Assembly: GCA_964596395.1 (NCBI GenBank) | Contig: CAZQSY010000003.1 | Span: 25,678-89,677, forward strand | Source: an uncultured Candidatus Saccharibacteria bacterium | Lineage (GTDB): Bacteria; Patescibacteriota; Minisyncoccia; Phycocordibacterales; UBA9973 | Length of the DNA stretch: 64,000 nucleotides | Reading direction: 5' to 3' | Shown here: positions 1-64,000 of the stretch, piece after piece | How positions within the stretch are numbered: the first letter of the stretch is position 1 | Layout of the letters: the number at the start of each line of letters is the position of its first letter | Translations under genes and position numbers: made by a program | The notes under the pieces: generated by a model | Told to the model about the DNA's origin: nothing | Databases searched by the model: none | The model's input: the letters and a program-made list of their open reading frames with translations, nothing else

Positions 1-227
1 AATCAAATCGCGCACGCGGTTTTCCAAAATAAACGGAAAAAACACCCGCGTGGGGGTGCCATACTTCCTGACGATATCCATTATATTGTACTGGTAATGC
101 CCTTCTTTCACCACCAAGTCGCCATCCGGGCTCACGTCAAAATACTGGGTGTTGAATTCTTCCATTCCGAGCTTCCAGAACTTTTTTAAATTTTTTTGCC
201 GCTGTCTTTTCTTCTTGTTGTCCCCCA
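1..227 (-). CDS. PLP-dependent decarboxylase (Orn/DAP/Arg decarboxylase fold), N-terminal fragment continuing past window start
   Basis: Minus-strand ORF absent from the track; ATG is the complement of 225-227. Translation: MGDNKKKRQRQKNLKKFWKLGMEEFNTQYFDVSPDGDLVVKEGHYQYNIMDIVRKYGTPTRVFFPFILENRVRDLI... The 'YGTPtrVFfpfileNrvRdL' stretch resembles the conserved 'GTPlyVyd...l..N...l' N-terminus of fold-III PLP decarboxylases. Partial, and judged from a short fragment only. Confidence 0.3.
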
Positions 228-357
228 TCTCTAGTGAACCCCGCTTAAAGGGATAAAAACTTGACAGGGGCTAGTATAGCAAGCTTGTAGGAAATGTAAA
301 CCCCGTCGCGCGCCCTGTAAATACCGAAAGACACGGCGAGCCACGGGGTAAAGAGGT

Positions 358-696
358 CTAGATAGGTGCGTACATTTCGTTGCGAATCTTCTCGAGCTCG
401 ACGATGATTTTCGGGTCGGTTATTTTCTTAAACCTGGGAAAAGTCCGGCCATCTTTCGTCACCTCTTCGAAAAACATATCAAACGGTCGCGCCGTCCAAT
501 AATTCGCTACCCTCCCTTTATCCCACTCCCCTCGGTAAAGCGGCCGATACATGGCCAACTTTCCAGCATTTGGGTTGTCCGAGATGTCAATCTCACTATT
601 ATAAGCCACATTCAAAAACTCGTAAGCGTAATTATTGACCGGTCCGGCAGGGTCATGCTTGTAGTGGTAATAAAATCCTTTCAAATTATTTTCCAT
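358..696 (-). CDS. hypothetical protein (112 aa)
   Basis: Clean ORF of 112 aa with no motif I recognise. It lies in the same orientation as, and close to, the downstream tgt gene. Confidence 0.4.
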   Translation of the reverse strand: MENNLKGFYYHYKHDPAGPVNNYAYEFLNVAYNSEIDISDNPNAGKLAMYRPLYRGEWDKGRVANYWTARPFDMFFEEVTKDGRTFPRFKKITDPKIIVELEKIRNEMYAPI

Positions 697-720
697 ATAA
701 TTATTTTATCACCAAAATCT

Positions 721-2037
721 TTATTTTATGTACTGACCCAGAAAGTTTTCCTTAAATTTAAAAAATTTATCTTCAAATATGGATTGGCGGATTTTTTTAA
801 CCAGGTTCACGATAAAGTATAAATTGTGAATCGAGGCGAGGGTGCCGGCGAGCATCTCTTTGCCGTGAAAAAGGTGCGCGATGTATGCTTTTGTAAAATC
901 CTTACAGGTGTAACAGCCACAATCTCTTTCTATCGGCAAAAAATCATTTCTGTATTTTGTATTCATGATAATTATTTTCCCGTTCTTCGTGTAAATCGTG
1001 CCGTTGCGACCCAGACGAGTCGGCGCGACGCAATCAAAAAGGTCGACGCCGTTTTCAATTCCCATAAACAAATCCTCCGGCTCACCGATACCCAAAAGAT
1101 GCCGAGGTTTAGCCTCGGGAAGTATTTCGTTTACCCACTTTACGGCGCTCGACATGTCAACTTTCGCGAAAGACCCGCCAATGCCGAAACCGTCAAAATC
1201 CAAACTGCTGATAAACTTTGCCGATTTCTCGCGCAAAGATTTTTCCCGTCCGCCTTGGACGATGCCAAAAAGGGCGGGAGAAATATCCTCAGAGCGGGTT
1301 ATGAGCCCCGAGCGGGCATGGTTTTCGCGAAGCGAAAGAGCGAGGGGCGAATCCCTGAGGCCGTCTCGCTGGGACGGCCGAGGAAAGCGAGGAGGATATT
1401 TCTCCCGCCCTGCCAACCTCTTATGTTCCGCCAAACTTCTCTCTGCCCAGCGGTGGGTGCGCTCGAGCGCTTCTTCCTGATATTTCAAATCCTCCGTCGG
1501 CGAAGTACATTCATCGAATGCGAAAATTATGTCCGCGCCGAGATTGTGCTGAATCTCTATTGATTTCTCGGGTGTAATATAGTGAATGATTCCGTCTAAG
1601 TGCGATTTGAAAGAAACCCCGTCCTGCCCGATTTTTGCCAAACGCGGAGCGCCTGAATCATCAAAGCGCTCGGGAATAAGCAAAGACGGGTCGGTAATCT
1701 TGGTAATTTTTGAAATGTCTTTGCCGTAAGCCGCGCCCAGAGAAAAAACTTGAAATCCGCCCGAGTCGGTCATGGTCGGCCCCGGCCAATTCATGAACTT
1801 CCCTATTCCGCCAGCATTCCGCACAATTTCATCGCCCGGCTGAAGATACAAGTGATAAGTATTGCCGAGCACTACTTGCGTGCCGGCTTCCCTCACCTGC
1901 TCGGGGTTTAAGGACTTCACCGTGGCCTTGGTCCCCACCGCCACAAACGCCGGCGTCTCAATCACCCCGTGAGCAGTTTCAAGCATCCCCGCCCGGGCTA
2001 AACTATTTTTTAGTCTTTTCTCAATTTTGAATCGCAT
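721..2037 (-). CDS. tgt: queuine tRNA-ribosyltransferase
   Basis: N-terminus 'LETAHGVIETPAFVAVGTKATVK...VVLGNTYHLYLQPG', 'TDSGGFQVFSLG', and C-terminal Zn site 'CGCYTCKDFTKAYIAHLF...E' all match Tgt. The protein is 438 aa, so it carries an internal insertion relative to the typical ~375-aa enzyme. Confidence 0.9.
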   Translation of the reverse strand: MRFKIEKRLKNSLARAGMLETAHGVIETPAFVAVGTKATVKSLNPEQVREAGTQVVLGNTYHLYLQPGDEIVRNAGGIGKFMNWPGPTMTDSGGFQVFSLGAAYGKDISKITKITDPSLLIPERFDDSGAPRLAKIGQDGVSFKSHLDGIIHYITPEKSIEIQHNLGADIIFAFDECTSPTEDLKYQEEALERTHRWAERSLAEHKRLAGREKYPPRFPRPSQRDGLRDSPLALSLRENHARSGLITRSEDISPALFGIVQGGREKSLREKSAKFISSLDFDGFGIGGSFAKVDMSSAVKWVNEILPEAKPRHLLGIGEPEDLFMGIENGVDLFDCVAPTRLGRNGTIYTKNGKIIIMNTKYRNDFLPIERDCGCYTCKDFTKAYIAHLFHGKEMLAGTLASIHNLYFIVNLVKKIRQSIFEDKFFKFKENFLGQYIK

Positions 2038-2068
2038 AATTTGTGTATTTTACTGCTGTGGATAAACA

Positions 2069-2104
2069 TTGATTAAAAAATAATTATGGTGTATGATATA
2101 TAAT
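2069..2104 (+). promoter_or_regulatory. sigma70-like promoter (TTGATT-17-TATGAT, with an overlapping TATAAT)
   Basis: ttgatt at 2069-2074, 17-nt spacer, tatgat at 2092-2097 and tataat at 2099-2104. It points into the tgt / NYN intergenic region on the plus strand. Confidence 0.3.
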
Positions 2105-2149
2105 GTCTTAGGGTTTTATCCATAAACCTTAAGGGTATTACATCCAAGG

Positions 2150-2179
2150 GTAGCCCTCCGCAAGGAGGGCTACTTTTTT
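2150..2179 (+). terminator. intrinsic terminator (GTAGCCCTCC-gcaa-GGAGGGCTAC followed by T6)
   Basis: Perfect 10-bp stem with a 4-nt loop followed by tttttt. This is a strong terminator only on the plus strand, because on the minus strand the hairpin is followed by CCUUGG rather than a U-run. Together with the promoter at 2069 it delimits a ~70-nt plus-strand transcript. Confidence 0.45.
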
Positions 2180-2184
2180 GTTAT

Positions 2185-2769
2185 TTATTTACCTTCTTTG
2201 TGTCTTAGGTCTCTACCCCAGATATCTTCGGTTATACTCAACACGTCCGTATACCCATCTGCGCCCGTCCTTAACTCTTGTGACACATTGTTTTTAGAAG
2301 AGAAAACAAAAACTTTTTTGCCGCCGTTGCGCAAGTAATTGACAAGCGCCAAGAAATCAGAATCACCGGTAAAAAGAACAGCGGTGTCATAATTTTTGCA
2401 AAAATGGATGGCATCGATAGTCATTTCGACATCCATGTTGCCCTTTTCCAGCACCAAATCGCCCAAGTCGCTGTGCCCAACAATCCTTTTTAATTCTTTT
2501 TTTCTGACGACAAAACCCAGCCCCTTCTTTAGATATGTAAAGAATTTATGCTTCCCGTCTTGGCTTTGTTCCCTGGTCCCGTTTTTGGGATAAGCTGTAT
2601 AGTAAAATATTTTTATTTCCAAAGCTGAGAATTTTTCTTTCAAAAATATCTTGAGCTTCCCGTAATCAAACATTTTTCCTTTCGCCTTTTGCGCCTGCCA
2701 TAAGTTAGAAGCGTCAATAAACGCGTACACGATACCGCCTTTTTCAAAACTGTTTTCTCTTGGTTTCAT
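2185..2769 (-). CDS. NYN-domain / LabA-like (DUF88) predicted RNase
   Basis: 'IVYAFIDASNLW', 'AVLFTGDSDFLALVNYLRNGGKKVFVFS': a conserved acidic residue pattern typical of NYN/LabA proteins. Confidence 0.7.
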   Translation of the reverse strand: MKPRENSFEKGGIVYAFIDASNLWQAQKAKGKMFDYGKLKIFLKEKFSALEIKIFYYTAYPKNGTREQSQDGKHKFFTYLKKGLGFVVRKKELKRIVGHSDLGDLVLEKGNMDVEMTIDAIHFCKNYDTAVLFTGDSDFLALVNYLRNGGKKVFVFSSKNNVSQELRTGADGYTDVLSITEDIWGRDLRHKEGK

Positions 2770-2842
2770 AAATTATTTCAGTTTATTGTACATCTATTTT
2801 CTTTCATAATTTTAGAGAGATAGTTCAATATATTTTCACCAG

Positions 2843-3637
2843 TCAATCAATCTCCACCTGCACGAATTTTATCTCAAAAATATTCACCGGCGAGATGAGC
2901 AGGGCTTTTTGGAAAGCGTCGCGCGGGTCGGAGATTATTTTTTCCACCCTCGCCAAAACGTAAGGGGTAACGCCCGGCAAGACGACTTCAGCCCCTTCAG
3001 CCAGAGCAAAATCCCTCGGCAGAACCATTTCAAAATTTCCCCCGCCCCGGCCGACGACCTGCATAAAAACATCCCGACCCGAGACGACAACTTCCGTCTG
3101 CTCGCCGGGGGTAGAGTAAAGAACCACCTTTGAGGATTTGGCGAAGGTCTCGGCTACTTTTCCTATCGGTATGTTGCCGAAAGCAAAAACATTTTGCCCT
3201 GCTTTGACACCCGCTTCGGCTCCTGCGTCTATTATGAAAGCATCGTACAGCGACTGGTCGGGCCTGCCTAAAATTCCAGCCAACAGCATCTGCACCGTCT
3301 CGTTTTTTCTGCCCAAAATTTCCTTGAGTTTTATGTTTTCATCTAAGACCGTCTGATGTTCGGAAATGCCAGCGGCGGTCTCGTAAAGTTTTTGCTTCAG
3401 GGTCTCGTTTTCAAGTTCTAGGGATTTTTTCGAAGAAAAATAAACACCCAGGGAAGAAATTTTTTCTCCCGCGCCCCTTCCCAAGGCAAGCAACGGGCGA
3501 AAAACCGCGTGCGCCGCGACTGAAAGCCCGCGGCCGACACCGCCGCGGAAATATAAGAGTACTAGAACGAGCAGAACCAGCGCTGAATATTTGAGAATGT
3601 TTTTTTTCTTCGCCTTTTTATCTAGGAGGTAATTCAT
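2843..3637 (-). CDS. mreC: rod shape-determining protein MreC
   Basis: N-terminal TM segment, a coiled-coil stretch (LELENETLKQKLYE...IKLKEIL), then a Gly-rich beta domain. It lies immediately downstream of mreB and overlaps it by 20 nt. Confidence 0.7.
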   Translation of the reverse strand: MNYLLDKKAKKKNILKYSALVLLVLVLLYFRGGVGRGLSVAAHAVFRPLLALGRGAGEKISSLGVYFSSKKSLELENETLKQKLYETAAGISEHQTVLDENIKLKEILGRKNETVQMLLAGILGRPDQSLYDAFIIDAGAEAGVKAGQNVFAFGNIPIGKVAETFAKSSKVVLYSTPGEQTEVVVSGRDVFMQVVGRGGGNFEMVLPRDFALAEGAEVVLPGVTPYVLARVEKIISDPRDAFQKALLISPVNIFEIKFVQVEID

Positions 3638-4662
3638 CTTGATTCCCGATTAGCACTTCTTTATATGATTCAAGGTCGTCTAAAATAACGCCGGCTCCGC
3701 GGGCCACCGCAGAAAGCGGGTCGTCTACCACGTGCACCGGAATTTTCAGAATGTTTTGCAAAAATTCGCCCATGCCCGAAATAAGCGCGCCACCGCCGGT
3801 CAGAGTGATGCCTCCCCTCATCACGTCTGAAAGAATTTCGGGCGGAGTCGTTTCTAAAACGTCTTTCACTCCGTCTACCAGTTCCCGAACCGAGGCGGAA
3901 AAGGCCTCGCGTATGTCCCCATCGGTCACCGAGACCTCCCGCGGCAGGCCCGTCAGAATGTCGCGCCCGCGCACTTCGGTCTCGGTATACTGCCCCGGCA
4001 AGACAGAGCCAATCGCGATTTTCACCGTCTCGGCTGTGGTCTCGCCGACCAGTAATTTGAATTCGTTCCGCATGTACGCGATGATGTCGTTATTGAATCT
4101 GTCTCCGGCGATTTTCAAACTTTTTGATTTCACGATCCCGCCTAGCGAAATCACCGCGATGTCGGTAGTCCCGCCGCCGAAATCCACAATCATCGAGCCG
4201 ACCGGGTCTTTGATGGGCAAGCGTATACCGATGGCCGCGGCCATCGGCTCTTCAACTAGGTACACTTCTCGCGCGCCGGCCGAACGGGTCGCGTCGTACA
4301 CGGCGCGCGTCTCGACATTGGTAGTGCCACACGGTACGCCGACTAAGACGCGGGGGCGGGCAAGTTTTTTAGAAATTTTGTCGGCCTTACTGATAAGATA
4401 CGAAAGCATTTCTTCGGTTACTTCAAAATCTGAAATCACGCCCTCAACCAGCGGGCGCACCGCGCGGATGTGCCCCGGGGTCCGGCCGAGCATTTCTTTG
4501 GCTTTTTCGCCGACGGCCAGTATCTGGTTTGTCTTGATGTTTACCGCCACCACCGAGGGCTCGTTAATCACGATGCCGTGCCCTTTCAAATACACCAGCG
4601 TATTCGAAGTACCCAGGTCTATGCCGATGTCGTTTGAAATTAATTTGTAAATTTTTTCAAGC
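3618..4662 (-). CDS. mreB: rod shape-determining protein MreB (actin-like ATPase)
   Basis: 'IGIDLGTSNTLVYLKGHGIVINEPSVVAV', 'DFGGGTTDIAVISLGGIV', 'LTGGGALISGMGEFL'. The track ORF begins at 4727, but the likely start is the internal Met of 'MLEKIYKLISNDIGIDLGT' near 4662. That leaves only a short gap to the upstream gene proS, which ends at 4675. Confidence 0.9.
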
Positions 4663-4674
4663 ATAAAAAACCCG

Positions 4675-5976
4675 TCACTTGGCGGTCGGACTACCAAGCA
4701 AATCGAGCAATTCTTCCAGAGAAACAATTTTGCCTTTCTCTTCGTTCCGTTTTTTCAGCTCCACACCCCCCTCTTTCATGCTCCGTAGGGAGATAACTGC
4801 CCTGTACGGCATGCCCAACAAATCGGCGTCGGCGAATTTTTCCCCGGCCGAAATTTCTTCCCGGTCGTCAAAAAGCGCCTCTACCCCCCTCGCCCGCAAA
4901 GCGCCATAGACGCGCTCGGCTTCTTTTTTCACCGCTTCGCTCCCAGAAAGCGAGAGAAGGTGCACTTTAAACGGAGCGATCGATTCGGGCCAGATGATAC
5001 CCTTGTCGTCAGATAAAACCTCAACCACCGTGCCCATCAGGCGTCCCAAGCCGATGCCGTAGCTTCCCATTATTACCAATTTCTCTTCCCCTTTCTCATC
5101 CCGATATTTAAGGTCAAAAGGCGCCGAGAATTTCGTCCCGAGAGAAAAGATATTCCCGACTTCGATTGCCTTGCGCTCCGCCAGTTTTTCCCGCGCCAGA
5201 CCCAAATCCGCAAGTACTTCGTCGTTTGATACTTCCTGGTTCACGGCGATGTTTTTTTCTTCGTCTATATATATGGTGTCTTCTCCGGCCGAGGTCACCG
5301 TCTGGAACTCGTGCGAGAATTTTGAAAAAGTTCCGCCCGAAGCAAAGGTCAGGTACGTCAAATGCCCGATGCCGGCGCGCTTGAAAATATTCACGTAAGC
5401 GCCTTTTATTTTTTCGTAGAAAGCGTTGTGCTCTGCCTCGTCTCTGCAAAAAGAATACAGCGCCTTCCAGTAAAACTCCCTGCCCCGCATCATGCCCGAC
5501 TTGCTCCTTACCTCATTTCTGAAAATATTTTTAAAATCGTACGGATAAATCGGCAGGTCTTTGTAAGAGCTCACGTACTGTTTCAATATGTTCGAGTAGG
5601 CCTCTTCGTTGGTAAAAGACAAACCGACTTCCCCGCCGTTTTTTAATTTTGCCTTAAACCAAACGTCCACCACTTCGTCGCTCCAGCGGTTAGTTTTTTC
5701 CCAGATTTCTTTGTTCTGAAGCACCGCCGTGCGCATTTCCGCGCCACCGACGGCATCCATCTCTTCGCGAATTATATTTTCAATTTTGTTTAAAACCCGC
5801 AAGCCGAGAGGCAGGTACGAATAAACCCCCGCCATTTCCTTGCTTATATATCCCGCGCGAATCAGAAGCTCTGCGTTTTTAGACGTCTCGTCGGCCGGGG
5901 CTTCTTTTCTGGTTTTGGTAAAAAGTTGAGATTGTCTCATGTCCCCCATACTAACCGAAAAAACCCCTTCGGTCAA
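4675..5976 (-). CDS. proS: prolyl-tRNA synthetase, bacterial type lacking the editing (INS) domain
   Basis: 'MRQSQLFTKTRKEAPADETSKNAELLIRAGYI' matches the bacterial ProRS N-terminus. Class II motifs are present, there is a C-terminal anticodon-binding domain, and the length is 433 aa. Confidence 0.9.
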   Translation of the reverse strand: MTEGVFSVSMGDMRQSQLFTKTRKEAPADETSKNAELLIRAGYISKEMAGVYSYLPLGLRVLNKIENIIREEMDAVGGAEMRTAVLQNKEIWEKTNRWSDEVVDVWFKAKLKNGGEVGLSFTNEEAYSNILKQYVSSYKDLPIYPYDFKNIFRNEVRSKSGMMRGREFYWKALYSFCRDEAEHNAFYEKIKGAYVNIFKRAGIGHLTYLTFASGGTFSKFSHEFQTVTSAGEDTIYIDEEKNIAVNQEVSNDEVLADLGLAREKLAERKAIEVGNIFSLGTKFSAPFDLKYRDEKGEEKLVIMGSYGIGLGRLMGTVVEVLSDDKGIIWPESIAPFKVHLLSLSGSEAVKKEAERVYGALRARGVEALFDDREEISAGEKFADADLLGMPYRAVISLRSMKEGGVELKKRNEEKGKIVSLEELLDLLGSPTAK

Positions 5977-5990
5977 AGATTAATTCCGTG

Positions 5991-6019
5991 TTGCAAAAAC
6001 AGTTTTCTTCTGCTAGAAT
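5991..6019 (+). promoter_or_regulatory. sigma70-like promoter with extended -10 (TTGCAA-17-TGCTAGAAT)
   Basis: ttgcaa at 5991-5996, 17-nt spacer, tgc-tagaat at 6011-6019. An ATG at 6027 sits about 7 nt after the -10 element, so the rpsB transcript may be leaderless. Confidence 0.45.
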
Positions 6020-6026
6020 GCCTCGC

Positions 6027-6767
6027 ATGCAAAAAACCGAAAACACCGGCGCCGGGGCGGCGGCTGACATCGAGAAAATGTTCGAAGTGGGCGCGCATTA
6101 CGGCTACACGAGAGGCAGAAGGCACCCTTCAATCTCTCCTTATATATACGCCACCAAGAAAAACGGGGACATAATTGACTTAGAGAAAACATCCGCCCTG
6201 CTTCAAAACGCGGCGGAGTTCGTAAAACACCTCGGCTCGCAGAACAAGATAATGCTCTTGGTAGGAGCGAAGCCGGAAGCGAGAGATACGATAAAAAACG
6301 CGGCCGAAAAGCTTTCTATGCCTTTCGTCGCTCTGCGCTGGATAGGCGGAACCATTTCGAACTTCGGAGAAATAAAAAAGAGGATCGCCGAACTGGAAAA
6401 ATACAACAAAGATGTCGCCGAGGGCAATCTGGAAAAGTACACCAAAAAAGAAAGAGTGGTACTGGCCAAGAAAATGGAGAAGCTTACAAAATACTACTCG
6501 GGACTGCTTTCGCTCAAGAAAACCCCAGACGCGCTTTTCGTAATTGACGCAAAAGCCGAAAAAATCGCCGTTACCGAAGCGAGAGACGCCGGCGTGCCGG
6601 TGGTGGCGCTTCTTAATTCTGATTCAGACATAAAGGCCGTCGACTGGCCCATCGTGGCAAACGACGCGAGCGTGCCTTCAATCAAACTTTTCGTAAACGC
6701 GATTGTGTCGGCTTACGAGGAAGGAAAGATGTCTATACCGGAGCCGAAAATAGAAACAAAAAAATAA
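6027..6767 (+). CDS. rpsB: 30S ribosomal protein S2
   Basis: 'VGAHYGYTRGRRHPSISPYIYATKKNGDIIDLEKT', 'IMLLVGAKPEA', 'ALRWIGGTISNF', 'VIDAKAEKIAVTEARDAGVPVVALLNSDSD'. The track start at 5988 lies inside the promoter. A start at 6027 (or 6078) is more likely. Confidence 0.85.
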   Translation: MQKTENTGAGAAADIEKMFEVGAHYGYTRGRRHPSISPYIYATKKNGDIIDLEKTSALLQNAAEFVKHLGSQNKIMLLVGAKPEARDTIKNAAEKLSMPFVALRWIGGTISNFGEIKKRIAELEKYNKDVAEGNLEKYTKKERVVLAKKMEKLTKYYSGLLSLKKTPDALFVIDAKAEKIAVTEARDAGVPVVALLNSDSDIKAVDWPIVANDASVPSIKLFVNAIVSAYEEGKMSIPEPKIETKK

Positions 6768-6768
6768 A

Positions 6769-7548
6769 ATGCCGGGAGCAGTAACCACCAACTTGATAAA
6801 GGACTTGCGGGACGCGACGGGCGTCTCGGTGATGCAATGCAAGAACGCACTCGAAGAAGCCGGGGGTGACATGGAAAAAGCGCTCTCTATTTTGAAACGG
6901 GTCAGCGCCGACATAGCGCTCAAAAAAGCAGGCCGCGATGCCAAGGATGGCAGGGTCTCGGTAAAAAGCGACGGCAAAAAGTCAGTACTGGTGGCGCTCC
7001 ACTGTGAGACGGATTTCGTGGCCAAGAACGAGGATTTTGTGAAGCTTCTTGCTTCCCTATCCGATATTGCCTTTGAAGAAGGGCCTGAAAAAATGAAAGA
7101 AAAAGCCGAAGACATGATAAACCCGGTGATTCAGAAAACCGGCGAGAAAATAGAACTCGGGGACGTGTACGAAGTGAAAGGAGAAATATTGGGAAGCTAT
7201 GTGCACAACGACAAATCGGCGGTTATCGTGTCTCTTTCGGGAGGCAGCGCGGAACTGGCCAAAGACATAGCCATGCACATCACCGCCATGAAGCCCGAAT
7301 TTTTCTCGCGCGAAGAAATCACCGAAGAAGCCCGAAAGGCGGCAAACCAGATGTTCTCGAAAGAAGTCGAGGAATCCGGCAAACCCGAAGACATAAAGAA
7401 AAAAATCCTGGAAGGCAAGGTAAGTTCTTACTTTAAGGAAAAGACCCTGCCCGACCAGGCATTCATAAAAGACCCCGATACGACGATAGAAAAACTTCTC
7501 TCGGACAACAAAGCGAAAGTGCGGGAGGTGAAACGTTATACTATATGA
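6769..7548 (+). CDS. tsf: elongation factor Ts
   Basis: 'LIKDLRDATGVSVMQCKNALEEAGGDMEKALSILKR' is the UBA-like N-terminal domain of EF-Ts. The gene sits in the conserved rpsB-tsf arrangement. Confidence 0.9.
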   Translation: MPGAVTTNLIKDLRDATGVSVMQCKNALEEAGGDMEKALSILKRVSADIALKKAGRDAKDGRVSVKSDGKKSVLVALHCETDFVAKNEDFVKLLASLSDIAFEEGPEKMKEKAEDMINPVIQKTGEKIELGDVYEVKGEILGSYVHNDKSAVIVSLSGGSAELAKDIAMHITAMKPEFFSREEITEEARKAANQMFSKEVEESGKPEDIKKKILEGKVSSYFKEKTLPDQAFIKDPDTTIEKLLSDNKAKVREVKRYTI

Positions 7549-7976
7549 GCATAATAATGGCATTACCCACACCCCTGTATTTTCTTCTAGCTTCGCTTTT
7601 GGGAATGGTTTTCATGGTCAGCCGAAAAATCTTCCAGCTTAAAAACGGAGAAGCCGAATACGCGACGAATGCGGACACGATGGGCTTTGACCTTGAAAAA
7701 ATAAGGCATTTCGTCTGGCGAGGCGTCAGAAATCTGGGATACATCACCCTCTTCCTGTCCCTCCGTTTATTCATGAAAACGTCAAACTTTTTGAAAGTGA
7801 AAGGCAAGATGCTCTTGCAGAAGATAGAAGACAGATTCATGCGGGATGAAGAAAAGCTCATGGGCGGAATAGTTAAAAACAAAGAGGTCTCAAAATACCT
7901 GCGGATGATTTCGGATTACCGCGAGAAAATCCGCCGAATGAAGCATATAATAAAAGAGGAGGAGGGTATAAAATAA
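7545..7976 (+). CDS. hypothetical small membrane protein, 2 predicted TM segments
   Basis: Its start codon overlaps the tsf stop in an ATGA arrangement. Hydrophobic segments LYFLLASLLGMVFMV and GYITLFLSLRLF are followed by a Lys/Glu-rich tail. Confidence 0.4.
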   Translation: MSIIMALPTPLYFLLASLLGMVFMVSRKIFQLKNGEAEYATNADTMGFDLEKIRHFVWRGVRNLGYITLFLSLRLFMKTSNFLKVKGKMLLQKIEDRFMRDEEKLMGGIVKNKEVSKYLRMISDYREKIRRMKHIIKEEEGIK

Positions 7977-8004
7977 CCAAGAAGTTAACTCAGTAATTAG
8001 TTTT

Positions 8005-8078
8005 GCCGGTGTAGCTCAGGTGGTTAGAGCGCCACTTTTGTAAAGTGGATGTCGAGGGTTCGAATCCTTCCACCGGCT
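8005..8078 (+). tRNA. tRNA-Thr (anticodon TGT)
   Basis: GCCGGTG/CACCGGC acceptor stem, D-arm GCTC-AGGTGGTTA-GAGC, anticodon stem CCACT/AGTGG with loop TTTGTAA, T-arm GAGGG-TTCGAAT-CCTTC. Total 74 nt, and the 3' CCA is not encoded. Confidence 0.85.
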
Positions 8079-8081
8079 CAG

Positions 8082-8159
8082 TTGGTACCTGCCTGCCGGC
8101 AGGCAGGGAACAACGCTTTCGTAAAGCGAAGGTCCTCGGTTCGAATCCGACGAGCCAAG
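8082..8159 (+). tRNA. aberrant tRNA-like sequence (possible tRNA-Thr, anticodon CGT) with the D-arm replaced by the 20-bp REP-like palindrome
   Basis: Canonical T-arm GGTTCGAATCC at 8138-8148. Anticodon hairpin ACGCT-TTCGTAA-AGCGA with one mismatch. Acceptor stem TTGGTAC/GAGCCAA is 6 of 7 paired including a G-U wobble. The D-arm position is occupied by CCTGCCTGCCGGCAGGCAGG (8088-8107), and ~6 extra nt precede the anticodon stem. This is either a non-canonical tRNA or a tRNA pseudogene disrupted by the repeat. Confidence 0.35.
8088..8107. repeat. REP-1 palindrome copy 1 (CCTGCCTGCCGGCAGGCAGG, perfect 10+10)
   Basis: Perfect 20-bp palindrome. Related copies lie at 19597, 22765 and 50064. Confidence 0.8.
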
Positions 8160-8452
8160 CTCCAGCAAAATCTATAAATAAAATTGAAACGTTCAACACC
8201 TTTCCACCTCCACAATCACCCTCAAAAAGTGATATGAGTAACGCCTACGAAAATGATTACAAAGAAATCGTTCCCATACAGACAGCTAGCGTTCCTATCG
8301 GCAACTATCTGGCGACGGTAGCGGCGGTGGCAGCGGCGATAGTTCTCAGGTTTTTTCTAATCAGAAAAATAGGGCTAAAAAGAAAAAGGCGCTAACTGCG
8401 TCACTACAATATAAAGAGTGAACATCTTTTTATTGCCCGCACACGTGCGAAC

Positions 8453-9559
8453 GTGCTAAAATTAACAGCACGAATGTGCAGGCAATTTTTCAGGGCACAA
8501 AATTTTTTGCTTGTTCTCCTTTTGTCGGGGGTCTGGTTTATCTTTGCGGGAACAAGTATCCGCTCTTCCGCGCAAGAGACAAGCACGGTCAGCACCGACA
8601 CCGCTGAAATAATTCCGCAGGACGAGACGCCCGCAAGCGCGGAAGAAAATCCTCCTCCAGATGAGACGAGTGCCGTAAGCGGCGATAATGCTGAACCAAT
8701 CCCGCAAAATGAAACACCTGTGACTGTGGAAGAAAATCTTTCCCCCTCTAATGAGACAAACACAACAACAAGTGGTGTTGGTACCGAACCAATCCCGCAA
8801 AATGAAACACCTGTGACTGTGGAAGAAACCGCCGTAGAGAATCCGGAGGAAACAATTTCCCCGACAACTCTTCCGCCAGAAGAAAACCCGATACCGGAAA
8901 CACCCGAAGAAGAAGCCGGCGCGGCTGATGTCCCGGGAGAACTGCCTCCCGAATCACTGCCTCCCGAATCAGACACAAACATTGTCCCGGCAGAAGAAAC
9001 AACAGAGACAGGCGCTCCCGCGGATACCGGGGGTGAAGAAACAGCCGCACCGGCAACCGAAGATCTCGAAGGAATCTTCACCGAGGAAGAACCAGAAGCG
9101 GCGCTTCCTGAAGAACTGGCGGAAGAGGTCTTACCCGAAGCACTTGTCGAGGAGCCCCCTTTCATAGCTCCTCTCGTACAGAGATTAAAAGATAGAAGAT
9201 TAGACAGGGAAATAAAAATCGACAGCGGCGCTTCTCATAAATGCGAAGTTATTGATTTTAATCTTGATGTCTCGAACCAAGACCTGGCAGTAGCCGAAAT
9301 GATACTGGACGGCGATCGGGAAAATTTTTCAAAAGAAGAACTGGAAATCGGCAACTTGCCGCCCGGCATAGATATGACGTTTTTGGGAAGCGGAGGATAC
9401 AAGTACTCGCCGACTAAAGACGAAAATTCTCTATATCTGCAGGTAACCAAAGAAGAAAACACGCTCGAGGGAAATTTTAATCTGTCAATAATATACACCG
9501 GAACAAAGGAAAACAGCGACTCGATAACTTTGTGTCAAATAAATGTGATAAATCTTTGA
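8453..9559 (+). CDS. secreted acidic low-complexity protein with an internal tandem repeat and a C-terminal globular domain
   Basis: N-terminal hydrophobic signal/anchor (FLLVLLLSGVWFIFAGTSIRSSAQE). A long E/P/T-rich region contains the duplicated peptide EPIPQNETPVTVEE. The non-repetitive C-terminal ~130 aa favours this strand over the overlapping antisense ORF. Confidence 0.55.
   Translation: MLKLTARMCRQFFRAQNFLLVLLLSGVWFIFAGTSIRSSAQETSTVSTDTAEIIPQDETPASAEENPPPDETSAVSGDNAEPIPQNETPVTVEENLSPSNETNTTTSGVGTEPIPQNETPVTVEETAVENPEETISPTTLPPEENPIPETPEEEAGAADVPGELPPESLPPESDTNIVPAEETTETGAPADTGGEETAAPATEDLEGIFTEEEPEAALPEELAEEVLPEALVEEPPFIAPLVQRLKDRRLDREIKIDSGASHKCEVIDFNLDVSNQDLAVAEMILDGDRENFSKEELEIGNLPPGIDMTFLGSGGYKYSPTKDENSLYLQVTKEENTLEGNFNLSIIYTGTKENSDSITLCQINVINL
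8693..8735 (+). repeat. 43-bp perfect direct repeat, copy 1 (GAACCAATCCCGCAAAATGAAACACCTGTGACTGTGGAAGAAA)
   Basis: Identical to 8786-8828. It encodes the duplicated peptide EPIPQNETPVTVEE in the acidic protein. Confidence 0.9.
8786..8828 (+). repeat. 43-bp perfect direct repeat, copy 2
   Basis: Identical to 8693-8735. Confidence 0.9.
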
Positions 9560-9565
9560 GTAAAA

Positions 9566-11344
9566 ATGAAAGGTAAAAAAAAATTATTTCTGAAAATATT
9601 TCTACTCGTGATTTCTTTTTCCTGCCTTTTCCTGGTTCCGAAAAAATCCGAAGCAGTCATAGCGACCAGCGGCTCGGCACAGCTCAAGACCATAACCACT
9701 GGCGACACGCTGGTTTTTGATTCTTGGACGCCAACGGCAAACATACTGACAATAGTAATGATAGCTCAAAGAGACGAATCTATTTCCGCCACTATTTCCG
9801 GCAACAACTTGACTTGGACGCAAATCCGCGACAAGGATTGCGGACGCGCGCAGTGCGGCGTGGTGGTATGGAAAGGCACCGGGGCAAGTCCGTCTACCGG
9901 CACAACGACGGTTACCATAACCGGCAACTTAAAGCCCGTGTCCGGCATTATCCAGCAATTCAGCGGTGTTGACGCGACCACGCCGGTCGAGGCAGATAAT
10001 GTTGATTCGCATGGCTCGACCGACGACGACGACATGCTGGCCTCGGTGACAACAGTAACCTCGGGCGCTTGGGCGGTAGCCTTCGGCACAAGCCGGGGTA
10101 CAAACGCATTCACTACTCCCGGCGGAGAAAACACAATCAGCATAAACCAAATAGCCGGGTCTGGCGGTGATTTGATAAGGGCGCATATGTGGTATGAGGG
10201 GCCAGTATCCACACCCGCTTCAACCCAGCTCGGCGCATTAAACGACCTCTCGGGAGCATCCGACTGGGCTGAGGTCGTCATTTCGATAAAGCCCTCCCGT
10301 TTATTCACACAATCCGCGTACCGTTTTTTCGAAAACATCGATTCAGCCACTGCCACTACCCCGATGGTGGCGCAAGATACAGCGGCCACGCTCTCGGCCG
10401 CAGGAGACGCTTTTCGCCTTAAAATGCTCTTGCACTATGACGGTCCTGATTTTCCAGCCAATGGAGAAACCTGGAAACTTCAATTCGCCGAAAAATCCGG
10501 CACCTGTGACACGGGTTTTTCGGGAGAATCATATTCAGATGTTACTGCCGCCACCGTAATAGCTTACAAAGACAATTCCACTCCGGCTGACGGCAACAAC
10601 ACGGGTGCCGACGGCGACGACCCGACGCATAGCGGCCACACCATAGTGAACGAAAATTACGAGGAATCAAACAACTTCGCAAACGCCGGTTCATACATCC
10701 CCGACGGCGCGGACGCGAAATGGGATTTTTCGCTTAAAGACAACGGTGCCACCGCAAGCACGGCCTACTGTTTTCGTGTATTAACGTCGGGCGGCTCGCA
10801 GCTTAATACTTATTCGGTGATACCGCAAATCACGACTGCTTCTTCCAGCGCGCTTACTTTCAGCATTTCCGACAACTCGGTCGGCTTCGGCACGCTCTCT
10901 ACCAGTGCCGCGCGTTACGCCACAGGGGATTTGAGCGGAAGCGCATCTGAAACACCTGCCCACACAATTATTGCGTCCACTACCGCTTCGTCCGGATATG
11001 TAATTACCGTAAACGGCTCCACACTCGCCTGCTCCGCCTGCGGGGGCGCGACTGTAAGCGCAATCGGCGGCACAGCTACCGCGTCTTCGGCGGGTACGGA
11101 ACAATTTGGCATAAACTTAGTTTACTCCGGCGGCTCGGGAACGGCATCTTCCCCTTACAACGACCAAACATCCGCTTATACTTTCGCTTTTGACACGGCA
11201 AATTTTCCCGACCAAATAGCGTCATCTTCGGGCACATCTACCGATACCACTTATTCGGTGTATTATCTTGGAAACATATCCCCCACCACCGATGCCGGGA
11301 GTTACAGCACCACGCTTACTTATATAATCACAGCCACTTTTTAA
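9566..11344 (+). CDS. large secreted T/S/G/A-rich surface protein with a WxL-like C-terminal motif
   Basis: Signal peptide MKGKKKLFLKIFLLVISFSCLFLVPKKSEA. 592 aa of beta-rich, low-charge sequence. The C-terminus '...SYSTTLTYIITATF' is shared with the next gene ('...DYTDTLTFIATANF'). Confidence 0.5.
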   Translation: MKGKKKLFLKIFLLVISFSCLFLVPKKSEAVIATSGSAQLKTITTGDTLVFDSWTPTANILTIVMIAQRDESISATISGNNLTWTQIRDKDCGRAQCGVVVWKGTGASPSTGTTTVTITGNLKPVSGIIQQFSGVDATTPVEADNVDSHGSTDDDDMLASVTTVTSGAWAVAFGTSRGTNAFTTPGGENTISINQIAGSGGDLIRAHMWYEGPVSTPASTQLGALNDLSGASDWAEVVISIKPSRLFTQSAYRFFENIDSATATTPMVAQDTAATLSAAGDAFRLKMLLHYDGPDFPANGETWKLQFAEKSGTCDTGFSGESYSDVTAATVIAYKDNSTPADGNNTGADGDDPTHSGHTIVNENYEESNNFANAGSYIPDGADAKWDFSLKDNGATASTAYCFRVLTSGGSQLNTYSVIPQITTASSSALTFSISDNSVGFGTLSTSAARYATGDLSGSASETPAHTIIASTTASSGYVITVNGSTLACSACGGATVSAIGGTATASSAGTEQFGINLVYSGGSGTASSPYNDQTSAYTFAFDTANFPDQIASSSGTSTDTTYSVYYLGNISPTTDAGSYSTTLTYIITATF

Positions 11345-11481
11345 GTACTCAAAGTTATCCACAGCCCCGCAGACAAAAATACGTTTACGCTGTTATATAA
11401 TGATATATGTTGAAGCTCGCAAGGGTGCTCATAATCAAAAGTCGCTACTTTACTAATTTATAATTTTTATGTTGCTTTTTT

Positions 11482-12657
11482 ATGAATAAAAAATCGTTTA
11501 AGTTTTGGAAGTCGTTCGTCGGCACCTGGCTCATAGCAGGTCTTTTCCTACTGACCATCGCAGGGCTCTTACCAAATAAAGCGCAAGCCGCGACACTCCT
11601 CAACATGAGCGACACTCTAAGCACTCAAAAAGCGAGCACGGTGGCGAACCACACAATCGTCTTCCGCACTCCTACCGGCGCCGCTGAAAACACCGACACC
11701 ATAACACTCACCTTCTCGGCCGACTTTACCATGAACTCGGTCGCCTTCGGCGACTTTGACCTCGCGCACTCGGCCGGTAGCCAGTCCGACTGTGCCGCCC
11801 CAACATACACAAACGAAGAAACTCTGGCAGCTAGCGCCTCGGACACCGAATGGGGTGCGGCTCTTTCCGGCCAAGTCATAACCTTCACCGCCCCGACCGA
11901 CGGCGTAGGTGCGGCAGCAATCGCGACGAATGCCTGCGTACAGATACAAATCGGTACCAATGCCACCGCGGGCGCTACCGGCGACACCCAAATCACGAAC
12001 GGCGCCGCCGATGACGATGACACGGTAGCTATCGCCGGAACCTTCGGCGATTCGGGCACTATCACGGTAGATATAATTGATGACGACCAGGTAAGCGTCT
12101 CAGCTACCGTTAACCAATCCGTGACTTTCGATATAGACGTCGGTACGGCCGGGAATGAAAACACCGACACTCCTTACGATGTGGCTTTGGGAACAATTAC
12201 CGTAACAGATACGCGCGTCTCAGGAGCGACGGACTCGGTAAACAGAATAATGATGGACTTGGATACAAACGCCACCAGCGGCGCCACAGTAACAGTTAGA
12301 AATACCAACGGCGCCAACGGTCTTGTCTCTACGGCAGTGGGAGCCGACAACATAGGCAGTGCTGACGGCGCGATAGCCGACGGCACCGAAAATTATGGTC
12401 TGTGTGTTATATCCGTAACGCAAACCACCGGAACCCTTTCAAAAGCTTCTCCTTATAACTCTGGTTCCTGCGCGGCAGACACTGAAACAAACGATATACA
12501 AGGATTAACCACTACCGGAGAAAATATTGTGACTTCTACGGCTCCGCTTGCCGGAGGCCGGGCACAAGTAGCCGTAAACGCGGCAATCAGCGGAGTCACC
12601 GTGGCCCACTCGGATTATACTGATACGCTCACCTTTATCGCTACGGCGAACTTTTAA
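11482..12657 (+). CDS. secreted surface protein, paralogous C-terminal motif (WxL-like)
   Basis: Signal peptide ...LLTIAGLLPNKAQA. 'TITVTDTRVSGATDSV' resembles the v.DtRg..GWsL region of WxL domains. The C-terminus 'YTDTLTFIATANF' resembles the terminal 'LtWtL' WxL motif, with W replaced by F/Y. Confidence 0.5.
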   Translation: MNKKSFKFWKSFVGTWLIAGLFLLTIAGLLPNKAQAATLLNMSDTLSTQKASTVANHTIVFRTPTGAAENTDTITLTFSADFTMNSVAFGDFDLAHSAGSQSDCAAPTYTNEETLAASASDTEWGAALSGQVITFTAPTDGVGAAAIATNACVQIQIGTNATAGATGDTQITNGAADDDDTVAIAGTFGDSGTITVDIIDDDQVSVSATVNQSVTFDIDVGTAGNENTDTPYDVALGTITVTDTRVSGATDSVNRIMMDLDTNATSGATVTVRNTNGANGLVSTAVGADNIGSADGAIADGTENYGLCVISVTQTTGTLSKASPYNSGSCAADTETNDIQGLTTTGENIVTSTAPLAGGRAQVAVNAAISGVTVAHSDYTDTLTFIATANF

Positions 12658-12723
12658 CCGAAAAAGAATAATTAGAACCGGCAGAAGCTCCCGAAGCTCG
12701 ACAATATCGAGAAAGAACACATT

Positions 12724-13731
12724 ATGCGAAAACTTTTTTTCATAATATTCACCCTGGCGGCACTTTTTACGGCGGGTTCTGTATCGGCGCTTACCGTATC
12801 TCCCGTACGTATAGAAATCGCGGGCGACCCGGGAACGACCCTTTCGGGTGCAATAGAGCTTTTTAACGAACAAAATAACCAGGGAGAAAAAGTTTTCTAT
12901 ACTTCTTTTGAAAATTTTGAACCATCTGGCGACACGGGAGCTCCGCGCTTCATTGGGGCAAAAGACGGTCTGGCTACCTGGATAAAATCAGAGGGTAAAG
13001 TCGTTCTCGATTCGGGTGTACGAGTCACCGTCCCTTATTCTATCGATATACCCAAAGAAGCAGAGCCGGGCGGATATTTCGCGGCAATCTTTTTCGGCAC
13101 GCAAGACCCGGGGTCCCAAGGAGAGGGCCAGGTTTCGGTGGGCGGCAAAATCGGGGTACTCATGATGCTTCGGGTTACCGGCGACATAGAAGAAAATGCC
13201 GGACTTTTGGATTTTTCAGCCAAAGAAAAAAAGAGGTTTTTCACTTCCCTGCCCGTCACTTTTACCTATAGAATAAACAACGCGGGCGGAGACAGAATTA
13301 TGCCGAGCGGGGAAATAAAAATCAAAAACACTTTTCAATTTAAAACCGCCGAGCTTCCGGCCAATAAGAACTCGGGAAACATTTTACCGGGAAGCTCCAG
13401 AAAATACGAAGTAACCTGGGGAGAAGAAACGGCAGGGACCTCTGCCGAAGAAAACGCGGAAATTTCAAAGATAAAAAAATATTGGCAGGATTTCTTAGGG
13501 AAAACAAAAAACCAGCTGAAGGCGTTTCATTTTGGATGGTATAGGGCAGAACTAGACCTATCTTGGAGCGCCGAGAAACAAACCGCCAATGCTTCTTATA
13601 GTTTCTTCATTATACCTTGGCAGATTCTCTTGTTGGCCGGTATCGTTTTGCTCATACTGCTCAATCTGGGTGGAAGAATAATAAGAAGATACAACCGATG
13701 GATTATTGCTAAGGCAAGCGCGCAAAGATGA
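12724..13731 (+). CDS. cell-surface protein with signal peptide, two beta-sandwich-like domains and a C-terminal TM anchor (DUF916/DUF3324-like architecture)
   Basis: Signal peptide ...AGSVSALTVSPVRIEI..., where 'VSPV' resembles the start of DUF916. A C-terminal TM segment IIPWQILLLAGIVLLILLNLGG is followed by the basic tail RIIRRYNRW. Same strand as, and directly after, the two WxL-like genes. Confidence 0.4.
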   Translation: MRKLFFIIFTLAALFTAGSVSALTVSPVRIEIAGDPGTTLSGAIELFNEQNNQGEKVFYTSFENFEPSGDTGAPRFIGAKDGLATWIKSEGKVVLDSGVRVTVPYSIDIPKEAEPGGYFAAIFFGTQDPGSQGEGQVSVGGKIGVLMMLRVTGDIEENAGLLDFSAKEKKRFFTSLPVTFTYRINNAGGDRIMPSGEIKIKNTFQFKTAELPANKNSGNILPGSSRKYEVTWGEETAGTSAEENAEISKIKKYWQDFLGKTKNQLKAFHFGWYRAELDLSWSAEKQTANASYSFFIIPWQILLLAGIVLLILLNLGGRIIRRYNRWIIAKASAQR

Positions 13732-14250
13732 ATGAAGCCGAGAAAGCTCAAGCAAAACATATCGGCGGCAATTCTATGCTTAAGTTTGGGATTCTTCGCC
13801 TTTTCTCTCGTTAGCCGAGCGGATATAGACGTGCAAGTAACCGCTACTGTAGAGGGTTGCGGGGATGGCGCTATCGGGGCAGGAGAAGAATGTGATGGTG
13901 CAAACCTAAATGGCGCTTCATGTGTTTCGCAGGGATTTGACGGTGGCACCCTCTCCTGCGGAACTTTCTGTCTCTTTAATACCACCTCCTGTACTCTGGG
14001 CGGAGGAGGCGGAGGCGGGGGTATTCGCACGCCTATAAGAGAAACCGATACTGAGTCGCCAAAATGCGGCATCGCCGATTTTAACTGCGACACCAGGGTG
14101 GATATTCTCGACTTCAGCATTCTGCTCTATTATGAAAGTTCCGGCGCTGGAAGCACATTATATGAAGAACACGACCTTTCCGGCGACCAGAAAATAAATA
14201 TGGTCGATATATCTATAATGTTCTATTACTGGACCAACACCGAAGTATAA
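13732..14250 (+). CDS. secreted protein with a Cys-rich repeat (myxococcal CGDG...EECD type), a poly-Gly linker and a C-terminal dockerin domain
   Basis: Signal peptide. 'CGDGAIGAGEECDGANLNGASC' is the Cys-rich repeat. GGGGGGGG is the linker. Two 12-residue Ca-binding loops match the dockerin consensus D-x-[ND]-x-D-x-x-[VI]-[ND]-x-x-D: DFNCDTRVDILD (+FSILLYY) and DLSGDQKINMVD (+ISIMFYY). Confidence 0.6.
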   Translation: MKPRKLKQNISAAILCLSLGFFAFSLVSRADIDVQVTATVEGCGDGAIGAGEECDGANLNGASCVSQGFDGGTLSCGTFCLFNTTSCTLGGGGGGGGIRTPIRETDTESPKCGIADFNCDTRVDILDFSILLYYESSGAGSTLYEEHDLSGDQKINMVDISIMFYYWTNTEV

Positions 14251-14259
14251 AATTTTTAA

Positions 14260-15159
14260 ATGGTAAAAGACAAACACGCATTAAAATATAAAAAATGGCC
14301 AGCGGTGATTCTGATTCTGGCGGTTTTTGCGGTTTTTGGAAAGACGTTTGCCGAAAGTCCGTCCATCAACCAAATTTACCTAGAGGGTCCGGTTTCAGTT
14401 ATGGCTCCAGGGTCAGAATTTGCGGTAAGCGTTTACGCCCAAACAAAAAGCCCGATAAATGCCTTTGAGGTTGAACTCGAATATCCGAGAGAAAATCTAC
14501 GCTTTTTAAATTACGACAACGCCGGCTCGATTGCCGATATCTGGCAAACGGAACCATCCCCCGCGAAAGACGGAAAAATCAAAATGACGGGCGGAATCAT
14601 CGGAGCTTTTCGGGGAGAGGAAGGACTTGTAGCAAAATTACACTTCAGAGCCGTCAAAAGCGGCCTAGCTCGATTCTCCGTTGTTAAAAAAAATTTCTAC
14701 TTGGCTGACGGTAGGGGTACGGAGGTAGAAGCTGCGACAAATAATTTCTCTGTGAACATCGCGGGGGGAGCAAGTGTACCGTTCTTATTCCTTCCTCCGC
14801 CTCCAAAAGACAACACTCCGCCCAATCTTTATTTGGAAGTAGTCAAGAATCCGCCCGGCAGTCCCCCCTTGGTAACATTTTACGCCGCCGATAAAGAATC
14901 GGGCATAAAAAACACGGAAATGCGTTTCAAAAATTGGCTCAACTTCACGGAATGGCAAAAAGTCAAAAGTCCCGCCCTGTACCCTTCCGGGGCATGGTAT
15001 CTTGAAATCAAGGCCACAAACGGAGCCGGAAAAGAAACGACAGAAAACTTCTTATCTATTGAGAATCTGACTTTAAAAATAGCCAAGGTATTCTTCGCCT
15101 CCACAATCTTGGCCGTCTTGGTGAATGCGTTGTATAATAAATTTAGGCGGAAAAAATAA
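14260..15159 (+). CDS. membrane-anchored cohesin-domain protein
   Basis: N-terminal TM/signal (WPAVILILAVFAVFG). A cohesin-like segment '...EFAVSVYAQTKSPINAFEVELEYPRENLRFLNYDNAGSIADIWQ...DGKIKMTGG...GLVAKLHFRAVKSGLARFSV' matches the cohesin pattern (source strands, then 'v.l.yDp..L..v....G.l', then 'g.i.f.g', then 'tl..i.Fk.'). C-terminal TM IAKVFFASTILAVLVNALY. Confidence 0.55.
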   Translation: MVKDKHALKYKKWPAVILILAVFAVFGKTFAESPSINQIYLEGPVSVMAPGSEFAVSVYAQTKSPINAFEVELEYPRENLRFLNYDNAGSIADIWQTEPSPAKDGKIKMTGGIIGAFRGEEGLVAKLHFRAVKSGLARFSVVKKNFYLADGRGTEVEAATNNFSVNIAGGASVPFLFLPPPPKDNTPPNLYLEVVKNPPGSPPLVTFYAADKESGIKNTEMRFKNWLNFTEWQKVKSPALYPSGAWYLEIKATNGAGKETTENFLSIENLTLKIAKVFFASTILAVLVNALYNKFRRKK

Positions 15160-15163
15160 ACAC

Positions 15164-17173
15164 ATGAAACGCTTCACTTTTTTTATTGTTTCTCTTGTTT
15201 TTCTGGCTCTGCCGGGGATAAGCAAAGCGGCAACTTTGTTGCTTTCTCCGCAAGTCGGCAATTTTTCTGTCGGCTCCACTTTCAATGTCTCAATACTTTT
15301 AGATACCAAGGGTCAATCGGTAAACGCCCTGGAAGTTTCGCTTTCCTTTCCCCCCGACATGCTCCAAGTTATATCGCCGTCAACCGGCCGCTCCATAATA
15401 GAGGTCTGGACGGCTAGTCCGAAATTTGACAACAAAAGCGGCAAAATAGAACTCAGGGGCGGCATCCCGGGGGGCATAAGTGCTTCGAGCGCCCTCGTTT
15501 CTACCGTAACTTTCAGGGTTAAGTCCGTAGGAGAAAGCGCGATTAAGTTCTTAGATAACTCAAAGGTGCTACTCAACGACGGCCTAGGCACCAATGTTTT
15601 GAATCAGACGGTAAATGGGGTCTACGGTTTTAATCTTCCGCCTCCAGCCGGTCCAACTGTGGTTTCAGACACTAATCCCGACCAGGCAACATGGTATTCA
15701 AGCAAAACGGTCTCTTTAAAATTCATAAGCCAAGGTGGGGGCACGGAAGACGGATACAGTTACATACTCTCAGACAATCCCACCACTATCCCAGACGACA
15801 TAAGCGAAGGTAAGAAAAATTCAGTTTCCTACACGAACCTCACCGACGGTACGCATTATTTCCACGTCAAAGCCATGCGGGCGGGAAGCTGGGGAGGAAC
15901 GACTCATTTCGCGATTAAAATTGATTCTACTCCGCCGGCTGATTTCAAAATTGACATCGCCCCTTCAGCCCGCACCTCCACCCGCCAGCCGATTATCCAA
16001 TTCTTGACGACCGATACCCTGTCGGGAATCGAGAGTTATGATTTAAAAATAGTACCCTTGTCCGCCTATGGAAACAAAACCAGCGCCGGCGAATTTTTCA
16101 TTGAAGCAGAAAGCCCTTATTTCCCGCAAACCCTATCCGTCGGCAATTACGACGTGATTGTCCGCGCTTATGACAAATCCGGCAATTTCAGGGAGGTGAC
16201 AAAACGCCTGCAGGTGGTAGCTCCCGTTTTCTCTTTTATCTCCGCCGACGGAATAAAAATCTGGAGCATTTTAATCCCGTGGATTTATGTTTGGATTTTC
16301 CTTTTCTTGTGTATCATCGCCTTGGCGTACCTGGCTCACCGCACTAGACGCTGGCGGCACACGGTGCACTCCGCGCAAACCGAAGGCAAATTGCCGGAAG
16401 ACGTGCAAAGAGAACTCGAAGAGCTCAAGAAATACAGGGAAAAATACGGCACAGCTGTTTTGGTGCTGGCTTTGATTTTATCTTTGACACTCATCTTCCC
16501 CGGCCTGACCGAGGCCCAGACCCCCCAAATCGCTCCGCCACTCATCCAAAGCATTTCTAAAAATATTTCCAACGAAGAAATATTTTACGTCGGCGGAAAA
16601 ACGGATTTTGCCGACGAGAAGGTAATCATCTATCTGCAAAACCTGCAAACCGGCGAAACCTTCAGCCAATACATCGAAAGCGACAGTAAAGGCGACTGGT
16701 TCTATCGGCATGGCGGCTTTCTGTCTCCAGGAAACTATCTTTTGTGGACGCAGGGAAAAATAGGCGAAGAACTCTCCCCTCCCAGCCCTCAAGCCAAAAT
16801 GACGGTGAGCAGGACAGCGGTAGAATTCGGTAGCGGTCGACTTAGCTACGAGATGATTTACCTACTGATAGTGATTTTGCTCTCGGTGTGCCTGTTGGGG
16901 TTGGGTATTTATATAATTTTCCATCTCTATCACGGAAAGAAAAAGCACGCTGAACTAAAAAAGGACATCATGGAAGCAGAAGAATCTATAAAGCGGGGTT
17001 TTGCGGTGCTAAAAAGAGACATAGAAGCCGAACTCAGACTCATAAACAAAATGAAGTTATCATCCGCTATGTCTGCTGAAGAGAAGATTAGAGAAAACCA
17101 GCTTTTGTCAGACCTGGAAAACATCCAGCAAAAAATCGGCCAAGAAATCTGGGAAATTAGCGAAGAGGCCTAG
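15164..17173 (+). CDS. multi-domain membrane protein: signal peptide, cohesin domain, Ig/FN3-like domains, 3 TM segments, C-terminal coiled coil
   Basis: Likely start is MKRF at 15164. Cohesin-like 'FNVSILLDTKGQSVNALEVSLSFPPDMLQVISPSTGRSIIEVWTASPKFDNKSGKIELRGG...ALVSTVTFRVKSVGESAIKF'. 'DGTHYFHVKA' marks the Ig-like domains. TM helices lie at approximately residues 385-410, 450-470 and 555-580. C-terminal EELKKYREKYG and KDIMEAEESIKRGFAVLKRDIEAEL are coiled coil. Confidence 0.55.
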   Translation: MKRFTFFIVSLVFLALPGISKAATLLLSPQVGNFSVGSTFNVSILLDTKGQSVNALEVSLSFPPDMLQVISPSTGRSIIEVWTASPKFDNKSGKIELRGGIPGGISASSALVSTVTFRVKSVGESAIKFLDNSKVLLNDGLGTNVLNQTVNGVYGFNLPPPAGPTVVSDTNPDQATWYSSKTVSLKFISQGGGTEDGYSYILSDNPTTIPDDISEGKKNSVSYTNLTDGTHYFHVKAMRAGSWGGTTHFAIKIDSTPPADFKIDIAPSARTSTRQPIIQFLTTDTLSGIESYDLKIVPLSAYGNKTSAGEFFIEAESPYFPQTLSVGNYDVIVRAYDKSGNFREVTKRLQVVAPVFSFISADGIKIWSILIPWIYVWIFLFLCIIALAYLAHRTRRWRHTVHSAQTEGKLPEDVQRELEELKKYREKYGTAVLVLALILSLTLIFPGLTEAQTPQIAPPLIQSISKNISNEEIFYVGGKTDFADEKVIIYLQNLQTGETFSQYIESDSKGDWFYRHGGFLSPGNYLLWTQGKIGEELSPPSPQAKMTVSRTAVEFGSGRLSYEMIYLLIVILLSVCLLGLGIYIIFHLYHGKKKHAELKKDIMEAEESIKRGFAVLKRDIEAELRLINKMKLSSAMSAEEKIRENQLLSDLENIQQKIGQEIWEISEEA

Positions 17174-17874
17174 GGTTTTGAAACGCTTTCGCTTCCCTTC
17201 TCCTCTGTCGCGCCTTCTTCGAGCTTAAAGGATTTCTTTATCCGTGAATCAAGCTCTTCAATATCGCGGAAGCCGGTCAAAACATCGTCCTCGATAACAA
17301 GCGCCGGCAATTCCGTATCCTTGATTTTGTAAATCTGGAGCATCGAGCGCACCGCCGAAAGGTCTATATTGAAATCAAAAGAATAAACGCGCAGGTCGCT
17401 ATATTTCTCGCGCAAGGCAGAGAGCACCAAACCTTCTTTCTCGCAGTCAGAGCACCTGTTCTTATCGGTGTAAAAATAAAGTATAAAAGCCGTTTTCTTG
17501 CCGCAACGCTCCGAAATTCTCTTGGAAAGCAGGTAATCTTTTATCTCTAACAGAGAGTAATATTTCTTTAAATACATAACTTCATCAGTCATACCAAGAT
17601 TTTTTTCACTCCATTCCAGTTTCTGCCCGAGCTCCGAGAGCTCCTGGGACAAAACAGAGTGGGAAATATTCTTACAGGAAAGCTCCGACAAGAGCGAATA
17701 CTGCGCCTCAGAGGAAAGAATGTCTATGGCGATATTGTCTTGTATCGATTTGAGCTGCTTCACCTTTCTGTCGCTGAGATAGCCGCTCAGGTAACTAGCC
17801 GATAAAAAAATACCGGCGGTAAACAAAAAAACTATTAAATATTTTTTCCAGTCAATGTTGTGTTCTGGGTGCAT
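17170..17874 (-). CDS. membrane-anchored thioredoxin-fold-like protein with a CxxC motif (hypothetical)
   Basis: N-terminal TM (LIVFLFTAGIFLSASYL). 'TAFILYFYTDKNRCSDCEK' is a CxxC motif in a beta-alpha context reminiscent of thioredoxin/DsbA. The assignment is weak. Confidence 0.3.
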   Translation of the reverse strand: MHPEHNIDWKKYLIVFLFTAGIFLSASYLSGYLSDRKVKQLKSIQDNIAIDILSSEAQYSLLSELSCKNISHSVLSQELSELGQKLEWSEKNLGMTDEVMYLKKYYSLLEIKDYLLSKRISERCGKKTAFILYFYTDKNRCSDCEKEGLVLSALREKYSDLRVYSFDFNIDLSAVRSMLQIYKIKDTELPALVIEDDVLTGFRDIEELDSRIKKSFKLEEGATEEKGSESVSKP

Positions 17875-17901
17875 GTTTTTTTCGTTTAAAACCGCCCTGG
17901 G

Positions 17902-19149
17902 TTACCTCCAGGACGGGCTTCTGGAAAGGAGTGTATTGTATACCGCCTTAATGAGCCAAAACGGACCAAAAATACTGAAAACAAAAAAATAATAAAATAT
18001 ACTCGAGGGAAAGGCCCACCGGCCTTCTACCATTCTTTTACCTAAAGTCACCGAAATGACCACCAGCGCATACAAAAGAAGAGACACGAAAAAGGCGGAT
18101 TTGGTATTTATGAAAAATGGGTCAAAGCGGGTTATGCCGGATAAGAAATAACCGAAACCGGCCGTCTTCCACTGTAAAATTTTTGAAAACAGGAAACTGC
18201 CTAAATTGTAGGCAGTCGTTCCTAAAATAAAACCTACGGAAAAAATAGAAATAATACCGGCCGGCACGGTAAAAAAAGAAAAGTTTCCGTATTTCCTGTT
18301 GAAAAGCATGTCCCGGTAATCAATCGTGTTGTTAATGAAACCGTAAATCCAGCGCAATCTTTGCTTAAAAAGTTTCCTTACTGTGGATGGCGTATTGGTG
18401 TAAACGTAGGCATCGTTGCATTGCTCTATGCGATAGCGGTGCCTCTGCATCCGGTAAGCGATTTCCATGTCTTCGGTGGTGTGAGCATGCCGGTACAAGC
18501 CCAGGTCGTCAAAAACTTTCCTGCGGAAAATAGTCAGGGGGCCGGGCGTCACATGAATAGCTCCGAGGAAGGATTGTACCTTTTTCACAAAAACCGACAT
18601 ATTATATTCAGCTTTCTGCGCCTTCTGCACCAAACTCCGGCTGTCGCCCGACAAGATTGAAGGCGTTACCGCCATGACTCCTGGGTCTTTTTCAAAATAA
18701 CTCATTATGCGCGCCAGGGCCTCCGGGTCGGCTACCGAGTCAGCATCCAAACAGCCCACAAACTCGGTATCTGAACGAAGGATACCGTAATTCAAAGCGG
18801 TGTACTTCCCGCCGTTTTCTTTGCGGAAAATCTGCACATTTTTGCGGCCGGAAAATCTAGAAATCCTCTCCCAGGTGCTGTCGGTAGAGCCGTCGTCTAT
18901 TAAAAAAATTTTCAGCTTATCCTTCGGATAGCGAAGTCCGAGCAGCGAACAGACGGTGCGATAGACCGTTTGTTCTTCATTCCAACAAGGAACGATAACA
19001 GTAACCGATGGATACTTGCCCAGTTTTATCTGGCTGTTTCTCCTCACTATTTTTTTGCGGTTTTCTAAAAAGGTAATCAAAAAGAATACCTGCACGTAAA
19101 CAGACAAAAAAACCAATATGTAAAAAAGCGCGCTTGAAATTGAAGCCAT
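17902..19149 (-). CDS. family-2 glycosyltransferase, processive type (chitin/cellulose/NodC-like synthase) with flanking TM helices
   Basis: 'VTVIVPCWNEE', 'LIDDGSTD', 'GCLDADSV' (DxD motif), 'QRLRWIYG' (the Q-x-x-RW motif of processive GT2 enzymes). N- and C-terminal TM segments. Confidence 0.8.
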   Translation of the reverse strand: MASISSALFYILVFLSVYVQVFFLITFLENRKKIVRRNSQIKLGKYPSVTVIVPCWNEEQTVYRTVCSLLGLRYPKDKLKIFLIDDGSTDSTWERISRFSGRKNVQIFRKENGGKYTALNYGILRSDTEFVGCLDADSVADPEALARIMSYFEKDPGVMAVTPSILSGDSRSLVQKAQKAEYNMSVFVKKVQSFLGAIHVTPGPLTIFRRKVFDDLGLYRHAHTTEDMEIAYRMQRHRYRIEQCNDAYVYTNTPSTVRKLFKQRLRWIYGFINNTIDYRDMLFNRKYGNFSFFTVPAGIISIFSVGFILGTTAYNLGSFLFSKILQWKTAGFGYFLSGITRFDPFFINTKSAFFVSLLLYALVVISVTLGKRMVEGRWAFPSSIFYYFFVFSIFGPFWLIKAVYNTLLSRSPSWR

Positions 19150-19202
19150 GTTTTACCGGCAAAACCGCGCAAAAACCGCGGGATTCCTTATATTATAGCA
19201 TA

Positions 19203-19240
19203 AAAATCAAAACTCCGCCACCTTTTTCAGGCCGGCGGAG
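19203..19240 (-). terminator. intrinsic terminator downstream of the DUF378 gene
   Basis: On the minus strand, the hairpin CTCCGCC-(14 nt)-GGCGGAG is followed by UUUUGAUUUUU. Confidence 0.4.
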
Positions 19241-19267
19241 CTTTGAAAAACGCTGAGTATTCTTTAA

Positions 19268-19564
19268 CTACATACTGCTTCCTTGCCCGCCGTCTTGCTT
19301 TGGCTCACAAACCCCGTCTTTGCATTTTTCACACCCGCAACCAAATATCGTCATCACACCCGCCACACCGACAAGCAAATAAACCAGCGCTTCAACAAGC
19401 GGAACCGAACCGAGCAGCATACCGACTATGTTCCATCCGCTGTAACTTCCAAGGAACATACCGAGGCCAACTAGACCCCAGTTTACGGCACCTACGACAA
19501 CCAGCACCTTGACCAAAACGCTCACGGTGCAACCCCACTTGCCGCAGCAATATCCTTTACACAT
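19268..19564 (-). CDS. DUF378-family small membrane protein with Cys-rich termini
   Basis: 'VVGAVNWGLVGLGMF...WNIVGMLLG' matches the DUF378 pattern. Cys clusters MCKGYCCGKWGC and CGCEKCKDGVC lie at the termini. Confidence 0.55.
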   Translation of the reverse strand: MCKGYCCGKWGCTVSVLVKVLVVVGAVNWGLVGLGMFLGSYSGWNIVGMLLGSVPLVEALVYLLVGVAGVMTIFGCGCEKCKDGVCEPKQDGGQGSSM

Positions 19565-19596
19565 AGTTTTTTGTTTTTAATTATTTATAATTTTCA

Positions 19597-19616
19597 ACCT
19601 GCCTGCCGACAGGCAG
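19597..19616. repeat. REP-1 palindrome copy 2 (CCTGCCTGCCGACAGGCAGG, 1 substitution)
   Basis: Intergenic, about 100 bp upstream of the RAYT-like transposase gene. Confidence 0.75.
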
Positions 19617-19663
19617 GGACCCTTCACGGTACATATTATACCACGACTTCGTTTTCTTTAGTT

Positions 19664-19690
19664 AAAATGAGCAAGGACTCCCCTTGCTCA
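19664..19690 (+). repeat. 27-bp hairpin repeat, left copy (AAAATGAGCAAGGACTCCCCTTGCTCA; 9-bp stem, 5-nt loop)
   Basis: Identical to 20394-20420, in direct orientation, flanking the Y1 transposase gene. Confidence 0.85.
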
Positions 19691-19719
19691 AGATGGGAGT
19701 AAAATTATATAATTGAAGG

Positions 19720-20394
19720 ATGTATAGAAAAACCCCATTTGCAGAAAATGAGCATTATCACATCTATGACAGAGGAGTGGAAAAGCGCAAAATTTTTCTT
19801 TCAAAAAAAGATTATCAGCGCTTTGTGGCCCTCCTGTACATTATGAATCAGGACGAGTCGTTCAGAATGGACAATTTTTTGCGCGAAGAAGAAAACAAGC
19901 TAGGCAATATATTCAACGAAGAAAGGAGCAAAACCCTGGTCGCCGTTTTAGGTTATTGCCTAATGCCAAACCATTTTCATTTGATTCTATATGAAAAGAG
20001 GGAAGGGGGTATAAGTAAATTTATGGCCAAACTTTTAACCGCTTACTCAATGTACTTCAACACAAAATATGAAAGAAGCGGCCCGCTCTTTACCCGACCT
20101 TTCAGGTCAGAATATATAGATAACGAACCGCAATTTATGTATATATTCTCGTATGTGCACTTGAATCCTCTTTCAGTCTTAGACAGAAAGTGGAAAGAAA
20201 ATGGCATAAAAAACAGAGACGAAGCGGAGAAATTTCTGGAAAATTATGATTACTCCAGTTATCAGGACTTCCTTAGTGCAGAAAGAGTAGAATCAAAAAT
20301 CGTTGACTTTTCTCTTGTGCCGAAATATATAAAAAACATGAGAATGGATTTAGACACGCAAGAAAAAAACCTGAGCATAAATGACGAGAGGTGA
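19720..20394 (+). CDS. HuH Y1 transposase of the IS200-like / REP-associated tyrosine transposase (RAYT, PF01797-like) family
   Basis: 'YHIYDRGVEKRKIFLSKKDYQRFVALL' matches the 'YHVtqRG..r..IF.ddeD...fl.lL' pattern. 'GYCLMPNHFHLIL' is the HuH motif. 'FMYIFSYVHLNPL' places the catalytic Tyr in the Y-x-x-x-NP context. At 224 aa it is longer than classic IS200 TnpA. Confidence 0.7.
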   Translation: MYRKTPFAENEHYHIYDRGVEKRKIFLSKKDYQRFVALLYIMNQDESFRMDNFLREEENKLGNIFNEERSKTLVAVLGYCLMPNHFHLILYEKREGGISKFMAKLLTAYSMYFNTKYERSGPLFTRPFRSEYIDNEPQFMYIFSYVHLNPLSVLDRKWKENGIKNRDEAEKFLENYDYSSYQDFLSAERVESKIVDFSLVPKYIKNMRMDLDTQEKNLSINDER

Positions 20395-20420
20395 AAATGA
20401 GCAAGGACTCCCCTTGCTCA
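20394..20420 (+). repeat. 27-bp hairpin repeat, right copy
   Basis: Identical to 19664-19690. Confidence 0.85.
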
Positions 20421-20432
20421 TTTTGTACGCTT

Positions 20433-21614
20433 TTAGTCAAAGTAATTCTTCAGCCGGGCGATTTTTTCGTGCTGGCGCAGTTTCTCATGCACTTTTGCCT
20501 CAATCTGGCGGATGCGTTCGCGAGTCACGCCAAATCTTTCCCCGACATTCTCTAACGTGTGCTGAATACCGTCTTTCAGGCCGTAGCGCATTTCTAAAAT
20601 TTCCCGCTCCTTGTCTGAAAGCTCAGCGAGTACTTCGCGAATCTGGTCAGAAAGAATTCTCCTAGACGACTCCTGGTCGGGACGCAGGATTTTGTCGTCC
20701 GGAATGAAGTTTTCCAGAGTGGACTTGTCGTCATCATCCCCTACCGGCTGTTCCAAGGATATAGTATCCTGGCTGATGCTTTCAATGGTGTGAATTTTCT
20801 CCACCGGCACGCCCATTTCGGTGGCAATCTCTTCGGCCAGGGGCTCCCGGCCCAAATCCTGCGAAAGTTTTCTGTAAACCTGTTTGTATTTGGAAATCGT
20901 TTCCACCATGTGCACCGGTATGCGGATGGTTCTGGACTGGTCGGCCAGCGCGCGGGTTATAGATTGTCGAATCCACCAAGTGGCATAAGTCGAAAACTTG
21001 TAGCCCTTGGTCCAGTCGAATTTTTCCACTGCCTTAAACAGGCCCAGATTGCCTTCTTGGATAAGGTCAAGGAGTGAAAGGTTGGCGGAGCGGCCGACAT
21101 ATTTCTTGGCAATAGACACAACTAAGCGCAGGTTTGCCCTAGCCAGCAGATTTTTCGCCTCCACATCCCCCGCTTCTATGCGCTTAGCAAGTTCTTTTTC
21201 GTCCACCGCGTGAATAAGCGAATACTGCCCGATTTCCTTCAGATACATCTGTATCGAATCATGCGTAGAGGATTTAGAGAGTTCTTTGTCTAGGGTATCT
21301 TCTTCAAGGTTGAGCAAATTCCCGCCTTCGAGCACGTCCACCCCGGCCGCAGAAAACTTCTCGTACAGCTCATCCAAAAAGAGAATATTGTTCTCTATAT
21401 CCGGAAAGGTCTTTAATATTTCGTCGTAAGTAACGAACCCCCTCTTTCTGCCTTTCTCTAAGAGAATCAAGGACAACCTGCTAAATTCGTCGGCCTTCTT
21501 AGCGGAAACGGACGGCCTGAGGGATTTTGTTTTCTTCGCCTCTTTCTTTTTTGAAATTTTTTTCTTCGTTTTTTTTCTGCCGGACTTCAATTTTTTGCTC
21601 GTTTTTTTCTTCAT
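20433..21614 (-). CDS. rpoD: RNA polymerase primary sigma factor (sigma-70)
   Basis: Lys-rich N-terminus. '[16 protein letters not shown]' is region 1.2. '[39 protein letters not shown]' is region 2. '[23 protein letters not shown]' is region 4. Confidence 0.9.
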
Positions 21615-21628
21615 TGTGTTTATTTTTT

Positions 21629-23488
21629 TTAAACGACCGTTTTTAATTCTTGTATCTTTTTGTTTATCTCGTTTATTTCCCGCAAAATTTTCTCCGCTCC
21701 TTCTTTCTCTGCCCTTGATTCCATTCCGTGCAGCGCGTTCATTTTGGATGCAAGCGTCTCCCTCAAATGTTCTAAAACAAAATTCCGCGCGAGCTCGTCA
21801 AAATCTTTTCTGATGTCGACATCCCCTCCATAAAAAACCTCCGCTTCAAAAATTAAATCACCTTCGTTCTCCTGCGTACCCGAAAAAATTTCTTCTGCCT
21901 TGCATCCTAGCATATCCGAAATTTTATCAAGCACCTCCTCTACATTTATGGCCGGTTCGGGTAATTTTTTTTGCCACAAAATTATTCCCAAAATCCTTTG
22001 CTTGATATAGTCCTTTCTGGAGGGAAAATTTTTCGTTTCTCCGGTTCCGCTCCTTCCCCCCGTTTCGGCCGAAGAACCTTTTTCTTTTTCCAACCCGGCT
22101 AAATCCTCACGCAAAGCGCTTTCGCTGATTCCCGACAAGTCAGCGATTTTTTTGATGAACACGTCTCTTTCGATACGGCTCGGAAGTTCCAGAACGTACG
22201 GCAATACTTTTTCCCTTATTCCCCGGCCGGCCTTACGCGCATCTTTCCCGCTTTCCTTAAGTACCGCCCGCAAAACGAATTCTATTATGTGACAAGAATC
22301 GCGCACGGCTTTCTTCCAAGCATCCGGCCCTAATTTAGAAATGACGTCTGCCGGGTCCATACCTTCGGGTATAGAGGCAATTTTCACATCCATCCCCAAA
22401 GATAGCGCGATTCTGCCGGCCCGCATAGCGGCACCAAAACCGGCCTTATCCGCATCAAAGGAAAGAATAATATTCTGCGAAAGCCGCCCCAGAAGCCCTA
22501 GTCCCGAAACAGACTTTTCTCGGGAACGTTCTTCTTCCGAGGAAATTTTTGAAATCGTGGATTCCGACAAGGCAGTGCCCGAAGTGGCCACGGTATTTCT
22601 GAAGCCCGCCTGATGTGAAAGCAGCAAGTCCATCTGTCCTTCGACCATAATCGAGAAATTATTTCTGCGTATTGAATCCTTGGCTTTGTCTAAACCGTAC
22701 AAAACCGAGGACTTGTTGAAAATCGGCGTTTCCGGACTGTTCAGATATTTGGCCTGACTTATCACCTGCCTGCCGCCTGCCTGTCCGGTAGACAGGGCAG
22801 GCAGGTCGTCTTTAAAAATCCTGCCCGAAAAAGCTATTACTCGGCCGCTCGAATCGGAAATCGGGAAAACAATTCGCCCGCGAAACCTGTCGTAAAAACC
22901 CGAGCCGTTGTCAGCTTTTTTGATAAGCCCCGCTTGCTCCATTTCTTTCTCAGAAAAACCGAGGGTCTTCAGATGAGAAAAAAGCGCCCGCCATTCTTCC
23001 TGCGCCCAACCCAGTTTGAATTCCTTTATAGTGGAGTCCTTAAGTCCTCTATCTCTCAAGTATTTAAGCGCCTCTTCGTTTTGCCAAAGATTTTTTTCAA
23101 AGAACCCGGCCGATTCCAAAACCGCACGGTATAGTCTATCTTTTTCGCCTTCTTTTTCCTGATTCCATTCACGAAGAGATATGCCGGCACGGTCAGCGAG
23201 CACTTTGAGCGCTCCCCGAAAATCAAGCCCCTCAAACTCTTCCACAAAAGAAAATATATCCCCCTTCGCCCCGCAGCCGAAACAATAGTAGCTCCCGCGG
23301 TCGGGCGACACGAAGAAAGAAGGAGTTTTTTCGCTGTGAAAGGGACACCTTGCTTTTAGGTTCTTGCCCGCTTTTTCCAATTTCAGATATGAAGAAACCA
23401 CTTCTTCTATAGAGAGCCTCTCCTTGATTTGTTCCGCAGGAGAAATCATCGCTTTTTTTGTTTGGCGAAAAAAATTTCCGTCAGCCAC
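21629..23488 (-). CDS. dnaG: DNA primase
   Basis: CHC2 zinc finger '[30 protein letters not shown]'. TOPRIM motifs '[10 protein letters not shown]' and '[11 protein letters not shown]'. '[11 protein letters not shown]' is also present. There is a 16-aa insertion encoded by the REP-like palindrome (see findings). Confidence 0.9.
22765..22805. repeat. REP-1 palindrome copy 3, expanded imperfect variant (CCTGCCTGCCGCCTGCCTGTCCGGTAGACAGGGCAGGCAGG), in-frame inside dnaG
   Basis: Read on the minus strand it encodes [16 protein letters not shown] within DnaG. Confidence 0.75.
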
Positions 23489-23512
23489 ACTCGGAAAATT
23501 TCTTCCACTTTC

Positions 23513-26500
23513 TTAATTTTTTTGCTTCTTAAATCCCGTTCCGGCGGGGATTAGTCGGCCGATTATTACGTTCTCTTTAAGACCGCGCAACGAGTCAATC
23601 CCACCCTTGACGGCATTTTCTATCAAGACGCGGTTAGTGTTCTGGAATGACGCAGCCGAGAGCCAGCTCTTGGTGCGCAAAGAAACTTCAGTGATGCCGA
23701 GCACGATTGTTTCTGCCTTCGCTTCTTTCTCACCCAAGGCCAGTACTCTCCTGTTTTCTTCTATAAGTTCGGTATTTTCCACTACATCGCCGGCCGAAAA
23801 GGTGGTCTCCCCCGCGTCTTTGATTTTCCTTCTGGAAAACATTTGACGGATTATTATTTCCGTATGCTTGCGGGCAATCGACGCGCTTTGTAATTCATAA
23901 ACCTTGTTTATTTCGCGGGCGATGTATTCCTCAACCATTTCTTTAGTGCCGCTCTTGAACATCTCGGTAATATCCGCCGAGCCGTCGGTCAGAAGCTCTC
24001 CTTTTTTGACTTTTTGCCCGACTTTTACTATCGGAGTCCTGCGGAAAGGAACCGTGTATTCTATCTCCTTCGATTTCTTGTCTCCCTCTTCCGGGTCTGA
24101 AAGAACTTTGATTATTTTTTCCTTTTCATCTTTGTCCTTTATCTCAAAAACCTCTCCATTCGTCTTGGAAATTACGGCCGGATTCTTTGGAATTCTTCTT
24201 TCAAAGATTTCTTCCACGCGGGGTAAACCAGTGGTGATGTCGGTACCGGCCACGCCTCCGGCGTGGAAGGTGCGCAGGGTAAGCTGAGTTCCCGGCTCGC
24301 CGATGGCCTGAGCCGCGACAATACCAACCGCCTCGCCCATATCTACCAGACGGTTGCGGCCCAAATCGAGCCCGTAGCACATCTGGCATATTCCGTGAAC
24401 AGTTTTACAAGTAAGGGGCGAACGCACAAAGACCTCTTCAAAACCAGCTCCCTCTATGTTGGCCGCTTCTTCCTTGGTTATAAGGAAGCCCCTCTTGTAC
24501 ACAACCTTGCCGTCTTTATCTTTCAAATCCGAAGCTAGGATGCGTCCGCGGATATTCTTGGAAAGCGGTATTTCTATCCCGGAAATATTTTCCCGCGTCA
24601 CCATTTTTCCTTCCTTGGTGCCGCAGTCCTCCTCGGTTATCACAACGTCTTGCGCGACATCCACCAACCGGCGGGTAAGGTATCCGGCCTTGGCAGTGTT
24701 CAAGGCGGTGTCGGAAGCGCCTTTTCTGGCGCCGTGAGTAGTGACGAAATACTCTATCGGAGAAAGCCCTTCCTTGTATGAAGGTATAACCGGAAATTCC
24801 AAAGTTTTACCCTGGTTGTTTTGAATCAGGCCTTTCATTCCGGTCACCTGCATCAGCTGACCCATGCTGCCTCTGGCTCCCGACGTTAAAAGGTCGAAAG
24901 CCGAACCGTTTTTATCTAAGGTTTTCGGGAGAATTTTCTCCATGTCTTTCTTGGCCTGGGTCCAGATTTCTATTATTTTCTGATACCTTTCTTCTTCCGA
25001 CAAAAGACCTTCCTTCCATTGAGATATTATTTCTTCCTCTCTTTTTCGGCTATCCGCGACTATTTTCTCCTTTTCCGCCGGCACGTTCACGTTATCGAGT
25101 CCCCAGGTAGTCCCAGAAAAAGTAGAATACTTGAAGCCAAACTGCTTTATTTTGTCCAGAACCGGAGGAGTGTTATCCACTCCGTAATACATAATTAATT
25201 CATCTACTAAGGAAGACAATCTCTTCTGGTTCATCTCGTCACCGATGTAAGCAAAATCGGAAGGCAGAATACTGTTGAACAAAAGCTTGCCCACAGAGGT
25301 TTCAAAAAGTTCTCCGGAAAATTTCTTGTATTTCACCGTATCGGTGGCCAAAACCTTAATTTTGGCGCGGATAGAGAGAACCCCGTATTCGTAGGCCGTG
25401 ATAGCGGCATTCGGGCTGGAAAAATATTTCCCTTCGCCTTTCTCGCCGTCCACCGCTTTCGTCATCCAATAAACGCCTAGTACTATGTCTCTCGAGGGGT
25501 GCACAATCGGGTCGCCGTTTTGTGGCTTGAGCAGATTTTTGTTGGCCGCCATTAATTCCCGCGCTTCGGACTGCGCTTCATCCAAAAGCGGCACGTATAC
25601 GGCCATCTGGTCGCCGTCAAAGTCAGCATTGAAAGCCGTGCACACCAGCGGATGCACCCGAACAGCGTTGCCTTCTATAAGCACCGGGTTAAAGGCCTGA
25701 ATGCCTAATCGGTGCAAAGTCGGCGCGCGGTTTAGGAGCACGTACTTTCCCTGAATCACTTCTTCCAGCATCGCCCACACTTCCGGAGTGCGTTCTTCTA
25801 TCAATTTATTCGCCCCGCGGATGTTGAAGGCGAGTTCCGCCTGCAAAATTTTCGAAATTACGAAAGGCCGGAAAAGCTCCAAAGCCATGTGTTTCGGCAA
25901 GCCGCACTGGTTGAGATTCAGTTCCGGGCCGACCACAATGACGGACCTGCCTGAATAGTCCACCCGTTTACCGAGCAGATTCTGCCGGAAAAGGCCCTGC
26001 TTTGATTTCAAATTATCCGAAAGGGATTTCAGCGGGCGCTTCTGCGACTGGCTCATGGCCGCGCTTTCGTTTTGCTTCGCGATAGAGTTGTCTATCAGCG
26101 CGTCCACGGCCTCTTGGATGATTCTTTTTTCGTTTCGCAAAATTACATCCGGCGCGTTTATTTCCTTCAGTTTCTTCAGCCGGTTGTTGCGGTTGATTAC
26201 TCGGCGGTACAGATCGTTCAAGTCAGAGGTCGCGTGCCGTCCGCCGTCAAGCGCCACCATCGGGCGAAGCACCGGCGGTATAACCGGAATCACGGTGAGA
26301 AACATCCATTCCGGCCGAATGTCGGCGTAAATCATTGATCGTATCAGGGAAAGCCGTTTTTGCAGTTTCTCTTTTTCAACTGCGCTCGATTTTTCAAGCA
26401 TCTTCTCGGTATGCGCTTTCAGCTTATTCAGATCGAGATTCTTGAAAATCGAATATATCGCCTCGGCTCCGATGTTTGCTTCGAAACAAGTGCCGTACTT

Positions 26501-27109
26501 CAGCGAATAATGATGGAAGGAAATTTCGTTCAACACTTTCCCTTCGTAGATTTCCTGTATTTCTTTCTTGCTGTTGGTGAAAAGATTTTTCAGTTTCTCC
26601 TTGGTGTCGGCGTCGGCGGAAGTTTTCAGCTTGGTCTTGTATTCCTTTTCCAAATTCTGCAGAACGGATTCTTTTTCTTCTTCGTGGACTTTGGTGATTA
26701 TATAGCCGGCGAAGTAAATGACTTTTTCTAGGTCGGTAACGGAAATGTTTAAAAGGGTGCTCATCCTCGAAGGCACGCCTCGCAAAAACCAAATATGGGC
26801 CACGGGGGTAGAGAGTTCTATGTGACCCATGCGCTCCCGGCGGACGATGGAACGAGTAACTTCCACTCCGCACTTCTCGCAGATGATATCCTTGTAGCGA
26901 ATACGGCGGTATTTTCCGCAGTAGCATTCATAGTCCTTTTCCGGCCCGAATATTTTCTCGTCAAACAATCCGCCGCGCTCGCTTCGGCCGGTGCGGTAAT
27001 TAATCGTCTCCGGCTTGGTCACTTCTCCGTATGACCACTCTTTTATTTTCTCGGGGGAAGCGAGTCTAAGCGTGATGTAATCAAAATCAGTTTTGTTTAA
27101 AGTTTTCAT
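23513..27109 (-). CDS. rpoC: DNA-directed RNA polymerase subunit beta'
   Basis: Zn-binding 'CYCGKYRRIRYKDIICEKCGVEV', catalytic 'NADFDGDQMAV', 1198 aa. It follows rpoB on the same strand. Confidence 0.95.
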   Translation of the reverse strand: MKTLNKTDFDYITLRLASPEKIKEWSYGEVTKPETINYRTGRSERGGLFDEKIFGPEKDYECYCGKYRRIRYKDIICEKCGVEVTRSIVRRERMGHIELSTPVAHIWFLRGVPSRMSTLLNISVTDLEKVIYFAGYIITKVHEEEKESVLQNLEKEYKTKLKTSADADTKEKLKNLFTNSKKEIQEIYEGKVLNEISFHHYSLKYGTCFEANIGAEAIYSIFKNLDLNKLKAHTEKMLEKSSAVEKEKLQKRLSLIRSMIYADIRPEWMFLTVIPVIPPVLRPMVALDGGRHATSDLNDLYRRVINRNNRLKKLKEINAPDVILRNEKRIIQEAVDALIDNSIAKQNESAAMSQSQKRPLKSLSDNLKSKQGLFRQNLLGKRVDYSGRSVIVVGPELNLNQCGLPKHMALELFRPFVISKILQAELAFNIRGANKLIEERTPEVWAMLEEVIQGKYVLLNRAPTLHRLGIQAFNPVLIEGNAVRVHPLVCTAFNADFDGDQMAVYVPLLDEAQSEARELMAANKNLLKPQNGDPIVHPSRDIVLGVYWMTKAVDGEKGEGKYFSSPNAAITAYEYGVLSIRAKIKVLATDTVKYKKFSGELFETSVGKLLFNSILPSDFAYIGDEMNQKRLSSLVDELIMYYGVDNTPPVLDKIKQFGFKYSTFSGTTWGLDNVNVPAEKEKIVADSRKREEEIISQWKEGLLSEEERYQKIIEIWTQAKKDMEKILPKTLDKNGSAFDLLTSGARGSMGQLMQVTGMKGLIQNNQGKTLEFPVIPSYKEGLSPIEYFVTTHGARKGASDTALNTAKAGYLTRRLVDVAQDVVITEEDCGTKEGKMVTRENISGIEIPLSKNIRGRILASDLKDKDGKVVYKRGFLITKEEAANIEGAGFEEVFVRSPLTCKTVHGICQMCYGLDLGRNRLVDMGEAVGIVAAQAIGEPGTQLTLRTFHAGGVAGTDITTGLPRVEEIFERRIPKNPAVISKTNGEVFEIKDKDEKEKIIKVLSDPEEGDKKSKEIEYTVPFRRTPIVKVGQKVKKGELLTDGSADITEMFKSGTKEMVEEYIAREINKVYELQSASIARKHTEIIIRQMFSRRKIKDAGETTFSAGDVVENTELIEENRRVLALGEKEAKAETIVLGITEVSLRTKSWLSAASFQNTNRVLIENAVKGGIDSLRGLKENVIIGRLIPAGTGFKKQKN

Positions 27110-27113
27110 ATTT

Positions 27114-30100
27114 TTACTCTTTTTCGCTAAACTTTTCTAAGTTTACATCGAGCGCTAGCCCCCTCAGGTAATTAAGCAGCACGTTGAAAGAGGCCGGAGA
27201 ATTCGGCGGCTTGATTGCTTCATTTTTGATAATGGAGTCAAAGGTAGAAGACCTTCCCATAATGTCGTCCGATTTTATGGTAAGCATTTCCCGCAGAGTG
27301 TAAGCGGCGCCATACCCTTCCAGTGCCCACACTTCCATTTCTCCGAACCGCTGGCCTCCGCCCTGCGCTTTTCCGCCGAGCGGCTGCTGGGTTATCAGAG
27401 AGTAAGGTCCGATGGAGCGCATATGAATCTTGTCTTCCACCATGTGATGAAGTTTAAGCATGTACATATAGCCCACCGCCACGTCCTGCTCAAACGGCTC
27501 GCCGGTACGTCCGTCAAAAAGCTGCAGTTTGCCGTTTTCGGGAAGACCGGCCTTTTTCAGTTCTTCTTTGATTTCTTCGTGGCTCGCGCCCATAAAAGGA
27601 GGAACGACGGCCTGGTATCCCAGAGAGTTCGCGGCCATGCCTAAATGCATTTCAAGTATTTGCCCCAAGTTCATGCGGGAGGGAACGCCCAAGGGCGAAA
27701 GAATTATGTCTACGGGGGTGCCGTCGGCCGAGTACGGCATGTCTTCTTCCGGTAGAATTCTGGAGATGACTCCTTTGTTTCCGTGCCGGCCGGAAAGTTT
27801 GTCGCCCACGGAAACATTCCGTACCTGCGCCACTTCAATCACAATTTTCTTTATGATTCCAGCTTCCAGCGCGTGTCCCAAATCGCGGGAGAAAATTTTC
27901 ACGCCGATAATACGCCCGCGTTTGCCGTGCTCTACGCGCAAGGATGTGTCTTTCACATCTCTGGCTTTTTCCGCGAAAATCGAACGCAGTAATCTTTCTT
28001 CCGGCGTAAGTTCCGTCTCGCCTTTCGGGGTAATCTTGCCCACCAGGATATCGTTTTCCCTCACTTCCGCTCCTATCCGCACGATGCCGTCTTCGTCCAA
28101 ATCCTTCAGTTTAAGCTCCCCGACATTCGGAATATCTCTGGTAGTAACCTCCGGTCCCAGTTTTGTGTCTCGCACCAGGCAGGTAAACTCTTCAATATAA
28201 ATTGAGGTGAATTTGCTTTTCTTCACCAAACGCTCGGAGATTATTATGGCATCCTCATAGTTGTATCCAGACCAGGAAAGAAAAGCGACGAACACGTTTT
28301 GTCCGACCGAAATCTGTCCTCCGGTCGAGCTGGTAGTATCTGCCAACACGTCACCCTTTTTGACTTTCTGTCCCACGGACACAATCGGGCGCTGGTGAAA
28401 ACCGGCAAAGTTGTTGTTGCGCAGGAAATTTACTAGTGGATAAGTTTTTTCTGAATTGCCATTGACTGTGATTTTCCTGGCATCCAGATAGGCAACCACG
28501 CCGTCTTCTTCGTTTATTACCATCCGTCCGCTGGCGCGGGAAGCCAATGCCTCAACGCCGGTAGAGACAAGCGGGGCCTCCGGCAACACGCACGGCACCG
28601 CCTGCTTTTGCATATTGCTTCCCATGAGCGCGCGGTTGGCATCGTCATGGTCTAGGAAAGGAATCATAGAAGTCGCGATGGAAAAGGCCTGGTTCGGAGC
28701 GACATCTATGAAATCAACTTCTTCCCTGCTTATTGTGCCTGGTTCGGTTTTTATGCGGGCCGCGACTTTCTCGGCTGTGATTTTCCCGTCTCTATCGTAT
28801 GGCGTAACAGCGTGAGCAATCACGTACTTTTCTTCTTCAAGGGCGTTTAAGTACACCACCTCGCCGGTTATTTTTCCGTTTTTTACTTTCACATACGGGG
28901 TCTCGATTATGCCGAAATCGTTTATCTTCGCGTAAGTGGAAAGGTGAAGTATCAAACCGATGTTCGGACCTTCTGGGGTGTGTATCGGGCAAACCCTGCC
29001 GTAGTGCGAAGGATGCACGTCGCGCACTTCGAGCCCGGCCCGCTCGCGGGTCAGCCCGCCGGGGCCCAAGGCCGAGAGTGTGCGCAGATGCTCAAGTTCA
29101 GCCAAAATATTTTCCTGCAGCATGAACTGCGAAAGCTGGTTGGTGGTGAAAAATTCCTTGATGCGAGCCTGCAGAGGCCTTTGGTTTATGATGTGAATCG
29201 GCATGGCCGTATCCGCGTCTATGATAGACATCCTGTCCTGGATATTTCTCTTGATTTGCATCATGCCGGTGCGGAACTTTTGCTGCAGCATCTCGCCCAC
29301 GAAACGCACCCTCCTTTGCCCCAAGTGGTCTATGTCGTCCGAACCGGCTCCGGGAGTATTGTTAAGGGTGATTATGTTTGAAACGACCAATAGCATGTCT
29401 TCTTTTGAAATAGTCCGTCTGGTCAAATCCTTTTCATCCACCGTTTTGTCAAAGCGCTTGTTGAATCTGTATCTGCCAACCGGAGAAAGGTCATATCTTT
29501 CTTGGGTAAACAGAGAATCCACGAATTCCTTCGCGTTCTCGGCGGTAGCCAAATCCCCGTCGCGCAAGCGCTTGTATATCTCGACATAAGCGTCGCTTAC
29601 TGATTTAGAAGGGTCTTTCGCCAAGCATGCTTCAAGAACATCCTTGTGCGGAAAATTTTTATCCAATGCTTCGAGTATCGCCTCGTTCGTTTCGTAACCC
29701 ATGACACGCAAAAGCGCCGTGACGGGAAACTTTCTTTTCTTGTCGATGCGCACGTATATGCCCCCGTCCGATTCTGATTCTATTTCTATCCAAACCCCGC
29801 GGGCCGGAATAATTTTCGCGCCGAAAAACCTCCTGCCCTTGTTTTCAGATTCAGTGAAGAAAACGCCGAAACTCCTAGCAAGCTGCGGCACTATGATGCG
29901 CTCTACCCCGTTGATGATAAACGTGCCGTGCGGCGTCATGAGCGGCAACTCGGTCATGAATATTTCCTGCTCTTTCACCGTACCCAAAATTTTATTCGCG
30001 AGCTTTACTCTTGCCTTCAAAAGGCCCTGATATGAGAGCTTGTTCACCTTCGCCTCATTCTCGGTGGCATTCGGTTCGGAAAGCGAAAAAGACAGAAACT

Positions 30101-30281
30101 CCATTTCGAACTTTCTGCCTGAATAATCCGCAATCGGGGAAAACTCTTTAAAAACTTCTTTGACGCCTTCTTCAACCAGCCATTTGAAAGACCGGGTTTG
30201 GGCTTCCAGAAGGTCGGGAAATTTTATGAGAGGGTCTTTATGGCGAGAAAAATACTTCTTAGGAAGATTAAGTGTTTGCAT
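27114..30281 (-). CDS. rpoB: DNA-directed RNA polymerase subunit beta
   Basis: 'GRHGNKGVISRILP', 'FGEMEVWALEGYGAAYTLREMLTIKSDD', 1055 aa. Confidence 0.95.
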   Translation of the reverse strand: MQTLNLPKKYFSRHKDPLIKFPDLLEAQTRSFKWLVEEGVKEVFKEFSPIADYSGRKFEMEFLSFSLSEPNATENEAKVNKLSYQGLLKARVKLANKILGTVKEQEIFMTELPLMTPHGTFIINGVERIIVPQLARSFGVFFTESENKGRRFFGAKIIPARGVWIEIESESDGGIYVRIDKKRKFPVTALLRVMGYETNEAILEALDKNFPHKDVLEACLAKDPSKSVSDAYVEIYKRLRDGDLATAENAKEFVDSLFTQERYDLSPVGRYRFNKRFDKTVDEKDLTRRTISKEDMLLVVSNIITLNNTPGAGSDDIDHLGQRRVRFVGEMLQQKFRTGMMQIKRNIQDRMSIIDADTAMPIHIINQRPLQARIKEFFTTNQLSQFMLQENILAELEHLRTLSALGPGGLTRERAGLEVRDVHPSHYGRVCPIHTPEGPNIGLILHLSTYAKINDFGIIETPYVKVKNGKITGEVVYLNALEEEKYVIAHAVTPYDRDGKITAEKVAARIKTEPGTISREEVDFIDVAPNQAFSIATSMIPFLDHDDANRALMGSNMQKQAVPCVLPEAPLVSTGVEALASRASGRMVINEEDGVVAYLDARKITVNGNSEKTYPLVNFLRNNNFAGFHQRPIVSVGQKVKKGDVLADTTSSTGGQISVGQNVFVAFLSWSGYNYEDAIIISERLVKKSKFTSIYIEEFTCLVRDTKLGPEVTTRDIPNVGELKLKDLDEDGIVRIGAEVRENDILVGKITPKGETELTPEERLLRSIFAEKARDVKDTSLRVEHGKRGRIIGVKIFSRDLGHALEAGIIKKIVIEVAQVRNVSVGDKLSGRHGNKGVISRILPEEDMPYSADGTPVDIILSPLGVPSRMNLGQILEMHLGMAANSLGYQAVVPPFMGASHEEIKEELKKAGLPENGKLQLFDGRTGEPFEQDVAVGYMYMLKLHHMVEDKIHMRSIGPYSLITQQPLGGKAQGGGQRFGEMEVWALEGYGAAYTLREMLTIKSDDIMGRSSTFDSIIKNEAIKPPNSPASFNVLLNYLRGLALDVNLEKFSEKE

Positions 30282-30375
30282 CGGGTGCTCAAAACTAATT
30301 TAGCCTCCCTGGAGGCCTGTTAATTTATAAGGAGATGCACCCGAAACTCAATCAATCTCGTATCTCCGAGTATAC

Positions 30376-31056
30376 TCATTTCGTCTTTTTTGTCAAATTT
30401 GTTCTTCCCTTTTTCCACCCCTCGATTTTTTTGTGATTGCCGGAAAGAAGAACCTTCGGGACGCGGTAGTTTTTTCCTTTGTGCTTTAGAATTTCAGGGC
30501 GGGTGTAGACCTCGCTCGAAGAAATCCGCTCTTCTTCGAGAGATTCATGTTTGCCCAGCACGCCGGGAATCTGGCGGGCGATGCAATCGATTAAAACCAT
30601 GGCCGGCAATTCCCCGCCGGTAAGCACGTAGTCGCCGATTGAAATTTTCTTGGTTTTGAAAATTTTATCAACCCTCGCGTCAACACCTTCGTACCGGCCG
30701 CAAATCATAATTATGTCGGTATACTTCCTGGAAAATTTTTTAGCCAGAACGGTCGTAAATCTGGGAGCGCTCCAAACAAAATTCAGAACCAAAATTTTAT
30801 TTTTGGGTTTGGAGATTTTTCCGAGCACGAAATCCAGGGTTTTTATCAAGGGTTCCGCCCGCATTACCATACCCGGTCCCCCGCCGTACGGCCGGTCGTC
30901 GACCGGACGGTAATTATTCTTTGGGGCTTTGATAAAATCGCGCGGATTGTAAAATTTCACCGACACGAGTTTCTTCTCCACGGCCCGTCCTAAAATCGAC
31001 TCTCCCAGATAAGAATCAAAGGCCTCGGGAAAAATTGTGATTATGTGAAAGCGCAT
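30376..31056 (-). CDS. trmD: tRNA (guanine37-N1)-methyltransferase
   Basis: 'MRFHIITIFPEAFDSYLGESILGRA', 'VDDRPYGGGPGMVMRAEPL', 'MICGRYEGVDARV'. The start is probably at MRFHII (31056), not the track's 31065. Confidence 0.85.
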   Translation of the reverse strand: MRFHIITIFPEAFDSYLGESILGRAVEKKLVSVKFYNPRDFIKAPKNNYRPVDDRPYGGGPGMVMRAEPLIKTLDFVLGKISKPKNKILVLNFVWSAPRFTTVLAKKFSRKYTDIIMICGRYEGVDARVDKIFKTKKISIGDYVLTGGELPAMVLIDCIARQIPGVLGKHESLEEERISSSEVYTRPEILKHKGKNYRVPKVLLSGNHKKIEGWKKGRTNLTKKTK

Positions 31057-31060
31057 AAAA

Positions 31061-31095
31061 AACAAACCCCGTCGCTCGCAAGCGACAGGGTTGTT
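31061..31095. repeat. hairpin containing the 13-mer CCCCGTCGCTCGC (shared with the 53540 palindrome)
   Basis: AACAAACCCCGTCGCTCGCAAGCGACAGGGTTGTT forms a ~15-bp imperfect stem. On the minus strand it is followed by a U-run (terminator-like), and it sits between the KH-protein gene and trmD. Confidence 0.5.
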
Positions 31096-31102
31096 TATAG
31101 AA

Positions 31103-31441
31103 CTATATTCCCTTCAAATCTTCCATGGCCTGGTCGACGGTCTTGGTCGCTTGGCTCGGGCCCATCGGCCTCTCCGCCCGCATGCCGCCCTCCGGCTCGT
31201 TAATCTTCAGATTCACCCGAGCATTGTTCTTCATGCCGATGATGCGAAGAAGGGTGCGAATGGCTTTTGCCGTGTTGCCCATTCTTCCGATAATTTTCCC
31301 CATGTCCGCCGGGTTTACGGTGAGGGTTATGAGAACACCCATTTCATCTACCGTGCGTTCAATCTTCACATCGTTCGGGTTATCTACTAATGCCTTTACT
31401 ACGTATTCCAGAAATACCTTGTCAGCGTCCTGTTCATGCAT
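31103..31441 (-). CDS. KH-domain RNA-binding protein (YlqC/UPF0109-like)
   Basis: 'IIGRMGNTAKAIRTLLRIIG' is the GxxG KH motif. It sits in the conserved position between rpsP and trmD. Confidence 0.7.
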   Translation of the reverse strand: MHEQDADKVFLEYVVKALVDNPNDVKIERTVDEMGVLITLTVNPADMGKIIGRMGNTAKAIRTLLRIIGMKNNARVNLKINEPEGGMRAERPMGPSQATKTVDQAMEDLKGI

Positions 31442-31583
31442 AACGCAAAAAATACTTTTAAAGTTTTTAATGTTCCGCAGCGTTCCGACCCAAAGTTATT
31501 TGGCGCTGCTTGCGAGTAATTATATACAACTCGCCAGACGAGGGCAAGCGCTTGGAATTTTTTTGGGGATTTTTAGAGAAAAA

Positions 31584-31898
31584 TTATTTTTTAGCCGCCA
31601 GTTCTTTTCTTTTCTGCGTGGGCTTTTTCCTCGGTAAAACGTTCAGCTTTTTTCCTTCGATAATCCCCTTGCTCACCATGAAATTATGCATAGTGTCCGA
31701 AAGCTTGGCGCCTTTAGAGAGCCAGTATTTTATTTTCTCGGACTGAAAAGACGTTTCTCCGGATTTCGGGTTATAAGTTCCCACCACTTCCAAGAATTTT
31801 CCGCTTTTGGTGCTGTTTTTTGAATCAGTCAAGACCACCCGGAAAGAAGGGTCGTTTTTCCTGCCGATTCTCTGTAATCTGATTTTTAGCATAGGCAC
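31584..31898 (-). CDS. rpsP: 30S ribosomal protein S16
   Basis: 'MLKIRLQRIGRKNDPSFRVVLTDSKNSTKSGKFLEVVGTYNP' compares well with the bS16 N-terminus ([25 protein letters not shown]...G.FIE.VG.YNP). The start is probably at MLKIRL (31892). Confidence 0.85.
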   Translation of the reverse strand: MPMLKIRLQRIGRKNDPSFRVVLTDSKNSTKSGKFLEVVGTYNPKSGETSFQSEKIKYWLSKGAKLSDTMHNFMVSKGIIEGKKLNVLPRKKPTQKRKELAAKK

Positions 31899-31979
31899 AT
31901 ACTAACACAAGCGACAAAAAAGGCAAACTGCCGAGCGTTCCGCCTGACGCAGGCAAAACCATATGTTATATTATCTTAA

Positions 31980-33911
31980 ATGGCCAGAAAAAACGCACCC
32001 AATAAAACCGCGACCGGAATCATGTATGTCACCTCTAAAGGAACCGGCTACGTGAAAATCCCCGAACAAAAAGAAGACGTGGAAGTCGATTCCGCACGCT
32101 TAAACACGGCGTTAAACGGCGATACTGTTCTGGTTTCCTTGTATTCCAGGAGCGGCAAACGCCCGGCCGGTGAAGTCCTAAAAATAATTTTGCGCGCCAA
32201 AACCGGCTTCTCGGGCGTACTGCGAAAGGAAAACGGTCTCTACTTTTTAAGGCCGGACGATACAAAGATGTACGCCGATATATTAATCTCCCAAGAAGGC
32301 CTCGCAGGTGCCCGGGCCGGAGAAAAAGTCTACGTCGAGATGACTTCCTGGCGAGACCCTAAACAGAACCCGACGGGGAAAATAATAAAAATCCTGGGCG
32401 TGCCCGGCGACAATGATACCGAAATGAAAGCCATAGCGATGGAAAAAGGATTCGACGACAAACTGCCGAAAGCGGCGCAAAACGAAGCCAAAAAAGCAGA
32501 AAAACTCTCGGGTAGCAGGAGTGACTTGTCGGAAAGGAGGGACTTCCGAAAAATTCTAACCTTTACCATAGACCCTGAAAATGCCAAGGACTTTGACGAC
32601 GCGATATCGATAAAAGAAGCGGGCGCCGGCAAATGGGAGGTAGGGGTGCATATCGCGGACGTCACGCATTACGTGAAAGAAGGAAGCGAGCTGGATAAAG
32701 AGGCGCTCAAAAGAGGCACTTCAGTCTACCTGGTAGACAGAACCATACCAATGCTTCCGGAAATCCTTTCAAACGACGTGTGTTCGCTCGTCCCAAACCA
32801 AGACCGGCTCACCATGAGCGCGGTTTTCGTCCTAGATAAAAACGCGCGCGTGCTCGATGAATGGTACGGCAAAACGGTAATCCGCTCCCAAAAAAGATTT
32901 ACCTATGAAGAAGCAGAAGACGCGATAAAAAACTCTTCTGCGGTCTATCACGGGGAGCTTTCCATTTTGAACGAACTGGCAAAAAAGATGAGGAAGGAGA
33001 GATTCAGGAAAGGCGCCATTTCTCTCGACCAGGAGGAAGTAAAATTTATTCTGGATGAAAAAGGAACGCCGATAAAAATTTCAAAAAAAATGCGCGGGGA
33101 TTCCAGCCGGATGATAGAAGAATTCATGCTCCTGGCAAATCAAAAAGTGGCCGGGAAAATTTCTCTGGCTTCCGGCGAATCGGGCCAGGCGAAAGAAGTG
33201 TTCGTCTACCGGGTGCACGACAAACCAAGTAAAGAAAAAATGAATGAGCTTTGCCTGTTTCTCTCGGGAATGGGATACAAAGTTCCGATGAAAAACGGAA
33301 TCGTCCCGGCGAACGTAATCAACAGTTTACTCGAAGAACTTGCCGGTAAAAACGAAGAAGATGCCGTTCAGCGAGCGGTGGTTCGTTCCATGGCTAAAGC
33401 TGTTTACTCCACCAAAAACATCGGGCACTATGGCCTGGCTTTCAAACATTACGCGCATTTCACTTCGCCAATCCGCAGGTATCCCGACATGATTGCGCAC
33501 CGGCTCCTGTACGATTATCTGCAGGGTAAAAAAACCGGCCGGGAAAAAATTCGCGCCTATCAGGAAATCGCGGAAAGGTGCTCGGAGCGGGAAAAACAGG
33601 CAGGCGAAGCGGAAAGGGCTTCCATAAAATACAAACAGGCGGAATACATGTTCCCGCGTGTGGGGAAAATTTTCGGGGGAATCGTCTCGGGCGTTACAGA
33701 GTGGGGCATCTATGTCGAAGAAAAAGACACGAAGTGCGAAGGCCTGGTGAGAGTGCGGGACATGGCCGACGATTTTTACGCTTTTAACGAGAAAAAATCT
33801 GAAATGGTCGGACAGAAAAAAGGCAAGAAATACCGCCTGGGCACCGAGGTGAAAGTAAAAGTGAAGAACGTTGATTTGGAAAGGAAAAACATCGACTACG
33901 TGCTGATATGA
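31980..33911 (+). CDS. rnr: ribonuclease R / RNase II-family 3'-5' exoribonuclease
   Basis: N-terminal cold-shock-like OB folds. The RNB catalytic region 'LTFTIDPENAKDFDDAISIKEAG...WEVGVHIADVTHYV' and 'HYGLAFKHYAHFTSPIRRYPDMIAHR' is present. A C-terminal S1 domain follows. Confidence 0.85.
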   Translation: MARKNAPNKTATGIMYVTSKGTGYVKIPEQKEDVEVDSARLNTALNGDTVLVSLYSRSGKRPAGEVLKIILRAKTGFSGVLRKENGLYFLRPDDTKMYADILISQEGLAGARAGEKVYVEMTSWRDPKQNPTGKIIKILGVPGDNDTEMKAIAMEKGFDDKLPKAAQNEAKKAEKLSGSRSDLSERRDFRKILTFTIDPENAKDFDDAISIKEAGAGKWEVGVHIADVTHYVKEGSELDKEALKRGTSVYLVDRTIPMLPEILSNDVCSLVPNQDRLTMSAVFVLDKNARVLDEWYGKTVIRSQKRFTYEEAEDAIKNSSAVYHGELSILNELAKKMRKERFRKGAISLDQEEVKFILDEKGTPIKISKKMRGDSSRMIEEFMLLANQKVAGKISLASGESGQAKEVFVYRVHDKPSKEKMNELCLFLSGMGYKVPMKNGIVPANVINSLLEELAGKNEEDAVQRAVVRSMAKAVYSTKNIGHYGLAFKHYAHFTSPIRRYPDMIAHRLLYDYLQGKKTGREKIRAYQEIAERCSEREKQAGEAERASIKYKQAEYMFPRVGKIFGGIVSGVTEWGIYVEEKDTKCEGLVRVRDMADDFYAFNEKKSEMVGQKKGKKYRLGTEVKVKVKNVDLERKNIDYVLI

Positions 33912-35803
33912 GAAAAACAAGAGAAAAATTAAGGACTGCCGGTTGGACGATTTTTTCAGTTGGTCTGGGGGTACTGCTGGCTCATTTGGGTTCCGTCAGC
34001 GCCGGATATCAAAAAATAATTCCGGCAGCGGAAAACGTGGCGTTCGTCTCACCCGACACTAAAATCACAGACAGCGGTGAATCTTCTTCCCAGTATTTCT
34101 ATTTCACCAAAAACCCCAAACAACATCCGAGGGTATCTGCCCCTTCATACCTGGTCGGGGATTTGGATACCGGCGAAGTGATACTTTCAAACGGAAACGA
34201 CAAAACCTTCCCCATAGCGTCGGTAACCAAGCTTATGACCGCGCTAGTTGCTTCAAACTGGGCGGAAGAAAAAGACGCGGCTCTGGTTTCTAAGAAAGCG
34301 CTGGCCACTTACGGACGGAACGGCGGTCTGCGCGCCGGAGAAAAAGTAAAAGTGTCCGACCTACTGTATCCCCTGCTTCTGGAATCGAGCAACGACGCGG
34401 GAGAAGTGCTGGCCGAACATTTCAAGAGAGAGGACTTCGTCAGAGAAATGAATCTAAAAGCCATAGAGCTCGGCATGCTCAAAACCGAGTTTGAAGACCC
34501 GAGCGGCCTCTCCGCCAAAAACCAATCGACAGTTTTGGATTTATTCAAGCTGGCTTCGCACATAAACAAAGAATTGCCTGAACTGCTTCAAGTCACAACC
34601 AAAAGAAGCTATTTCACCGATAAACACAAATGGTTTTCAAACAATCAATTTCTGTCAGAAGAAGGATACTTGGGAGGCAAGAGCGGCTACACCGTCCCGG
34701 CCGGGCAAACGGTCGTTTCACTTTTTTCGGTTCCTTTGTCTGAAGAAGGCGCGCGGAATGTAGCTATAACCCTGCTCCAAAGCAAAGACCGCAAAAAAGA
34801 CGTTGAGAATATCCTGAAGTATTTGAATAAAAACATTTATTACGGCACTGAAGCCGATGCCGACACACTCTGGGTAAAGCGTAAAAGCGATATCGTGAAC
34901 GGCTCTTACGACCAAGATTTCGTCACTCTGGTTTTTGGCGGAGACATAATGCTTGACCGCGGAGTGCGAAATTCAGTAAACAAAAATTTCGGCGGCGACT
35001 ATTCTTCGCTGTTCGAAAACCTTCTTTCCTTAAAGAGAGCCGATATTTCTTTCGCCAACCTCGAAGGCCCGGCATCCGGGGAAGGCACCGACCAACGCAA
35101 CTTGTATTCTTTCAGAATGGACCCTGGGGTGATACCGGCGCTTAAGGGAGGAGGCATATCAATTGTCTCCGCCGCCAACAATCACGTCGGGGATTGGGGC
35201 CGCGACGCCTACACCGATACTTTAAAACGGCTTCAGGAAAATGAAATTCTTTACGCCGGCGGCGGAATGAGCGCGGCAGAAGCGGAACAGCCCGCGGTAA
35301 TTGAAAAATACGGAATGAAAATCGGATTCTTGGGATTTTCCGACGTCGGGCCGAATTGGATGAAGGCAGAGGAAGATAAGGCTGGAATTCTGCTCGCCAG
35401 CAATCCGCGATTCGAAGAAATCATAAAAAGCGCCGCCAGGCAGGTTGACTACCTCGTCGTTTCTTTCCATTTCGGAGAAGAGTACAAAGAAAAACACAAC
35501 GAACGGCAGGAAAATCTGGCGCATCGCGCCGTAGACGCCGGCGCAAAAATCGTGGTCGGCCACCACCCGCACGTGGCGCAAGACGTCGAAGTGTATCGGG
35601 ACGGCTTTATCGCCTACTCGCTCGGCAATTTCATTTTTGACCAGGGATTTTCAGAAAAAACGATGCAGGGCATGCTGCTAGAGGCAAAACTCTGGAAGAA
35701 CGGAGATATGACTGTGCGCAAAAACACCGTGAAGCTCAACAAATTCTTCCAGCCCGAAAGAGTGATAAACGGCAAGGAGGAGAGAATAAAGTTTGAGGAG
35801 TGA
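33908..35803 (+). CDS. fusion protein: N-terminal S11 D-alanyl-D-alanine carboxypeptidase (PBP5-like) plus C-terminal CapA/PGA_cap-like metallophosphoesterase
   Basis: Signal/TM (WTIFSVGLGVLLAHLGSVSAG). SxxK 'IASVTKLMT' and SxN 'LESSNDA' are the S11 motifs. The second half, 'LVFGGDIMLDRGV...ANLEGP...VSAANNHVGDWG...VVSFHFGEEY...VVGHHPHVAQ...GNFIFDQ', matches the CapA-type calcineurin-like phosphoesterase pattern. Confidence 0.65.
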   Translation: MRKTREKLRTAGWTIFSVGLGVLLAHLGSVSAGYQKIIPAAENVAFVSPDTKITDSGESSSQYFYFTKNPKQHPRVSAPSYLVGDLDTGEVILSNGNDKTFPIASVTKLMTALVASNWAEEKDAALVSKKALATYGRNGGLRAGEKVKVSDLLYPLLLESSNDAGEVLAEHFKREDFVREMNLKAIELGMLKTEFEDPSGLSAKNQSTVLDLFKLASHINKELPELLQVTTKRSYFTDKHKWFSNNQFLSEEGYLGGKSGYTVPAGQTVVSLFSVPLSEEGARNVAITLLQSKDRKKDVENILKYLNKNIYYGTEADADTLWVKRKSDIVNGSYDQDFVTLVFGGDIMLDRGVRNSVNKNFGGDYSSLFENLLSLKRADISFANLEGPASGEGTDQRNLYSFRMDPGVIPALKGGGISIVSAANNHVGDWGRDAYTDTLKRLQENEILYAGGGMSAAEAEQPAVIEKYGMKIGFLGFSDVGPNWMKAEEDKAGILLASNPRFEEIIKSAARQVDYLVVSFHFGEEYKEKHNERQENLAHRAVDAGAKIVVGHHPHVAQDVEVYRDGFIAYSLGNFIFDQGFSEKTMQGMLLEAKLWKNGDMTVRKNTVKLNKFFQPERVINGKEERIKFEE

Positions 35804-35807
35804 AAAA

Positions 35808-36596
35808 TTATTTCTTATATTCTTTTAGAACATCAAGGATCTCTTTGAGTATGGGAGCGCTGTTGCTTGCTATGAAAATCCTATTGGTATCGTCGGTCTC
35901 GGGATTGCCGTCAAAATCTGTAATCAACGCCCCGGCTTCCCGGCAAATCAGCTTGCCAGCCGAGAAATCATAAAGCTCCGCATTGTTATTGATAACCGCT
36001 TCGGCTTTTCCTGAAGCAAGCATGCAAAAATCAAAAGTGGGAGACCAATTATGCATTACCCTTTTTGTTTCTTTCGCATATAAATCAATAGTTACCTGTT
36101 GAGCTTTATTGGTAAAATAATTCTTGTAATCGTTGTTACAACAAATAGTAGCCCGCTTTATATCTGTCTCGCCGCTTACTTTCAGTTTCCTGCCATCGCA
36201 ATACGCGCCCTTGCCTTTCTCCGCGCAATAGATGTTGTCAATAACCGGGCTGTAAATTACTCCCGCGATTATTTCTTTCCCGAAAAGCAAGCCGATGGAA
36301 ACGGAGAAATTCGGAATCCCAAGCACAAAATTGTTTGTTCCGTCAAGCGGGTCAATGACAAAGGTATACTCTGAACCGTTGTCCGCGCTTCCCTCTTCTT
36401 CCGAATAGATGCTGTAATCGGGAAAATCTTTTTTAAGGGCGTAAATTATCGCCTCTTCCGATTCCAGGTCGGCCTTCGTTTTAAAATCGGCCGCATTCGT
36501 TTTCTGCGAAACCTCCAAGCTTTGGCCGAAATATTTGTTCAGTATCAGGCCTCCCACTTTCGCGGCTTCAATCATATTTTTCAAGGTTTTGCCCAT
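35808..36596 (-). CDS. inositol monophosphatase family protein (SuhB/IMPase-like)
   Basis: 'FVIDPLDGTNNFVLGIP' is the metal-binding motif of the IMPase/FBPase family. 'WSPTFDFCMLASGKAEAVI' is the second conserved stretch. Confidence 0.75.
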   Translation of the reverse strand: MGKTLKNMIEAAKVGGLILNKYFGQSLEVSQKTNAADFKTKADLESEEAIIYALKKDFPDYSIYSEEEGSADNGSEYTFVIDPLDGTNNFVLGIPNFSVSIGLLFGKEIIAGVIYSPVIDNIYCAEKGKGAYCDGRKLKVSGETDIKRATICCNNDYKNYFTNKAQQVTIDLYAKETKRVMHNWSPTFDFCMLASGKAEAVINNNAELYDFSAGKLICREAGALITDFDGNPETDDTNRIFIASNSAPILKEILDVLKEYKK

Positions 36597-36619
36597 GGCT
36601 ATAATTTTAAATTTTTAAC

Positions 36620-38764
36620 CTATTTCGCTATCGCTTCGGCTTCTTCGAGCTTTACTGAAAGAATTTTAGAGGCGCCGTCGGCTCCGATAGTAACGCCGTA
36701 TAAAATCCCGGCGCGAGACATCGTCTCGCGGTTGTGCGTCACCACCACCAGCTGGGAGTTTTTCGAAAGCAGTTCTAGCATGTCGCCGTATTTGCGCGAG
36801 TTGGCTTCGTCAAGCGCCGCATCTGTCTCATCAAGCACCAAGAAAGGCGGAGGGTTCACGTACGACATGGCAAAAAGTACGGCAATCGAAGTAAGCGACC
36901 TCTCCCCGCCCGAAAGGGCATCAAGCTCCCGCACCTTTTTGTGCGGCAGCGACACTTCTATTGCGAGCCCTTCTTCCGTTTCTTCCTCCTCTTCTTCTTC
37001 AAGCGCCTCCGTTTCCTCTTCGCTTTTTACCTTCCTTCTTTCCTGCGCCACCACCGACAGCAAAGCAGTCCCGCCCCCGAACATCAGCGCGAAAAAGTTC
37101 TGAAATTCCTTGTTGATTCTTTCAATCCCTTTCCTGAATTCAACGTCGATTTTTTCCTTCAACTCGGCAATCAATGAATTGATGGATTCTACGCTCTTTT
37201 CCAGGTCCAAGAGCTCTTTCGCCAAAAACTCGTCCCTTTCTGAAACCTCTTTAAATTCTTTGGCAACTTCTTCCCCTCCCCCGGCGCCCATGTCTTCAAG
37301 CCGAATTTTTATGCGCTCGATTTTTTTCCGCGCTTCTTCCTGTAAAACACGGTCAACTTTTTCATCTTCTTCTTCCTCCGAAGAAGGTTCTTTTTTGAAG
37401 CGAAGTATTTCTTCCCCGACCAGCACCACCCCTTCTTTTATTTCGTTTTCCAGAAAAAGCGCTTCTTTGGATAAATTATCCTCGCGCGCCCGCAGGAACT
37501 GGAGGGCAGAATTGAGTTCCTGTTCTTTAACTTTCAAAGAAAACTTCTCTTTTTCCAAAAGGTGCATCGACTCCATCTCTTTGTTTACTTCCCGCTTCAA
37601 GAGTTCCGTCTTTTCCAAAATCCTTTTTTCTTCGGACTTACCGTTTTCCAGCTCGGCCAGTAATTTGTCTCTCGAATTTTTAAGTTCGGCTACTTCGCGC
37701 TCTTCGTTTTGTTTCTTTTCAATCTGCTCCGGTGTGGTTTCTGCCAGGATGCTGCCGCACATGGGGCACTTCCCCGACACCTTCACCCTGTTTTCTTTTG
37801 CTTCCAGCATGCCCTCTATCCTGCCCAATTGCCTGCCTTTCTCGGCGCCTTCCGCCCGCAATCTGATTATTTCCTGTTCCAGCGTTTTAATTTCTCCGAT
37901 TTTCGCGCTGCCCTGCGGTGAAATATTCCCTTCTCTTTCCGCCAGCGAAATTTTAGAGGAAATTTTTTTTATCTCCTCCTCTAATCTGCTTTTTTCCCGG
38001 CTTATCGCCTTCCCTTCTTTTTTCAAATATGAACTTTCCTTCCTGAAATATTCAAAATAGAGCACTTTCAGTTCTTCCTGAATCTCTTTCGCCTTATCCA
38101 GCTTTTCCATCTGCTTCTTTAAAAAATTAAGATGCGGGGCGTTCTCTCGCCGAAGCATCGACACCTCTTTCATATTCTCTTCGGTTTTCAAAAGTTTCCG
38201 CTCCGATTCCCTTATCCGGTAGCGGTAAATTTTTAGGCCTAAAGCGTCCTCCACCATCTCGCGGCGCTCTCTGGGATTCGCGTTCAAAATCCTGTCCGCC
38301 TCGCCCTGGGAAATTATGTGGTGTCCCGACGAGCCGATATTCACCGAAGCAAGCAAACTGTTCACGTCTTTCAAACGCACACCTTCCCCGTTCAAAAGAT
38401 ATTCATTCAGCCCGTCCGAAAATACCTCGCGCCCGATAGAAACGGTCTCGTAATTCAAATTTACTTTCTCGCCCTCCTCGTTTGACAGCTGAAAAACTTT
38501 GTCGGAGTTGTTGAAATATATTGAAACCGCCGCGCGCGAACTTTTCGGCAAATTTTTGGAGCCCTTAAAAATCATGTCCGCGCCACTCCCGCCGCGCATC
38601 GACTTCATTGATTGTTCGCCCAAGACAAAGCGAATCGCTTCTACCACGTTTGATTTGCCCGAGCCGTTCGGGCCGACAATCGCCACAATCGGTTTCCCAA
38701 ACTCCAAAACCGTCTTTCGGGAGAATGATTTAAAACCGTTCAGTTCAAGATGTTTGAGCCGCAT
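36620..38764 (-). CDS. smc: SMC-family ATPase, miniaturised (714 aa) with a CPxC motif at the coiled-coil apex instead of a hinge domain
   Basis: N-terminus 'LELNGFKSFSRKT...IVGPNGSGKSNVVEAIRFVLGEQSMKSMRGGSGADMIF' is the SMC Walker A head. C-terminus 'LSGGERSLTSIAVLFAMSYVNPPPFLVLDETDAALDEANSRKYGDML...VVTHNRETM' is the signature, Walker B and D-loop. The middle is all coiled coil with 'KCPMCGS' near residue 330 and no globular GGxG hinge. It lies immediately downstream of rnc, in the conserved rnc-smc order. Confidence 0.7.
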   Translation of the reverse strand: MRLKHLELNGFKSFSRKTVLEFGKPIVAIVGPNGSGKSNVVEAIRFVLGEQSMKSMRGGSGADMIFKGSKNLPKSSRAAVSIYFNNSDKVFQLSNEEGEKVNLNYETVSIGREVFSDGLNEYLLNGEGVRLKDVNSLLASVNIGSSGHHIISQGEADRILNANPRERREMVEDALGLKIYRYRIRESERKLLKTEENMKEVSMLRRENAPHLNFLKKQMEKLDKAKEIQEELKVLYFEYFRKESSYLKKEGKAISREKSRLEEEIKKISSKISLAEREGNISPQGSAKIGEIKTLEQEIIRLRAEGAEKGRQLGRIEGMLEAKENRVKVSGKCPMCGSILAETTPEQIEKKQNEEREVAELKNSRDKLLAELENGKSEEKRILEKTELLKREVNKEMESMHLLEKEKFSLKVKEQELNSALQFLRAREDNLSKEALFLENEIKEGVVLVGEEILRFKKEPSSEEEEDEKVDRVLQEEARKKIERIKIRLEDMGAGGGEEVAKEFKEVSERDEFLAKELLDLEKSVESINSLIAELKEKIDVEFRKGIERINKEFQNFFALMFGGGTALLSVVAQERRKVKSEEETEALEEEEEEETEEGLAIEVSLPHKKVRELDALSGGERSLTSIAVLFAMSYVNPPPFLVLDETDAALDEANSRKYGDMLELLSKNSQLVVVTHNRETMSRAGILYGVTIGADGASKILSVKLEEAEAIAK

Positions 38765-38767
38765 TTT

Positions 38768-39472
38768 TTATTCAGTCCAGTTCTTCAGCTTTAGCGCCGC
38801 TTCGGCCGCTTTTTGTTCGGCCTCCTGTTTCGATTTCCCCCTCCCTTCGGTCACCAGTTCGGAACCAAAGAAAATTCCGACCGTAAAGTGCTTGTCATGG
38901 TCGGGACCGGTCTCGCGCAAAATTTTATAGGACGGAGTAACGCCGATAATTTCCTGCACCTTCTCCTGCACCAAGCTCTTGGCATCCCGCCAAAGTTTCC
39001 TGGAAACAATTTCTTCCGTTCTGGGAAGCAAAGTCGAAGCGATAAATTTTTTTGCCGTTTCGTATCCCTGGTCTAGATAAACCGCCCCGATATAGGCCTC
39101 GAAAGTATTGGCCAGGATATACTGCCGCGCCTTGCCGTTGTCTTTGGATTCCCCTTTTGAAAGTAAAAGATAATCGTTCATGCCGATTTTCGCGGCAATT
39201 TCTGAAATTATAATGGCGTTCACCAGCGCCGAACGAATAGCAGTGAGCTCCCCTTCGGTATGCGAAGGATACTTCCGGTAAAGAAAATCAGTCACGATAA
39301 GCTCCAAAATCGCGTCGCCAAGAAACTCCAGGCGTTCGTTGTGCGATAACTTGGAAGCCGGATTTTCATTGATATACGAACGGTGTATGAACGCCTGTTT
39401 TAGCAGTCCTTTGTCTTTGAAAATTATTTTTGTTTTTTTCTCAAACTCGGAAAAGTTTTTTGTTTTATCCAT
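38768..39472 (-). CDS. rnc: ribonuclease III
   Basis: '[20 protein letters not shown]' is the signature. A C-terminal dsRBD follows. Confidence 0.9.
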
Positions 39473-40403
39473 TTCGTTTAAAATTACCTTTGGCTAAAAT
39501 CTCAACGGCCCTGCTTATAAGGGGAATTATGTCGCCGTAAATGCGCAACTCGGGAATCTCCGAGAGCTGAAACCATTTGGCGTCATCCAGCCCTCCGGAA
39601 GTTCCTAGAGATAAATCCTTGTACTCGGCCTCGCCCAGAAAATAAGTGACTCTCTTTAAAACTTTGCCGGTTTCCGGATGAGTGGCCACATATTCGTTTT
39701 CGCCGAGTTTTTCCTTGATTACAATATCCAGGCCAATTTCTTCTTTTATTTCCCTAATAGTGCCTTCTTCCACGTTTTCGTTTTCTTCAATGCGTCCCTT
39801 AGAAAGTGTCCAATACCCGAACACGTCGTGCACTAAAGCAATTAAGACACTATCGTTGTGCCGCGCGTAGACCAGCGCTCCACCGAGTTTCTCTTTGCGC
39901 ATTTGAGAAGTATCCGCGACCTCTTCCGTTTTGTTTTTTTTGCTGACCTGCTCTTTGCCGGGCTCGCCGATTTCCTTGTACACGGCACCCAGCACTCCGT
40001 TCACAAATTTGCTGGAATTCTCGCCCCCGAAGGTTTTGGCCAGTTCTATCGCTTCGTTAATGGCCACCTTCGGCGGCACTTCCTTGCGGTCTCCAAAAAG
40101 AAGTTCCGTCAGCCCGATGCGCAGGATATTCCTGTCTACGACAGAAATCTTATCCAGGGGCCATTCCGGGGCGGCTTTCTCTATTATTTCATCTACCACA
40201 GAACGTTTTTTGAGAACCCGTTCGGCTAGAAAAAAAACGAACGAATCGTCTTCGAGCCCGGGTGCGAACTCCCGCATGTTTCTCTTTATCGCTTCTTTAA
40301 CCTTTTCTTCATCGAAAGAGCCGGGATGTCCGGTTTCAGACATAAAATCCCGTTCAAAGAGGGCTTGGAGCACTATTGACCTTGAAAGGTGCCGATTCGC
40401 CAT
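39465..40403 (-). CDS. nusB: NusB-Nudix fusion protein
   Basis: N-terminal half '[14 protein letters not shown]...[28 protein letters not shown]' is a near-verbatim NusB signature. C-terminal half carries the Nudix box '[23 protein letters not shown]' (Gx5Ex7REUxEExGU). Confidence 0.7.
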
Positions 40404-40466
40404 GAGTTAGATTCTAGTGTCTGGGTTATAGCTTCTAGAACCTAGACACCAGCAGCTAGCCGTTAA

Positions 40467-40697
40467 TTACTTCCCTGCTTCTGCTTTCTTCGCTTTTTCC
40501 TTTTTCTGCTTCTTTTCCGCTTTTTTCACCAGGTCAAGAACTTTTTTACCTCGGTAAAAACCGCACGAAGCGCAAACAGTATGGCCTTTCTTTGCCGCCC
40601 CGCAATTGTCGCATTTGGCAAAAACCGCCTGCGCAAGCGCGTGGTGCGAGCGACGGTTTCCGGTATGCGACCTAGTGCTTCTCATTCGTACTACCAT
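40467..40697 (-). CDS. rpmF: 50S ribosomal protein L32 (zinc-ribbon form)
   Basis: 'RSTRSHTGNRRSHHAL' plus 'CDNCGAAKKGHTVCASCGFYRGKKV' (4 Cys), followed by a Lys-rich tail. Confidence 0.65.
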   Translation of the reverse strand: MVVRMRSTRSHTGNRRSHHALAQAVFAKCDNCGAAKKGHTVCASCGFYRGKKVLDLVKKAEKKQKKEKAKKAEAGK

Positions 40698-40719
40698 AAT
40701 GGGGATAATACTAGCATCT

Positions 40720-40747
40720 TTGACAAAAAAAACAAGTTTGCTATTAT
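40720..40747 (+). promoter_or_regulatory. sigma70-like promoter for the thrS leader (TTGACA-16-TATTAT)
   Basis: ttgaca at 40720-40725 and tattat at 40742-40747. Confidence 0.5.
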
Positions 40748-40753
40748 TTTTAC

Positions 40754-40960
40754 GGTAGAGATTGTCGCGCCTACCAAACGCGAGCCACCTTCCGCCAGCC
40801 GGCGGAAGCGAACCTCAAAAAGCTAATCTACCGAAAACGAGAGTCCCCCGCTTAGACGGAGGAAAACCAGGTGGAACCGCGAGGAGATTTCGTAGCTTCC
40901 CCGTCCTGGCAAGAATGCGACCCGTCGCATTTTTACCAGAACGGGGATTTTTAATTTCAA
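40754..40960 (+). promoter_or_regulatory. T-box riboswitch leader (Thr-specific, ACC specifier) with terminator, upstream of thrS
   Basis: Stem I GTAGAGATT...AATCTAC, with a specifier loop containing ACC followed by A (cgcgcctACCAaacgcg). The T-box consensus AACCAGGUGGAACCGCG (40865-40884) matches AA..GGGUGGNACCGCG. The terminator hairpin CCCCGTCCTGG...CCAGAACGGGG plus AUUUUU (40899-40955) overlaps the antiterminator 3' half. Confidence 0.6.
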
Positions 40961-40964
40961 AAAC

Positions 40965-42758
40965 ATGGACAAAGAAAAATTGCAAGGCATAAGGCATTCG
41001 CTGGCGCATCTTCTGGCGGCCGCAGTATTGGAATTGCATCCGGACGCCAAGAACACCATCGGCCCGGCTATTGAAGACGGGTTTTATTACGATTTTGAAT
41101 TCTCTGCCCCTGTTTCCGACAAAGACCTCCCGAAGATAGAAAAGAAGATGAAGGAAATCCTGAAATCCTGGAAAGAATTTTTGAGCGAAGAGAAAAGCGA
41201 GGTAGAAGCAAAAGAATACTTCAAGAACAATATTTATAAACAAGAACTCATCGATGAGATAAAAACAAAAGGAGAAAAAATAACTTTCTACACCTGCGGA
41301 GGATTCACCGACCTGTGCCGGGGCGGGCATGCCGAAAATCCGAGCAAAGATATAGACCCCGACTCTTTCAAGCTCGACCGCGTGGCCGGGGCCTACTGGC
41401 GCGGGAATGAAAAAAATAAAATGCTAACGCGTATTTACGGTCTTGCTTTTGCGACAAAAGAAGAATTAGATGATTATATAAATCAACGGGAAGAAGCGAA
41501 AAAAAGAGACCATCGAAAGCTTGGTAAGGAATTAGACCTATTCCATGTTAACGACATAGTGGGATTAGGGCTTCCCTTATGGCATCCAAAGGGAGCACTT
41601 TTGTGGAGAATTGTTGAAGAATTTTGGTATAAAGAACATTTAAAGAATGGCTATGATTTGGTTAGATCTCCCCATATAGGAAATAAAATACTTTGGGAGA
41701 AGTCCGGTCACTGGGGTTTTTATAATAAATCTATGTATCCACCAATAGAAGTCGGTCAAACACTAGAAGAAAAACAACAAAATAAGAAAGTGGAAATTTC
41801 TGAAGAATATTTATTAAAACCAATGAATTGTCCTTTTCACATAGAAATTTTCAAAAATAATCCAAAATCTTATAGAGATCTTCCTCTACGTTTGGCTGAA
41901 TGTGGAACTGTTTATAGATTTGAAAAAAAGGGTGAATTATCTGGACTTACCAGAGTAAGAGGATTTACTCAAGACGATGCTCATATTATCTGCAGAAAAG
42001 AACAAGTTGAAGAAGAACTGAAAAAAGTAATAAATTTTATACTTTTTATTTATAAATCTTTCGGCTTTGATATAGAAACTGTAAAAGTTTTTCTTTCTTT
42101 ACGAGATCCAGAAAATAAGGAAAAATATGCAGGTAATGACAGTGGCTGGAATTTTACGGAAGAAGTATTGAGAAAAATTGCTATTGAAGAAAAATTAGAC
42201 TTCAAAGAAGAAAAGGGAGAGGCAGCTTTTTATGGACCTAAATTAGATTTCAAAATTAAAGATACATTAGGAAGATTATGGCAATGTTCTACGTTACAAT
42301 TTGATTTTAATTTACCGGAAAGATTCGACATAACTTTTACAAATCAAAAAGGAGAACAAGAAAGAGCTTATATGCTTCATCGTGCATTATTCGGTTCTTA
42401 TGAAAGATTCCTTGGTCTTCTGATAGAACATTATGCCGGGGCTTTTCCATTATGGTTATCACCTATACAGGTTAAAGTTATTCCCGTACGAGAAAATCAT
42501 AACGAATATGCTAAAAAGATTTTTGAATTATTGAAAGAAAATGGAATTCGCACCGAACTTGATGACAAAGAGGAAAATCTCGGTACCAAAGTTCGCGATG
42601 CCAAAAATAACAAGCTTCCTTACTGGATAGTTATTGGTGATAAAGAAATATCAGCTGAAAAGGTAAATCTAGAATCTCGCGACAAAGGTCAACTTGGTCA
42701 AATGTCAAAAGAAGAACTCCTCGCCAAATTTGTCGAAGAAATAAAAAACAAGAAGTAA
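40965..42758 (+). CDS. thrS: threonyl-tRNA synthetase (short form lacking the N-terminal TGS domain)
   Basis: It starts directly in the second additional domain (HSLAHLLAAAV). Class II motifs and the Zn ligands are present ('CPFHIEIF', 'HRALFGSYERFLGLLIEHYAGAFPLWLSP'). C-terminal anticodon-binding domain. Confidence 0.9.
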   Translation: MDKEKLQGIRHSLAHLLAAAVLELHPDAKNTIGPAIEDGFYYDFEFSAPVSDKDLPKIEKKMKEILKSWKEFLSEEKSEVEAKEYFKNNIYKQELIDEIKTKGEKITFYTCGGFTDLCRGGHAENPSKDIDPDSFKLDRVAGAYWRGNEKNKMLTRIYGLAFATKEELDDYINQREEAKKRDHRKLGKELDLFHVNDIVGLGLPLWHPKGALLWRIVEEFWYKEHLKNGYDLVRSPHIGNKILWEKSGHWGFYNKSMYPPIEVGQTLEEKQQNKKVEISEEYLLKPMNCPFHIEIFKNNPKSYRDLPLRLAECGTVYRFEKKGELSGLTRVRGFTQDDAHIICRKEQVEEELKKVINFILFIYKSFGFDIETVKVFLSLRDPENKEKYAGNDSGWNFTEEVLRKIAIEEKLDFKEEKGEAAFYGPKLDFKIKDTLGRLWQCSTLQFDFNLPERFDITFTNQKGEQERAYMLHRALFGSYERFLGLLIEHYAGAFPLWLSPIQVKVIPVRENHNEYAKKIFELLKENGIRTELDDKEENLGTKVRDAKNNKLPYWIVIGDKEISAEKVNLESRDKGQLGQMSKEELLAKFVEEIKNKK

Positions 42759-42759
42759 A

Positions 42760-44898
<2,139 letters not shown>

Positions 44899-45012
44899 TT
44901 AGTTAAAATAAATCAAAAAATAAAGGCAAAAATCACTTTCTGCTTGTACATAGTATAACAAAAACCAGCGCAAAAAACCAGCTTACCCCGTCGGTAGGCG
45001 GGGTCAAAATTT

Positions 45013-45235
45013 GAATAAAAAAATCCCCGAACGACACTGTGTGCCGTCCGGGGAGGACCGGACCTGGGGTGGCTATTTCTTATCGCCACCCCCAAGGTCT
45101 GGCCAATCCTTGGGTTCATCGAAGGGCCGCATAGGCCCTCCTTTCTTTTAGTTGCCGCTATCCGCGGTAGGACTCCCTTCTTGACTTTCAAAGGGAGAAA
45201 ATTGTGCTCAATAAATTGAATCCAATTTTCTCCCC
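45013..45235 (-). ncRNA. candidate structured RNA / regulatory leader upstream of gyrB with alternative antiterminator and terminator hairpins
   Basis: On the minus strand there is a series of perfect hairpins: GAGAAAATT/AATTTTCTC, GGGCC/GGCCC, CCCAAGG/CCTTGGG, GGTGGC/GCCACC. Then GTCCGG-TCCTCC-CCGGAC overlaps the terminator CCCCGGACGG...CGTTCGGGG plus U-run (45013-45052). No coding potential. Identity unknown. Confidence 0.3.
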
Positions 45236-45275
45236 TCAAAAAGAAAGATAAAGAACAAATTGAAAGAACTAAAAC

Positions 45276-45313
45276 AAAAACCAGCCCGTTTTCTAGAGGG
45301 CTGGTTTTTGTTT
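45276..45313. terminator. bidirectional intrinsic terminator (A5-CCAGCCC-gttttctaga-GGGCTGG-T5)
   Basis: Perfect 7-bp GC-rich stem flanked by an A-run and a T-run. On the minus strand it lies downstream of pheT. Confidence 0.55.
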
Positions 45314-45484
45314 TGTAAGTTTCTTTTTTGTGGAGATTATTTACAACGCAAGAATCAGACCTCTAGACCTTTTCGGCCAGACCTTAATAAAGAGGCGGTT
45401 ATTAATATATGCGTGTAAAACTTTATTCACAGTTTTTATGTATATCAAACTTGTTTACCCAAGTAAAGTGCCACCTGTGGATAA

Positions 45485-45553
45485 CCCGCACACTTACTTT
45501 TTTGATGCGCCCTGGGCGCATTGTAATCAATATCAAGAAAGTAAGTGTGCGGG
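45485..45553. repeat. 16-bp perfect inverted repeat (CCCGCACACTTACTTT...AAAGTAAGTGTGCGGG) enclosing an inner 8-bp palindrome (ATGCGCCC tg GGGCGCAT), 4 nt past the pheT stop
   Basis: Read directly from the sequence. It forms a long stem-loop in the pheT 3' UTR. Confidence 0.7.
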
Positions 45554-45557
45554 ATAA

Positions 45558-47450
45558 CTACCTCACCCGCCAGCCAGAGTTTTCCTCAAGCTTTGCTTTA
45601 ATTTTTTCCATCACGGCGTTGACTTCTTGGTCGGTAAGCGTGCGTTCGTACGATTGAAATACCAGCCGAAAGGCATAAGAGGTCTTATCCCCTTTTGTGA
45701 AAGAATCAAAAAGCGTCGGGCCTTTGATTACCATTTCTCCCGTATTTTCTTTGATAACTTTTTCTACTTTTGAAACTTCCACTCCTGACGGCACCCACAG
45801 CGCGATATCGCGAGCGATGAAAGGAAACAAAGACCAGGGCCTAAAAGCCGAACCCGTATGCTTTTCTGAATGGTCTGGTTGAGCCCGCTCTTCCAAAGAA
45901 TCTTGCGCGGGCGACCCGAGGACCTGAAGAAAAGCATCGGGTGAGGCGTCCTTACAAAATTCATCAAGCGTCATTTCTTTTATTCCCTTTTTATCGCCAT
46001 AAGCGACGCGTGCCTCTTCTTTGTCTTTCAAAAACACAGTTCCGATTTCAAAAATTTTAATTTCCTCCGCATCCAGAAGCGGAGCATTGAGCATGTTCAG
46101 CTTCAGACTCTCTTTCAGTCCGTCCGCCAAATTCGTCCGCAAATGTTTTTTGTCCGAGGCCGAAGCTAGCACTTCAACATCACCCTTATCTCTGAAAACA
46201 TAAGTCATCACTTCCGAGTACCCTTCTTCAAGCAGTTTGTTTCTTGCCCAACAAATCTTGGCGTAAGTATTATTTGCTTTCGGCTCGAATTCTATCTTCG
46301 GGATTTCTCCTTTTACCCTGTCGTACCCCAAAATCCTCCCAATTTCTTCTGCCATGTCTTCTTCAATCACCAAATCAAGCCGGAGAGGAGGGACGATAAT
46401 TTCAAACAAAACCCCCTCTGCCCCCTTATCAGGGGAAACTATTTTGTAAGGAAAATTATATCTCTTCAAGATTCCTTCGATCTCTTCCTTGGAAACTTCC
46501 AACCCCAGAATTTTTGAAATCTTTTCCGCGCTGAAAGTAAGTTTGTGTTCCGGCTGTTTCTTGGGATAAACATCCACGATATCCTCGAAAACCGCCCCGG
46601 GGCACATTTCGTAAATCAGAGCCGAGAGTTCTCGCATTCCATATTCGGCAAGCTCGGGAGACAAGTCGTTTTCGAAACGCTTGCGGGCGTCAGTAAAAAT
46701 GTTTTGCGTTTGCGCCGTCTTGCGCACCGATACCGGGTCAAAATTCGCTACTTCCAAAATTACATCCGAGGTACTTTCATCAACCTCGGCAATTTTTCCG
46801 CCTTTGATGCCGGCCAGCGCCAACACTCTTTCACCATCGGCAATCACCATGTTGGCGGGGCCGAGCTTTAATTCTTTGTTGTCTAGAGTTGTCATATCCT
46901 CCCCTTCCCGCGCCTGGCGCACTACCAATTTTTCTTTTACTTTTTTCAAATCAAAAACGTGCGTGGGCTGGCCGCAATTAAACATCACTAAATTCGCGGC
47001 ATCTACCATATTGTTTATGCTCCGCTGACCTATAGCTTCAAGATGCGCTTTTACCCAGTCGGGCGAAGGGCCGACTTTCACTCCCCTCACAATCCGCCCC
47101 ATGTACCGGCGGCATTTATCGCTCGCGATTTCTATCTTCAAGCCGGTCGGCCTGGATTCGGGCAATTTGTATTTCGGCGTCGGGTCGTTAAATTTTATAT
47201 CAAGCAGCGAAGCGAGCTCGCGCGCCACGCCCAAGTGAGAAAGCAAATCATGCGCCCGGTTCGGCAGAATGTTTATGTCAAAAATCACGTCGCCATCTTC
47301 TCTTTTTTCAACGCTTTCAACTTCGCACAAGTGATAAGTGAAAACATCCCGTAGTTTATCCACGTCGGGAACTCCCGCCTGTCCCCGATTATTCAGGAGG
47401 GCGGGCAGGTCCGGTATATACCATTTGAGCCAATTGTAGGAGATTTTCAT
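45558..47450 (-). CDS. pheT: phenylalanyl-tRNA synthetase beta subunit (short form)
   Basis: B3/4 and B5 domains plus the C-terminal class-II-like core. 630 aa. It follows pheS with a 3-nt gap. Confidence 0.9.
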   Translation of the reverse strand: MKISYNWLKWYIPDLPALLNNRGQAGVPDVDKLRDVFTYHLCEVESVEKREDGDVIFDINILPNRAHDLLSHLGVARELASLLDIKFNDPTPKYKLPESRPTGLKIEIASDKCRRYMGRIVRGVKVGPSPDWVKAHLEAIGQRSINNMVDAANLVMFNCGQPTHVFDLKKVKEKLVVRQAREGEDMTTLDNKELKLGPANMVIADGERVLALAGIKGGKIAEVDESTSDVILEVANFDPVSVRKTAQTQNIFTDARKRFENDLSPELAEYGMRELSALIYEMCPGAVFEDIVDVYPKKQPEHKLTFSAEKISKILGLEVSKEEIEGILKRYNFPYKIVSPDKGAEGVLFEIIVPPLRLDLVIEEDMAEEIGRILGYDRVKGEIPKIEFEPKANNTYAKICWARNKLLEEGYSEVMTYVFRDKGDVEVLASASDKKHLRTNLADGLKESLKLNMLNAPLLDAEEIKIFEIGTVFLKDKEEARVAYGDKKGIKEMTLDEFCKDASPDAFLQVLGSPAQDSLEERAQPDHSEKHTGSAFRPWSLFPFIARDIALWVPSGVEVSKVEKVIKENTGEMVIKGPTLFDSFTKGDKTSYAFRLVFQSYERTLTDQEVNAVMEKIKAKLEENSGWRVR

Positions 47451-47453
47451 AAA

Positions 47454-48170
47454 TTAAAATTGGTTCAACCGCAAATCGCCCTGGTAAAAAAGCCGTATGT
47501 CGGGAACGCCGAATTTTACTATGGTTAATCTATCTAAGCCGAAACCGAAAGCGAAACCCTGCCACTTGGCCGGGTCAAGACCGCAGTTCCTGATTACGTT
47601 CGGGTGAATCATGCCCGCGCCCAAGAGTTCCATCCACTTGCCGTTATGCTTCACATCAACTTCAAAACCGGGTTCCACGAACGGAAAGAAGCTGGGCCGA
47701 AGGCGTATTTCGGCGTCTTCGCCCAAAAATTTTTTGAAAAATTCGGTCAGAACCCATTTCATGTTCGCCACGCTCACGTCTTCGCCCACCATAAATCCTT
47801 CGAGCTGAAAGAACTGCATTTCATGGCCGGCATCGGTGGCCTCGTTGCGAAAAACTTTTCCCGGGACGACAACGGCAAACGGCGGATTCTTGCCTTCCTT
47901 CACGATTTTTTCCATGTAGCGAATCTGAACGTTCGAAGTGTGCGTGCGCAAGACATGTCCCGGTCTGTCTTTTATAAAAAAAGTGTCCTGCATATCGCGA
48001 GCCGGATGGTCCTTAGGGAAATTAAGCGCCTCAAAATTGTGCCAGTCGTCTTCAAGTTCTGGCCCGGTCGCCACCTCAAAACCAAGGCCGGAAAAAATTC
48101 CAACGGCCTCGTTGATTACCATCGAAATCGGATGCTCCCTACCGTGAAGTTCTTGATCTTTTTCGGTCAT
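47454..48170 (-). CDS. pheS: phenylalanyl-tRNA synthetase alpha subunit, N-terminally reduced (238 aa)
   Basis: 'GLGFEVATGPELEDDWHNFEALNFPKDHPARDMQDTFFI' is motif 1. 'FRNEATDAGHEMQFFQLEG' is motif 2. 'GFAFGFGLDRLTIV' is motif 3. It lacks the ~90-aa N-terminal coiled coil of canonical PheS. Confidence 0.85.
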   Translation of the reverse strand: MTEKDQELHGREHPISMVINEAVGIFSGLGFEVATGPELEDDWHNFEALNFPKDHPARDMQDTFFIKDRPGHVLRTHTSNVQIRYMEKIVKEGKNPPFAVVVPGKVFRNEATDAGHEMQFFQLEGFMVGEDVSVANMKWVLTEFFKKFLGEDAEIRLRPSFFPFVEPGFEVDVKHNGKWMELLGAGMIHPNVIRNCGLDPAKWQGFAFGFGLDRLTIVKFGVPDIRLFYQGDLRLNQF

Positions 48171-48176
48171 TTCTTG

Positions 48177-48383
48177 CTAATTGGGAGACCAGGTTAGTTC
48201 GTAGTCGAAACCTTCCAGATGTTTTAAAGTGTAAACGCCCTTAACGCCATCAACCATAAAAGTACTTGTTTTGTACGTATGTGCCCTGTCAAAAAGATAT
48301 TCGTGCTCTTTTAAATAGCCCAGCCCCTTTTCTGATTTCCCATCATTCTTAACGCTTCTATCGCCTATTTTTTCCCAATCCAT
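48177..48383 (-). CDS. hypothetical small protein (68 aa) immediately upstream of pheS
   Basis: ORF with a 6-nt gap to pheS and no recognisable motif. Confidence 0.3.
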   Translation of the reverse strand: MDWEKIGDRSVKNDGKSEKGLGYLKEHEYLFDRAHTYKTSTFMVDGVKGVYTLKHLEGFDYELTWSPN

Positions 48384-48440
48384 AAATTTTAAAATTATTA
48401 AAACAAATAATGCATTTATTATACAAAAAACGGAAAATTT

Positions 48441-48449
48441 TGCTAGAAT
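48441..48449 (+). promoter_or_regulatory. extended -10 element TGCTAGAAT placed 6 nt upstream of a small ORF (leaderless arrangement)
   Basis: The element is identical to the rpsB promoter -10 (tgctagaat). The ATG at 48456 sits at the predicted transcription start site. Confidence 0.35.
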
Positions 48450-48455
48450 GAGGGA

Positions 48456-48551
48456 ATGGAGAAAAACTACCGGCTTTTGATTCTTCTGGCGATTGTGTTG
48501 CTTTCAATAGGCCTCTATCTCGGCTGGCTCGACAACGGGCCGGGGTTCTAA
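48456..48551 (+). CDS. putative 31-aa hydrophobic micropeptide MEKNYRLLILLAIVLLSIGLYLGWLDNGPGF
   Basis: Below the ORF-track size cutoff. A single TM helix follows a leaderless-type promoter. Speculative. Confidence 0.25.
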   Translation: MEKNYRLLILLAIVLLSIGLYLGWLDNGPGF

Positions 48552-48616
48552 CCTTCGAGATATCATTATTTTGTTATAAACTTTGCGATAGCAAAGATAA
48601 TAACAAGAGAAGGTGG

Positions 48617-49093
48617 TCATTTATATCCTTTTGCCAGCTTAAAGGTCTTCACGCTATCCTTCAGTTTTATCTTTTCCAAATAATCCAGAAACTCTTGCGG
48701 TAGAGGCGAAGGTCCGACCCAGACACTTTTTTGTATCATTGTGTATTTAAATTTTTTCAGGTGCCAACGCAACCATTCCCTCTCAGCTTTCTTAGCTTCA
48801 GGCACATCAAACATAAGCATGAGGTTTTTGGGCGCGTTTTTCTCAAACATAAAATCAAATTGTCGTAAGGAATCAATTTTCCTCCTAATGTAATCTCTGC
48901 CCCTTCTGGTCACACACAAACCTTCGTCACTCTCTCCCACTAATCCATCTTTGACTAGATTTGACATGGTGGCACGCAAAGAATTGGATGGGTACTTCCT
49001 AAATTTTGGCAAACCAAGGAAGTTCACGCGCATTCCCTTATAGTTAAGAGAATCCCTGCTAAGTTCCTTCAAAATATCCAGAATGATTGTCAT
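48617..49093 (-). CDS. PaaX-like winged-helix transcriptional regulator (short)
   Basis: N-terminal wHTH-like 'LRATMSNLVKDGLV'. C-terminal 'LMLMFDVPEAKKAEREWLRWHLKKFKYTMIQKSVWVGPSP' resembles the PaaX C-terminal pattern (W.G.W.lv.ydvPe..r..LR..L...G...L..SVW..P). Confidence 0.4.
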   Translation of the reverse strand: MTIILDILKELSRDSLNYKGMRVNFLGLPKFRKYPSNSLRATMSNLVKDGLVGESDEGLCVTRRGRDYIRRKIDSLRQFDFMFEKNAPKNLMLMFDVPEAKKAEREWLRWHLKKFKYTMIQKSVWVGPSPLPQEFLDYLEKIKLKDSVKTFKLAKGYK

Positions 49094-49191
49094 GTTTTTA
49101 TAGTATATTAAATTGTTAGAAATTCTGCTATAGCAGAAAATATAACAATATAGACGACGTGGTCGAGTGAATGAAAGTTATAAAAAAAGAA

Positions 49192-50010
49192 CTAAGCGAT
49201 AAGTTCTCTGATAATATCGGCTTTGTGCACAACGTCGTTATACCCTATACGCATAGTTTTTATTATATGTTCCCTAGTATTGTCTAAGGTACCCGAAAAT
49301 AACCTTACACCGGGCTTTATAATTAAAATATTTTTATCTTTATAGTTATGTCTCGTCTCCCGAGTATAAGACCACACTTTTTCCCTGACGTATTTTCCCA
49401 AAAACAAGGAAAAAAATCGCAGAAGATTTTTAGAGAAGAAATCATGATGTGAATTATCAAAAGCAATAATTACTTCGGCTCCCTCCTGTTTTGCCTTCTT
49501 GATATTCACATCCAAGGGAGCCTCAATGGCGCCGTCTATATAAAGGTTTCTTTTTATTCTCACTAATTTGTTGTAAACAACGGGAGCGGCGTTTGAGGCC
49601 CGCAATGCTTCAAATATATCTACGTCATCCTTGTTGCTCACGTACTCTATCTTCTTATTATTAACGTTCGTCACGGAAACAAAAAACTTTATTTTTGACT
49701 CTTTAACCGACCGAGTATCAAGGGGGTCCTGTTTCTTGAAAATTTCGTCTATCAGATAATCAATATCCATAATTTCTCCCAACCTCCAGAATGAAACAAA
49801 TTTTTTCGAAGGGAGAAGATTCTGCCAAATATTTTTTATTGAACCGTATTGCCTGGCGACGTAATACGCGAGCGTACCGGTACTGCCGGAACTGCCTACG
49901 ACCATGTACGGGTCGGTGAAATTCAATTTTTCCACGAGCGCTAAAATAGCACCGGTAAAATAGGCGCAGGACATACCTCCTTCCGAACCGATAATGGCAA
50001 CTTTCTTCAT
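49192..50010 (-). CDS. patatin-like phospholipase
   Basis: Oxyanion 'VAIIGSEGGMSCAYFTG' (GxGxxG). Nucleophile elbow 'GSSGS' (GxSxG). Catalytic Asp region 'YIDGAI'. The likely start is MKKVAII at 50010, whose ATG overlaps the helicase TGA stop in an ATGA arrangement. The track start is 50043. Confidence 0.8.
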   Translation of the reverse strand: MKKVAIIGSEGGMSCAYFTGAILALVEKLNFTDPYMVVGSSGSTGTLAYYVARQYGSIKNIWQNLLPSKKFVSFWRLGEIMDIDYLIDEIFKKQDPLDTRSVKESKIKFFVSVTNVNNKKIEYVSNKDDVDIFEALRASNAAPVVYNKLVRIKRNLYIDGAIEAPLDVNIKKAKQEGAEVIIAFDNSHHDFFSKNLLRFFSLFLGKYVREKVWSYTRETRHNYKDKNILIIKPGVRLFSGTLDNTREHIIKTMRIGYNDVVHKADIIRELIA

Positions 50011-53000
50011 GCGGTTTTGTAGATTCTCTTCATCATCTCGCAATATTCACAGGAATTTGTCACCTGTCTGCCGGCAGGCAGGAAAGATTTATAATCGCAA
50101 GGCCTGTCGAGCCATTTGCCCGTCTTGACTAAGGTTTCATAATCTTTTATGTCCTGCAGAAGCAGGTCAAACCGGTCTCGCCCGATGGTGGTGCTGTAAA
50201 CGCTTTCTTTCCCGTCTTTGGCTTCCAAAAATTCCAGACGGGATTCATTCACACTCACTCGGCCTTTCGAGCTACGCTCTAGAAGAAAAGAATACATCGC
50301 GAGCTGGCGCATGTAATCGCTCATGCGGCCTCTCGCCCCGTCTGTAAAGGCGGGGTCTTCATTTATTTTCTCAATATCCGACTTTTTGCGCACACTGCCC
50401 GTCTTGAAATCGGTCACCCGCACATCCCTCTCGCCTAATTTCTCGACCAAATCTATCTTTCCGTAAATACTCAAGCGGGGAAACTCCGCGGCTCGCACGG
50501 ACACGCTTTTCTCGGTTTCCCTGTCGGGGTTTATCTCGGCGAATCTTTCTTTCACCCACCTCGAAATTATTCTAAGCAAACCCTTCTCGCCTTGCGCGAT
50601 TTCCTCCAAATCTTTTCCAGAAGGCGGTTTTCTGAATTTTAGAATCTTTTCCATAGCCGCGTGCACTCTGGACCCGAATTCAAGGGTCTCATTTTTCGGC
50701 TCGGGCAGTTTGAGCAGATTGCGGAAATACCATTTTCTGGGACATTCAAAAAAATTATTCAGGAGCGAGACCGAAACATTCACCTCGGCGTATTCTTTCG
50801 AAACCATCTCTAGAAGTTTAGGGATTGTATCTTGGACGTCGTTTTTCTCGCCAGAGGCGACATAATTTTTCGGGTCGTCCGATAAAATTTTCTCTTCAGT
50901 TTCGCTGAAGGTTAATTTTTCAAAAACACTGTCTGCTTGCCCCGCGTTGGCGGCGGCAAGCTCTGATACGATTTTGGCCAACTCCTGCTCCCGACCCGAA
51001 TAAGAGAACCTGGGGTAAGAAAGTCGGCAAAATCTCTTGGCTCTGGTGATGGCCACGTAGAGTTCTCTCTTGGCCGCCGCTTCGTCTTTTTCTTCCACCT
51101 TCAGGGCAACTGATTCGGGCAATCTGAAATTCCGCCGCCGGCCTTTCATGAGCGAACCTTCGTCTAAGTGGGCAACCCAGACAAAATCAAATTCCAAACC
51201 CTTCGAAGCGTGCAGGGTTATGACTTTTACTCCTTCGTCGCTTTTAAACGAGGCGAGCGGAAAATCCTCTCCGTATTCGCGCAACCTTTCAATGAAAGCG
51301 ATAAATCCCGGGAGAGAATTCTTTTCCTGGCGGTTTTCCTTTTCCGCAAACGAAAGAGCGAGATGCAAGACGCTGCGGACTACTTCTATTCTCTCCAAAA
51401 GTTCCGTGTGGCCCTTGGCGGTCTTCAACAAAACCTCGTCGCCGACTTTTTGCACAAATTCCTGCATATCTAGCGAAGACGAAAAAGAAACCAACCGGAG
51501 CAATTTTTCTCCCCATTCTTTTATCTCCCGGGTTCCGCTCGAACCGAACAAGTCCTCTCTTTGGCCGGCCATATCCTGCAAGCTTACTGTCTTGCCTCTT
51601 TCTTGGTACAGATACGAGTGCGCGGCGAGACGGGGTATCCCCGATACCGGGTCTAAGATGCTTTCGGCGAGCGGTACGGGGTCGTGAATATTCGCGCAAA
51701 TTTTGAAAACTCGAAGCAAAGCAGAAAATTCCGCCGTTGCAAAAAGCGACAGGCCCCGCGCCCCGGCCACTTTTATGCCCAAACCTCCGAGAACCCGCAT
51801 GGCCTCGCGGGCCTGCGTATTCTTCGGCACCAAGATGGCGCAATCGCTTTCTTTCACTTCCTTGCTCAGCAGTTTTTCTTTGAGCTCAATTCCGCAAGCG
51901 ATAACCTCGTCGCGCGGATAGTCGCATTCAAAAAGCTTCAGGTTGTGATTTTCTTTGAGGGTAGCGACCAATTTTTCCTCTGAGAAAGAACTCGACAGAA
52001 GCTTATCGGCGGCAGCGAGTATTTTTTGAGTGGAGCGATAATTCTGGGTCAGAAATATAACTTTTGCTTTGCCGAAAATGTCTTTGAATTCTTCAAAATA
52101 AGAGAACTTCGCCCCGCCGAAAGCGTAGATGAGCTGACGGTCGTCGCCGACGGCAAAAATGTTGGGCTTTTCTACTTTCTGCCAAATCGTTTTCAGCAGA
52201 GCGTTTTGCGCGCCACTCGAATCCTGATGTTCGTCAACCAAAACATACAAATATCTTACCTGTATTTCGGCCCGGGCATTTTCGGATTCTTCTAAAATTT
52301 GGAGCGCGTATTTTATCTGGTCGTCATAATCCAAGAGCCCCTTTTCTTGCTTAAGCTTTTCGTACATATCGTAGAAGGACACGATTTCTTTGGTGCGCTC
52401 CAGACCTTCTATCTTTTCCAAATATTCTTTTTTCATTTTTCCTTTCGTTTCTCCCCGGCTCGAAATGCTCTCGGGGTCGTTTTGTATCGCCTGGATTTCT
52501 TTTTCAATTTCATCCAGAAAATCCCGTGGCGACAATCTTTCGCGCTTCAAAAGCGAGACAAGCGAGCGCAGTTCTTTGAAATGCCTGCCGATGTCGCCCC
52601 TGGGACGGAGGTACTGCCATTCGTTCTGGCGCAAAATCTGGTCGCATAAAGATACGGCCTCGGTATCCTCTAAAATTCGCGGAGCAAAAGGCAGAGAAAG
52701 AACGTGAAAAAATTCATCAATGATTTTCCCGCAAAAACTGTGAAAAGTAAGCACTTCTACCCGCCCGCCTTCTTCGCCTATATACTTCTGTAATCGCTCG
52801 CGCATGGCGCGAACGGCCGAATTGGTGAAAGTAAGACATAAGATAGAATCTGCGCCGACATCCGTTTTTTTTAAAATATTGCCTATGCGCAAGGCCAAAA
52901 TCTGGGTCTTGCCCGTACCTGGCCCGGCCACCACCATGACCGGACCGTCTATCGTGTCTACCGCCTCTTTTTGAGCGGGATTTAATTTGCGATATTCGTC

Positions 53001-53060
53001 GTCAAATAATCCGGGAGCCATCGTGCCCCTATTATACCCCGCCTTTTGTTTCAGCGACAT
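50007..53060 (-). CDS. UvrD/PcrA-like SF1 helicase fused to a C-terminal PD-(D/E)xK (RecB/Cas4/AddB-type) nuclease with 4 Cys (Fe-S cluster-type)
   Basis: Helicase motif I 'VVAGPGTGKTQIL', 'CLTFTNSAVRAMRERL', motif II 'VLVDEHQDSSG', plus later helicase motifs. C-terminal 'CPRKWYF', then 'IYGKIDLVEKL' and 'VTDFKTGS' (DYKTG-like), then 'RPCDYKSFLPAGRQVTNSCEYC'. A REP-1 copy encodes LPAGRQV between the Cys residues. Confidence 0.8.
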   Translation of the reverse strand: MSLKQKAGYNRGTMAPGLFDDEYRKLNPAQKEAVDTIDGPVMVVAGPGTGKTQILALRIGNILKKTDVGADSILCLTFTNSAVRAMRERLQKYIGEEGGRVEVLTFHSFCGKIIDEFFHVLSLPFAPRILEDTEAVSLCDQILRQNEWQYLRPRGDIGRHFKELRSLVSLLKRERLSPRDFLDEIEKEIQAIQNDPESISSRGETKGKMKKEYLEKIEGLERTKEIVSFYDMYEKLKQEKGLLDYDDQIKYALQILEESENARAEIQVRYLYVLVDEHQDSSGAQNALLKTIWQKVEKPNIFAVGDDRQLIYAFGGAKFSYFEEFKDIFGKAKVIFLTQNYRSTQKILAAADKLLSSSFSEEKLVATLKENHNLKLFECDYPRDEVIACGIELKEKLLSKEVKESDCAILVPKNTQAREAMRVLGGLGIKVAGARGLSLFATAEFSALLRVFKICANIHDPVPLAESILDPVSGIPRLAAHSYLYQERGKTVSLQDMAGQREDLFGSSGTREIKEWGEKLLRLVSFSSSLDMQEFVQKVGDEVLLKTAKGHTELLERIEVVRSVLHLALSFAEKENRQEKNSLPGFIAFIERLREYGEDFPLASFKSDEGVKVITLHASKGLEFDFVWVAHLDEGSLMKGRRRNFRLPESVALKVEEKDEAAAKRELYVAITRAKRFCRLSYPRFSYSGREQELAKIVSELAAANAGQADSVFEKLTFSETEEKILSDDPKNYVASGEKNDVQDTIPKLLEMVSKEYAEVNVSVSLLNNFFECPRKWYFRNLLKLPEPKNETLEFGSRVHAAMEKILKFRKPPSGKDLEEIAQGEKGLLRIISRWVKERFAEINPDRETEKSVSVRAAEFPRLSIYGKIDLVEKLGERDVRVTDFKTGSVRKKSDIEKINEDPAFTDGARGRMSDYMRQLAMYSFLLERSSKGRVSVNESRLEFLEAKDGKESVYSTTIGRDRFDLLLQDIKDYETLVKTGKWLDRPCDYKSFLPAGRQVTNSCEYCEMMKRIYKTA
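50064..50083. repeat. REP-1 palindrome copy 4 (CCTGTCTGCCGGCAGGCAGG, 1 substitution), in-frame in the helicase-nuclease C-terminus
   Basis: It encodes LPAGRQ on the minus strand within the Cys-cluster linker. Confidence 0.75.
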
Positions 53061-53063
53061 TTC

Positions 53064-53462
53064 TTATTCCGAGGTGTTGCCGTCAAACTCTTCGGCGTCT
53101 TTTTCCGCTTCCGCCTTGGTCGCATGCACCGTGCCGTCTTTGTGGTGGGCCGGCGAATAGACTGTGTAAAACTTCAAGTCCTCGGTGTCGGAAGTGTTGA
53201 TGATGTTGTGCTCGGCTCCCGCCGGCACAATTATCGCCGAACCGTCCCGCAATTCGTAAAAATTCCCGCTCAGCGCGCACCTGCCCTCGCCTTTCTCGAA
53301 ACGGAAAAACTGGTCGTTCCCAGGATGCGTCTCCATCCCGATTTCTTCGTGGGGTTTAAGGCACATCAAGACAAGCTGGCTGTGTTTAGAGGTGTACAGC
53401 ACCTTGCGGAAATTTTTGTTCTCCAGAGTTTCTTTTTCTATATTCGTGTTAAAACCTTTCAT
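53064..53462 (-). CDS. cupin-domain protein
   Basis: 'GMETHPGNDQFFRFEKGEG' and 'GSAIIVPAGAEHNI' are the two cupin metal-site motifs (G(X)5HXH...E / ...H). There is a 3-nt gap to the helicase-nuclease gene. Confidence 0.65.
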   Translation of the reverse strand: MKGFNTNIEKETLENKNFRKVLYTSKHSQLVLMCLKPHEEIGMETHPGNDQFFRFEKGEGRCALSGNFYELRDGSAIIVPAGAEHNIINTSDTEDLKFYTVYSPAHHKDGTVHATKAEAEKDAEEFDGNTSE

Positions 53463-53539
53463 GGTCTTCTTTTTTAAAAATTAGATTATCGACCTTTTCC
53501 AAAACCTATTTAATTGTATCATGTATGCAGAGATGTCAA

Positions 53540-53591
53540 CCCCGTCGCTCGCCCTGTCATTCGCGAATGACGGGGCTCGCGAGCGACGGGG
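53540..53591. repeat. 52-bp nested palindrome: outer 13-bp arms CCCCGTCGCTCGC/GCGAGCGACGGGG enclosing a 26-bp near-perfect palindrome GCCCTGTCATTCG|CGAATGACGGGGC
   Basis: Read directly from the sequence, intergenic between the 53724 gene and the cupin gene. It shares its 13-mer with the hairpin at 31067. Confidence 0.8.
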
Positions 53592-53723
53592 TCAAGAGCG
53601 CGGCAGAAAACGCTATTTGCTTTTTGTTTGTCGTTCATTTTAACTTTCCTCAAAATATTCCATAGCCCGTGAAGCTCGTGATGCTCCGCGAGCTACCGCG
53701 CTTGTTCTTGCGCGCCATCGGCA

Positions 53724-54272
53724 CTAATCATACATCCACCAAAATAAGCGATCACGCATGAAATTCCACGTTTGATCAGGATATTTAAAATGCATTAAGT
53801 ATTCCTGAACTATCTTGGGCGCTGCGGCGACGACCAGCCACGCGATAAGACGTTTTGCCGTAAACTTGTAATCCTTGTACCACTTATTCACTATCCCGCC
53901 GATCAAATAGAAATTTTCAAAAATATTCGGCGCAAGGAAAAATATTGGCTTCCAGTTGGTGACTTCAAAGATAGCAAAACCCATAAATCGCCACCAGAAC
54001 AGCACTGACGCCGTATTGCGCGCTAACCCATCTTGCCAGCGTCTCGATACCCACCAAAGGAGAAAAAGATAATAAGTATCAAAAAACTTATCATAATTGT
54101 GGTAAAGAGAATCGCGAATGGGACCACCCGACCACTGCTCTAAAATCATCACATCCGATATGTCCCCGAGTACCGCCAATAAAAAACCAAACATCGGCCA
54201 ACGCAAAATCGTCAGCGGGAGACCAAGTCTGATGATCAAAATAGCGATTACCGCAATAGTATCTGGTGACAT
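53724..54272 (-). CDS. hypothetical Trp-rich integral membrane protein
   Basis: 4-5 hydrophobic segments and no recognised motif. Confidence 0.45.
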   Translation of the reverse strand: MSPDTIAVIAILIIRLGLPLTILRWPMFGFLLAVLGDISDVMILEQWSGGPIRDSLYHNYDKFFDTYYLFLLWWVSRRWQDGLARNTASVLFWWRFMGFAIFEVTNWKPIFFLAPNIFENFYLIGGIVNKWYKDYKFTAKRLIAWLVVAAAPKIVQEYLMHFKYPDQTWNFMRDRLFWWMYD

Positions 54273-54525
54273 AAAACTATGCTAGATTTTAATATAGTGT
54301 CTCAACTCTTGCAAACTAATGCACGGGGTATCATTTTTGCAACGAACACTTGATACTTAGTATCAAGTGTTCACAAAATTATTTTATGACTAATGTTTGA
54401 TACCAAGTGTAGGTGGACATAAAATTTATTCCACCGGGCAATTATTCTTCCCCATTAATTGATTAAGCGCGCAATAAAAACCCTTTTGGTTTCGGGAATT
54501 TTGGGGAGCTTTGAATTCCGAATTC

Positions 54526-54613
54526 TGGCGGAACCGGAGGGATTCGAACCCTCGAGACCTTTCAGCCTACGCGCTTTCCAAGCGCGCGCACTCGACCACT
54601 ATGCGACGGTTCC
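54526..54613 (-). tRNA. tRNA-Ser (anticodon GGA), CCA encoded
   Basis: On the minus strand: acceptor GGAACCG/CGGTTCC, D-stem GCAT/GTGC, anticodon stem CGCGC/GCGCG with loop TTGGAAA, a 16-nt variable arm (type II), T-arm GAGGG-TTCGAAT-CCCTC, discriminator G plus CCA. 88 nt. Confidence 0.85.
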
Positions 54614-54733
54614 GTAATTACTAATTTACCTTATTTAAATAAAAAGAAAAGCGCGGGCCAACGCCTTCATTTGCTGTAAATAAGCTGTTCGGGATTTGAA
54701 AAAAATAAAAAACCTGCTAAATTTATCTTCATC

Positions 54734-56098
54734 ATGAAAAAAATACATTATTTTGCGCTTGCTTTTTTGCTGATCATGTTGCCTGCCCTGCTTTTTGCCT
54801 CCACCGAAGGAGGGTCAGAAGGGTCAGCGCATGGAAACGTGCAGACAATCCTGTGGATGGGAGTGATAATTTTCTTTGCGATGCTTGGCCGGCTAATCGA
54901 AAAAGCCAAACAACCCTCAGTATTGGGCGAACTTCTTATAGGCATAGTATTAGGTAATCTGGGGCTTCTAGGCATCAGCGTTTTTGAGCCAATAAAGACC
55001 GATGCGTATATTTCGTTTTTGGCGGAACTCGGAGTAATCATTCTCCTTTTCCAGGTGGGGCTTGAATCAAATCTGGAAACAATGAAGAAGGTCGGAATGA
55101 AGGCATTCACTGTGGCAGTGGTAGGCGTCGTTGCCCCTTTCGTACTTGGGACTTGGGTGGTGGGCCCGATGCTTCTGCCGGGGCTTTCCTTTAATTCTTA
55201 TCTTTTTTTAGGCGCAGCGCTAACGGCCACTTCGGTGGGCATCACCGCTAGGGTATTCAAGGACTTCGGAAAATTGCAAACAAAAGAAGCACAGATTGTG
55301 CTTGGCGCGGCAGTGATAGACGACGTGCTCGGCCTTGTTATTTTGGCAGTGGTATCCGCGATGGTCACTATCGGGGCGGTAAGCGCGGGGGTTATCAGCT
55401 GGATAGTGGCGAAAGCGGTACTGTTCCTAGTCGGCTCTATATTAATAGGTAAACTTTTTGCTCCAACTCTGGGAAAAATATTTTCCAAAATCAATACCGG
55501 AGTCGGGGCCAAAGTCACACTGGCAATAGTTTTTGCCTTATTTTATTCAGCGGTGGCTGGAGCGATAGGACTCGCGCCGATTGTGGGAGCTTTCGCGGCA
55601 GGACTAATTCTTGACCCAGTGCACTTCAGCTACTTTAAAAAGCCAAAAATTTCAGAGGATCTGGAAGAACACGCCAGAGCACTCGAAGGAGAACGTCGCT
55701 CCAAACTCCTAGAAGCCGCGAAACATCATGAAGAAAAACATGTCGAAGACCTGCTTGAGCCGATCGGTCACTTCCTGGCACCCGTTTTCTTCGTGTTCAC
55801 CGGCATCAGCGTAAATCTTGAAACCCTCTTTAATCCTAAAATCCTTCTGGTAGCTTTGGGTATCGCGGCTGTAGCTTTCTTCGGCAAATACATCACCGGG
55901 TTCTTCTCGGGTAAAGGGCTTAATAAAAATATCGTCGGCTTCGGTATGGTACCGCGCGGCGAAGTGGGACTGATATTCGCCACCATCGGAATGGGTCTGG
56001 GCGTCCTTACCGAAGAGCTGTTTTCGGTAATCGTAATAATGGTCGTGCTTACGACCGTGTTCACGCCGCCGATACTGGCGCATTTTTTGAGAAAGTAA
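54734..56098 (+). CDS. monovalent cation:proton antiporter-2 (CPA2, Kef/NapA-type) family transporter
   Basis: About 12 TM segments. Typical 'ELGVIILLFQVGLE' and 'GMVPRGEVGLIFATIG' motifs of Na+/H+ exchanger-family proteins. Confidence 0.8.
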   Translation: MKKIHYFALAFLLIMLPALLFASTEGGSEGSAHGNVQTILWMGVIIFFAMLGRLIEKAKQPSVLGELLIGIVLGNLGLLGISVFEPIKTDAYISFLAELGVIILLFQVGLESNLETMKKVGMKAFTVAVVGVVAPFVLGTWVVGPMLLPGLSFNSYLFLGAALTATSVGITARVFKDFGKLQTKEAQIVLGAAVIDDVLGLVILAVVSAMVTIGAVSAGVISWIVAKAVLFLVGSILIGKLFAPTLGKIFSKINTGVGAKVTLAIVFALFYSAVAGAIGLAPIVGAFAAGLILDPVHFSYFKKPKISEDLEEHARALEGERRSKLLEAAKHHEEKHVEDLLEPIGHFLAPVFFVFTGISVNLETLFNPKILLVALGIAAVAFFGKYITGFFSGKGLNKNIVGFGMVPRGEVGLIFATIGMGLGVLTEELFSVIVIMVVLTTVFTPPILAHFLRK

Positions 56099-56106
56099 AA
56101 GAATAA

Positions 56107-56649
56107 CTACTTGTTACCCTTCCATGATAAGGGAAGGGTTGTGAGAAATTTGTGTTCCAGCGAGAAAAATTTTTCCGAAGCGAGCCACTTGCCTATGAGC
56201 GGGCTTAGGGTAAGGGCAAAGCCCAAGTTGCCGGCAAGGTGGAGAAGAGTGAAAGGAATTTGCAGCATAAACGCGGTATAAATACTCTGCCCGAAAAGCG
56301 GGGCGAGCAGTACGCCGGTCGCGAGGTCGAACAAAATCGTGGCGAAGAAGGTGAACTTCGCGAAATTCCAAATTGACGCTTTTTCTTTATTTTTGAAATA
56401 CAAAGACGAGGCCGCACCCACTAGGCCATAGGCAATGCCTACTGTCCACGTCCAATAGCCGTAGTTTGTGAGAAGGTCGTACAAAAAAATCGAGAGGAAC
56501 CCGAAAGCGAAAGAAAATAGGGCGTTATGCTTCTTACCAAGAGGCATCAGCGAAGCCATCAAGGGCTCGACATTCGGCGCGCGCAGGGGCAGAAGGCGAA
56601 AAAGAAGACAGCCGAGGAAAATCGTGAAAATTTTAAACTTGTTCTGCAT
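56107..56649 (-). CDS. hypothetical integral membrane protein (5-6 TM, possibly a transporter substrate-binding-type small subunit)
   Basis: Hydrophobic profile only. Confidence 0.4.
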   Translation of the reverse strand: MQNKFKIFTIFLGCLLFRLLPLRAPNVEPLMASLMPLGKKHNALFSFAFGFLSIFLYDLLTNYGYWTWTVGIAYGLVGAASSLYFKNKEKASIWNFAKFTFFATILFDLATGVLLAPLFGQSIYTAFMLQIPFTLLHLAGNLGFALTLSPLIGKWLASEKFFSLEHKFLTTLPLSWKGNK

Positions 56650-56650
56650 A

Positions 56651-58837
<2,187 letters not shown>

Positions 58838-61800
58838 TTACGGCAGACCTACCTCCGCGCCAACCGTATAGAAAGTAGACGGAGAACTTTGATTGTTGTA
58901 AGAAGTTTTGAGCCAATCAGCCGAACGTCCGACATTAGAAATGCGCACTTCATCAAGCTTTCCGGTATACGGTTCACCGGTGCCATTGGTCGCGCCGTTG
59001 TAAGTACTCATATAGATTGTATTTGGGGTTCCTGTAAGCGGAGCAGTAGTTGAAGTACACGATGAAGTACACTGTACTCCATCTATGTAAAGTTTGTTGT
59101 TGCTTCCGACACGGGTAAAGGCGATATGATGCCACACAGAATTTGAAGGAACGGCAGTTGAACCGATAATATTTGTGCCGGCAGATTGTTTTATTCTGAG
59201 TCTTCCCGAAGAGTCAAGAACAACCTGGGTAGCGTTACCGCTCGAAGAAACCTTAACTGTGAATATAGATTCCTGGTTTCCACTCGCTGATGGTTTGTTT
59301 AACCAAAATTCCATGGTCTGATCTGTGTTCAAAGCAGGCAAACTTGTAGCTGAGGTTTTTGATATATTTGCGCTACCGGGGAAATTTGCTCCGCCGTCAA
59401 ACTGGCCGGTAGTAGCCGTAACACTGCCATTAATTGTACCGTTATTCAAGCTAGAAGTTGAGTCAAGCGCGCCTAGTGTTACACCGTCGGGCAAGTGCCA
59501 CACGCCTTTGTAATTCGCATCCCACACCGCTGTTTTGCTCGACTGGTCGGTTGTAATACTTGCATCCCCGTAACCCATATAGAAAACTGTGTCTGCCGTA
59601 GCCGAGACCATCGGCACTTTCACCCAATACGCCACCTCGCCGGTTGCGGCCACGTACTTTTCCGTCTCCCAGGCAAGCTTCGTTGTTAAATTAGCATCGG
59701 AGTAGAAACCTATGTCGTAACCGTTCGCATTTTTTACTTTTCCGGTTGGCGGAATGTTGGAAAGATAAGGATAAGTCCCCGAGACCAGCACCGGAAAGTT
59801 CGTCTGGTTTGAACCTTGCACCTGCAGATAACTGATAGTAATTGCCCGCGCGTATCTGGAAGCAGGCGGAGCTGTGTTGAAAGTAGCCGTTACACTTTTA
59901 TCTGAAGTCATAGACAAAACGCACGAGCCCGTGCCGGTGCAAGCGCCCGACCAACCGACAAAACTTGAGTTTGCGCCCGCCAAAGCGGTGAGGGTGACGC
60001 TTGTGCCGTCGGTGAAGCTCGCAAAACAGGTAGGACTGCACGAAATTCCCGAAGGGCTTGAAGAAACTGTACCCGAGCCGGTACCGGCCAGAGAAACAGT
60101 TAGTGAACGAGAAACCGGCGGAGGAGCGGCCCCGGGCTTGAGCGGAACGGCTACCATGGCCCACCTTTCAGGGGGGGTAATGCTTGGATTCGCAGTCCAA
60201 GACATTGAAGTAGAGGTGGAACCCGGCTTGTCTGACCCTGCGATGAGCACATTGTTGTCGCCTGTGTTGGAAATCTTGTTATACCGCTCTGTTTGCCCTA
60301 CGGCTTTGGTCAGGGTCTGAGTAGCAGAGGCGCTTGTCTTTACTCCTACTACATCAACTACCAATTCCCCGCTCTGACTGGTTACGCTAATAGAAGGATT
60401 TGTTCCCGCTCTGCCGTCAACAACTGCCGTTCCTAGAGGTGTCGTTTGATTAACGCCGGAATAAGAAACAACACCCGCTGCCGCCCTGGTACTGACAGAA
60501 AAAGGAATATATACATTATTAAGCCCGGAAGGCGGGCTCAACATGTACCACAGTTCAGTGTAAATTCGCGCTCCGGAAACCGCGTCTTTGTGTTTTGCTA
60601 TAAGAGTCATCGGTTGTCCCGCGTAAGTCATTCCGGTTCCAGACACTTGGGGAGCATTAGTGCTCCACATACTGACCCCAACTACAAGAATTCTATTTGA
60701 GCCGGCACCGACGGTGTGAGGGATAGTAAGACTTCCCGCTGCGGTTCCTCCCGTGGTACCGTCTGACGACGCATCAAAAGCAATCTGCGCCGAAAGGTTG
60801 AAAGTTGCCATCACGGCCTGGTCGGAAGTCATAGAAAGAACGCACGAACCCGTACCAGTACAGGCGCCCGACCATCCAGCAAAGCTTGAATTGGCATCGG
60901 GTGTGGCGGTGAGGGTAACACTCGCGCCGTCTGAGAAACCCGCGCTGCAAATAGAACCACAGGAAATTCCCGACGGGCTAGAGGTAACCGTGCCGATTCC
61001 TCCGCCAGCCGGGGTTACGGTCAAAACGCGGCTTCCGGGCGGAGGTGTCGGACTTCCTGACATAATTTCCACCGTTCTCGCTTTCCATCCGCTTATGAAA
61101 GGGTCCATCGAAACGTCGGCACTTCCCCAAGAAGAAACCCCTTCGCCGGTGTCGTGTCCGGCTGCGCTTCCTGCCGCAGAAGCGTAAGTCCTGTTTATCA
61201 TACCCAAGGGGGGATTGTATACCGGCGCGCTTCCTCCGCGGTGGCCGGCGAAGCTGGCCACCCAGGAAGAACCGCTGGTATTGTTGAGGGACAGCGCCGG
61301 GTAAGTGATTATTGAACCGTATCCCCAAGAACTCGCGTTCGCGCCTATGGGGGTCGTAGAGCTGTTCCCGCGATAAATGTGCACCAGCGTTTCGGTGGCA
61401 TTTGTAGAAGTTACACTTCCTATACTACCGTCAGAGTCGATTATGTAAGCGAGACGGCTGGAATTGGTATCAGAACCCTCGGAAGTGCCGATTTCTGTCC
61501 AACCGGCAGGGGTCTGCGGCTTGACCGTACTGGCTCCGTCGCGATAAGCAAAAAGAATCAAGAGGTCGCCGGCTTGATGCACGGGCACCAATACCGTATC
61601 TCCCCCGGCATCGTTAGCCGCCACGAAAGTTACATTGCTGTTTGAAGTACTGCCGAAGTTTGCTCCCACACTCATGTTACCGGCTAAGGTAAGATTGCAA
61701 GCGCCGGTGCCGGTGCACGCGCCGGACCAGCCGTTAAAGACAGAACTCGCGTCCGGAGAAGCCGACAGAGTTACCATGTCTCCTTCGGTGAAATTGAACG

Positions 61801-62446
61801 TACAAGAAGCGCCGCAATCAATGCCGGCCGGAGACGAGGTCACGGTCCCGCCGCCAGTTCCACCCTTGCTCACTGTAAGCACCGATTCACCCGGTAGAGG
61901 AGGGTCGCCGACCCCCGTACCGCCGACAGAAACCTGAAGCTCGCGCTCGACATTTCCAGAAACCACGGAACCGCACGAGCCGTTTTCTTTATTGTATCCC
62001 TTAGAGTTTATGAAAACCTCCGGAGGAGTTGATTTATCCACCGTTACTCTGGCACATCCGTCACCGCCATTTCCCAAACCAGAAATTATGAAAGACCAAA
62101 AGGGATAACCCCCCGACAGGCCCATCGTATCCCCCAAGCAGGTTACCGTGCCCGTGCCGCCGGTCTGCACAAAAGAATTTTTCCCGGCCTTGTCGTTAAG
62201 CAAAGCGCATTCAACGCCGACATCGGCGGCAAAAAAAGCGTCGTTGGTTTCCACCCCCGAGGTGCCGAACTTTACTTCTTTGACGGCAATATTCATCACC
62301 CCCATGGTGATGGCCAAGAGCATTGAAGAAAGCACAATGGCGTAAAGTAAAACAAAACCGGTATCGCGCGTATTTTCTTTTTTTGTTTTCAGAAAGTTTA
62401 ACATTGTTTTATACCGAATCATTCCGCGGCGTTTTATTCCGTCCAA
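58838..62446 (-). CDS. giant (1202 aa) surface protein: pilin-like hydrophobic N-terminus, three InlB-B-repeat-like Cys-containing domains, DUF2341-like and LamG (concanavalin-like lectin) C-terminal domains
   Basis: N-terminus '...TRDTGFVLLYAIVLSSMLLAITMGV' resembles a minor-pilin (GspK-like, no Glu5) segment. Three repeats of '...F.GWSGACTGTGSCVLSMTSD..V.ATF'. C-terminal 'GKLDEVRISNVGRSADWLKTSYNNQ' is typical of the LamG_3 end. The start overlaps the upstream pilin gene by 13 nt. Confidence 0.65.
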   Translation of the reverse strand: MDGIKRRGMIRYKTMLNFLKTKKENTRDTGFVLLYAIVLSSMLLAITMGVMNIAVKEVKFGTSGVETNDAFFAADVGVECALLNDKAGKNSFVQTGGTGTVTCLGDTMGLSGGYPFWSFIISGLGNGGDGCARVTVDKSTPPEVFINSKGYNKENGSCGSVVSGNVERELQVSVGGTGVGDPPLPGESVLTVSKGGTGGGTVTSSPAGIDCGASCTFNFTEGDMVTLSASPDASSVFNGWSGACTGTGACNLTLAGNMSVGANFGSTSNSNVTFVAANDAGGDTVLVPVHQAGDLLILFAYRDGASTVKPQTPAGWTEIGTSEGSDTNSSRLAYIIDSDGSIGSVTSTNATETLVHIYRGNSSTTPIGANASSWGYGSIITYPALSLNNTSGSSWVASFAGHRGGSAPVYNPPLGMINRTYASAAGSAAGHDTGEGVSSWGSADVSMDPFISGWKARTVEIMSGSPTPPPGSRVLTVTPAGGGIGTVTSSPSGISCGSICSAGFSDGASVTLTATPDANSSFAGWSGACTGTGSCVLSMTSDQAVMATFNLSAQIAFDASSDGTTGGTAAGSLTIPHTVGAGSNRILVVGVSMWSTNAPQVSGTGMTYAGQPMTLIAKHKDAVSGARIYTELWYMLSPPSGLNNVYIPFSVSTRAAAGVVSYSGVNQTTPLGTAVVDGRAGTNPSISVTSQSGELVVDVVGVKTSASATQTLTKAVGQTERYNKISNTGDNNVLIAGSDKPGSTSTSMSWTANPSITPPERWAMVAVPLKPGAAPPPVSRSLTVSLAGTGSGTVSSSPSGISCSPTCFASFTDGTSVTLTALAGANSSFVGWSGACTGTGSCVLSMTSDKSVTATFNTAPPASRYARAITISYLQVQGSNQTNFPVLVSGTYPYLSNIPPTGKVKNANGYDIGFYSDANLTTKLAWETEKYVAATGEVAYWVKVPMVSATADTVFYMGYGDASITTDQSSKTAVWDANYKGVWHLPDGVTLGALDSTSSLNNGTINGSVTATTGQFDGGANFPGSANISKTSATSLPALNTDQTMEFWLNKPSASGNQESIFTVKVSSSGNATQVVLDSSGRLRIKQSAGTNIIGSTAVPSNSVWHHIAFTRVGSNNKLYIDGVQCTSSCTSTTAPLTGTPNTIYMSTYNGATNGTGEPYTGKLDEVRISNVGRSADWLKTSYNNQSSPSTFYTVGAEVGLP

Positions 62447-62919
62447 TTAAAAAGCATCTCTGAAAAAGTAACGCTAAGAGAACTGCCGGCTCGGGAATAC
62501 GAAACGGTTGAGGAAATCTCAACCTCGTCCGGCCTGCTCGGAAAAACCGTCATCGTGATTGTCCTCGTAAAATTGGAAACAGTACTGGGATAACTTACGC
62601 CGGCCGAACCGAGAGCCGTGAAATCATTCCAGGTTTTACCGGTAAACGAAGAATAGAAAATATAATTGTCCCTCAAGTTTCTTGCATACTCTATGCCTTC
62701 TTGGGCAAGATAAGTGGCTGAAATTTTGGCCTGGGCCCGGTCTATGTCAGAGATCCCGCTCCCGAGAACCGACATCAAAGCCACTACCGATACTGAAAAG
62801 ATTGCGATAGCTATAAGCGTCTCTATTAGAGTAAACCCCGGTGCTCCCCGCGGTTTTATTTTTGTTTTGCCTGATTTGTTTTTGAAAAATATTTTTCGCA
62901 TAATTTTTCTACGGCGCAT
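62434..62919 (-). CDS. type IV pilin / pseudopilin (prepilin-type N-terminal cleavage/methylation domain)
   Basis: '...KPRGAPG|FTLIETLIAIAIFSVSVVALMSVL' is the canonical G|FTLIE class-III signal with Glu5. Confidence 0.75.
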   Translation of the reverse strand: MRRRKIMRKIFFKNKSGKTKIKPRGAPGFTLIETLIAIAIFSVSVVALMSVLGSGISDIDRAQAKISATYLAQEGIEYARNLRDNYIFYSSFTGKTWNDFTALGSAGVSYPSTVSNFTRTITMTVFPSRPDEVEISSTVSYSRAGSSLSVTFSEMLFNWTE

Positions 62920-63478
62920 CCACTGAACGCTGTGAGACAGAAGTCCTAAGAAAAAAAGGCGTATTCACCTCGCGGTAACTTATCGTACCCAAAAGTTCTA
63001 TGGTGATGTACGGCTGAGAGGTATCCGACAGTTCCGCGCCCGATACGATGAAGCGCGAAGACGGGTCTACTATTATCTCTGGCGGTGTAAGCGATATGAA
63101 AGGTCCGCCGGCCACCGATTTCTTCACATTGAGGTCTTCTATTAGATATTTTATCCTGTCCCCGGCATCTGATTTAAAAGAAACCCCCTTGCCGGAGATA
63201 CAGCTCTTCGGCTCTATCGCGCTGGTATTGCCGTCGTCTATGCAATGGTAGCCGTAGCCGGTGCGCAAGTTTCGGGATATATCTTCCATAGCAAAAGAGA
63301 GGCTATCTACCACCGAGCGCATGTCGTCGGATTTCTGGTGTAAGACATTCGCGTTGAGCAGAGCAGTCGTGCCCACCAAAATAACCACCAGAAAAACAGA
63401 AATGGCTATCATGGTCTCTACTATAGTGTAGCCACTGTTTTTCCCGCTCTGCAGTTTTTTTCCTTTTATTGTTTGCAT
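62909..63478 (-). CDS. type IV pilin / pseudopilin
   Basis: '...SGKNSG|YTIVETMIAISVFLVVILVGT' is the prepilin motif with Glu5. It overlaps the next pilin gene by 11 nt. Confidence 0.75.
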   Translation of the reverse strand: MQTIKGKKLQSGKNSGYTIVETMIAISVFLVVILVGTTALLNANVLHQKSDDMRSVVDSLSFAMEDISRNLRTGYGYHCIDDGNTSAIEPKSCISGKGVSFKSDAGDRIKYLIEDLNVKKSVAGGPFISLTPPEIIVDPSSRFIVSGAELSDTSQPYITIELLGTISYREVNTPFFLRTSVSQRSVDAP

Positions 63479-63487
63479 AAGGCCGTT

Positions 63488-64000
63488 CTAATCTATCTGC
63501 ACCCTGCCGGAAGGGTACACCCTGATGCTCGCGCCGAGTCCTTCTGGAGAAGCGACGCTAATGCGCACGTAATTTACTTCGCAGAAAATACCGGGGCTCG
63601 AGCTAATCAGGGCGCCGGAATCGGGACGCCGGAAAACTATGCTCAGATTGTCTACGATGCCGGGGCATCCCGAACCGAGCACTTCGAGCATGGTTACGGC
63701 ATTTCCTTTGGTTATGGTTATTTCCTCCAAACATTCGTTCGTGCTTCCCGCGGACCCCGGACAGCTAGTGGTAACGGTATAATCCCCCAATTGGTCAAGG
63801 TCGGCGAAGTAAACAAATTTTTGGCCGTCTCCCGGATTTTCGGTGCTGAAAATAATCCCGTAGGAAGGGCGCCAGTTGGCGCTCAAACTGCGGGCCGGCA
63901 GCAGGCCAGAAGACGCGTTTTTGTGCGCTTCCACAATCTTTAAAGCAATGTCGTTCGCCAACACCTTTATGTCTACCTTCGCCTGAAAGGCCTGGTAATT
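63488..64000 (-). CDS. pilus-cluster protein, C-terminal part only (ORF continues beyond window end)
   Basis: The reading frame stays open upstream of the track's GTG start (...NYQAFQAKVDIKVLANDIAL...) through to position 64000. It lies in the same operon orientation as the pilins. Confidence 0.35.
   Translation of the reverse strand, partial: NYQAFQAKVDIKVLANDIALKIVEAHKNASSGLLPARSLSANWRPSYGIIFSTENPGDGQKFVYFADLDQLGDYTVTTSCPGSAGSTNECLEEITITKGNAVTMLEVLGSGCPGIVDNLSIVFRRPDSGALISSSPGIFCEVNYVRISVASPEGLGASIRVYPSGRVQID

Follow-up and report, generated by a model that had tools for sequence, protein, structure and literature searches.

Organization of the tRNA-Thr locus

The window, by which we mean the whole 64-kb stretch of DNA analyzed here, carries proS (on the minus strand), rpsB, tsf, and a 143-aa ORF beside an intact tRNA-Thr(UGU) gene. 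ARAGORN gives this gene the span 8005–8079, in agreement with Rfam at gathering thresholds (Table 1), which bears out the sequence-only reading that an intact tRNA-Thr(TGT) lies immediately 5′ of a second, tRNA-like stretch. In the entire window, ARAGORN finds two tRNAs only, this tRNA-Thr and one distant tRNA-Ser. Read from 8005, the sequence runs through the intact gene into CAGTTGGTA, followed by a palindrome, CCTGCCTGCCGGCAGGCAGG (hereafter P), and then GAACAACGCTTTCGTAAAGCGAAGGTCCTCGGTTCGAATCCGACGAGCCAAGCTCCA. The tRNA-like stretch, hereafter the relic, covers 8076–8164, and the span of 8081–8163 given earlier needs to be widened.

Table 1. Coordinates of the features at the tRNA-Thr locus and of related features in the window.
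Feature	Position	Strand	Basis or remark
Intact tRNA-Thr(UGU)	8005..8078	+	ARAGORN; Rfam RF00005, 68.8 bits
Junction GCTC	8076..8079	+	Sequence versus alignment of relatives
Relic, 5′ part (class A tRNA-Thr(UGU)): D-stem 5′ strand GCTC and D-loop AGTTGGTA	8076..8087	+	Alignment
P, 20-nt perfect palindrome CCTGCCTGCCGGCAGGCAGG in the relic	8088..8107	.	Between A21 and G22
Relic, remainder: D-stem 3′ strand to CCA	8108..8164	+	Alignment to L006, L009, L021, L064; Rfam partial match
Lineage-specific insert of ~9 kb, seven plus-strand ORFs	8165..17173	+	tblastn synteny, ORFs, Pfam
Conserved gene pair beyond the insert (second gene, GT2 glycosyltransferase)	17170-17874 / 17902-19149	- / -	tblastn, Pfam
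P copy, one mismatch, intergenic	19598..19617	.	102 nt upstream of the RAYT-like ORF
RAYT-like Y1 transposase ORF	19720-20394		Motifs NHFHL, YVHLNP; PF01797
Longer compound P variant in dnaG	22765..22805	.	Read in frame, 14 residues
P copy, one mismatch	50063..50082	.	Within UvrD-like helicase-nuclease ORF 50007-53060 (-)

Structure of the relic

We aligned both window copies with 54 syntenic tRNA-Thr genes of relatives. The relic lacks tRNA positions 1–9 (the acceptor 5′ strand, U8, and A9), and its first 12 nt (8076–8087) are identical to GCTCAGTTGGTA, the D-stem 5′ strand and D-loop of the relatives' tRNA-Thr. The sequence-only reading had taken the D-arm to be replaced by the palindrome and AGTTGGT to be an acceptor strand. 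Neither holds: the D-stem 5′ strand and loop are present, P is merely inserted, and AGTTGGT aligns with the D-loop, leaving the relic without a 5′ acceptor strand. The palindrome itself is as described, a perfect 8-bp stem with a 4-nt loop (RNA fold −13.9 kcal/mol). Once it is deleted, the relic aligns colinearly with the orthologues and shows neither a target duplication nor lost bases; P is an exact 20-nt insertion that separates the D-loop from the 3′ D-stem. The D-stem 3′ strand reads GAAC where the ancestral strand is GAGC; this G24A change is derived and removes one D-stem pair. Set against a canonical D-arm, with a 3–4 bp stem and a 7–11 nt loop, the relic has its two halves, GCTC and GAAC, split by an 8-nt loop plus the 20-nt palindrome.

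The anticodon arm (8113–8129, ACGCT TTCGTAA AGCGA) does form a hairpin presenting CGT (8120–8122) in a 7-nt loop, and it equals the orthologous arm except for T34C, with U33 and the purine at 37 (A37) intact. The variable loop has 5 nt (AGGTC). The T-arm (8135–8151) contains the T-loop sequence recognized earlier, GGTTCGAATCC at 8138–8148. Compared with a 5-bp stem and a GTTCRANYC loop, it retains an intact loop, TTCGAAT, on a stem of 4 bp plus a C49·C65 mismatch (G65C). The earlier count of one mismatch in each other stem is right for the T-stem, whose C·C mismatch is derived, but the A27·A43 mismatch of the anticodon stem is ancestral and present in functional orthologues. The 3′ end consists of two extra nt after the T-stem, a 3′ acceptor strand GCCAAGC, T, and CCA (8162–8164). 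This acceptor strand is scrambled and diverges from the relatives' closest allele (class A, below) more than the rest of the relic. A 7-bp acceptor stem is absent, the 5′ strand being missing and the candidate strand being the ancestral D-loop. Without positions 1 and 2, the relic also lacks the G1–C72 and C2–G71 pairs, ThrRS identity elements in E. coli that all 54 relatives retain in their syntenic tRNA-Thr.

Rfam does not list the relic at gathering thresholds. When region 7950–8250 (301 nt) was searched permissively with RF00005, the covariance model proposed as a check in the sequence-only reading returned only a partial match at 8102–8157 with 14.2 bits (E = 3.4), below the gathering threshold of 29 bits, and ARAGORN made no tRNA call for the relic on the window sequence. 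ARAGORN calls it tRNA-Thr(cgt) only after three repairs: deletion of the palindrome, addition of a complementary 5′ acceptor strand and TA, and removal of a CGA duplication. In the minimum-free-energy fold of 8076–8170, the palindrome and an extended anticodon hairpin predominate, and there is no cloverleaf. No further fragment of either tRNA was found elsewhere in the 64-kb window.

Parentage of the relic

With the palindrome removed, the relic matches the tRNA-Thr(UGU) of L006, L009, L021, and L064 at 60 of 66 positions (91%) and its intact neighbor at only 73%. The two copies represent different alleles, which occupy the same syntenic locus in different relatives. Class A, that of the relic, is marked by GCAACGCTTTTGTAAAGCGAAGGTCCTCGG. 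Class B, that of the intact gene, is marked by GCGCCACTTTTGTAAAGTGGATGTCGAGGG in the 54-gene alignment and has the acceptor GCCGGTG/CACCGGC and the anticodon stem CCACT/AGTGG. The parent of the relic was very probably a tRNA-Thr(UGU) gene of the class A type; class A differs from the relic most at the 3′ acceptor, and the true parent allele lies outside the sampled relatives. Position 34 is T in all 54 syntenic tRNA-Thr genes, so the CGT of the relic is a derived T-to-C change, most simply one among a few decay substitutions. Under decay alone, a change falling on this wobble position would be a coincidence of roughly 1 in 10. The earlier suggestion that a REP copy had pseudogenized a tRNA-Thr(CGU) gene is therefore right about a pseudogene with a REP-like palindrome and wrong about the parent, which is UGU (60/66; T34 in 54/54). 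The palindrome is indeed inserted but is not the sole lesion, positions 1–9 being lost and the remainder fused to the intact gene, and it is not necessarily the cause of pseudogenization.

The intact tRNA-Thr is 93% identical to the syntenic genes of L008, L024, and L040. Its D-loop, AGGTGGTTA, is unusual and unlike that of all 54 relatives, and the alignment reveals no hybrid of the class A and class B alleles.

The locus in relatives

The window Tsf has a best protein-database identity of ~73%, with top matches named Candidatus Paceibacterota or Nomurabacteria, and a scan of GTDB species genomes with Tsf gave 80 loci, none nearer than 71%. The order tsf, small ORF, tRNA-Thr is common to the window and related Paceibacterota. 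On 60 relative loci (L002–L061), ARAGORN called exactly one tRNA-Thr(tgt) in 52, located ~450 nt after tsf as in the window, and none in eight; the tRNA-Thr is inverted in eight relatives. A second tRNA, a tandem pair, or a CGU gene was called at the syntenic locus in none of the 60, so that the comparison of the same locus in relatives, which the sequence-only reading had proposed, speaks against a second gene. Extra T-loop-like motifs 3′ of the tRNA-Thr in L002, L012, L034, and L064 proved not to be tRNA-like on inspection.

At the junction (Table 1), the letters GCTC belong to both copies, as the 3′ end of the intact gene (..GGC-T-C) and as D-stem positions 10–13 of the relic, and the breakpoint between the two is a microhomology junction. 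In L006 and L125, too, the D-stem is interrupted by an insertion, at 10|11. The reads were also assembled separately in Logan (L001), and this sequence matches window positions 3769–8105 without a difference and ends within the palindrome; because it reproduces the tRNA/relic junction, this junction is no MAG assembly artefact.

The relic sits at the left edge of the ~9-kb segment 8165–17173. In many relatives (L003, L009, L011, L016, L020, L024, L026, and others), homologues of the gene pair at 17170–19149 directly abut the tRNA-Thr, which identifies this segment as an insert. It has hardly any Pfam matches, namely a dockerin domain and weak Ig-like matches, and Pfam detects no integrase or recombinase in it. 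Blastn-short searches against the relatives with the spacer upstream of the intact tRNA and with the 300 nt 3′ of the relic returned chance matches only.

Broken tRNA-Thr copies occur at the orthologous locus of several relatives. L006 has GCCGCCTTAG (positions 1–10), two GC hairpins, CTCAG, a GIY-YIG ORF, the 5′ piece again, and an intact tRNA-Thr, amounting to an insertion of a GIY-YIG gene and GC hairpins at 10|11. L016 and L064 have positions 1–17, a CCCGCCAGGGGCGG hairpin, positions 22–30, ~45 nt, and then an intact tRNA, with the D-arm broken at 17|18. L060 has tandem repeats of the tRNA-Thr 3′ half. Neither intermediate state, an intact tandem pair or a relic without palindrome, was seen among the relatives, the nearest of which has ~73% Tsf identity; as there is no closer relative and no such intermediate, we infer the order of events at the locus.

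Copies and distribution of P

The window holds four copies of P, one in the relic, one intergenic, and two inside ORFs. Two of these have one mismatch, against zero such copies expected by chance. The copy in the helicase-nuclease gene lies in the C-terminal PD-(D/E)XK domain and is read as LPAGRQV. The dnaG variant corresponds to a 13–16-residue insertion relative to solved primase (DnaG) structures. L064 carries an exact P in the proS–rpsB spacer, directly before TTGCAA, and the orthologous spacer of the window has no P: P is polymorphic between genomes.

The exact 20-mer is present in at least 120 metagenome contigs and in 35 stretches of IMG/VR contigs, and 155 metagenomic and viral loci formed the set for analysis. 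P-bearing loci span 36 to 66% GC. Of the P copies, 60% fall within open frames of at least 100 codons, compared with 87% of random sites, leaving 40% versus 13% outside. A logo of the flanks of 165 copies displays no conserved motif and no GTAG foot, only a depletion of T at −1. Flanking stems of at least 5 bp surround 9.8% of the copies versus 4.2% of controls; insertion at the tips of pre-existing hairpins is weakly supported. We found no mention of the exact 20-mer in the literature searched, and a search on GIY-YIG, tRNA, Patescibacteria, and palindromes retrieved nothing relevant. We infer that P is a mobile REP-like palindrome.

P in partial tRNAs and beside small GIY-YIG genes

Of 169 P copies, eight have an ARAGORN tRNA within 150 nt, where 1.7 would be expected; ~90% are away from tRNAs. 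At tRNA-bearing loci, nine of 27 P copies interrupt a sequence that duplicates 12 nt or more of the local tRNA once P is taken out, compared with 62 of 4546 random positions. The position within these partial tRNA copies recurs (GGTA|P|GAAC in the window relic). Partial copies in L233 (Asn), L160 (Val), L175 (Arg), and L180 (Leu) likewise have P where the D-loop meets the 3′ D-stem, so that site 21|22 is occupied in five different tRNA species. In L154, P is two nt deeper in the D-stem, twice. Elsewhere it occupies position 10|11 (L125), the D-loop (L131, Ser), the anticodon loop (L200), the T-stem/T-loop junction (L116), or the start of a 3′ tRNA fragment that has another palindrome in its T-loop (L133). 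L226 carries it in the variable loop of a phage tRNA-Met that is otherwise intact and still called by ARAGORN. Altogether, P recurs at the D-arm site in broken tRNA copies, which represent at least nine species (Thr, Asn, Ser, Val, Arg, Leu, Ala, Lys, and Met). A loose regular-expression detector of D-arms around P gave 11% versus 8% in the control and was not used.

Five loci (L125, L154, L175, L180, and L233) share one order: a partial 5′ tRNA copy with P, a GIY-YIG ORF, and a complete tRNA. In the variant L131, the GIY-YIG ORF stands just before the tRNA fragment. The module ORFs, of 80–88 aa, encode no more than a GIY-YIG domain (PF01541, E = 1e-15 to 1e-16) and match no NCBIfam model; Rfam has no described RNA family in the regions of tRNA fragment and palindrome. 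The window resembles these modules in having P at the D-loop/3′ D-stem boundary of a partial tRNA next to an intact one, and it lacks the small GIY-YIG ORF between the two. We searched the 64 kb for a GIY-YIG gene or remnant by tblastn and with a profile built from 12 module ORFs and detected neither; the best profile match had E = 0.79 and lay in another part of the window. A scan of viral sequences for D-arm junctions with P-like palindromes, allowing degenerate positions, recovered only L233 and two chance matches in coding sequence. As a pattern, the association of P with tRNA D-arms and small GIY-YIG genes has statistical support; it could arise from targeting, or from the survival of insertions only in dispensable tRNA copies.

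The RAYT-like gene of the window

The ORF at 19720–20394 scores 34.6 bits with PF01797, above the cut-off, and 39 bits with the NCBIfam model REP_Tyr_transpos, whose cut-off is 80. Immediately on either side of it (at 19668 and 20398) stands the same 23-nt hairpin, which is not P, and the nearby P copy is found on one side only. In other contigs, each homologue of this ORF has its own flanking hairpins. RAYT-like and GIY-YIG proteins are the candidate movers of P.

Origin of the relic

Our sequence comparison makes it very probable that 8076–8164 is a non-functional, 5′-truncated relic of a tRNA-Thr(UGU) gene, carrying a REP-like insertion and fused to the intact tRNA. One of the two tRNA-Thr alleles would have arrived with foreign DNA, consisting of the 9-kb insert plus its flanking tRNA or of the upstream segment plus the class B tRNA. 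Illegitimate, microhomology-mediated joining at the D-stem to the resident locus would have left two copies, only one of them complete, and P would have inserted into the copy where an insertion was harmless. The relic is probably co-transcribed as a 3′ trailer of the intact tRNA and then discarded.

The D-stem break may itself stem from a tRNA-targeting nuclease like those encoded in the relatives. A fuller version of this route, in which a GIY-YIG nuclease cleaved the resident tRNA-Thr at its D-stem, a replacement tRNA was copied in during repair, and P serves to mark or immunize the broken copy, is a possibility that we rate as rather unlikely. Several features point toward it: the recurrent order of P-bearing tRNA fragment, GIY-YIG gene, and intact tRNA in the five module loci and the L131 variant; the GIY-YIG gene and GC hairpins at 10|11 of the L006 tRNA-Thr, the window break lying at 10–13; the placement of P at 21|22 in five tRNA species; and an intact tRNA whose D-loop departs from that of 54 out of 54 relatives. 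Yet the window has no GIY-YIG gene or remnant, and the modules carry P in a 5′ fragment upstream of the intact tRNA, whereas the window has a 3′ piece downstream of it. In addition, ~90% of P copies are not near tRNAs, and the specificity of such nucleases is putative.

It is improbable that the second copy was once a working tRNA-Thr(CGU), made by tandem duplication of the UGU gene and a T34C shift before it broke. Such a history fits the anticodon arm, whose sole change falls at position 34 and still yields a Thr anticodon; with ~3–6 substitutions per 66 nt, a random hit on position 34 has a chance of only ~5–10%. Against it, the rest of the arm is identical to that of the UGU orthologues, neither a tandem pair nor a CGU gene occupies the locus in any of the relatives, and the copies, 73% identical, belong to alternative allele classes of one locus, which favors acquisition over local duplication.

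The place of the relic, exactly between the intact tRNA and a 9-kb lineage-specific insert, raises the question of an att-site duplicate left by a tyrosine-integrase island in tRNA-Thr. As Williams reportedly described in 2002, att-type tRNA fragments lie beside genomic islands, and tRNA remnants or partial duplicates mark recombination hot spots. The window shares with these a partial tRNA beside an intact one at the edge of a lineage-specific insert, at a tRNA-Thr locus repeatedly targeted in relatives, and the tandem 3′-half repeats of L060 are of the att type. An att duplicate, however, is a direct repeat at the far end of the island, identical to part of the tRNA and accompanied by an integrase. 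The relic borders the insert on the side of the tRNA, lacks the 5′ end, and represents another allele (73%) rather than a copy of the 3′ part of the intact gene. The insert encodes no integrase or recombinase by Pfam, no matching tRNA fragment exists at its far end or elsewhere in the window, and the intact tRNA is not an allele hybrid. We regard this origin as a slim prospect.

That the stretch is a functional non-canonical tRNA-Thr(CGU), with a palindromic D-arm and with AGTTGGT pairing GCCAAGCT as acceptor, is extremely improbable. Its T-loop and 7-nt anticodon loop with U33 and A37 are canonical, TTGG (8082–8085) can pair with CCAA (8155–8158), and its fold is more stable than that of shuffled sequences (z = −3.5), an excess for which the palindrome accounts. 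Against this reading, the supposed acceptor 5′ strand corresponds to the ancestral D-loop, the best 7-bp pairing includes an A·A mismatch and a G·U pair and starts with U1–A72/U2–A71 where all 54 relatives have G1–C72/C2–G71, the T-stem has a C·C mismatch and two extra nt before the acceptor strand, Rfam gives 14.2 bits (E = 3.4) and ARAGORN no call, and the element is absent from ~60 relatives. The likeness to tRNA-Sec drawn in the sequence-only reading comes down to the notion of a long D-stem with a 4-nt loop. In the relic, this stem is an insertion and not a D-stem; the anticodon is CGT and not UCA, the variable loop has 5 nt in place of a long arm, an extended acceptor stem (8 or 9 bp) and a 6-bp D-stem are absent, and an E-value search of Rfam gave no tRNA-Sec family match.

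P compared with known mobile palindromes

P resembles the REP and REPIN elements that are mobilized by RAYTs (IS200-like Y1 transposases of Proteobacteria) in being short, GC-rich, multicopy, and enriched outside long open frames, and one P copy of the window stands 102 nt upstream of a Y1_Tnp/RAYT-like gene. It differs in being a perfect 20-mer that lacks doublets and a conserved GTAG foot, that is identical across contigs of 36–66% GC, and that also occurs inside genes. Moreover, the RAYT-like gene is flanked by a hairpin other than P and scores below the NCBIfam cut-off.

Rickettsia palindromic elements (RPEs), reportedly described by Ogata et al. in 2000, offer a parallel for selfish palindromic DNA tolerated in frame in protein genes, as P is in dnaG and the helicase-nuclease gene, and in RNA genes. 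RPEs are 100–150 bp long and confined to one genus, whereas P has 20 bp and is widespread. Phage T4 SegB is a free-standing GIY-YIG homing endonuclease encoded in a tRNA gene cluster. Like SegB, small GIY-YIG ORFs stand between tRNAs beside a broken or duplicated tRNA in L006, L125, L154, L175, L180, and L233; unlike SegB, the module ORFs have 80–88 aa and are preceded by a palindrome-bearing partial tRNA, and the window has none. Mobile GC clusters are known from yeast and fungal mitochondrial genomes. Palindromic repeats have also been described in Fusarium mitochondria (PMC7218506). With mitochondrial GC clusters, P shares the form of a very short GC-rich palindrome in AT-richer DNA, beside or within genes, and the coexistence with GIY-YIG homing endonuclease genes. 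P stands apart from them as a bacterial and phage element with an exact, conserved 20-mer and a preference for D-arms of tRNA copies.

We tentatively propose, at somewhat less than even confidence, that P is an undescribed, ultra-short mobile element that prefers D-arms and belongs to a selfish tRNA–GIY-YIG module. Its hosts may be uncultured bacteria, including Patescibacteria, and their phages. It may insert as an exact 20-mer without target duplication, favoring the D-arm and other tRNA loops, and the module may consist of a partial tRNA with P, a gene for an 80–88-aa GIY-YIG protein, and an intact tRNA. If so, the window relic, with its break at 10–13 and P at 21|22, would be the fossil of an attack on tRNA-Thr, and the odd D-loop of the surviving tRNA-Thr would mark a resistant allele.

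For annotation, the locus is a tRNA-Thr(UGU) pseudogene fragment, neither a tRNA-Thr(CGU) nor a structural oddity, and for that reason it has no bearing on the decoding of ACG. The relic itself is ordinary; the interest lies in the P family, one exact 20-mer in more than 150 unrelated contigs, which provides a test case for the action of GIY-YIG or RAYT-like enzymes on very short hairpins. If the pattern reflects targeting and not survivorship, it would represent a new way for selfish DNA to exploit tRNA genes and a source of tRNA allele turnover in streamlined genomes.

A RAYT-like transposase between identical hairpins

The window encodes a RAYT-like Y1 transposase, a candidate mover of the 20-nt palindrome P, which splits the tRNA-Thr relic. 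The NCBIfam model REP_Tyr_transpos scores this ORF at 39 bits, below its cut-off, and a homologue with 74% identity is present in the relative L014. Each of the homologues in contigs L092 and L166 has its own flanking hairpins; in L096 the contig stops just past the ORF. The octamer CCTGCCTG occurs 12 times across the whole window versus ~1 expected, and these occurrences include isolated half-sites outside any palindrome, at 25946, 28176, 33597, and 35437.

Features of the window
Feature	Coordinates	Strand	Remarks
Block of ~9 kb, seven ORFs	8165-17173	+	Absent from many relatives
23-nt hairpin TGAGCAAGGACTCCCCTTGCTCA	19668-19690 and 20398-20420		Identical copies on either side of the RAYT-like ORF
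RAYT-like Y1 (IS200-like) transposase ORF	19720-20394		PF01797, 34.6 bits
Compound P variant	22765-22805		Within dnaG (21629-23488, - strand)
P copy, one mismatch	50063-50082		Within ORF 50007-53060 (- strand)

Palindrome copies within protein-coding genes

The compound P variant in dnaG reads in frame as 14 residues in the catalytic core of the primase, where it accounts for ~13-16 extra residues relative to solved DnaG structures. The one-mismatch copy falls in a UvrD-like helicase-nuclease, within its C-terminal PD-(D/E)XK domain, and is translated as LPAGRQV shortly ahead of a CxxC motif. The stop codon of this helicase-nuclease ORF shares bases with the ATG of a patatin-like gene.

The tRNA-Thr locus of relatives and tRNA genes in other contigs

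At the orthologous tRNA-Thr of the relative L006 (3700-4200), a GIY-YIG ORF and two GC hairpins are inserted after position 10 of the tRNA, and the 5' piece of the tRNA is tandemly repeated together with the hairpins upstream of the intact gene. Eight relatives (L015, L017, L020, L023, L026, L045, L055, and L057) have the syntenic tRNA-Thr at the same position on the opposite strand, a pattern suggestive of local tRNA inversions. An inverted copy of the T-arm/acceptor 3' part (GGCACGAGGATTCGAA) is found in L030 (3958), L033 (3872), and L050 (2163), ~40 nt 3' of tRNA-Thr and beyond a terminator-like hairpin. Downstream of tRNA-Thr in the relative L060 (3752-4050) are two decaying tandem repeats of the tRNA 3' half, spanning the anticodon loop to the 3' end. 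Both repeats come with a similar spacer of ~70 nt and resemble stacked att remnants.

In L133 (7302-7400), a tRNA-Ser 3' fragment begins precisely at a P copy, and its T-loop is split by a second GC palindrome, unlike P (CCTGCCCGCC...GGCAGG). In the IMG/VR contig L233 (823-1464), the tRNA-Asn(GTT) behind the palindrome/GIY-YIG module contains a group I intron at 1182-1416 (86 bits in Rfam); the partial tRNA copy ahead of the module is intron-free as far as the anticodon loop.

The insert downstream of the tRNA relic

The ORFs of the ~9-kb block have nearly no Pfam matches. A dockerin domain is recognized in ORF 13732-14250, ORF 15125-17173 has weak Ig-like matches, and ORF 8453-9559 contains three repeats of 87-93 nt each. 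The products of this block look like variable surface proteins.

Follow-up and report, generated by a model that had tools for sequence, protein, structure and literature searches.

The DNA analysed here, a stretch of 64 kb from a Patescibacteria genome that is referred to throughout as the window, contains a family of short hairpins built on the 20-nt palindrome CCTGCCTGCCGGCAGGCAGG, of which there is one perfect copy (8088-8107), two copies with one mismatch each (19598-19617 and 50063-50082) and one nested copy within dnaG. Together with two likely members, one in gyrB and one in pheT, these make up the family in the window, whose features are as follows.

8076 to 8160, plus strand: decayed tRNA-Thr(CGT)-like remnant, read directly from the sequence, which hosts copy 1.
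8088 to 8107, no strand assigned: copy 1, the perfect 20-mer CCTGCCTGCCGGCAGGCAGG, at the D-loop position (GGTA^GAAC) of the decayed tRNA-like remnant.
19598 to 19617, no strand assigned: copy 2, CCTGCCTGCCGACAGGCAGG, a loop variant (GACA), intergenic.
19667 to 20420, plus strand: IS200-like unit, a Y1 (HUH) transposase-like gene with two direct hairpins, outside the palindrome family.
22765 to 22805, minus strand: copy 3, a nested 41-nt form in dnaG (21629-23488, minus strand).
44176 to 44246, minus strand: probable diverged, expanded hairpin in gyrB, GCCTGCC-CGCC...GGCG-AT-GGCAGGC within an insert of about 22 aa.
47372 to 47409, minus strand: possible diverged member at the N-terminus of pheT, CCTGCCCGCC...CAGGCGGGAG, hairpin-forming and translated as LPALLNNRGQAG.
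50063 to 50082, minus strand: copy 4, CCTGTCTGCCGGCAGGCAGG, read as LPAGRQ, in a UvrD/PD-(D/E)XK helicase-nuclease gene (50007-53060, minus strand).

The repeat family is genuine, and none of it is expected by chance. At three or fewer mismatches the window yields three matches, as against none in 100 dinucleotide-preserving shuffles, and the nested copy is a further member. The initial annotation had rightly recognized a repeat family, and the contexts that it gave, namely a tRNA-like D-loop position, an intergenic site beside a Y1_Tnp gene, dnaG and a helicase-nuclease gene, are all borne out; its positions for copy 1 and the expanded copy 3 stand, whereas those for copies 2 and 4 (19597-19616 and 50064-50083) were displaced by one base. 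Distances between the window copies range from 3 to 27 kb, and the only flank common to the four is TTNNNA^. In copy 3, the outer 20-mer is split 11|9 (22765-22775 and 22797-22805) around a 21-nt variant hairpin, CCTGCCTGTCCGGTAGACAGG, at 22776-22796, and the whole is translated as 13 residues. Assignment of the gyrB insert to the family is probable, given the CCTGCC/GGCAGG arms of the hairpin proper (44208-44246) and its LP...GQA reading frame.

Covariation supports a working form of the element on one strand, in which a 5' CCTG tag is followed by a 6-bp stem (CCTGCC/GGCAGG) enclosing a GGCA loop. Positions 9 and 16 covary (C-G in 42 copies, T-A in 30, A-T in 4, T-G in 4, and unpaired in 4), and single changes locate to the loop, which is GGTA in 14 copies and also occurs as GACA. 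The perfect 10+10 palindrome is a by-product of this arrangement, in which the stem opens with the sequence of the tag. The element, which consists of CCTG repeats, is of low complexity, and all six of its frames are free of stop codons.

The insertion of the element is best seen in tRNA genes and their remnants. The sequence that hosts copy 1 retains a D arm, an anticodon arm (loop TTCGTAA), a T arm (GGTTCGAATCC) and the 3' acceptor of a tRNA-Thr(CGT), with mismatches in all four stems and without a proper 5' acceptor; its 5' end overlaps the 3' end of a tRNA-Thr(TGT) at 8005-8079, and neither ARAGORN nor Rfam calls a tRNA at 8076-8160, even with the 20 nt removed. Copy 1 itself is a clean 20-nt insertion with no duplicated bases, and the same spot is occupied at loci L260, L023, and L059. 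In the tRNA-hosted copies the canonical tRNA resumes exactly on both sides (GGTA^GAGC, TTAGA^GC, GGTTC^AAGTCC, and AGG^TC), the tRNA sequence flanking the 20 nt being uninterrupted and showing no target-site duplication. At L245, excision of the 20 nt gives back an intact tRNA-Met, and copies nested within copies measure 40 nt (L028 and L068). Such sites show that new copies appear as insertions of exactly 20 nt with no target-site duplication. The element does not match a DDE-type MITE, with terminal inverted repeats and a target-site duplication, given the uninterrupted tRNA sequence around the 20 nt and the restored tRNA-Met at L245.

The majority of copies are intergenic or sit at the ends of genes. 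A subset occupies unpaired loops of foldable DNA: those of tRNA genes or remnants (D, variable, and T loops), the central positions of other inverted repeats, and the midpoint of the element itself. Copies are enclosed by a perfect stem of 6 bp or more in 13% of cases, as compared to 3.3% of control positions. No strong target motif was found. In oriented variant copies the tag is most often preceded by G (65%) or A (22%), and A seldom follows the element. The orientation of asymmetric variants showed no link with local GC skew, in what is a weak test.

Copy 2 lies between a DUF378-like ORF (19271-19576, minus strand) and the IS200-like unit, 102 nt upstream of a gene whose product matches Pfam Y1_Tnp at 34.6 bits (cut-off 23) and NCBIfam REP_Tyr_transpos at 39.2 bits, which is below the curated RAYT threshold of 80. 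The initial annotation linked the palindrome to this gene, the corresponding reading being that it is a repetitive extragenic palindrome (REP) of the neighbouring REP-associated tyrosine transposase (RAYT), which would bind, cleave, and spread it as a REP/RAYT or REPIN system. The tag-plus-hairpin layout is that of REPs, and the absence of target duplication fits HUH chemistry. However, the Y1 gene (19720-20394) lies between two identical direct copies of another hairpin, ATGAGCAAGGACTCCCCTTGCTCA (19667-19690 and 20397-20420). Homologues of the Y1 gene are accompanied by AAGG-loop-CCTT hairpins that covary, one lying about 50 nt ahead of the gene and the other at its stop codon; of 57 testable loci, 28 have a direct hairpin pair, and inverted matches occur in more. 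The CCTGCC palindrome was found at none of 80 such homologue loci (339 kb), and a RAYT homologue at only 1 of 120 palindrome loci, among the matches listed. Furthermore, the CCTG tag is neither GTAG nor CGTC, and the window contains no REPIN-type inverted doublets. Largely refuted by this context, a REP/RAYT origin is very improbable. At the syntenic loci L122, L125, and L126 the Y1 gene is missing, and copy 2 is absent at the equivalent place. As in IS200/IS605 elements, the Y1 HUH gene sits between two same-strand subterminal hairpins, and a single copy of the unit was seen; from its organization, it looks like a minimal member of that family, separate from the palindrome.

At the level of protein alignments, the copies within genes are confirmed as insertions relative to orthologues, a comparison that the initial annotation had called for. 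The DnaG insert is lacking in about 90 of 120 orthologues, which read DDGKS-AKY, that of the helicase-nuclease in 118 of 120 (SY-GK-NTE-C), and that of GyrB in all 120 (IIDAR-EWDNKKG). Copy 4 separates two of the Cys residues in a conserved C...C-x2-C motif, a probable Fe-S cluster ligand, and an expanded form occupies the same helicase-nuclease site in P0139 (L127), where the arms have grown by tandem slippage, with GGCAGGCGGGT present three times. Both the DnaG and the helicase-nuclease copies read L-P-A-...-G-R-Q-V. This common LPAGRQ frame, which had been reported for the two window genes, is indeed favoured, as it is used by seven of eight orthologue-verified genic copies and by most of the clearly internal genic copies among genome loci. 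The suggested likeness to Rickettsia palindromic elements (RPEs) also holds to this extent, that the palindrome lies within protein genes and is kept in frame in DnaG, the helicase-nuclease, and GyrB.

Being in frame is nonetheless not a property of the element, as had been supposed, because a length of 20 nt shifts the frame. The dnaG gene of L121 has an un-nested 20-mer at the site of copy 3 and differs from an empty relative by the 20-nt insert and one separate additional base 9 nt downstream (GACAAGTCAGGCA versus GAAAAGTC-GGCC). The window dnaG is restored by an additional base in TCAGGCC, also 9 nt downstream, and the net gain of 15 nt in the helicase-nuclease gene fits 20 nt inserted and 5 nt lost nearby. 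A single dnaG gene, that of L123, carries three copies, seen as three inserts of +7 codons relative to L288, a close empty relative (81% amino-acid identity). Genes carrying copies keep an open frame, and for at least one genic copy the alignments show restoration by a small indel nearby. One consideration that counts against the insertion model is that a frameshifting insertion in an essential single-copy gene should be lethal unless compensation is simultaneous.

The filled DnaG alleles (the window, L121, L122, L124, and L125) have one site and one compensating extra base in common, yet are scattered among empty alleles in a neighbour-joining (NJ) tree of DnaG that is weakly resolved; the spread of the insert at this site may reflect transfer of alleles or recombination and not repeated transposition. 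The window and L121 have almost the same insert, whereas their flanking codons differ at most synonymous sites, and the copies of L122 and L125 are decayed. An explanation without any dedicated mobility would extend this to the whole family, with templated copying (replication template switching or ectopic gene conversion) and transfer or recombination of whole alleles between lineages acting in a homing-like but enzyme-free manner. The scattered alleles, the near-identical insert between diverged flanks, which fits recent conversion or transfer, the slippage at L127, and the absence of a target duplication and of a linked gene are all in keeping with it. Its support from the tree, though, shares the weak resolution of that tree, and it leaves unexplained the sharing of one sequence across phyla when control palindromes are not shared, the precise insertion of 20 nt into tRNA loops and other unrelated targets without flanking homology, and the discrete covarying variants. 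This explanation is unlikely as an account of the family, though not negligible.

The presence of the same 20-mer in many phyla and on viral contigs was overlooked in the initial annotation. It occurs in at least 120 tiles of species-representative genomes, for which the chance expectation, a rough estimate assuming uniform base composition, is about 9, and three control palindromes of the same composition gave 0 matches each. The carriers belong to at least 10 phyla, including Bacteroidota, Patescibacteria, Omnitrophota, Planctomycetota, and Proteobacteria. A further 63 viral-contig stretches contain the 20-mer, with 5 to 6 copies in viral contigs of 19-30 kb. Among the matches listed, two copies within 100-400 nt of each other were found at only a few loci elsewhere, and no gene family was linked to the element, the largest cluster of neighbouring genes (ABC transporters) accounting for 6 of 183 loci.

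Many carriers are metagenome-assembled genomes (MAGs), and this, with the low complexity of the sequence, could be taken to favour a chance resemblance, an ancestral coding sequence, or an artefact of sequencing or assembly. Against this are the empty shuffles and control palindromes, the cultured isolates and complete long-read chromosomes that carry the element (Winogradskyella, Gaetbulibacter, Flavobacterium, Flagellimonas, and a curated WWE3 genome), the recovery of the same DnaG insert in independent samples from ENA, JGI, Logan, and NCBI, and the carrier genes themselves, which remain open while most orthologues lack the insert. An explanation of this kind is refuted for practical purposes.

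For REPs, an identical 20-mer across phyla is unusual, and may reflect instead a function, or a host enzyme, that is conserved. If function is responsible, the hairpin would be a selected cis-acting signal rather than a selfish copy, for instance one recognized by a conserved protein that binds DNA or RNA, a gyrase or nucleoid site, a stem that stabilizes or terminates RNA, or a primase or replication signal. Base-exact conservation across phyla, compensatory changes that keep the stem, and the preponderance of intergenic and gene-end positions are compatible with such a role, and secondary roles of this kind are known for REPs in model bacteria (PMC3733652). On the other hand, copies lie in protein-coding loops, in tRNA remnants, and nested in each other, neither their placement nor their orientation is fixed with respect to genes, orthologous sites mostly lack a copy, a terminator-type T-run after the stem is absent, and the decayed copies of L122 and L125 indicate no constraint at the DnaG site. 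A cis-acting signal is improbable.

The explanation that we favour, with moderate confidence, is that the palindrome is a REP-like hairpin element, non-autonomous and tiny at 20 nt, that is copied by a putative mechanism acting in trans. Since no gene is linked to the element, its copying machinery would act in trans, and copying would pass through single-stranded DNA, by means of an HUH-type cut-and-join enzyme or of replicative template switching. Because there is no stop codon in six frames, an insertion within a gene would survive where it falls in a tolerant loop and the frame is regained; the resulting protein would carry LPAGRQ and a few out-of-frame residues (VTS in DnaG, VTN in the helicase), and selection would favour the Cys-free LPAGRQ frame. 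Viral contigs would help to ferry the element between lineages. A more ambitious joint reading, offered tentatively and as something short of probable, is that no mobile DNA smaller than this 20-nt tag-plus-hairpin element has so far been described, that the element is moved in trans by a putative widespread single-strand DNA enzyme or by the replication machinery, that it lands without target duplication in unpaired loops (of tRNA genes, of other hairpins, and its own), that it crosses phyla partly on phages, and that it repeatedly remodels primase, gyrase B, and the helicase-nuclease through a frameshift and a compensating indel.

REP-like hairpins are usually treated as lineage-specific, vertically inherited, and extragenic, and the palindrome departs from this view. 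It offers a clean handle on the old question of how REP-type hairpins are copied, and the gene content of carrier as against non-carrier genomes could point to the copying enzyme. It also illustrates a way in which essential proteins gain loops, a 20-nt insertion and a nearby compensating indel adding LPAGRQ and a few out-of-frame residues. In practical terms, such hairpins break tRNA callers and can mislead gene annotation in MAGs of the candidate phyla radiation (CPR) and Bacteroidota.

Among known systems, REPs fall into GTAG-tagged and CGTC-tagged classes, the latter lacking a dedicated transposase (Di Nocera et al. 2013, PMC3733652). Like the palindrome, they are stem-loops of 20-40 nt with a conserved terminal tetranucleotide, mostly intergenic or at gene ends and in a minority intragenic (PMC3733652). 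The initial annotation had taken ordinary REPs to be strictly extragenic, but intragenic, translated REPs are on record from several species, frequently in genes for DNA replication and repair (UvrD, RecBCD, DnaE) and also in those for tRNA synthetases (PMC3733652). The palindrome differs in its CCTG tag, in a unit at the very small end of the range, in occurring as singletons rather than dimers or REPINs, in inserting into tRNA loops and its own centre, and in being common to many phyla and viral contigs, where REPs are normally species-specific and vertically inherited. REPINs are described as inverted doublets inherited vertically with the single-copy RAYT that they flank; the hairpin-plus-tag layout and the duplication-free insertion expected of an HUH enzyme are alike, whereas the palindrome forms no doublets, its local RAYT-like gene is flanked by other hairpins, and its distribution crosses phyla. 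IS200/IS605 elements and their small palindrome-bearing derivatives likewise have hairpin ends, transpose as single strands, and lack terminal inverted repeats and target duplications, but they insert 3' of a fixed 4-5 nt target and have two different end hairpins, as opposed to a single hairpin with a weak flank preference.

RPEs share with the palindrome its presence in essential protein genes, the extra peptide at tolerant sites, and the lack of a linked transposase. RPE-1 is about 100-150 bp long and encodes tens of residues, while the unit here measures 20 nt, causes a frameshift, and requires compensation by an indel; RPEs are known only from Rickettsia, in contrast to hosts among Patescibacteria, Bacteroidota, and others. 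Yeast mitochondria contain GC-cluster palindromes. Coding palindromes occur in nematomorph mitochondria (PMC6649704). These too are short GC-rich hairpins that spread within a genome and can be translated in coding sequence, although they belong to organelle systems and have other sequences and sizes, and no relationship is implied. Intragenic REPs having already been published, the distinguishing points here are a tag of a new kind (CCTG), the lack of a linked transposase, and the base-identical sharing of one hairpin across at least 10 phyla and viral contigs.

The palindrome under study is a hairpin element resembling a repetitive extragenic palindrome (REP), with an unusually wide host range. 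The initial annotation had reported a family of four copies in the window, and all four were confirmed, its description being correct apart from two coordinates shifted by one base. Judged by homologues of DnaG, the helicase and GyrB, the host belongs to Patescibacteria, in or near class Paceibacteria. The perfect 20-mer is CCTGCCTGCCGGCAGGCAGG, and shuffled sequence contained no copy of it. Copy 3 was found by gapped search and consists, on direct reading, of an outer 20-mer split 11/9 with a 21-nt variant hairpin, CCTGCCTGTCCGGTAGACAGG, in the middle.

8088-8107: copy 1, perfect; 3' of tRNA-Thr(TGT) 8005-8079, at the D-loop position of a tRNA-like sequence, GCTCAGTTGGTA^GAAC
19598-19617: copy 2, one mismatch; with a DUF378-like ORF on one side and a Y1 transposase-like gene on the other
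22765-22805: copy 3, split; in dnaG, translated LPA...GRQV
50063-50082: copy 4, one mismatch; in a UvrD/PD-(D/E)XK helicase-nuclease gene, translated LPA...GRQV

Other repeats are present in the window. A 59-nt unit occurs three times in tandem at 8590-8828, with a spacing of ~90 nt, within ORF 8453-9559, which encodes a repetitive protein beside the tRNA locus and gave no match in a Pfam search. Another GC-rich intergenic repeat (291-337 and 53530-53576, 79% identity) has internal hairpins and the form GA(A/G)ATGT(A/C)AACCCCGTCGC...; there are also inverted repeats at 53526-53605. A 198-nt duplication of 72% identity (59876-60073 and 60797-60994) lies within a 1202-aa ORF (58838-62446), and directly downstream of the pheT ORF is a 30-nt inverted repeat, 87% complementary with a 25-nt spacer (45477-45561), near a terminator-like hairpin at 45271-45314.

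The shape of the element was deduced from a scan of viral contigs in which positions were left free. Covariation links position 9 to position 16 (C-G, 42 copies; T-A, 30; A-T, 4; T-G, 4; unpaired, 4), and common single changes fall at positions 12-13. This pattern fits CCTG + CCTGCC-GGCA-GGCAGG, in which a tag precedes a stem of 6 bp closed by a loop of 4 nt, and is at odds with a symmetric 10+10 stem; a few variants retain the 10+10 symmetry, such as CCTGCCTACCGGTAGGCAGG in locus L233. Among 54 distinct copies of the asymmetric variant, the tag is preceded by G in 65% and by A in 22%, an A almost never follows the element, and strand showed no significant bias with respect to local GC skew (p = 0.42). 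Differing hairpin variants are also found paired head-to-tail (L233 319-358, L263 722-760, and L108 7309-7350), as in CCTGCCTGTCGGCAGACAGG followed directly by the symmetric variant of L233, showing that small arrays of the element exist.

When the degenerate 20-mer was scanned over 8-kb tiles of species-representative genomes, at least 120 tiles matched.

Tiles carrying the degenerate 20-mer, grouped by record title, among the matches listed
Bacteroidota: ~40, including cultured Winogradskyella, Gaetbulibacter, Flavobacterium, Flagellimonas, Longitalea and Aquiflexum
Patescibacteria: ~29, including one curated complete WWE3 genome
Proteobacteria, Desulfobacterota, Bdellovibrionota: ~20
Planctomycetota/PVC: 8
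Omnitrophota: 7
Nitrospirota: 3
Actinomycetota, Chloroflexi, Cyanobacteria and Ignavibacteria (1 each), Bacillota (2): 6
Unclassified "bacterium": 7

The 20-mer was also present in 63 stretches of viral contigs, some contigs having 5-6 copies, and three control palindromes of equal composition and design gave no matches there; BLAST against cultured phages and plasmids did not find it at full length. Flanks are unrelated from locus to locus. At 183 loci, every ORF up to 2.5 kb away from the palindrome was clustered; no family occurred in more than 6 loci, the top clusters being ABC transporters, ParB, integrases and capsids, and a linked gene was rejected on these grounds.

The initial annotation had taken the gene beside copy 2 (the Y1 gene, 19720-20394) for a homologue of REP-associated tyrosine transposases (RAYTs) and suggested an active REP/RAYT-like system. 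This gene matches the Pfam Y1_Tnp model over threshold and the NCBIfam RAYT model under cut-off, and it is bracketed by different hairpins, identical direct copies of ATGAGCAAGGACTCCCCTTGCTCA at 19667-19690 and 20397-20420. Among 80 metagenome loci with Y1 homologues (39-76% identity, L128-L207), those with both flanks gave hairpins of the form xxxxAAGG-loop-CCTTxxxx, one ~50 nt upstream of the gene and one at its stop codon, as a direct pair in 28 of 57 testable loci and as inverted matches in more; the stems covary from locus to locus. None of the 80 loci (339 kb) contains the CCTGCC 20-mer, and a Y1 homologue was found in just 1 of 120 palindrome loci. On the gene's own hairpins and these two counts it was rejected as mobiliser, and a neighbouring RAYT spreading the palindrome is a highly improbable explanation. 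The Y1 gene is a separate IS200-like unit, lacking from the rpoD-DUF378 interval of the syntenic relatives L122, L125 and L126, and its position beside copy 2 is best read as coincidence. Together with its homologues, the Y1 gene makes up a family of IS200-like units of minimal size with the same hairpin at both places, common in groundwater and sediment metagenomes, where 588 of 600 candidate stretches were confirmed. In L122 (3202-6395), rpoB is called as two overlapping ORFs of 803 and 272 aa, a split that a frameshift, a faulty assembly or a further insertion might explain.

The two genic copies in the window had been taken for insertions read in a shared Leu-Pro-Ala...Gly-Arg-Gln frame, and both points held when DnaG and the helicase were each compared with 120 homologues. 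The window DnaG has extra residues within a segment whose usual form among the homologues is FSGRIF..., and at the point of insertion solved primases have just two or three residues. AlphaFold modelling of DnaG residues 1-460 gave a pLDDT of ~30-40 around the insert, and since values are low throughout residues 228-283 the model is uninformative on the loop. A second DnaG insert (22480-22540, residues ~320-337), whose DNA has some hairpin potential (GTTCCCGAGAAAAGTCTGTTTCGGGAC), is missing from syntenic orthologues and solved primases. In the helicase, 118 of 120 homologues read RPC-NYNSY-GK-NTE-CEYC and the window protein reads SF-LPAGRQV-TNS-C; the homologue P0139 (L127) has an expanded insert at the identical site, its right arm enlarged by three tandem GGCAGGCGGGT units. 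On either side of the insert are cysteines of a conserved C...C-x2-C motif, which, given what is known of PD-(D/E)XK nucleases, we take to be a putative Fe-S cluster motif. A half-site search located a further insert of ~22 aa in GyrB, missing in 120 of 120 orthologues, the DNA of which folds as GCCTGCC-CGCC...GGCG-AT-GGCAGGC; one GyrB orthologue has LPTGQAG a few residues away, in agreement with how the window dnaG translates its 21-nt inner variant. The N-terminus of PheT includes a similar hairpin, translated LPALLNNRGQAG, as a candidate family member. When window proteins were scanned against orthologues in L122, L124, L125 and L126, insertions of at least 5 aa were found in DnaG alone.

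The length of the insert is defined by tRNA genes or remnants, in the window and elsewhere, which are interrupted in the D loop (GGTA^GAGC; window and L260), the D arm (TTAGA^GC; L023 and L059), the T loop (GGTTC^AAGTCC; L039 and L047) and the variable loop (AGG^TC; L245). Because canonical tRNA sequence is unbroken on both sides at all of these points, 20 nt were inserted with no duplication; excision of the 20 nt from L245 yields an intact tRNA-Met by ARAGORN. Where the element has entered its own centre, the nested pair measures exactly 40 nt (L028 and L068). Direct repeats of 6 nt or longer flank 8% of copies versus 1% of controls. Target-site duplication was rejected nonetheless, and since the tRNA cases show none, the excess probably reflects repeat-rich intergenic DNA.

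Insertion of 20 nt has consequences for reading frame. Compared with an empty relative (L289, 77% identical), dnaG of L121 has the 20-mer and one extra base 9 nt downstream (GACAAGTCAGGCA versus GAAAAGTC-GGCC), such that VTSQ results from translating the former D-K-S codons in a shifted frame; the window dnaG has the same arrangement (GATAAGTCAGGCC). The V-T-N that follows the helicase insert is consistent with old G/D-K codons in a shifted frame, and the net gain of 15 nt agrees with a 20-nt insertion and a nearby loss of 5 nt. In L123, a single dnaG has three copies, each of which adds exactly 7 codons by comparison with an 81%-identical empty relative, one of them with an extra base within the tag (CCTTG). 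The 20-mer has no stop codon in any of its six frames, and the Cys-free frame LPAGRQ is used by 7 of 8 orthologue-verified genic copies and by most clearly internal genic copies in the genome loci. Given the 20-nt length and the separately placed compensating indels, the in-frame state is what selection permits rather than a property of the element.

We consider the palindrome to be, more likely than not, a selfish hairpin copied in trans. Such copying would insert the 20-nt hairpin without target duplication, genic insertion would shift the frame until a separate nearby indel restored reading, and selection would then pass the in-frame results, mostly Cys-free LPAGRQ.

The majority of copies are intergenic or at gene ends. 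Roughly a dozen of ~210 are inside, or directly adjoin, a tRNA gene or the remnant of one, far above the share of a genome, a small one, that tRNA genes make up. Most of these hosts are decayed or incomplete tRNA copies that have an intact tRNA of like kind next to them (L001, L027, L050 and the window). Often a 5' half remains, with the palindrome inside the decayed copy just upstream of the same or a similar intact tRNA (L001 1990-2220, L027 4220-4390, L050 3600-3790, L023 4020-4165, and L059 2100-2480). The host of copy 1 is a decayed tRNA remnant of this kind: its anticodon loop is TTCGTAA and its T arm GGTTCGAATCC, each stem has a mismatch, the 5' acceptor strand is absent, and neither ARAGORN nor Rfam called a tRNA there with or without the 20 nt. 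Rfam at a permissive threshold likewise called no tRNA over palindrome-bearing fragments in six loci, and excision followed by ARAGORN gave a clean tRNA in L245 only, with one odd 86-nt call in L050. On the L245 viral contig the 20-mer (2284-2303) occupies the variable loop of an otherwise intact tRNA-Met gene; judged from sequence, it would make a long extra arm, as in class II tRNAs, and the tRNA may still be functional. Perfect stems of 6 bp or more enclose 13% of copies versus 3.3% of control positions, and rank tests for enclosing stems over all copies were not significant. We read this as a preference of a subset of copies for unpaired loops of foldable DNA, hairpin-loop targeting being rejected as a general rule.

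The DnaG loop is evidently tolerant, a hot spot at which hairpins from several families have inserted. Other Paceibacteria have different inserts in the same loop, among them NRQDLL..., PARPPGWSGAGG and, in L126 (10640-10700), two strong hairpins (-35 kcal/mol) encoding VPTPKGVGTPTLQNAIVG. Unrelated in-frame inserts precede KYLNSPET in the DnaG homologues P0003, P0012, P0013, P0015, P0020, P0048, P0050, P0078, P0092, P0097 and P0102. A frame-shifted tail is common to alleles of the LPAGRQ type and to the decayed forms (LSAGRQV, LSADSGQI and PSTSSGQA), which points to one origin, yet in a neighbour-joining tree filled alleles are scattered among empty ones: the neighbours of P0095, at distance 0.27, are empty, and P0041 groups with P0049 as its sister. 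If the tree can be trusted, filled alleles moved between lineages by recombination; otherwise the tree is at fault. One tail on scattered branches favors recombination or template switching with no dedicated enzyme as the source of the palindrome's spread, an explanation that we regard as rather doubtful. The window and L121 dnaG inserts are nearly identical while their flanking codons differ at most synonymous sites, indicating either recent refreshing or constraint on the DNA itself; that the palindrome is a selected cis-signal seems to us unlikely. Copying of a selfish hairpin in trans is the reading that we prefer.

A literature search found neither the 20-mer nor the peptides LPAGRQ, PACRQAG or CLPAGR, nor REPs linked with Patescibacteria. 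REPs have been divided into GTAG-tagged and CGTC-tagged families, the latter, including the small Rickettsia palindromic elements RPE-4 and RPE-6, being without a dedicated transposase; a minority of REPs lie within genes and are translated, frequent hosts being UvrD, RecBCD, DnaE and tRNA synthetases (Di Nocera et al. 2013, PMC3733652). The earlier comparison with Rickettsia palindromic elements was right in spirit, although such behavior was already known for REPs (PMC3733652). The element resembles those REPs in its behavior and in the kinds of genes invaded. It differs from them in its CCTG tag, very small unit and singleton copies, in its entry into tRNA loops and its own centre, and chiefly in that one sequence is common to many phyla.

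Follow-up and report, generated by a model that had tools for sequence, protein, structure and literature searches.

Related surface systems

The Pam pilus of Candidatus Mycosynbacter amalyticus was described in 2026 and is comprised of the pilins PamA, PamB, PamE and PamT, the chaperones PamC and PamD, and PamR (Troman et al., bioRxiv 10.64898/2026.03.03.709456; NCBIfam NF058581 and NF058579). The Pam pilin model, NF058581, derives from proteins whose filaments were observed by cryo-EM (bioRxiv 10.64898/2026.03.03.709456). The WxL clusters of Firmicutes encode a large protein, variable at its N-terminus, together with a small one and an anchored partner, WxLIP; the WxL proteins are described as monomers bound to peptidoglycan rather than as fibres (PMC9772566, PMC10599100). 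According to a published prediction, a hairpin strand of WxLIP enters a gap in WxL (PMC10599100).

The window, a 64,000-nucleotide stretch of DNA, belongs to a CPR bacterium of Parcubacteria/Paceibacteria type, which has no outer membrane, whereas the Pam paper stresses Saccharimonadia and Microgenomatia (bioRxiv 10.64898/2026.03.03.709456). It contains an operon that is best explained as a variant of the very recently described Pam system; its genes most likely encode a Pam-type donor-strand pilus, a thin surface fibre of this ultrasmall member of the Patescibacteria (CPR). The two systems share Sec signal peptides on all components, the lack of an usher, restriction to CPR and organization as a single operon, although the ATP synthase neighbourhood of Pam is not found at the window operon. 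The gene order (pilin, pilin, partner, dockerin protein, cohesin proteins) is kept across 44 species-level genomes. The functional unit covers at least 9566-17173, beyond the limits set by the first-pass annotation, and perhaps starts at 8453; all features lie on the forward (+) strand. Every component would be exported via Sec, and the fibre would be assembled without an usher, by chaperone-assisted donor-strand exchange.

A shared C-terminal domain

The first two genes encode a large secreted protein of 592 aa (9566..11344) and a smaller one of 391 aa (11482..12657). They share a whole C-terminal domain of ~170 aa (hhalign 99.9%, E 7e-32; 30% identity over 169 aa by BLASTP), and the domain of 11482 was retrieved as the same domain by jackhmmer (3.8e-54). 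In 9566 the domain (10826..11341; jackhmmer, alignment A4, hhalign) closes with the final strand AGSYSTTLTYIITATF-COOH, and 11482 ends in HSDYTDTLTFIATANF; both endings are where the first-pass annotation had placed them, and the shared motif that it had pointed out is kept in homologues. The window and 44 related genomes provide 79 ORFs with the domain; in each of them it extends to the very last residue, with the consensus A-G-x-Y-x-x-T-L-T-[YF]-x-x-T-A-x-[FY]. Y(-13), Y/F(-7) and F/Y(-1) are each conserved in 79/79, T(-8) in 75/79 and T(-4) in 73/79; the common motif is far beyond chance. The final strand, TLT[YF]IxTAxF-COOH, would line the acceptor groove of an incomplete Ig-like domain. 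Such a domain with a conserved C-terminal strand is also found in chaperone-usher pili (Pap/Fim, Caf1, Csu, CFA/I), and PF00419 (Fimbrial) gave weak matches in 11/78 of the C-terminal domains.

The same termini bear on the idea of a Gram-positive type, sortase-assembled pilus or a TasA/BslA-like matrix fibre, which is barely credible here. The 79 proteins all terminate in ...TAx[FY]-COOH and have neither an LPXTG motif nor a C-terminal transmembrane (TM) sorting signal, and the operon contains no sortase. The fold matches are to generic Ig-like sandwiches at 4-15% identity.

It had been proposed that the two proteins carry WxL domains in which the eponymous Trp is replaced by Tyr/Phe. The terminal motif of the window proteins does resemble that of WxL (Y-x-x-x-L-T-[W/Y/F]), and the shared domain of the client proteins is always C-terminal in both systems. 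Three conserved blocks line up with WxL motifs by eye, but the substitution itself is unproven, and the window motifs contain no Trp. No PF13731 (WxL) match was found in the window proteins or in 78 + 39 homologues at E <= 10, hhalign against real enterococcal WxL domains gave a probability of <1%, and shuffle tests were at chance level in three of four comparisons and marginal in one (p ~0.011). The resemblance of the pilin domain to WxL is thus at the level of the motif only, and it is the partner protein (below) that upholds the suggested likeness to a WxL locus. By contrast, residues 450-592 of 9566 pass the curated model NF058581 (CPR_Pam_pilin_C) with 84 bits against a cutoff of 55. The CPR Pam pilus is a better-fitting family than WxL. 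Unlike their Pam counterparts, the C-terminal domain of 11482 and the partner, 12724, are unrecognized by every NCBIfam Pam model.

A tip candidate and a shaft candidate

The protein encoded at 9566 is a candidate tip subunit. Its signal peptide (aa 1-29) is followed by a lineage-variable region (aa 30-243), a conserved middle domain (aa 244-420) and the Pam-type acceptor domain (aa 421-592). Conservation among its relatives is confined to aa ~244-592, and the first-gene proteins span 289-2095 aa. Ahead of the C-terminal domain lies a segment that varies across relatives and has no V-x-V-x-A-T-V donor motif (described below). With an acceptor domain, a variable N-terminal part and no donor motif, 9566 would cap the distal tip as an adhesin; in contrast to Pam, the window has no stand-alone PamT-like tip. 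Alternatively, proteins of the 9566 class may also be shaft pilins, with a donor sequence of their own: among those with the 9566 middle domain, the pre-domain segment 'TYSVIPQITTA' is conserved.

The 11482 protein is the candidate shaft (major) pilin. It consists of a signal peptide (aa 1-36), an N-terminal beta-sandwich (aa 37-196), a linker (aa 197-213) and the acceptor domain (aa 214-391), with a Cys pair in each domain (C104/C151 and C308/C330), as in PamA/B; it also contains the TVTDTRVSG noted in the first-pass annotation. The AF2 model, which like that of 12724 is of a monomer, has two beta domains (pLDDT 87.8) joined by an unstructured, low-confidence linker, and so reproduces the PamA/B plan of a beta-sandwich, an unstructured linker strand and an incomplete Ig-like C-terminal domain. 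Its 529 homologues are all from Patescibacteria wherever the source is named, and in 39/39 loci that have room for it, a gene of this class immediately precedes the partner gene.

The linker is near-invariant (DDDQVSVSATV), with D202, V204, A208 and V210 invariant in alignment A2. The pattern DDQVxVxATVxQS is present in 38/38 alignable small pilins and absent from the first-gene proteins. The most conserved parts of the pilins are the linker and the C-terminal strand, as is reported for PamA/B (bioRxiv 10.64898/2026.03.03.709456). This conservation marks Q-V-S-V-S-A-T-V (aa 203-210; 12088..12111) as a candidate donor strand; in the monomer model the region is not a strand (pLDDT ~62). The linker of each subunit would insert into the groove of its neighbour to yield a linear polymer. 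Tip, shaft and terminator would then follow the logic of chaperone-usher pili, but with two-domain pilins, and with the donor strand in an internal linker instead of an N-terminal extension (the proposed terminator, discussed below, is the exception).

Unless subunits donate strands to one another, it is difficult to account for a linker that is near-invariant yet unstructured and that the dockerin protein imitates at its N-terminus. This, the missing PF13731 signal and the match to a model built on filament-forming proteins make it unlikely that the locus encodes a WxL-type static surface complex, in which 12724 would display both C-terminal-domain proteins by strand insertion with no polymerization. 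That alternative draws on a layout mirroring the large WxL, small WxL and WxLIP genes (PMC9772566, PMC10599100), the blocks that look like WxL motifs, the one marginal shuffle test, and the identity of the partner.

The membrane-anchored partner

The third gene (12724..13731) encodes a two-domain protein of 335 aa, a candidate PamC/PamD-like assembly chaperone. It was correctly recognized beforehand, from its signal peptide, VSPV, two beta domains, C-terminal TM helix and basic tail, as a DUF916-like anchored protein. Sequence and the AF2 model (pLDDT 84.4, two beta domains) place the signal peptide at aa 1-22, domain 1 at aa 23-166, domain 2 at aa 178-296 and the TM helix at aa ~297-321, with the basic tail extending to aa 335; the VSPV forms part of LTVSPV. 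This is the architecture of the WxLIP of Bacilli, with its two Ig-like domains. The family comprises 7980 clusters at 50% identity, and the gene is the most conserved of the module.

The top Foldseek match of the model in the PDB was the Enterococcus faecium WxLIP (DUF916-DUF3324; 9i1y_A, E 1.5e-10), and 9i25_C, a WxLIP bound to long WxL, was also matched. RbmA followed, and then the chaperone-usher chaperones CfaA, CsuC and Caf1M (E ~2e-7), which share the two-domain fold. PF06030 (WxLIP_PGBD) was matched individually by 45/131 diverse family members (best E 2.9e-7); the only sequence matches of the family profile in the PDB below E 0.01 were to EfmWxLIP1 (E 0.004), and 0/3000 shuffles reached the real score. 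The protein is a distant DUF916/WxLIP homologue, although, unlike in WxLIP, its second domain is not detectably DUF3324 in family-member and profile comparisons. PapD_N and PapD_C (Pfam) gave no signal in the family. That WxLIP is both the top structural match and the only significant sequence match in the PDB speaks for the static complex considered above.

A hairpin in domain 1 (aa 116-151; 13069..13176) is the candidate groove-complementing element, on the basis of conservation and the profile alignment. It comprises a strand, a disordered loop (aa 126-142; pLDDT <50 at aa 132-140) and the conserved strand K-I-G-V-L-M-M-L-R-V, in which G144, L146, L148 and V151 are >=90% conserved among the 131 diverse members. 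The family profile aligns the loop with the corresponding loop of EfmWxLIP1. By the donor-strand pilus reading, 12724 would hold newly exported subunits, with the hairpin strand in their groove, until the linker of the next subunit replaced it; like the WxL partner, it is predicted to complete the beta-sandwich of its client by strand insertion. In chaperone-usher pili an usher and an outer membrane are present and the chaperone is not membrane-anchored. PamC and PamD are described as PapD/FimC-like with a C-terminal TM helix, and the window has one partner gene where Pam has two chaperones. Because it also matches RbmA, 12724 may alternatively be a PamR-like anchor.

The dockerin adaptor and cohesin proteins

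As had been annotated, dockerin and cohesin genes lie directly downstream. The first (13732..14250) encodes a small secreted adaptor, a candidate pilus terminator or anchor on the evidence of its Dockerin_1 match (Pfam, 26.0 bits; cutoff 22.9), synteny and co-variation; where there is room for it, the gene after that of the partner encodes a homologue (43/44 loci). The signal peptide (aa 1-30) is followed by a donor-like strand, a Cys-rich module (aa 43-88), a Gly run and the dockerin (aa ~106-169). The strand, V-Q-V-T-A-T-V (aa 34-40; 13831..13851), lies at the mature N-terminus and is identical to the VSVSATV of the window pilin linker at 5/7 positions. [VI]x[VI]xAxV occurs within 6 aa of the Cys-rich module in 37/45 family members, compared with 1.6% of background ORFs.

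The next gene (14260..15159) encodes a membrane protein, a candidate dockerin receptor. Its cohesin-like module is N-terminal (aa 38-175) and is followed by a second beta domain; a TM helix and a basic tail make up the C-terminus. The protein was retrieved by jackhmmer with the 15125 cohesin module as seed; PF00963 was matched by 30/51 modules of the family, while the whole 14260 protein had no Cohesin match in Pfam. The second candidate receptor (15164..17173) crosses the membrane several times and has a cohesin module at its N-terminus (nt 15230-15679) as well as Ig-like domains; the start at 15164 is that of the public gene call (669 aa), and the mechanical ORF starts at 15125. When isolated, its module matches Pfam Cohesin (25.9 bits; cutoff 24.1), and its best PDB profile matches are cellulosomal cohesins.

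Dockerins and cohesins co-vary perfectly, with cohesin genes in 32/32 dockerin loci and 0/5 dockerin-less loci (Fisher p 2.3e-6, in a test that ignores phylogeny; the loci L028, L030 and L037 are close relatives). In one locus, L008, a C-terminal TM helix and basic tail take the place of the dockerin, paralleling the proposed TM-anchored terminator PamR. Carrying only the donor-like strand, 13732 would fill the last groove and halt growth, and the cohesin modules of 14260 and 15164 would bind its dockerin and so hold the base of the fibre at the cell. These proteins stand in place of the RbmA-like TM terminator of Pam (PamR), which the window lacks; WxL clusters lack both this module and a conserved donor linker between domains.

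Cohesins and dockerins occur widely among CPR surface proteins, and those of the window exceed the Pfam thresholds. As in cellulosomes, the dockerin has Ca-loops in duplicated segments and the cohesins are on cell-bound proteins. It is nonetheless highly unlikely that a cellulosome-like scaffold is the real system, with 12724 and the two large proteins as unrelated neighbours. The five-gene order is kept in 44 species-level genomes, the dockerin protein bears the pilin-linker motif, and where cohesins are missing the anchor becomes a TM helix while the pilins and partner stay. No enzyme-borne dockerin was seen in the operon: unlike in cellulosomes, a small Cys-rich adaptor with a pilin-like donor strand bears the dockerin, and the cohesins belong to integral membrane proteins whose genes immediately follow the pilus genes.

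A possible accessory gene (8453..9559), also for a secreted protein, ends 7 nt upstream of 9566. Its product had no family match in Pfam and NCBIfam searches, and in jackhmmer and motif searches the C-terminal domain of the pilins and the donor motif were both absent from it. It has an acidic, Pro-rich repetitive region and a conserved C-terminal domain of ~120 aa, which is also encoded ahead of the first pilin gene in at least six related loci (L012, L013, L016, L017, L034 and L043).

Two secreted proteins share a Pam pilin domain

Three open reading frames were found where the first-pass annotation had placed two large secreted proteins and an anchored partner: 9566-11344 (592 aa), 11482-12657 (391 aa) and 12724-13731 (335 aa). 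The proteins, named here by their start coordinates, have the features it described; 9566 and 11482 end in AGSYSTTLTYIITATF and HSDYTDTLTFIATANF, respectively, and 12724 has a signal peptide, the sequence LTVSPV and, at its C-terminus, a hydrophobic helix followed by a basic tail. The terminal motif common to the two larger proteins is the tip of a whole shared domain and is not due to chance. Their last ~169 residues are 30% identical by BLASTP, a jackhmmer search seeded with the C-terminal part of 11482 recovered 9566 at 3.8e-54, and the profiles of the two families aligned with 99.9% probability (hhalign, E 7e-32). The motif is also kept in homologues: the domain ends at the last residue in 79/79 ORFs that carry it, taken from the window and 44 related genomes. 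The consensus of these 79 tails is A-G-s-Y-t-a-T-L-T-Y-v-A-T-A-n-F, with Tyr at -13, Tyr or Phe at -7 and Phe or Tyr at -1 in every one of them.

Pfam returned nothing for 9566 or 11482, WxL domains included. In NCBIfam, residues 450-592 of 9566 matched NF058581 (CPR_Pam_pilin_C, ‘Pam pilus system pilin subunit’) at 84 bits, above the curated cutoff of 55. There was no direct match of 11482 to this model; its C-terminal domain is counted as Pam-type because the hhalign (99.9%) and jackhmmer comparisons show it to be the same domain as that of 9566. The commonest weak Pfam match of the pilin C-terminal domain was PF00419 (Fimbrial, a chaperone-usher pilin family), found in 11 of 78 members with a best E of 0.003.

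The Pam pilins PamA and PamB were identified by cryo-EM of filaments of Ca. Mycosynbacter amalyticus, in which the C-terminal domain of PamA/B accepts the linker of the neighboring subunit, i.e., donor-strand exchange. The operon also encodes two PapD/FimC-like chaperones with a C-terminal TM helix (PamC and PamD), a single-domain tip (PamT) and an RbmA-like, TM-anchored terminator, PamR (bioRxiv 10.64898/2026.03.03.709456). The AF2 model of 11482 (pLDDT 87.8) comprises a beta domain (aa 37-196), a low-confidence segment without strands (aa 197-213) and a second beta domain (aa 214-391), and so is predicted to have the Pam pilin plan of beta-sandwich, single linker strand and incomplete Ig-like C-terminal domain. 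When the full-length model was searched with Foldseek, generic two-Ig adhesins were returned at ~29 Å rmsd, which is not specific. PDB sequence searches with the three proteins singly and with two alignment profiles (A1 and A2) gave noise or nothing, and the PamA/B structures were not among the retrieved entries.

The best sigma-70-like site, GTTACA-16-TATAAT at 11301-11328 (+), matches at 10/12 positions and lies within the end of 9566, just 5' of the 137-nt gap preceding 11482. It could raise expression of 11482, the candidate major pilin; this is only a hint, and the promoter and terminator scan of the region was at chance level overall.

A conserved linker separates candidate shaft and tip

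The segment of 11482 that is unstructured in the model is nearly invariant in sequence, with D202, V204, A208 and V210 unchanged across 39 homologues. This combination is the signature given by the Pam authors for a donated linker. The motif FGDxGxITVNILxDDQVxVxATVxQS stands directly before the C-terminal domain in 38/38 alignable small pilins. In the proteins encoded by the first gene of the operon, which range from 289 to 2095 aa, the same C-terminal domain follows variable sequence that is unrelated to the donor motif. The 9566 class shares its C-terminal domain with the small pilins and could be a second shaft pilin; the variable region in place of the donor motif fits instead a putative tip, with an acceptor domain only and a variable adhesin part, above a shaft of small pilins that would be both donor and acceptor. 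For Pam-like donor-strand exchange into a helical filament, the window offers a near-invariant linker and a conserved terminal strand as candidate partners. No stand-alone tip resembling PamT was found: two window ORFs carry the C-terminal domain, neither consists of that domain alone, and the NCBIfam PamT model scored 50.7 bits against a cutoff of 240.

The anchored partner is a distant WxLIP homologue

The AF2 model of 12724 (pLDDT 84.4) has two beta domains (aa 23-166 and 178-296) and a TM helix, with a disordered loop (aa 132-140) followed by a conserved strand. Its top match among solved structures (Foldseek PDB) was the Enterococcus faecium WxLIP, a DUF916-DUF3324 protein (9i1y_A, E 1.5e-10), and 9i25_C, WxLIP in complex with a long WxL protein, was matched as well. 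RbmA came next, followed by the chaperone-usher chaperones CfaA, CsuC and Caf1M (E ~2e-7, TMt 0.42-0.45).

No Pfam model was reached by 12724 itself, and PF06030 (DUF916/WxLIP_PGBD) was absent from it even at E <= 10. Its family is large, with 7,980 clusters at 50% identity in an exhaustive profile search (E <= 1e-3), and the commonest family match among 131 diverse representatives was PF06030, in 45 of them (best E 2.9e-7). The only PDB sequence matched by the partner profile below E 0.01 was EfmWxLIP1 (E 0.004), in an alignment spanning the DUF916 domain. Aligned to the EfmWxLIP1 fragment by hhalign, the profile gave 67% probability (E 5e-5), and in a shuffle test of partner against WxLIP, 0/3,000 shuffles attained the real 20.4 bits. 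These matches, together with the Foldseek result, identify 12724 as a distant DUF916/WxLIP homologue, at the superfamily level, with the WxLIP architecture of signal peptide, two Ig domains and TM helix.

The proposal of a DUF916-like anchored partner is thereby borne out. Of the two Pfam families named there for comparison with this gene, PF06030 is matched by the family but not by the window protein, and PF11797 (DUF3324/WxLIP_HBD) matched none of the 131 members, the shuffle test for domain 2 giving 124/3000. Among the same 131 members there were no matches to PapD_N or PapD_C, and none to a Pam chaperone model in NCBIfam. A homologue search from the EfmWxLIP1 fragment returned near-identical fragments only.

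As a two-domain, PapD/FimC-like protein with a C-terminal TM helix, 12724 is likened to PamC and PamD by description. It could in principle act as an anchor and not as a chaperone; its fold resembles pilus chaperones, as PamC and PamD were described to do, and a chaperone role is the one adopted here. The TM helix opens with ‘FPW’ in the Enterococcus WxLIP and with ‘[FI]PW’ in the 12724 family, in which P298 and W299 are nearly invariant. Two family members, P0345 (686 aa) and P0387 (637 aa), match over 3-4 stretches, pointing to chaperone-like modules that were duplicated in tandem or fused.

Relation of the pilin domain to WxL domains

The first-pass annotation had likened the ends of the two large proteins to WxL domains with Tyr or Phe in place of Trp. 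The WxL proteins, small and large, of an enterococcal WxL cluster were translated as a comparison set (L046:8851-13427; long-read assembly ENA ERZ1331560, heavily broken up by frameshifts). Three blocks correspond by eye. The first strand is LTLVNVPDDFTFGN in the enterococcal WxL proteins and LTFSISDNSVGFGT in the pilin family; motif 1 is VRDTRLPS...PWQLTG or VSDRRGVG...GWNVTV in the former, VTDTRVSG...GATVTV in 11482 and ...GYVITV in 9566; and the C-terminal motifs, both running to the stop, are AGTFTADLTWNLVAGPVA and AGAYTATLTYVATANF, respectively.

Formal tests did not favor the assignment. PF13731 matched 0/117 pilin-family members at E <= 10, and hhalign of the pilin-domain profile with single enterococcal WxL sequences gave a probability below 1%, with the terminal strand alone aligned. 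Of four shuffle comparisons, three were at chance and one, the 9566-type profile against the small WxL protein, was marginal (33/3000). On these results the pilin domain is not placed in the WxL family. The locus was also rejected as a WxL cluster, lacking the defining set of at least two C-terminal PF13731 domains and two Trp-x-Leu motifs, but its partner is a distant WxLIP homologue and its cluster logic is parallel. The original reading is thus partly supported: it was right about the partner and the conserved motif, is unproven for WxL, and for the pilins gives way to the Pam assignment.

Through the distant but significant homology of the partner to WxLIP/DUF916, a CPR pilus is tied to the WxL surface-protein clusters of enterococci, listeriae and lactobacilli, which are poorly understood. 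Donor-strand complementation may accordingly be a theme general to monoderms. A bolder idea, which we regard as possible and rather doubtful, is that Pam pili and Firmicute WxL clusters are branches of one ancient monoderm system. In it, an anchored two-Ig protein (DUF916/WxLIP, equivalent to PamC/D) would complete the incomplete C-terminal beta-sandwich of its clients by strand insertion; the C-terminal domains of WxL proteins and Pam pilins would be homologous, with Tyr or Phe for Trp; and a donor-strand adaptor would end the Parcubacteria-type fiber and tether it non-covalently, the adaptor's dockerin sitting in membrane cohesins. If true, the Parcubacteria-type branch would have an undescribed way to anchor a pilus. 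WxL and DUF916 go unmentioned in the Pam preprint (bioRxiv 10.64898/2026.03.03.709456).

Gene order is kept across Patescibacteria

A scan of one genome per species yielded 44 loci encoding a relative of the partner. The order of genes is kept: a first pilin-domain gene, the small pilin (39/39 loci with room for it), the partner, a Cys-rich dockerin protein (dockerin-family gene in 43/44) and cohesin membrane proteins (34/40). Locus titles include Kaiser-, Taylor- and Nomurabacteria, Parcubacteria, Paceibacterota, Magasanikiibacteriota, Peregrinibacteria and automatically labelled ‘Saccharibacteria’ MAGs. Together with the source names of homologues they indicate restriction to Patescibacteria, with few other labels; the probable class of the window itself is taken from what its closest homologues are called. 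Bacillota, Gammaproteobacteria and Syntrophomonadaceae labels occur on contigs with this operon (loci L001, L010 and L036; partner P0147); as these MAG contigs carry the same CPR operon, the labels are probably binning or labelling errors.

Local duplications elaborate some loci. At L006:11444-11932 and 11942-12985 the partner gene recurs as a partial second copy and the adaptor gene is present twice, L039:3854-9936 holds three consecutive pilin-domain genes, and in L009, L026, L035, L038 and L040 a further pilin-domain gene lies ~3 kb upstream on the opposite strand.

A dockerin adaptor and membrane cohesins

The gene after the partner, 13732, encodes a protein matching Dockerin_1 (PF00404) at 26.0 against a Pfam cutoff of 22.9. 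The isolated module of the membrane protein 15164 (ORF called from 15125) matched Cohesin (PF00963) at 25.9 against a cutoff of 24.1, as did 30/51 modules of the family, and the assignment is also backed by PDB profile matches. The second membrane protein, 14260, is assigned by jackhmmer and family membership only. By domain criteria, 13732 and the cohesin proteins are a predicted dockerin-cohesin pair.

In most genomes the mature dockerin protein begins, directly past the signal peptide, with A-ITVEITATV-PGCGDG; the window version is ADIDVQVTATVEGCGDG. A pattern shared with the pilin linker, [VI]x[VI]xAxV, is present in 37/45 dockerin-family proteins versus 1.6% of background ORFs, and the N-terminal strand of 13732 matches the linker of the window pilin at 5/7 positions. 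By analogy with PapH and the proposed role of PamR, a terminator would be expected to have a donor strand and no acceptor domain, and 13732 is a candidate for that role.

Cohesin genes lie downstream in 32/32 dockerin-bearing loci and in 0/5 dockerin-less loci within 8 kb or more (Fisher p 2.3e-6, without correction for phylogeny). No cohesin genes were found near the latter, L008, L031, L028, L030 and L037. In L008 (1056-2123) a C-terminal TM helix and basic tail, a direct membrane anchor, take the place of the dockerin. The adaptor at L031:5298-5903 has a Pro/Ala-rich stretch and a hydrophobic/basic tail in place of the dockerin, and those of L028 (10973-11683), L030 and L037 have an unrelated ~130-aa domain.

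A proposed tethered pilus and its relation to known systems

The pilin domain, the pilin plan and the anchored, chaperone-like partner place the window locus in the Pam kind. It departs from the known, very recently described Pam pilus in lineage, in its dockerin-cohesin module and in gene content. Unlike the Mycosynbacter operon, it has neither PamT nor PamR, the dockerin protein being the candidate terminator instead, it has one partner gene rather than two chaperones, and it has no ATP synthase neighborhood.

Other pilus types were considered and rejected. For a classical chaperone-usher pilus, there is no usher-sized ORF in the operon, the candidate chaperone is TM-anchored and without PapD_N/C, and the putative donor is an internal linker, not an N-terminal extension. 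For a sortase pilus, 79/79 proteins end in ...TAx[FY] with no LPXTG, and no sortase was found in the operon or in the 10 flanking ORFs scanned (nt 4675-7976 and 17170-30281).

From the observed homologies, conservation and co-variation we infer each step of the following mechanism. The components would be exported by Sec, and the membrane-anchored partner 12724 would complement the pilin groove. Beneath the 9566 tip, 11482 would polymerize by insertion of linker into groove until 13732 terminates the fiber, which dockerin-cohesin binding would then tether to 14260 and 15164. A donor-strand adaptor clipped to the membrane in this way would be new for any pilus, and would give a function to many unexplained CPR cohesin and dockerin genes.

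Patescibacteria make up a large part of bacterial diversity, and most of them live in attachment to other cells; to our knowledge, very little is known of the organelles by which they attach. The first description of the Pam pilus came only in 2026, from one cultivated species of Saccharimonadia. In Parcubacteria-type genomes, as the window locus shows, the same kind of system takes the form of a tightly kept five-gene module, and the ~8,000 clusters of the partner family indicate that it is widespread.

Genes flanking the module

The module is flanked by rpsB, tsf and tRNA-Thr on one side and by a GT2 gene, an IS200-like transposase, rpoD, dnaG and rpoCB on the other. A secreted protein encoded at 8453-9559 (+), ending 7 nt upstream of 9566, is acidic and Pro-rich with repeated ‘EPIPQNETPVTVEE’ units and had no family match. 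Loci L012, L013, L016, L017, L034 and L043 also have its conserved ~120-aa C-terminal domain upstream of the candidate tip gene, and the protein may be another component of the pilus or the surface.

Directly downstream of and convergent with the module, 17170-17874 (-) encodes a protein that is anchored in the membrane, has a CxxC motif (NRCSDCEKEG) in a thioredoxin-like context and gave no Pfam match at 1e-4. A role as an extracytoplasmic disulfide oxidoreductase is possible, and would bear on the pilin Cys pairs and the Cys-rich adaptor. Also adjoining the surface module is a multi-pass family-2 glycosyltransferase at 17902-19149 (-) (Glycos_transf_2, 2e-31; weak chitin-synthase-like match). 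A link to pilin or envelope glycosylation is conceivable, since a serine of PamA bears an unidentified modification (bioRxiv 10.64898/2026.03.03.709456). An IS200-like Y1 transposase (PF01797, 2.3e-8) is encoded at 19720-20394 (+), 2.5 kb downstream of the module and before rpoD-dnaG-rpoC-rpoB.
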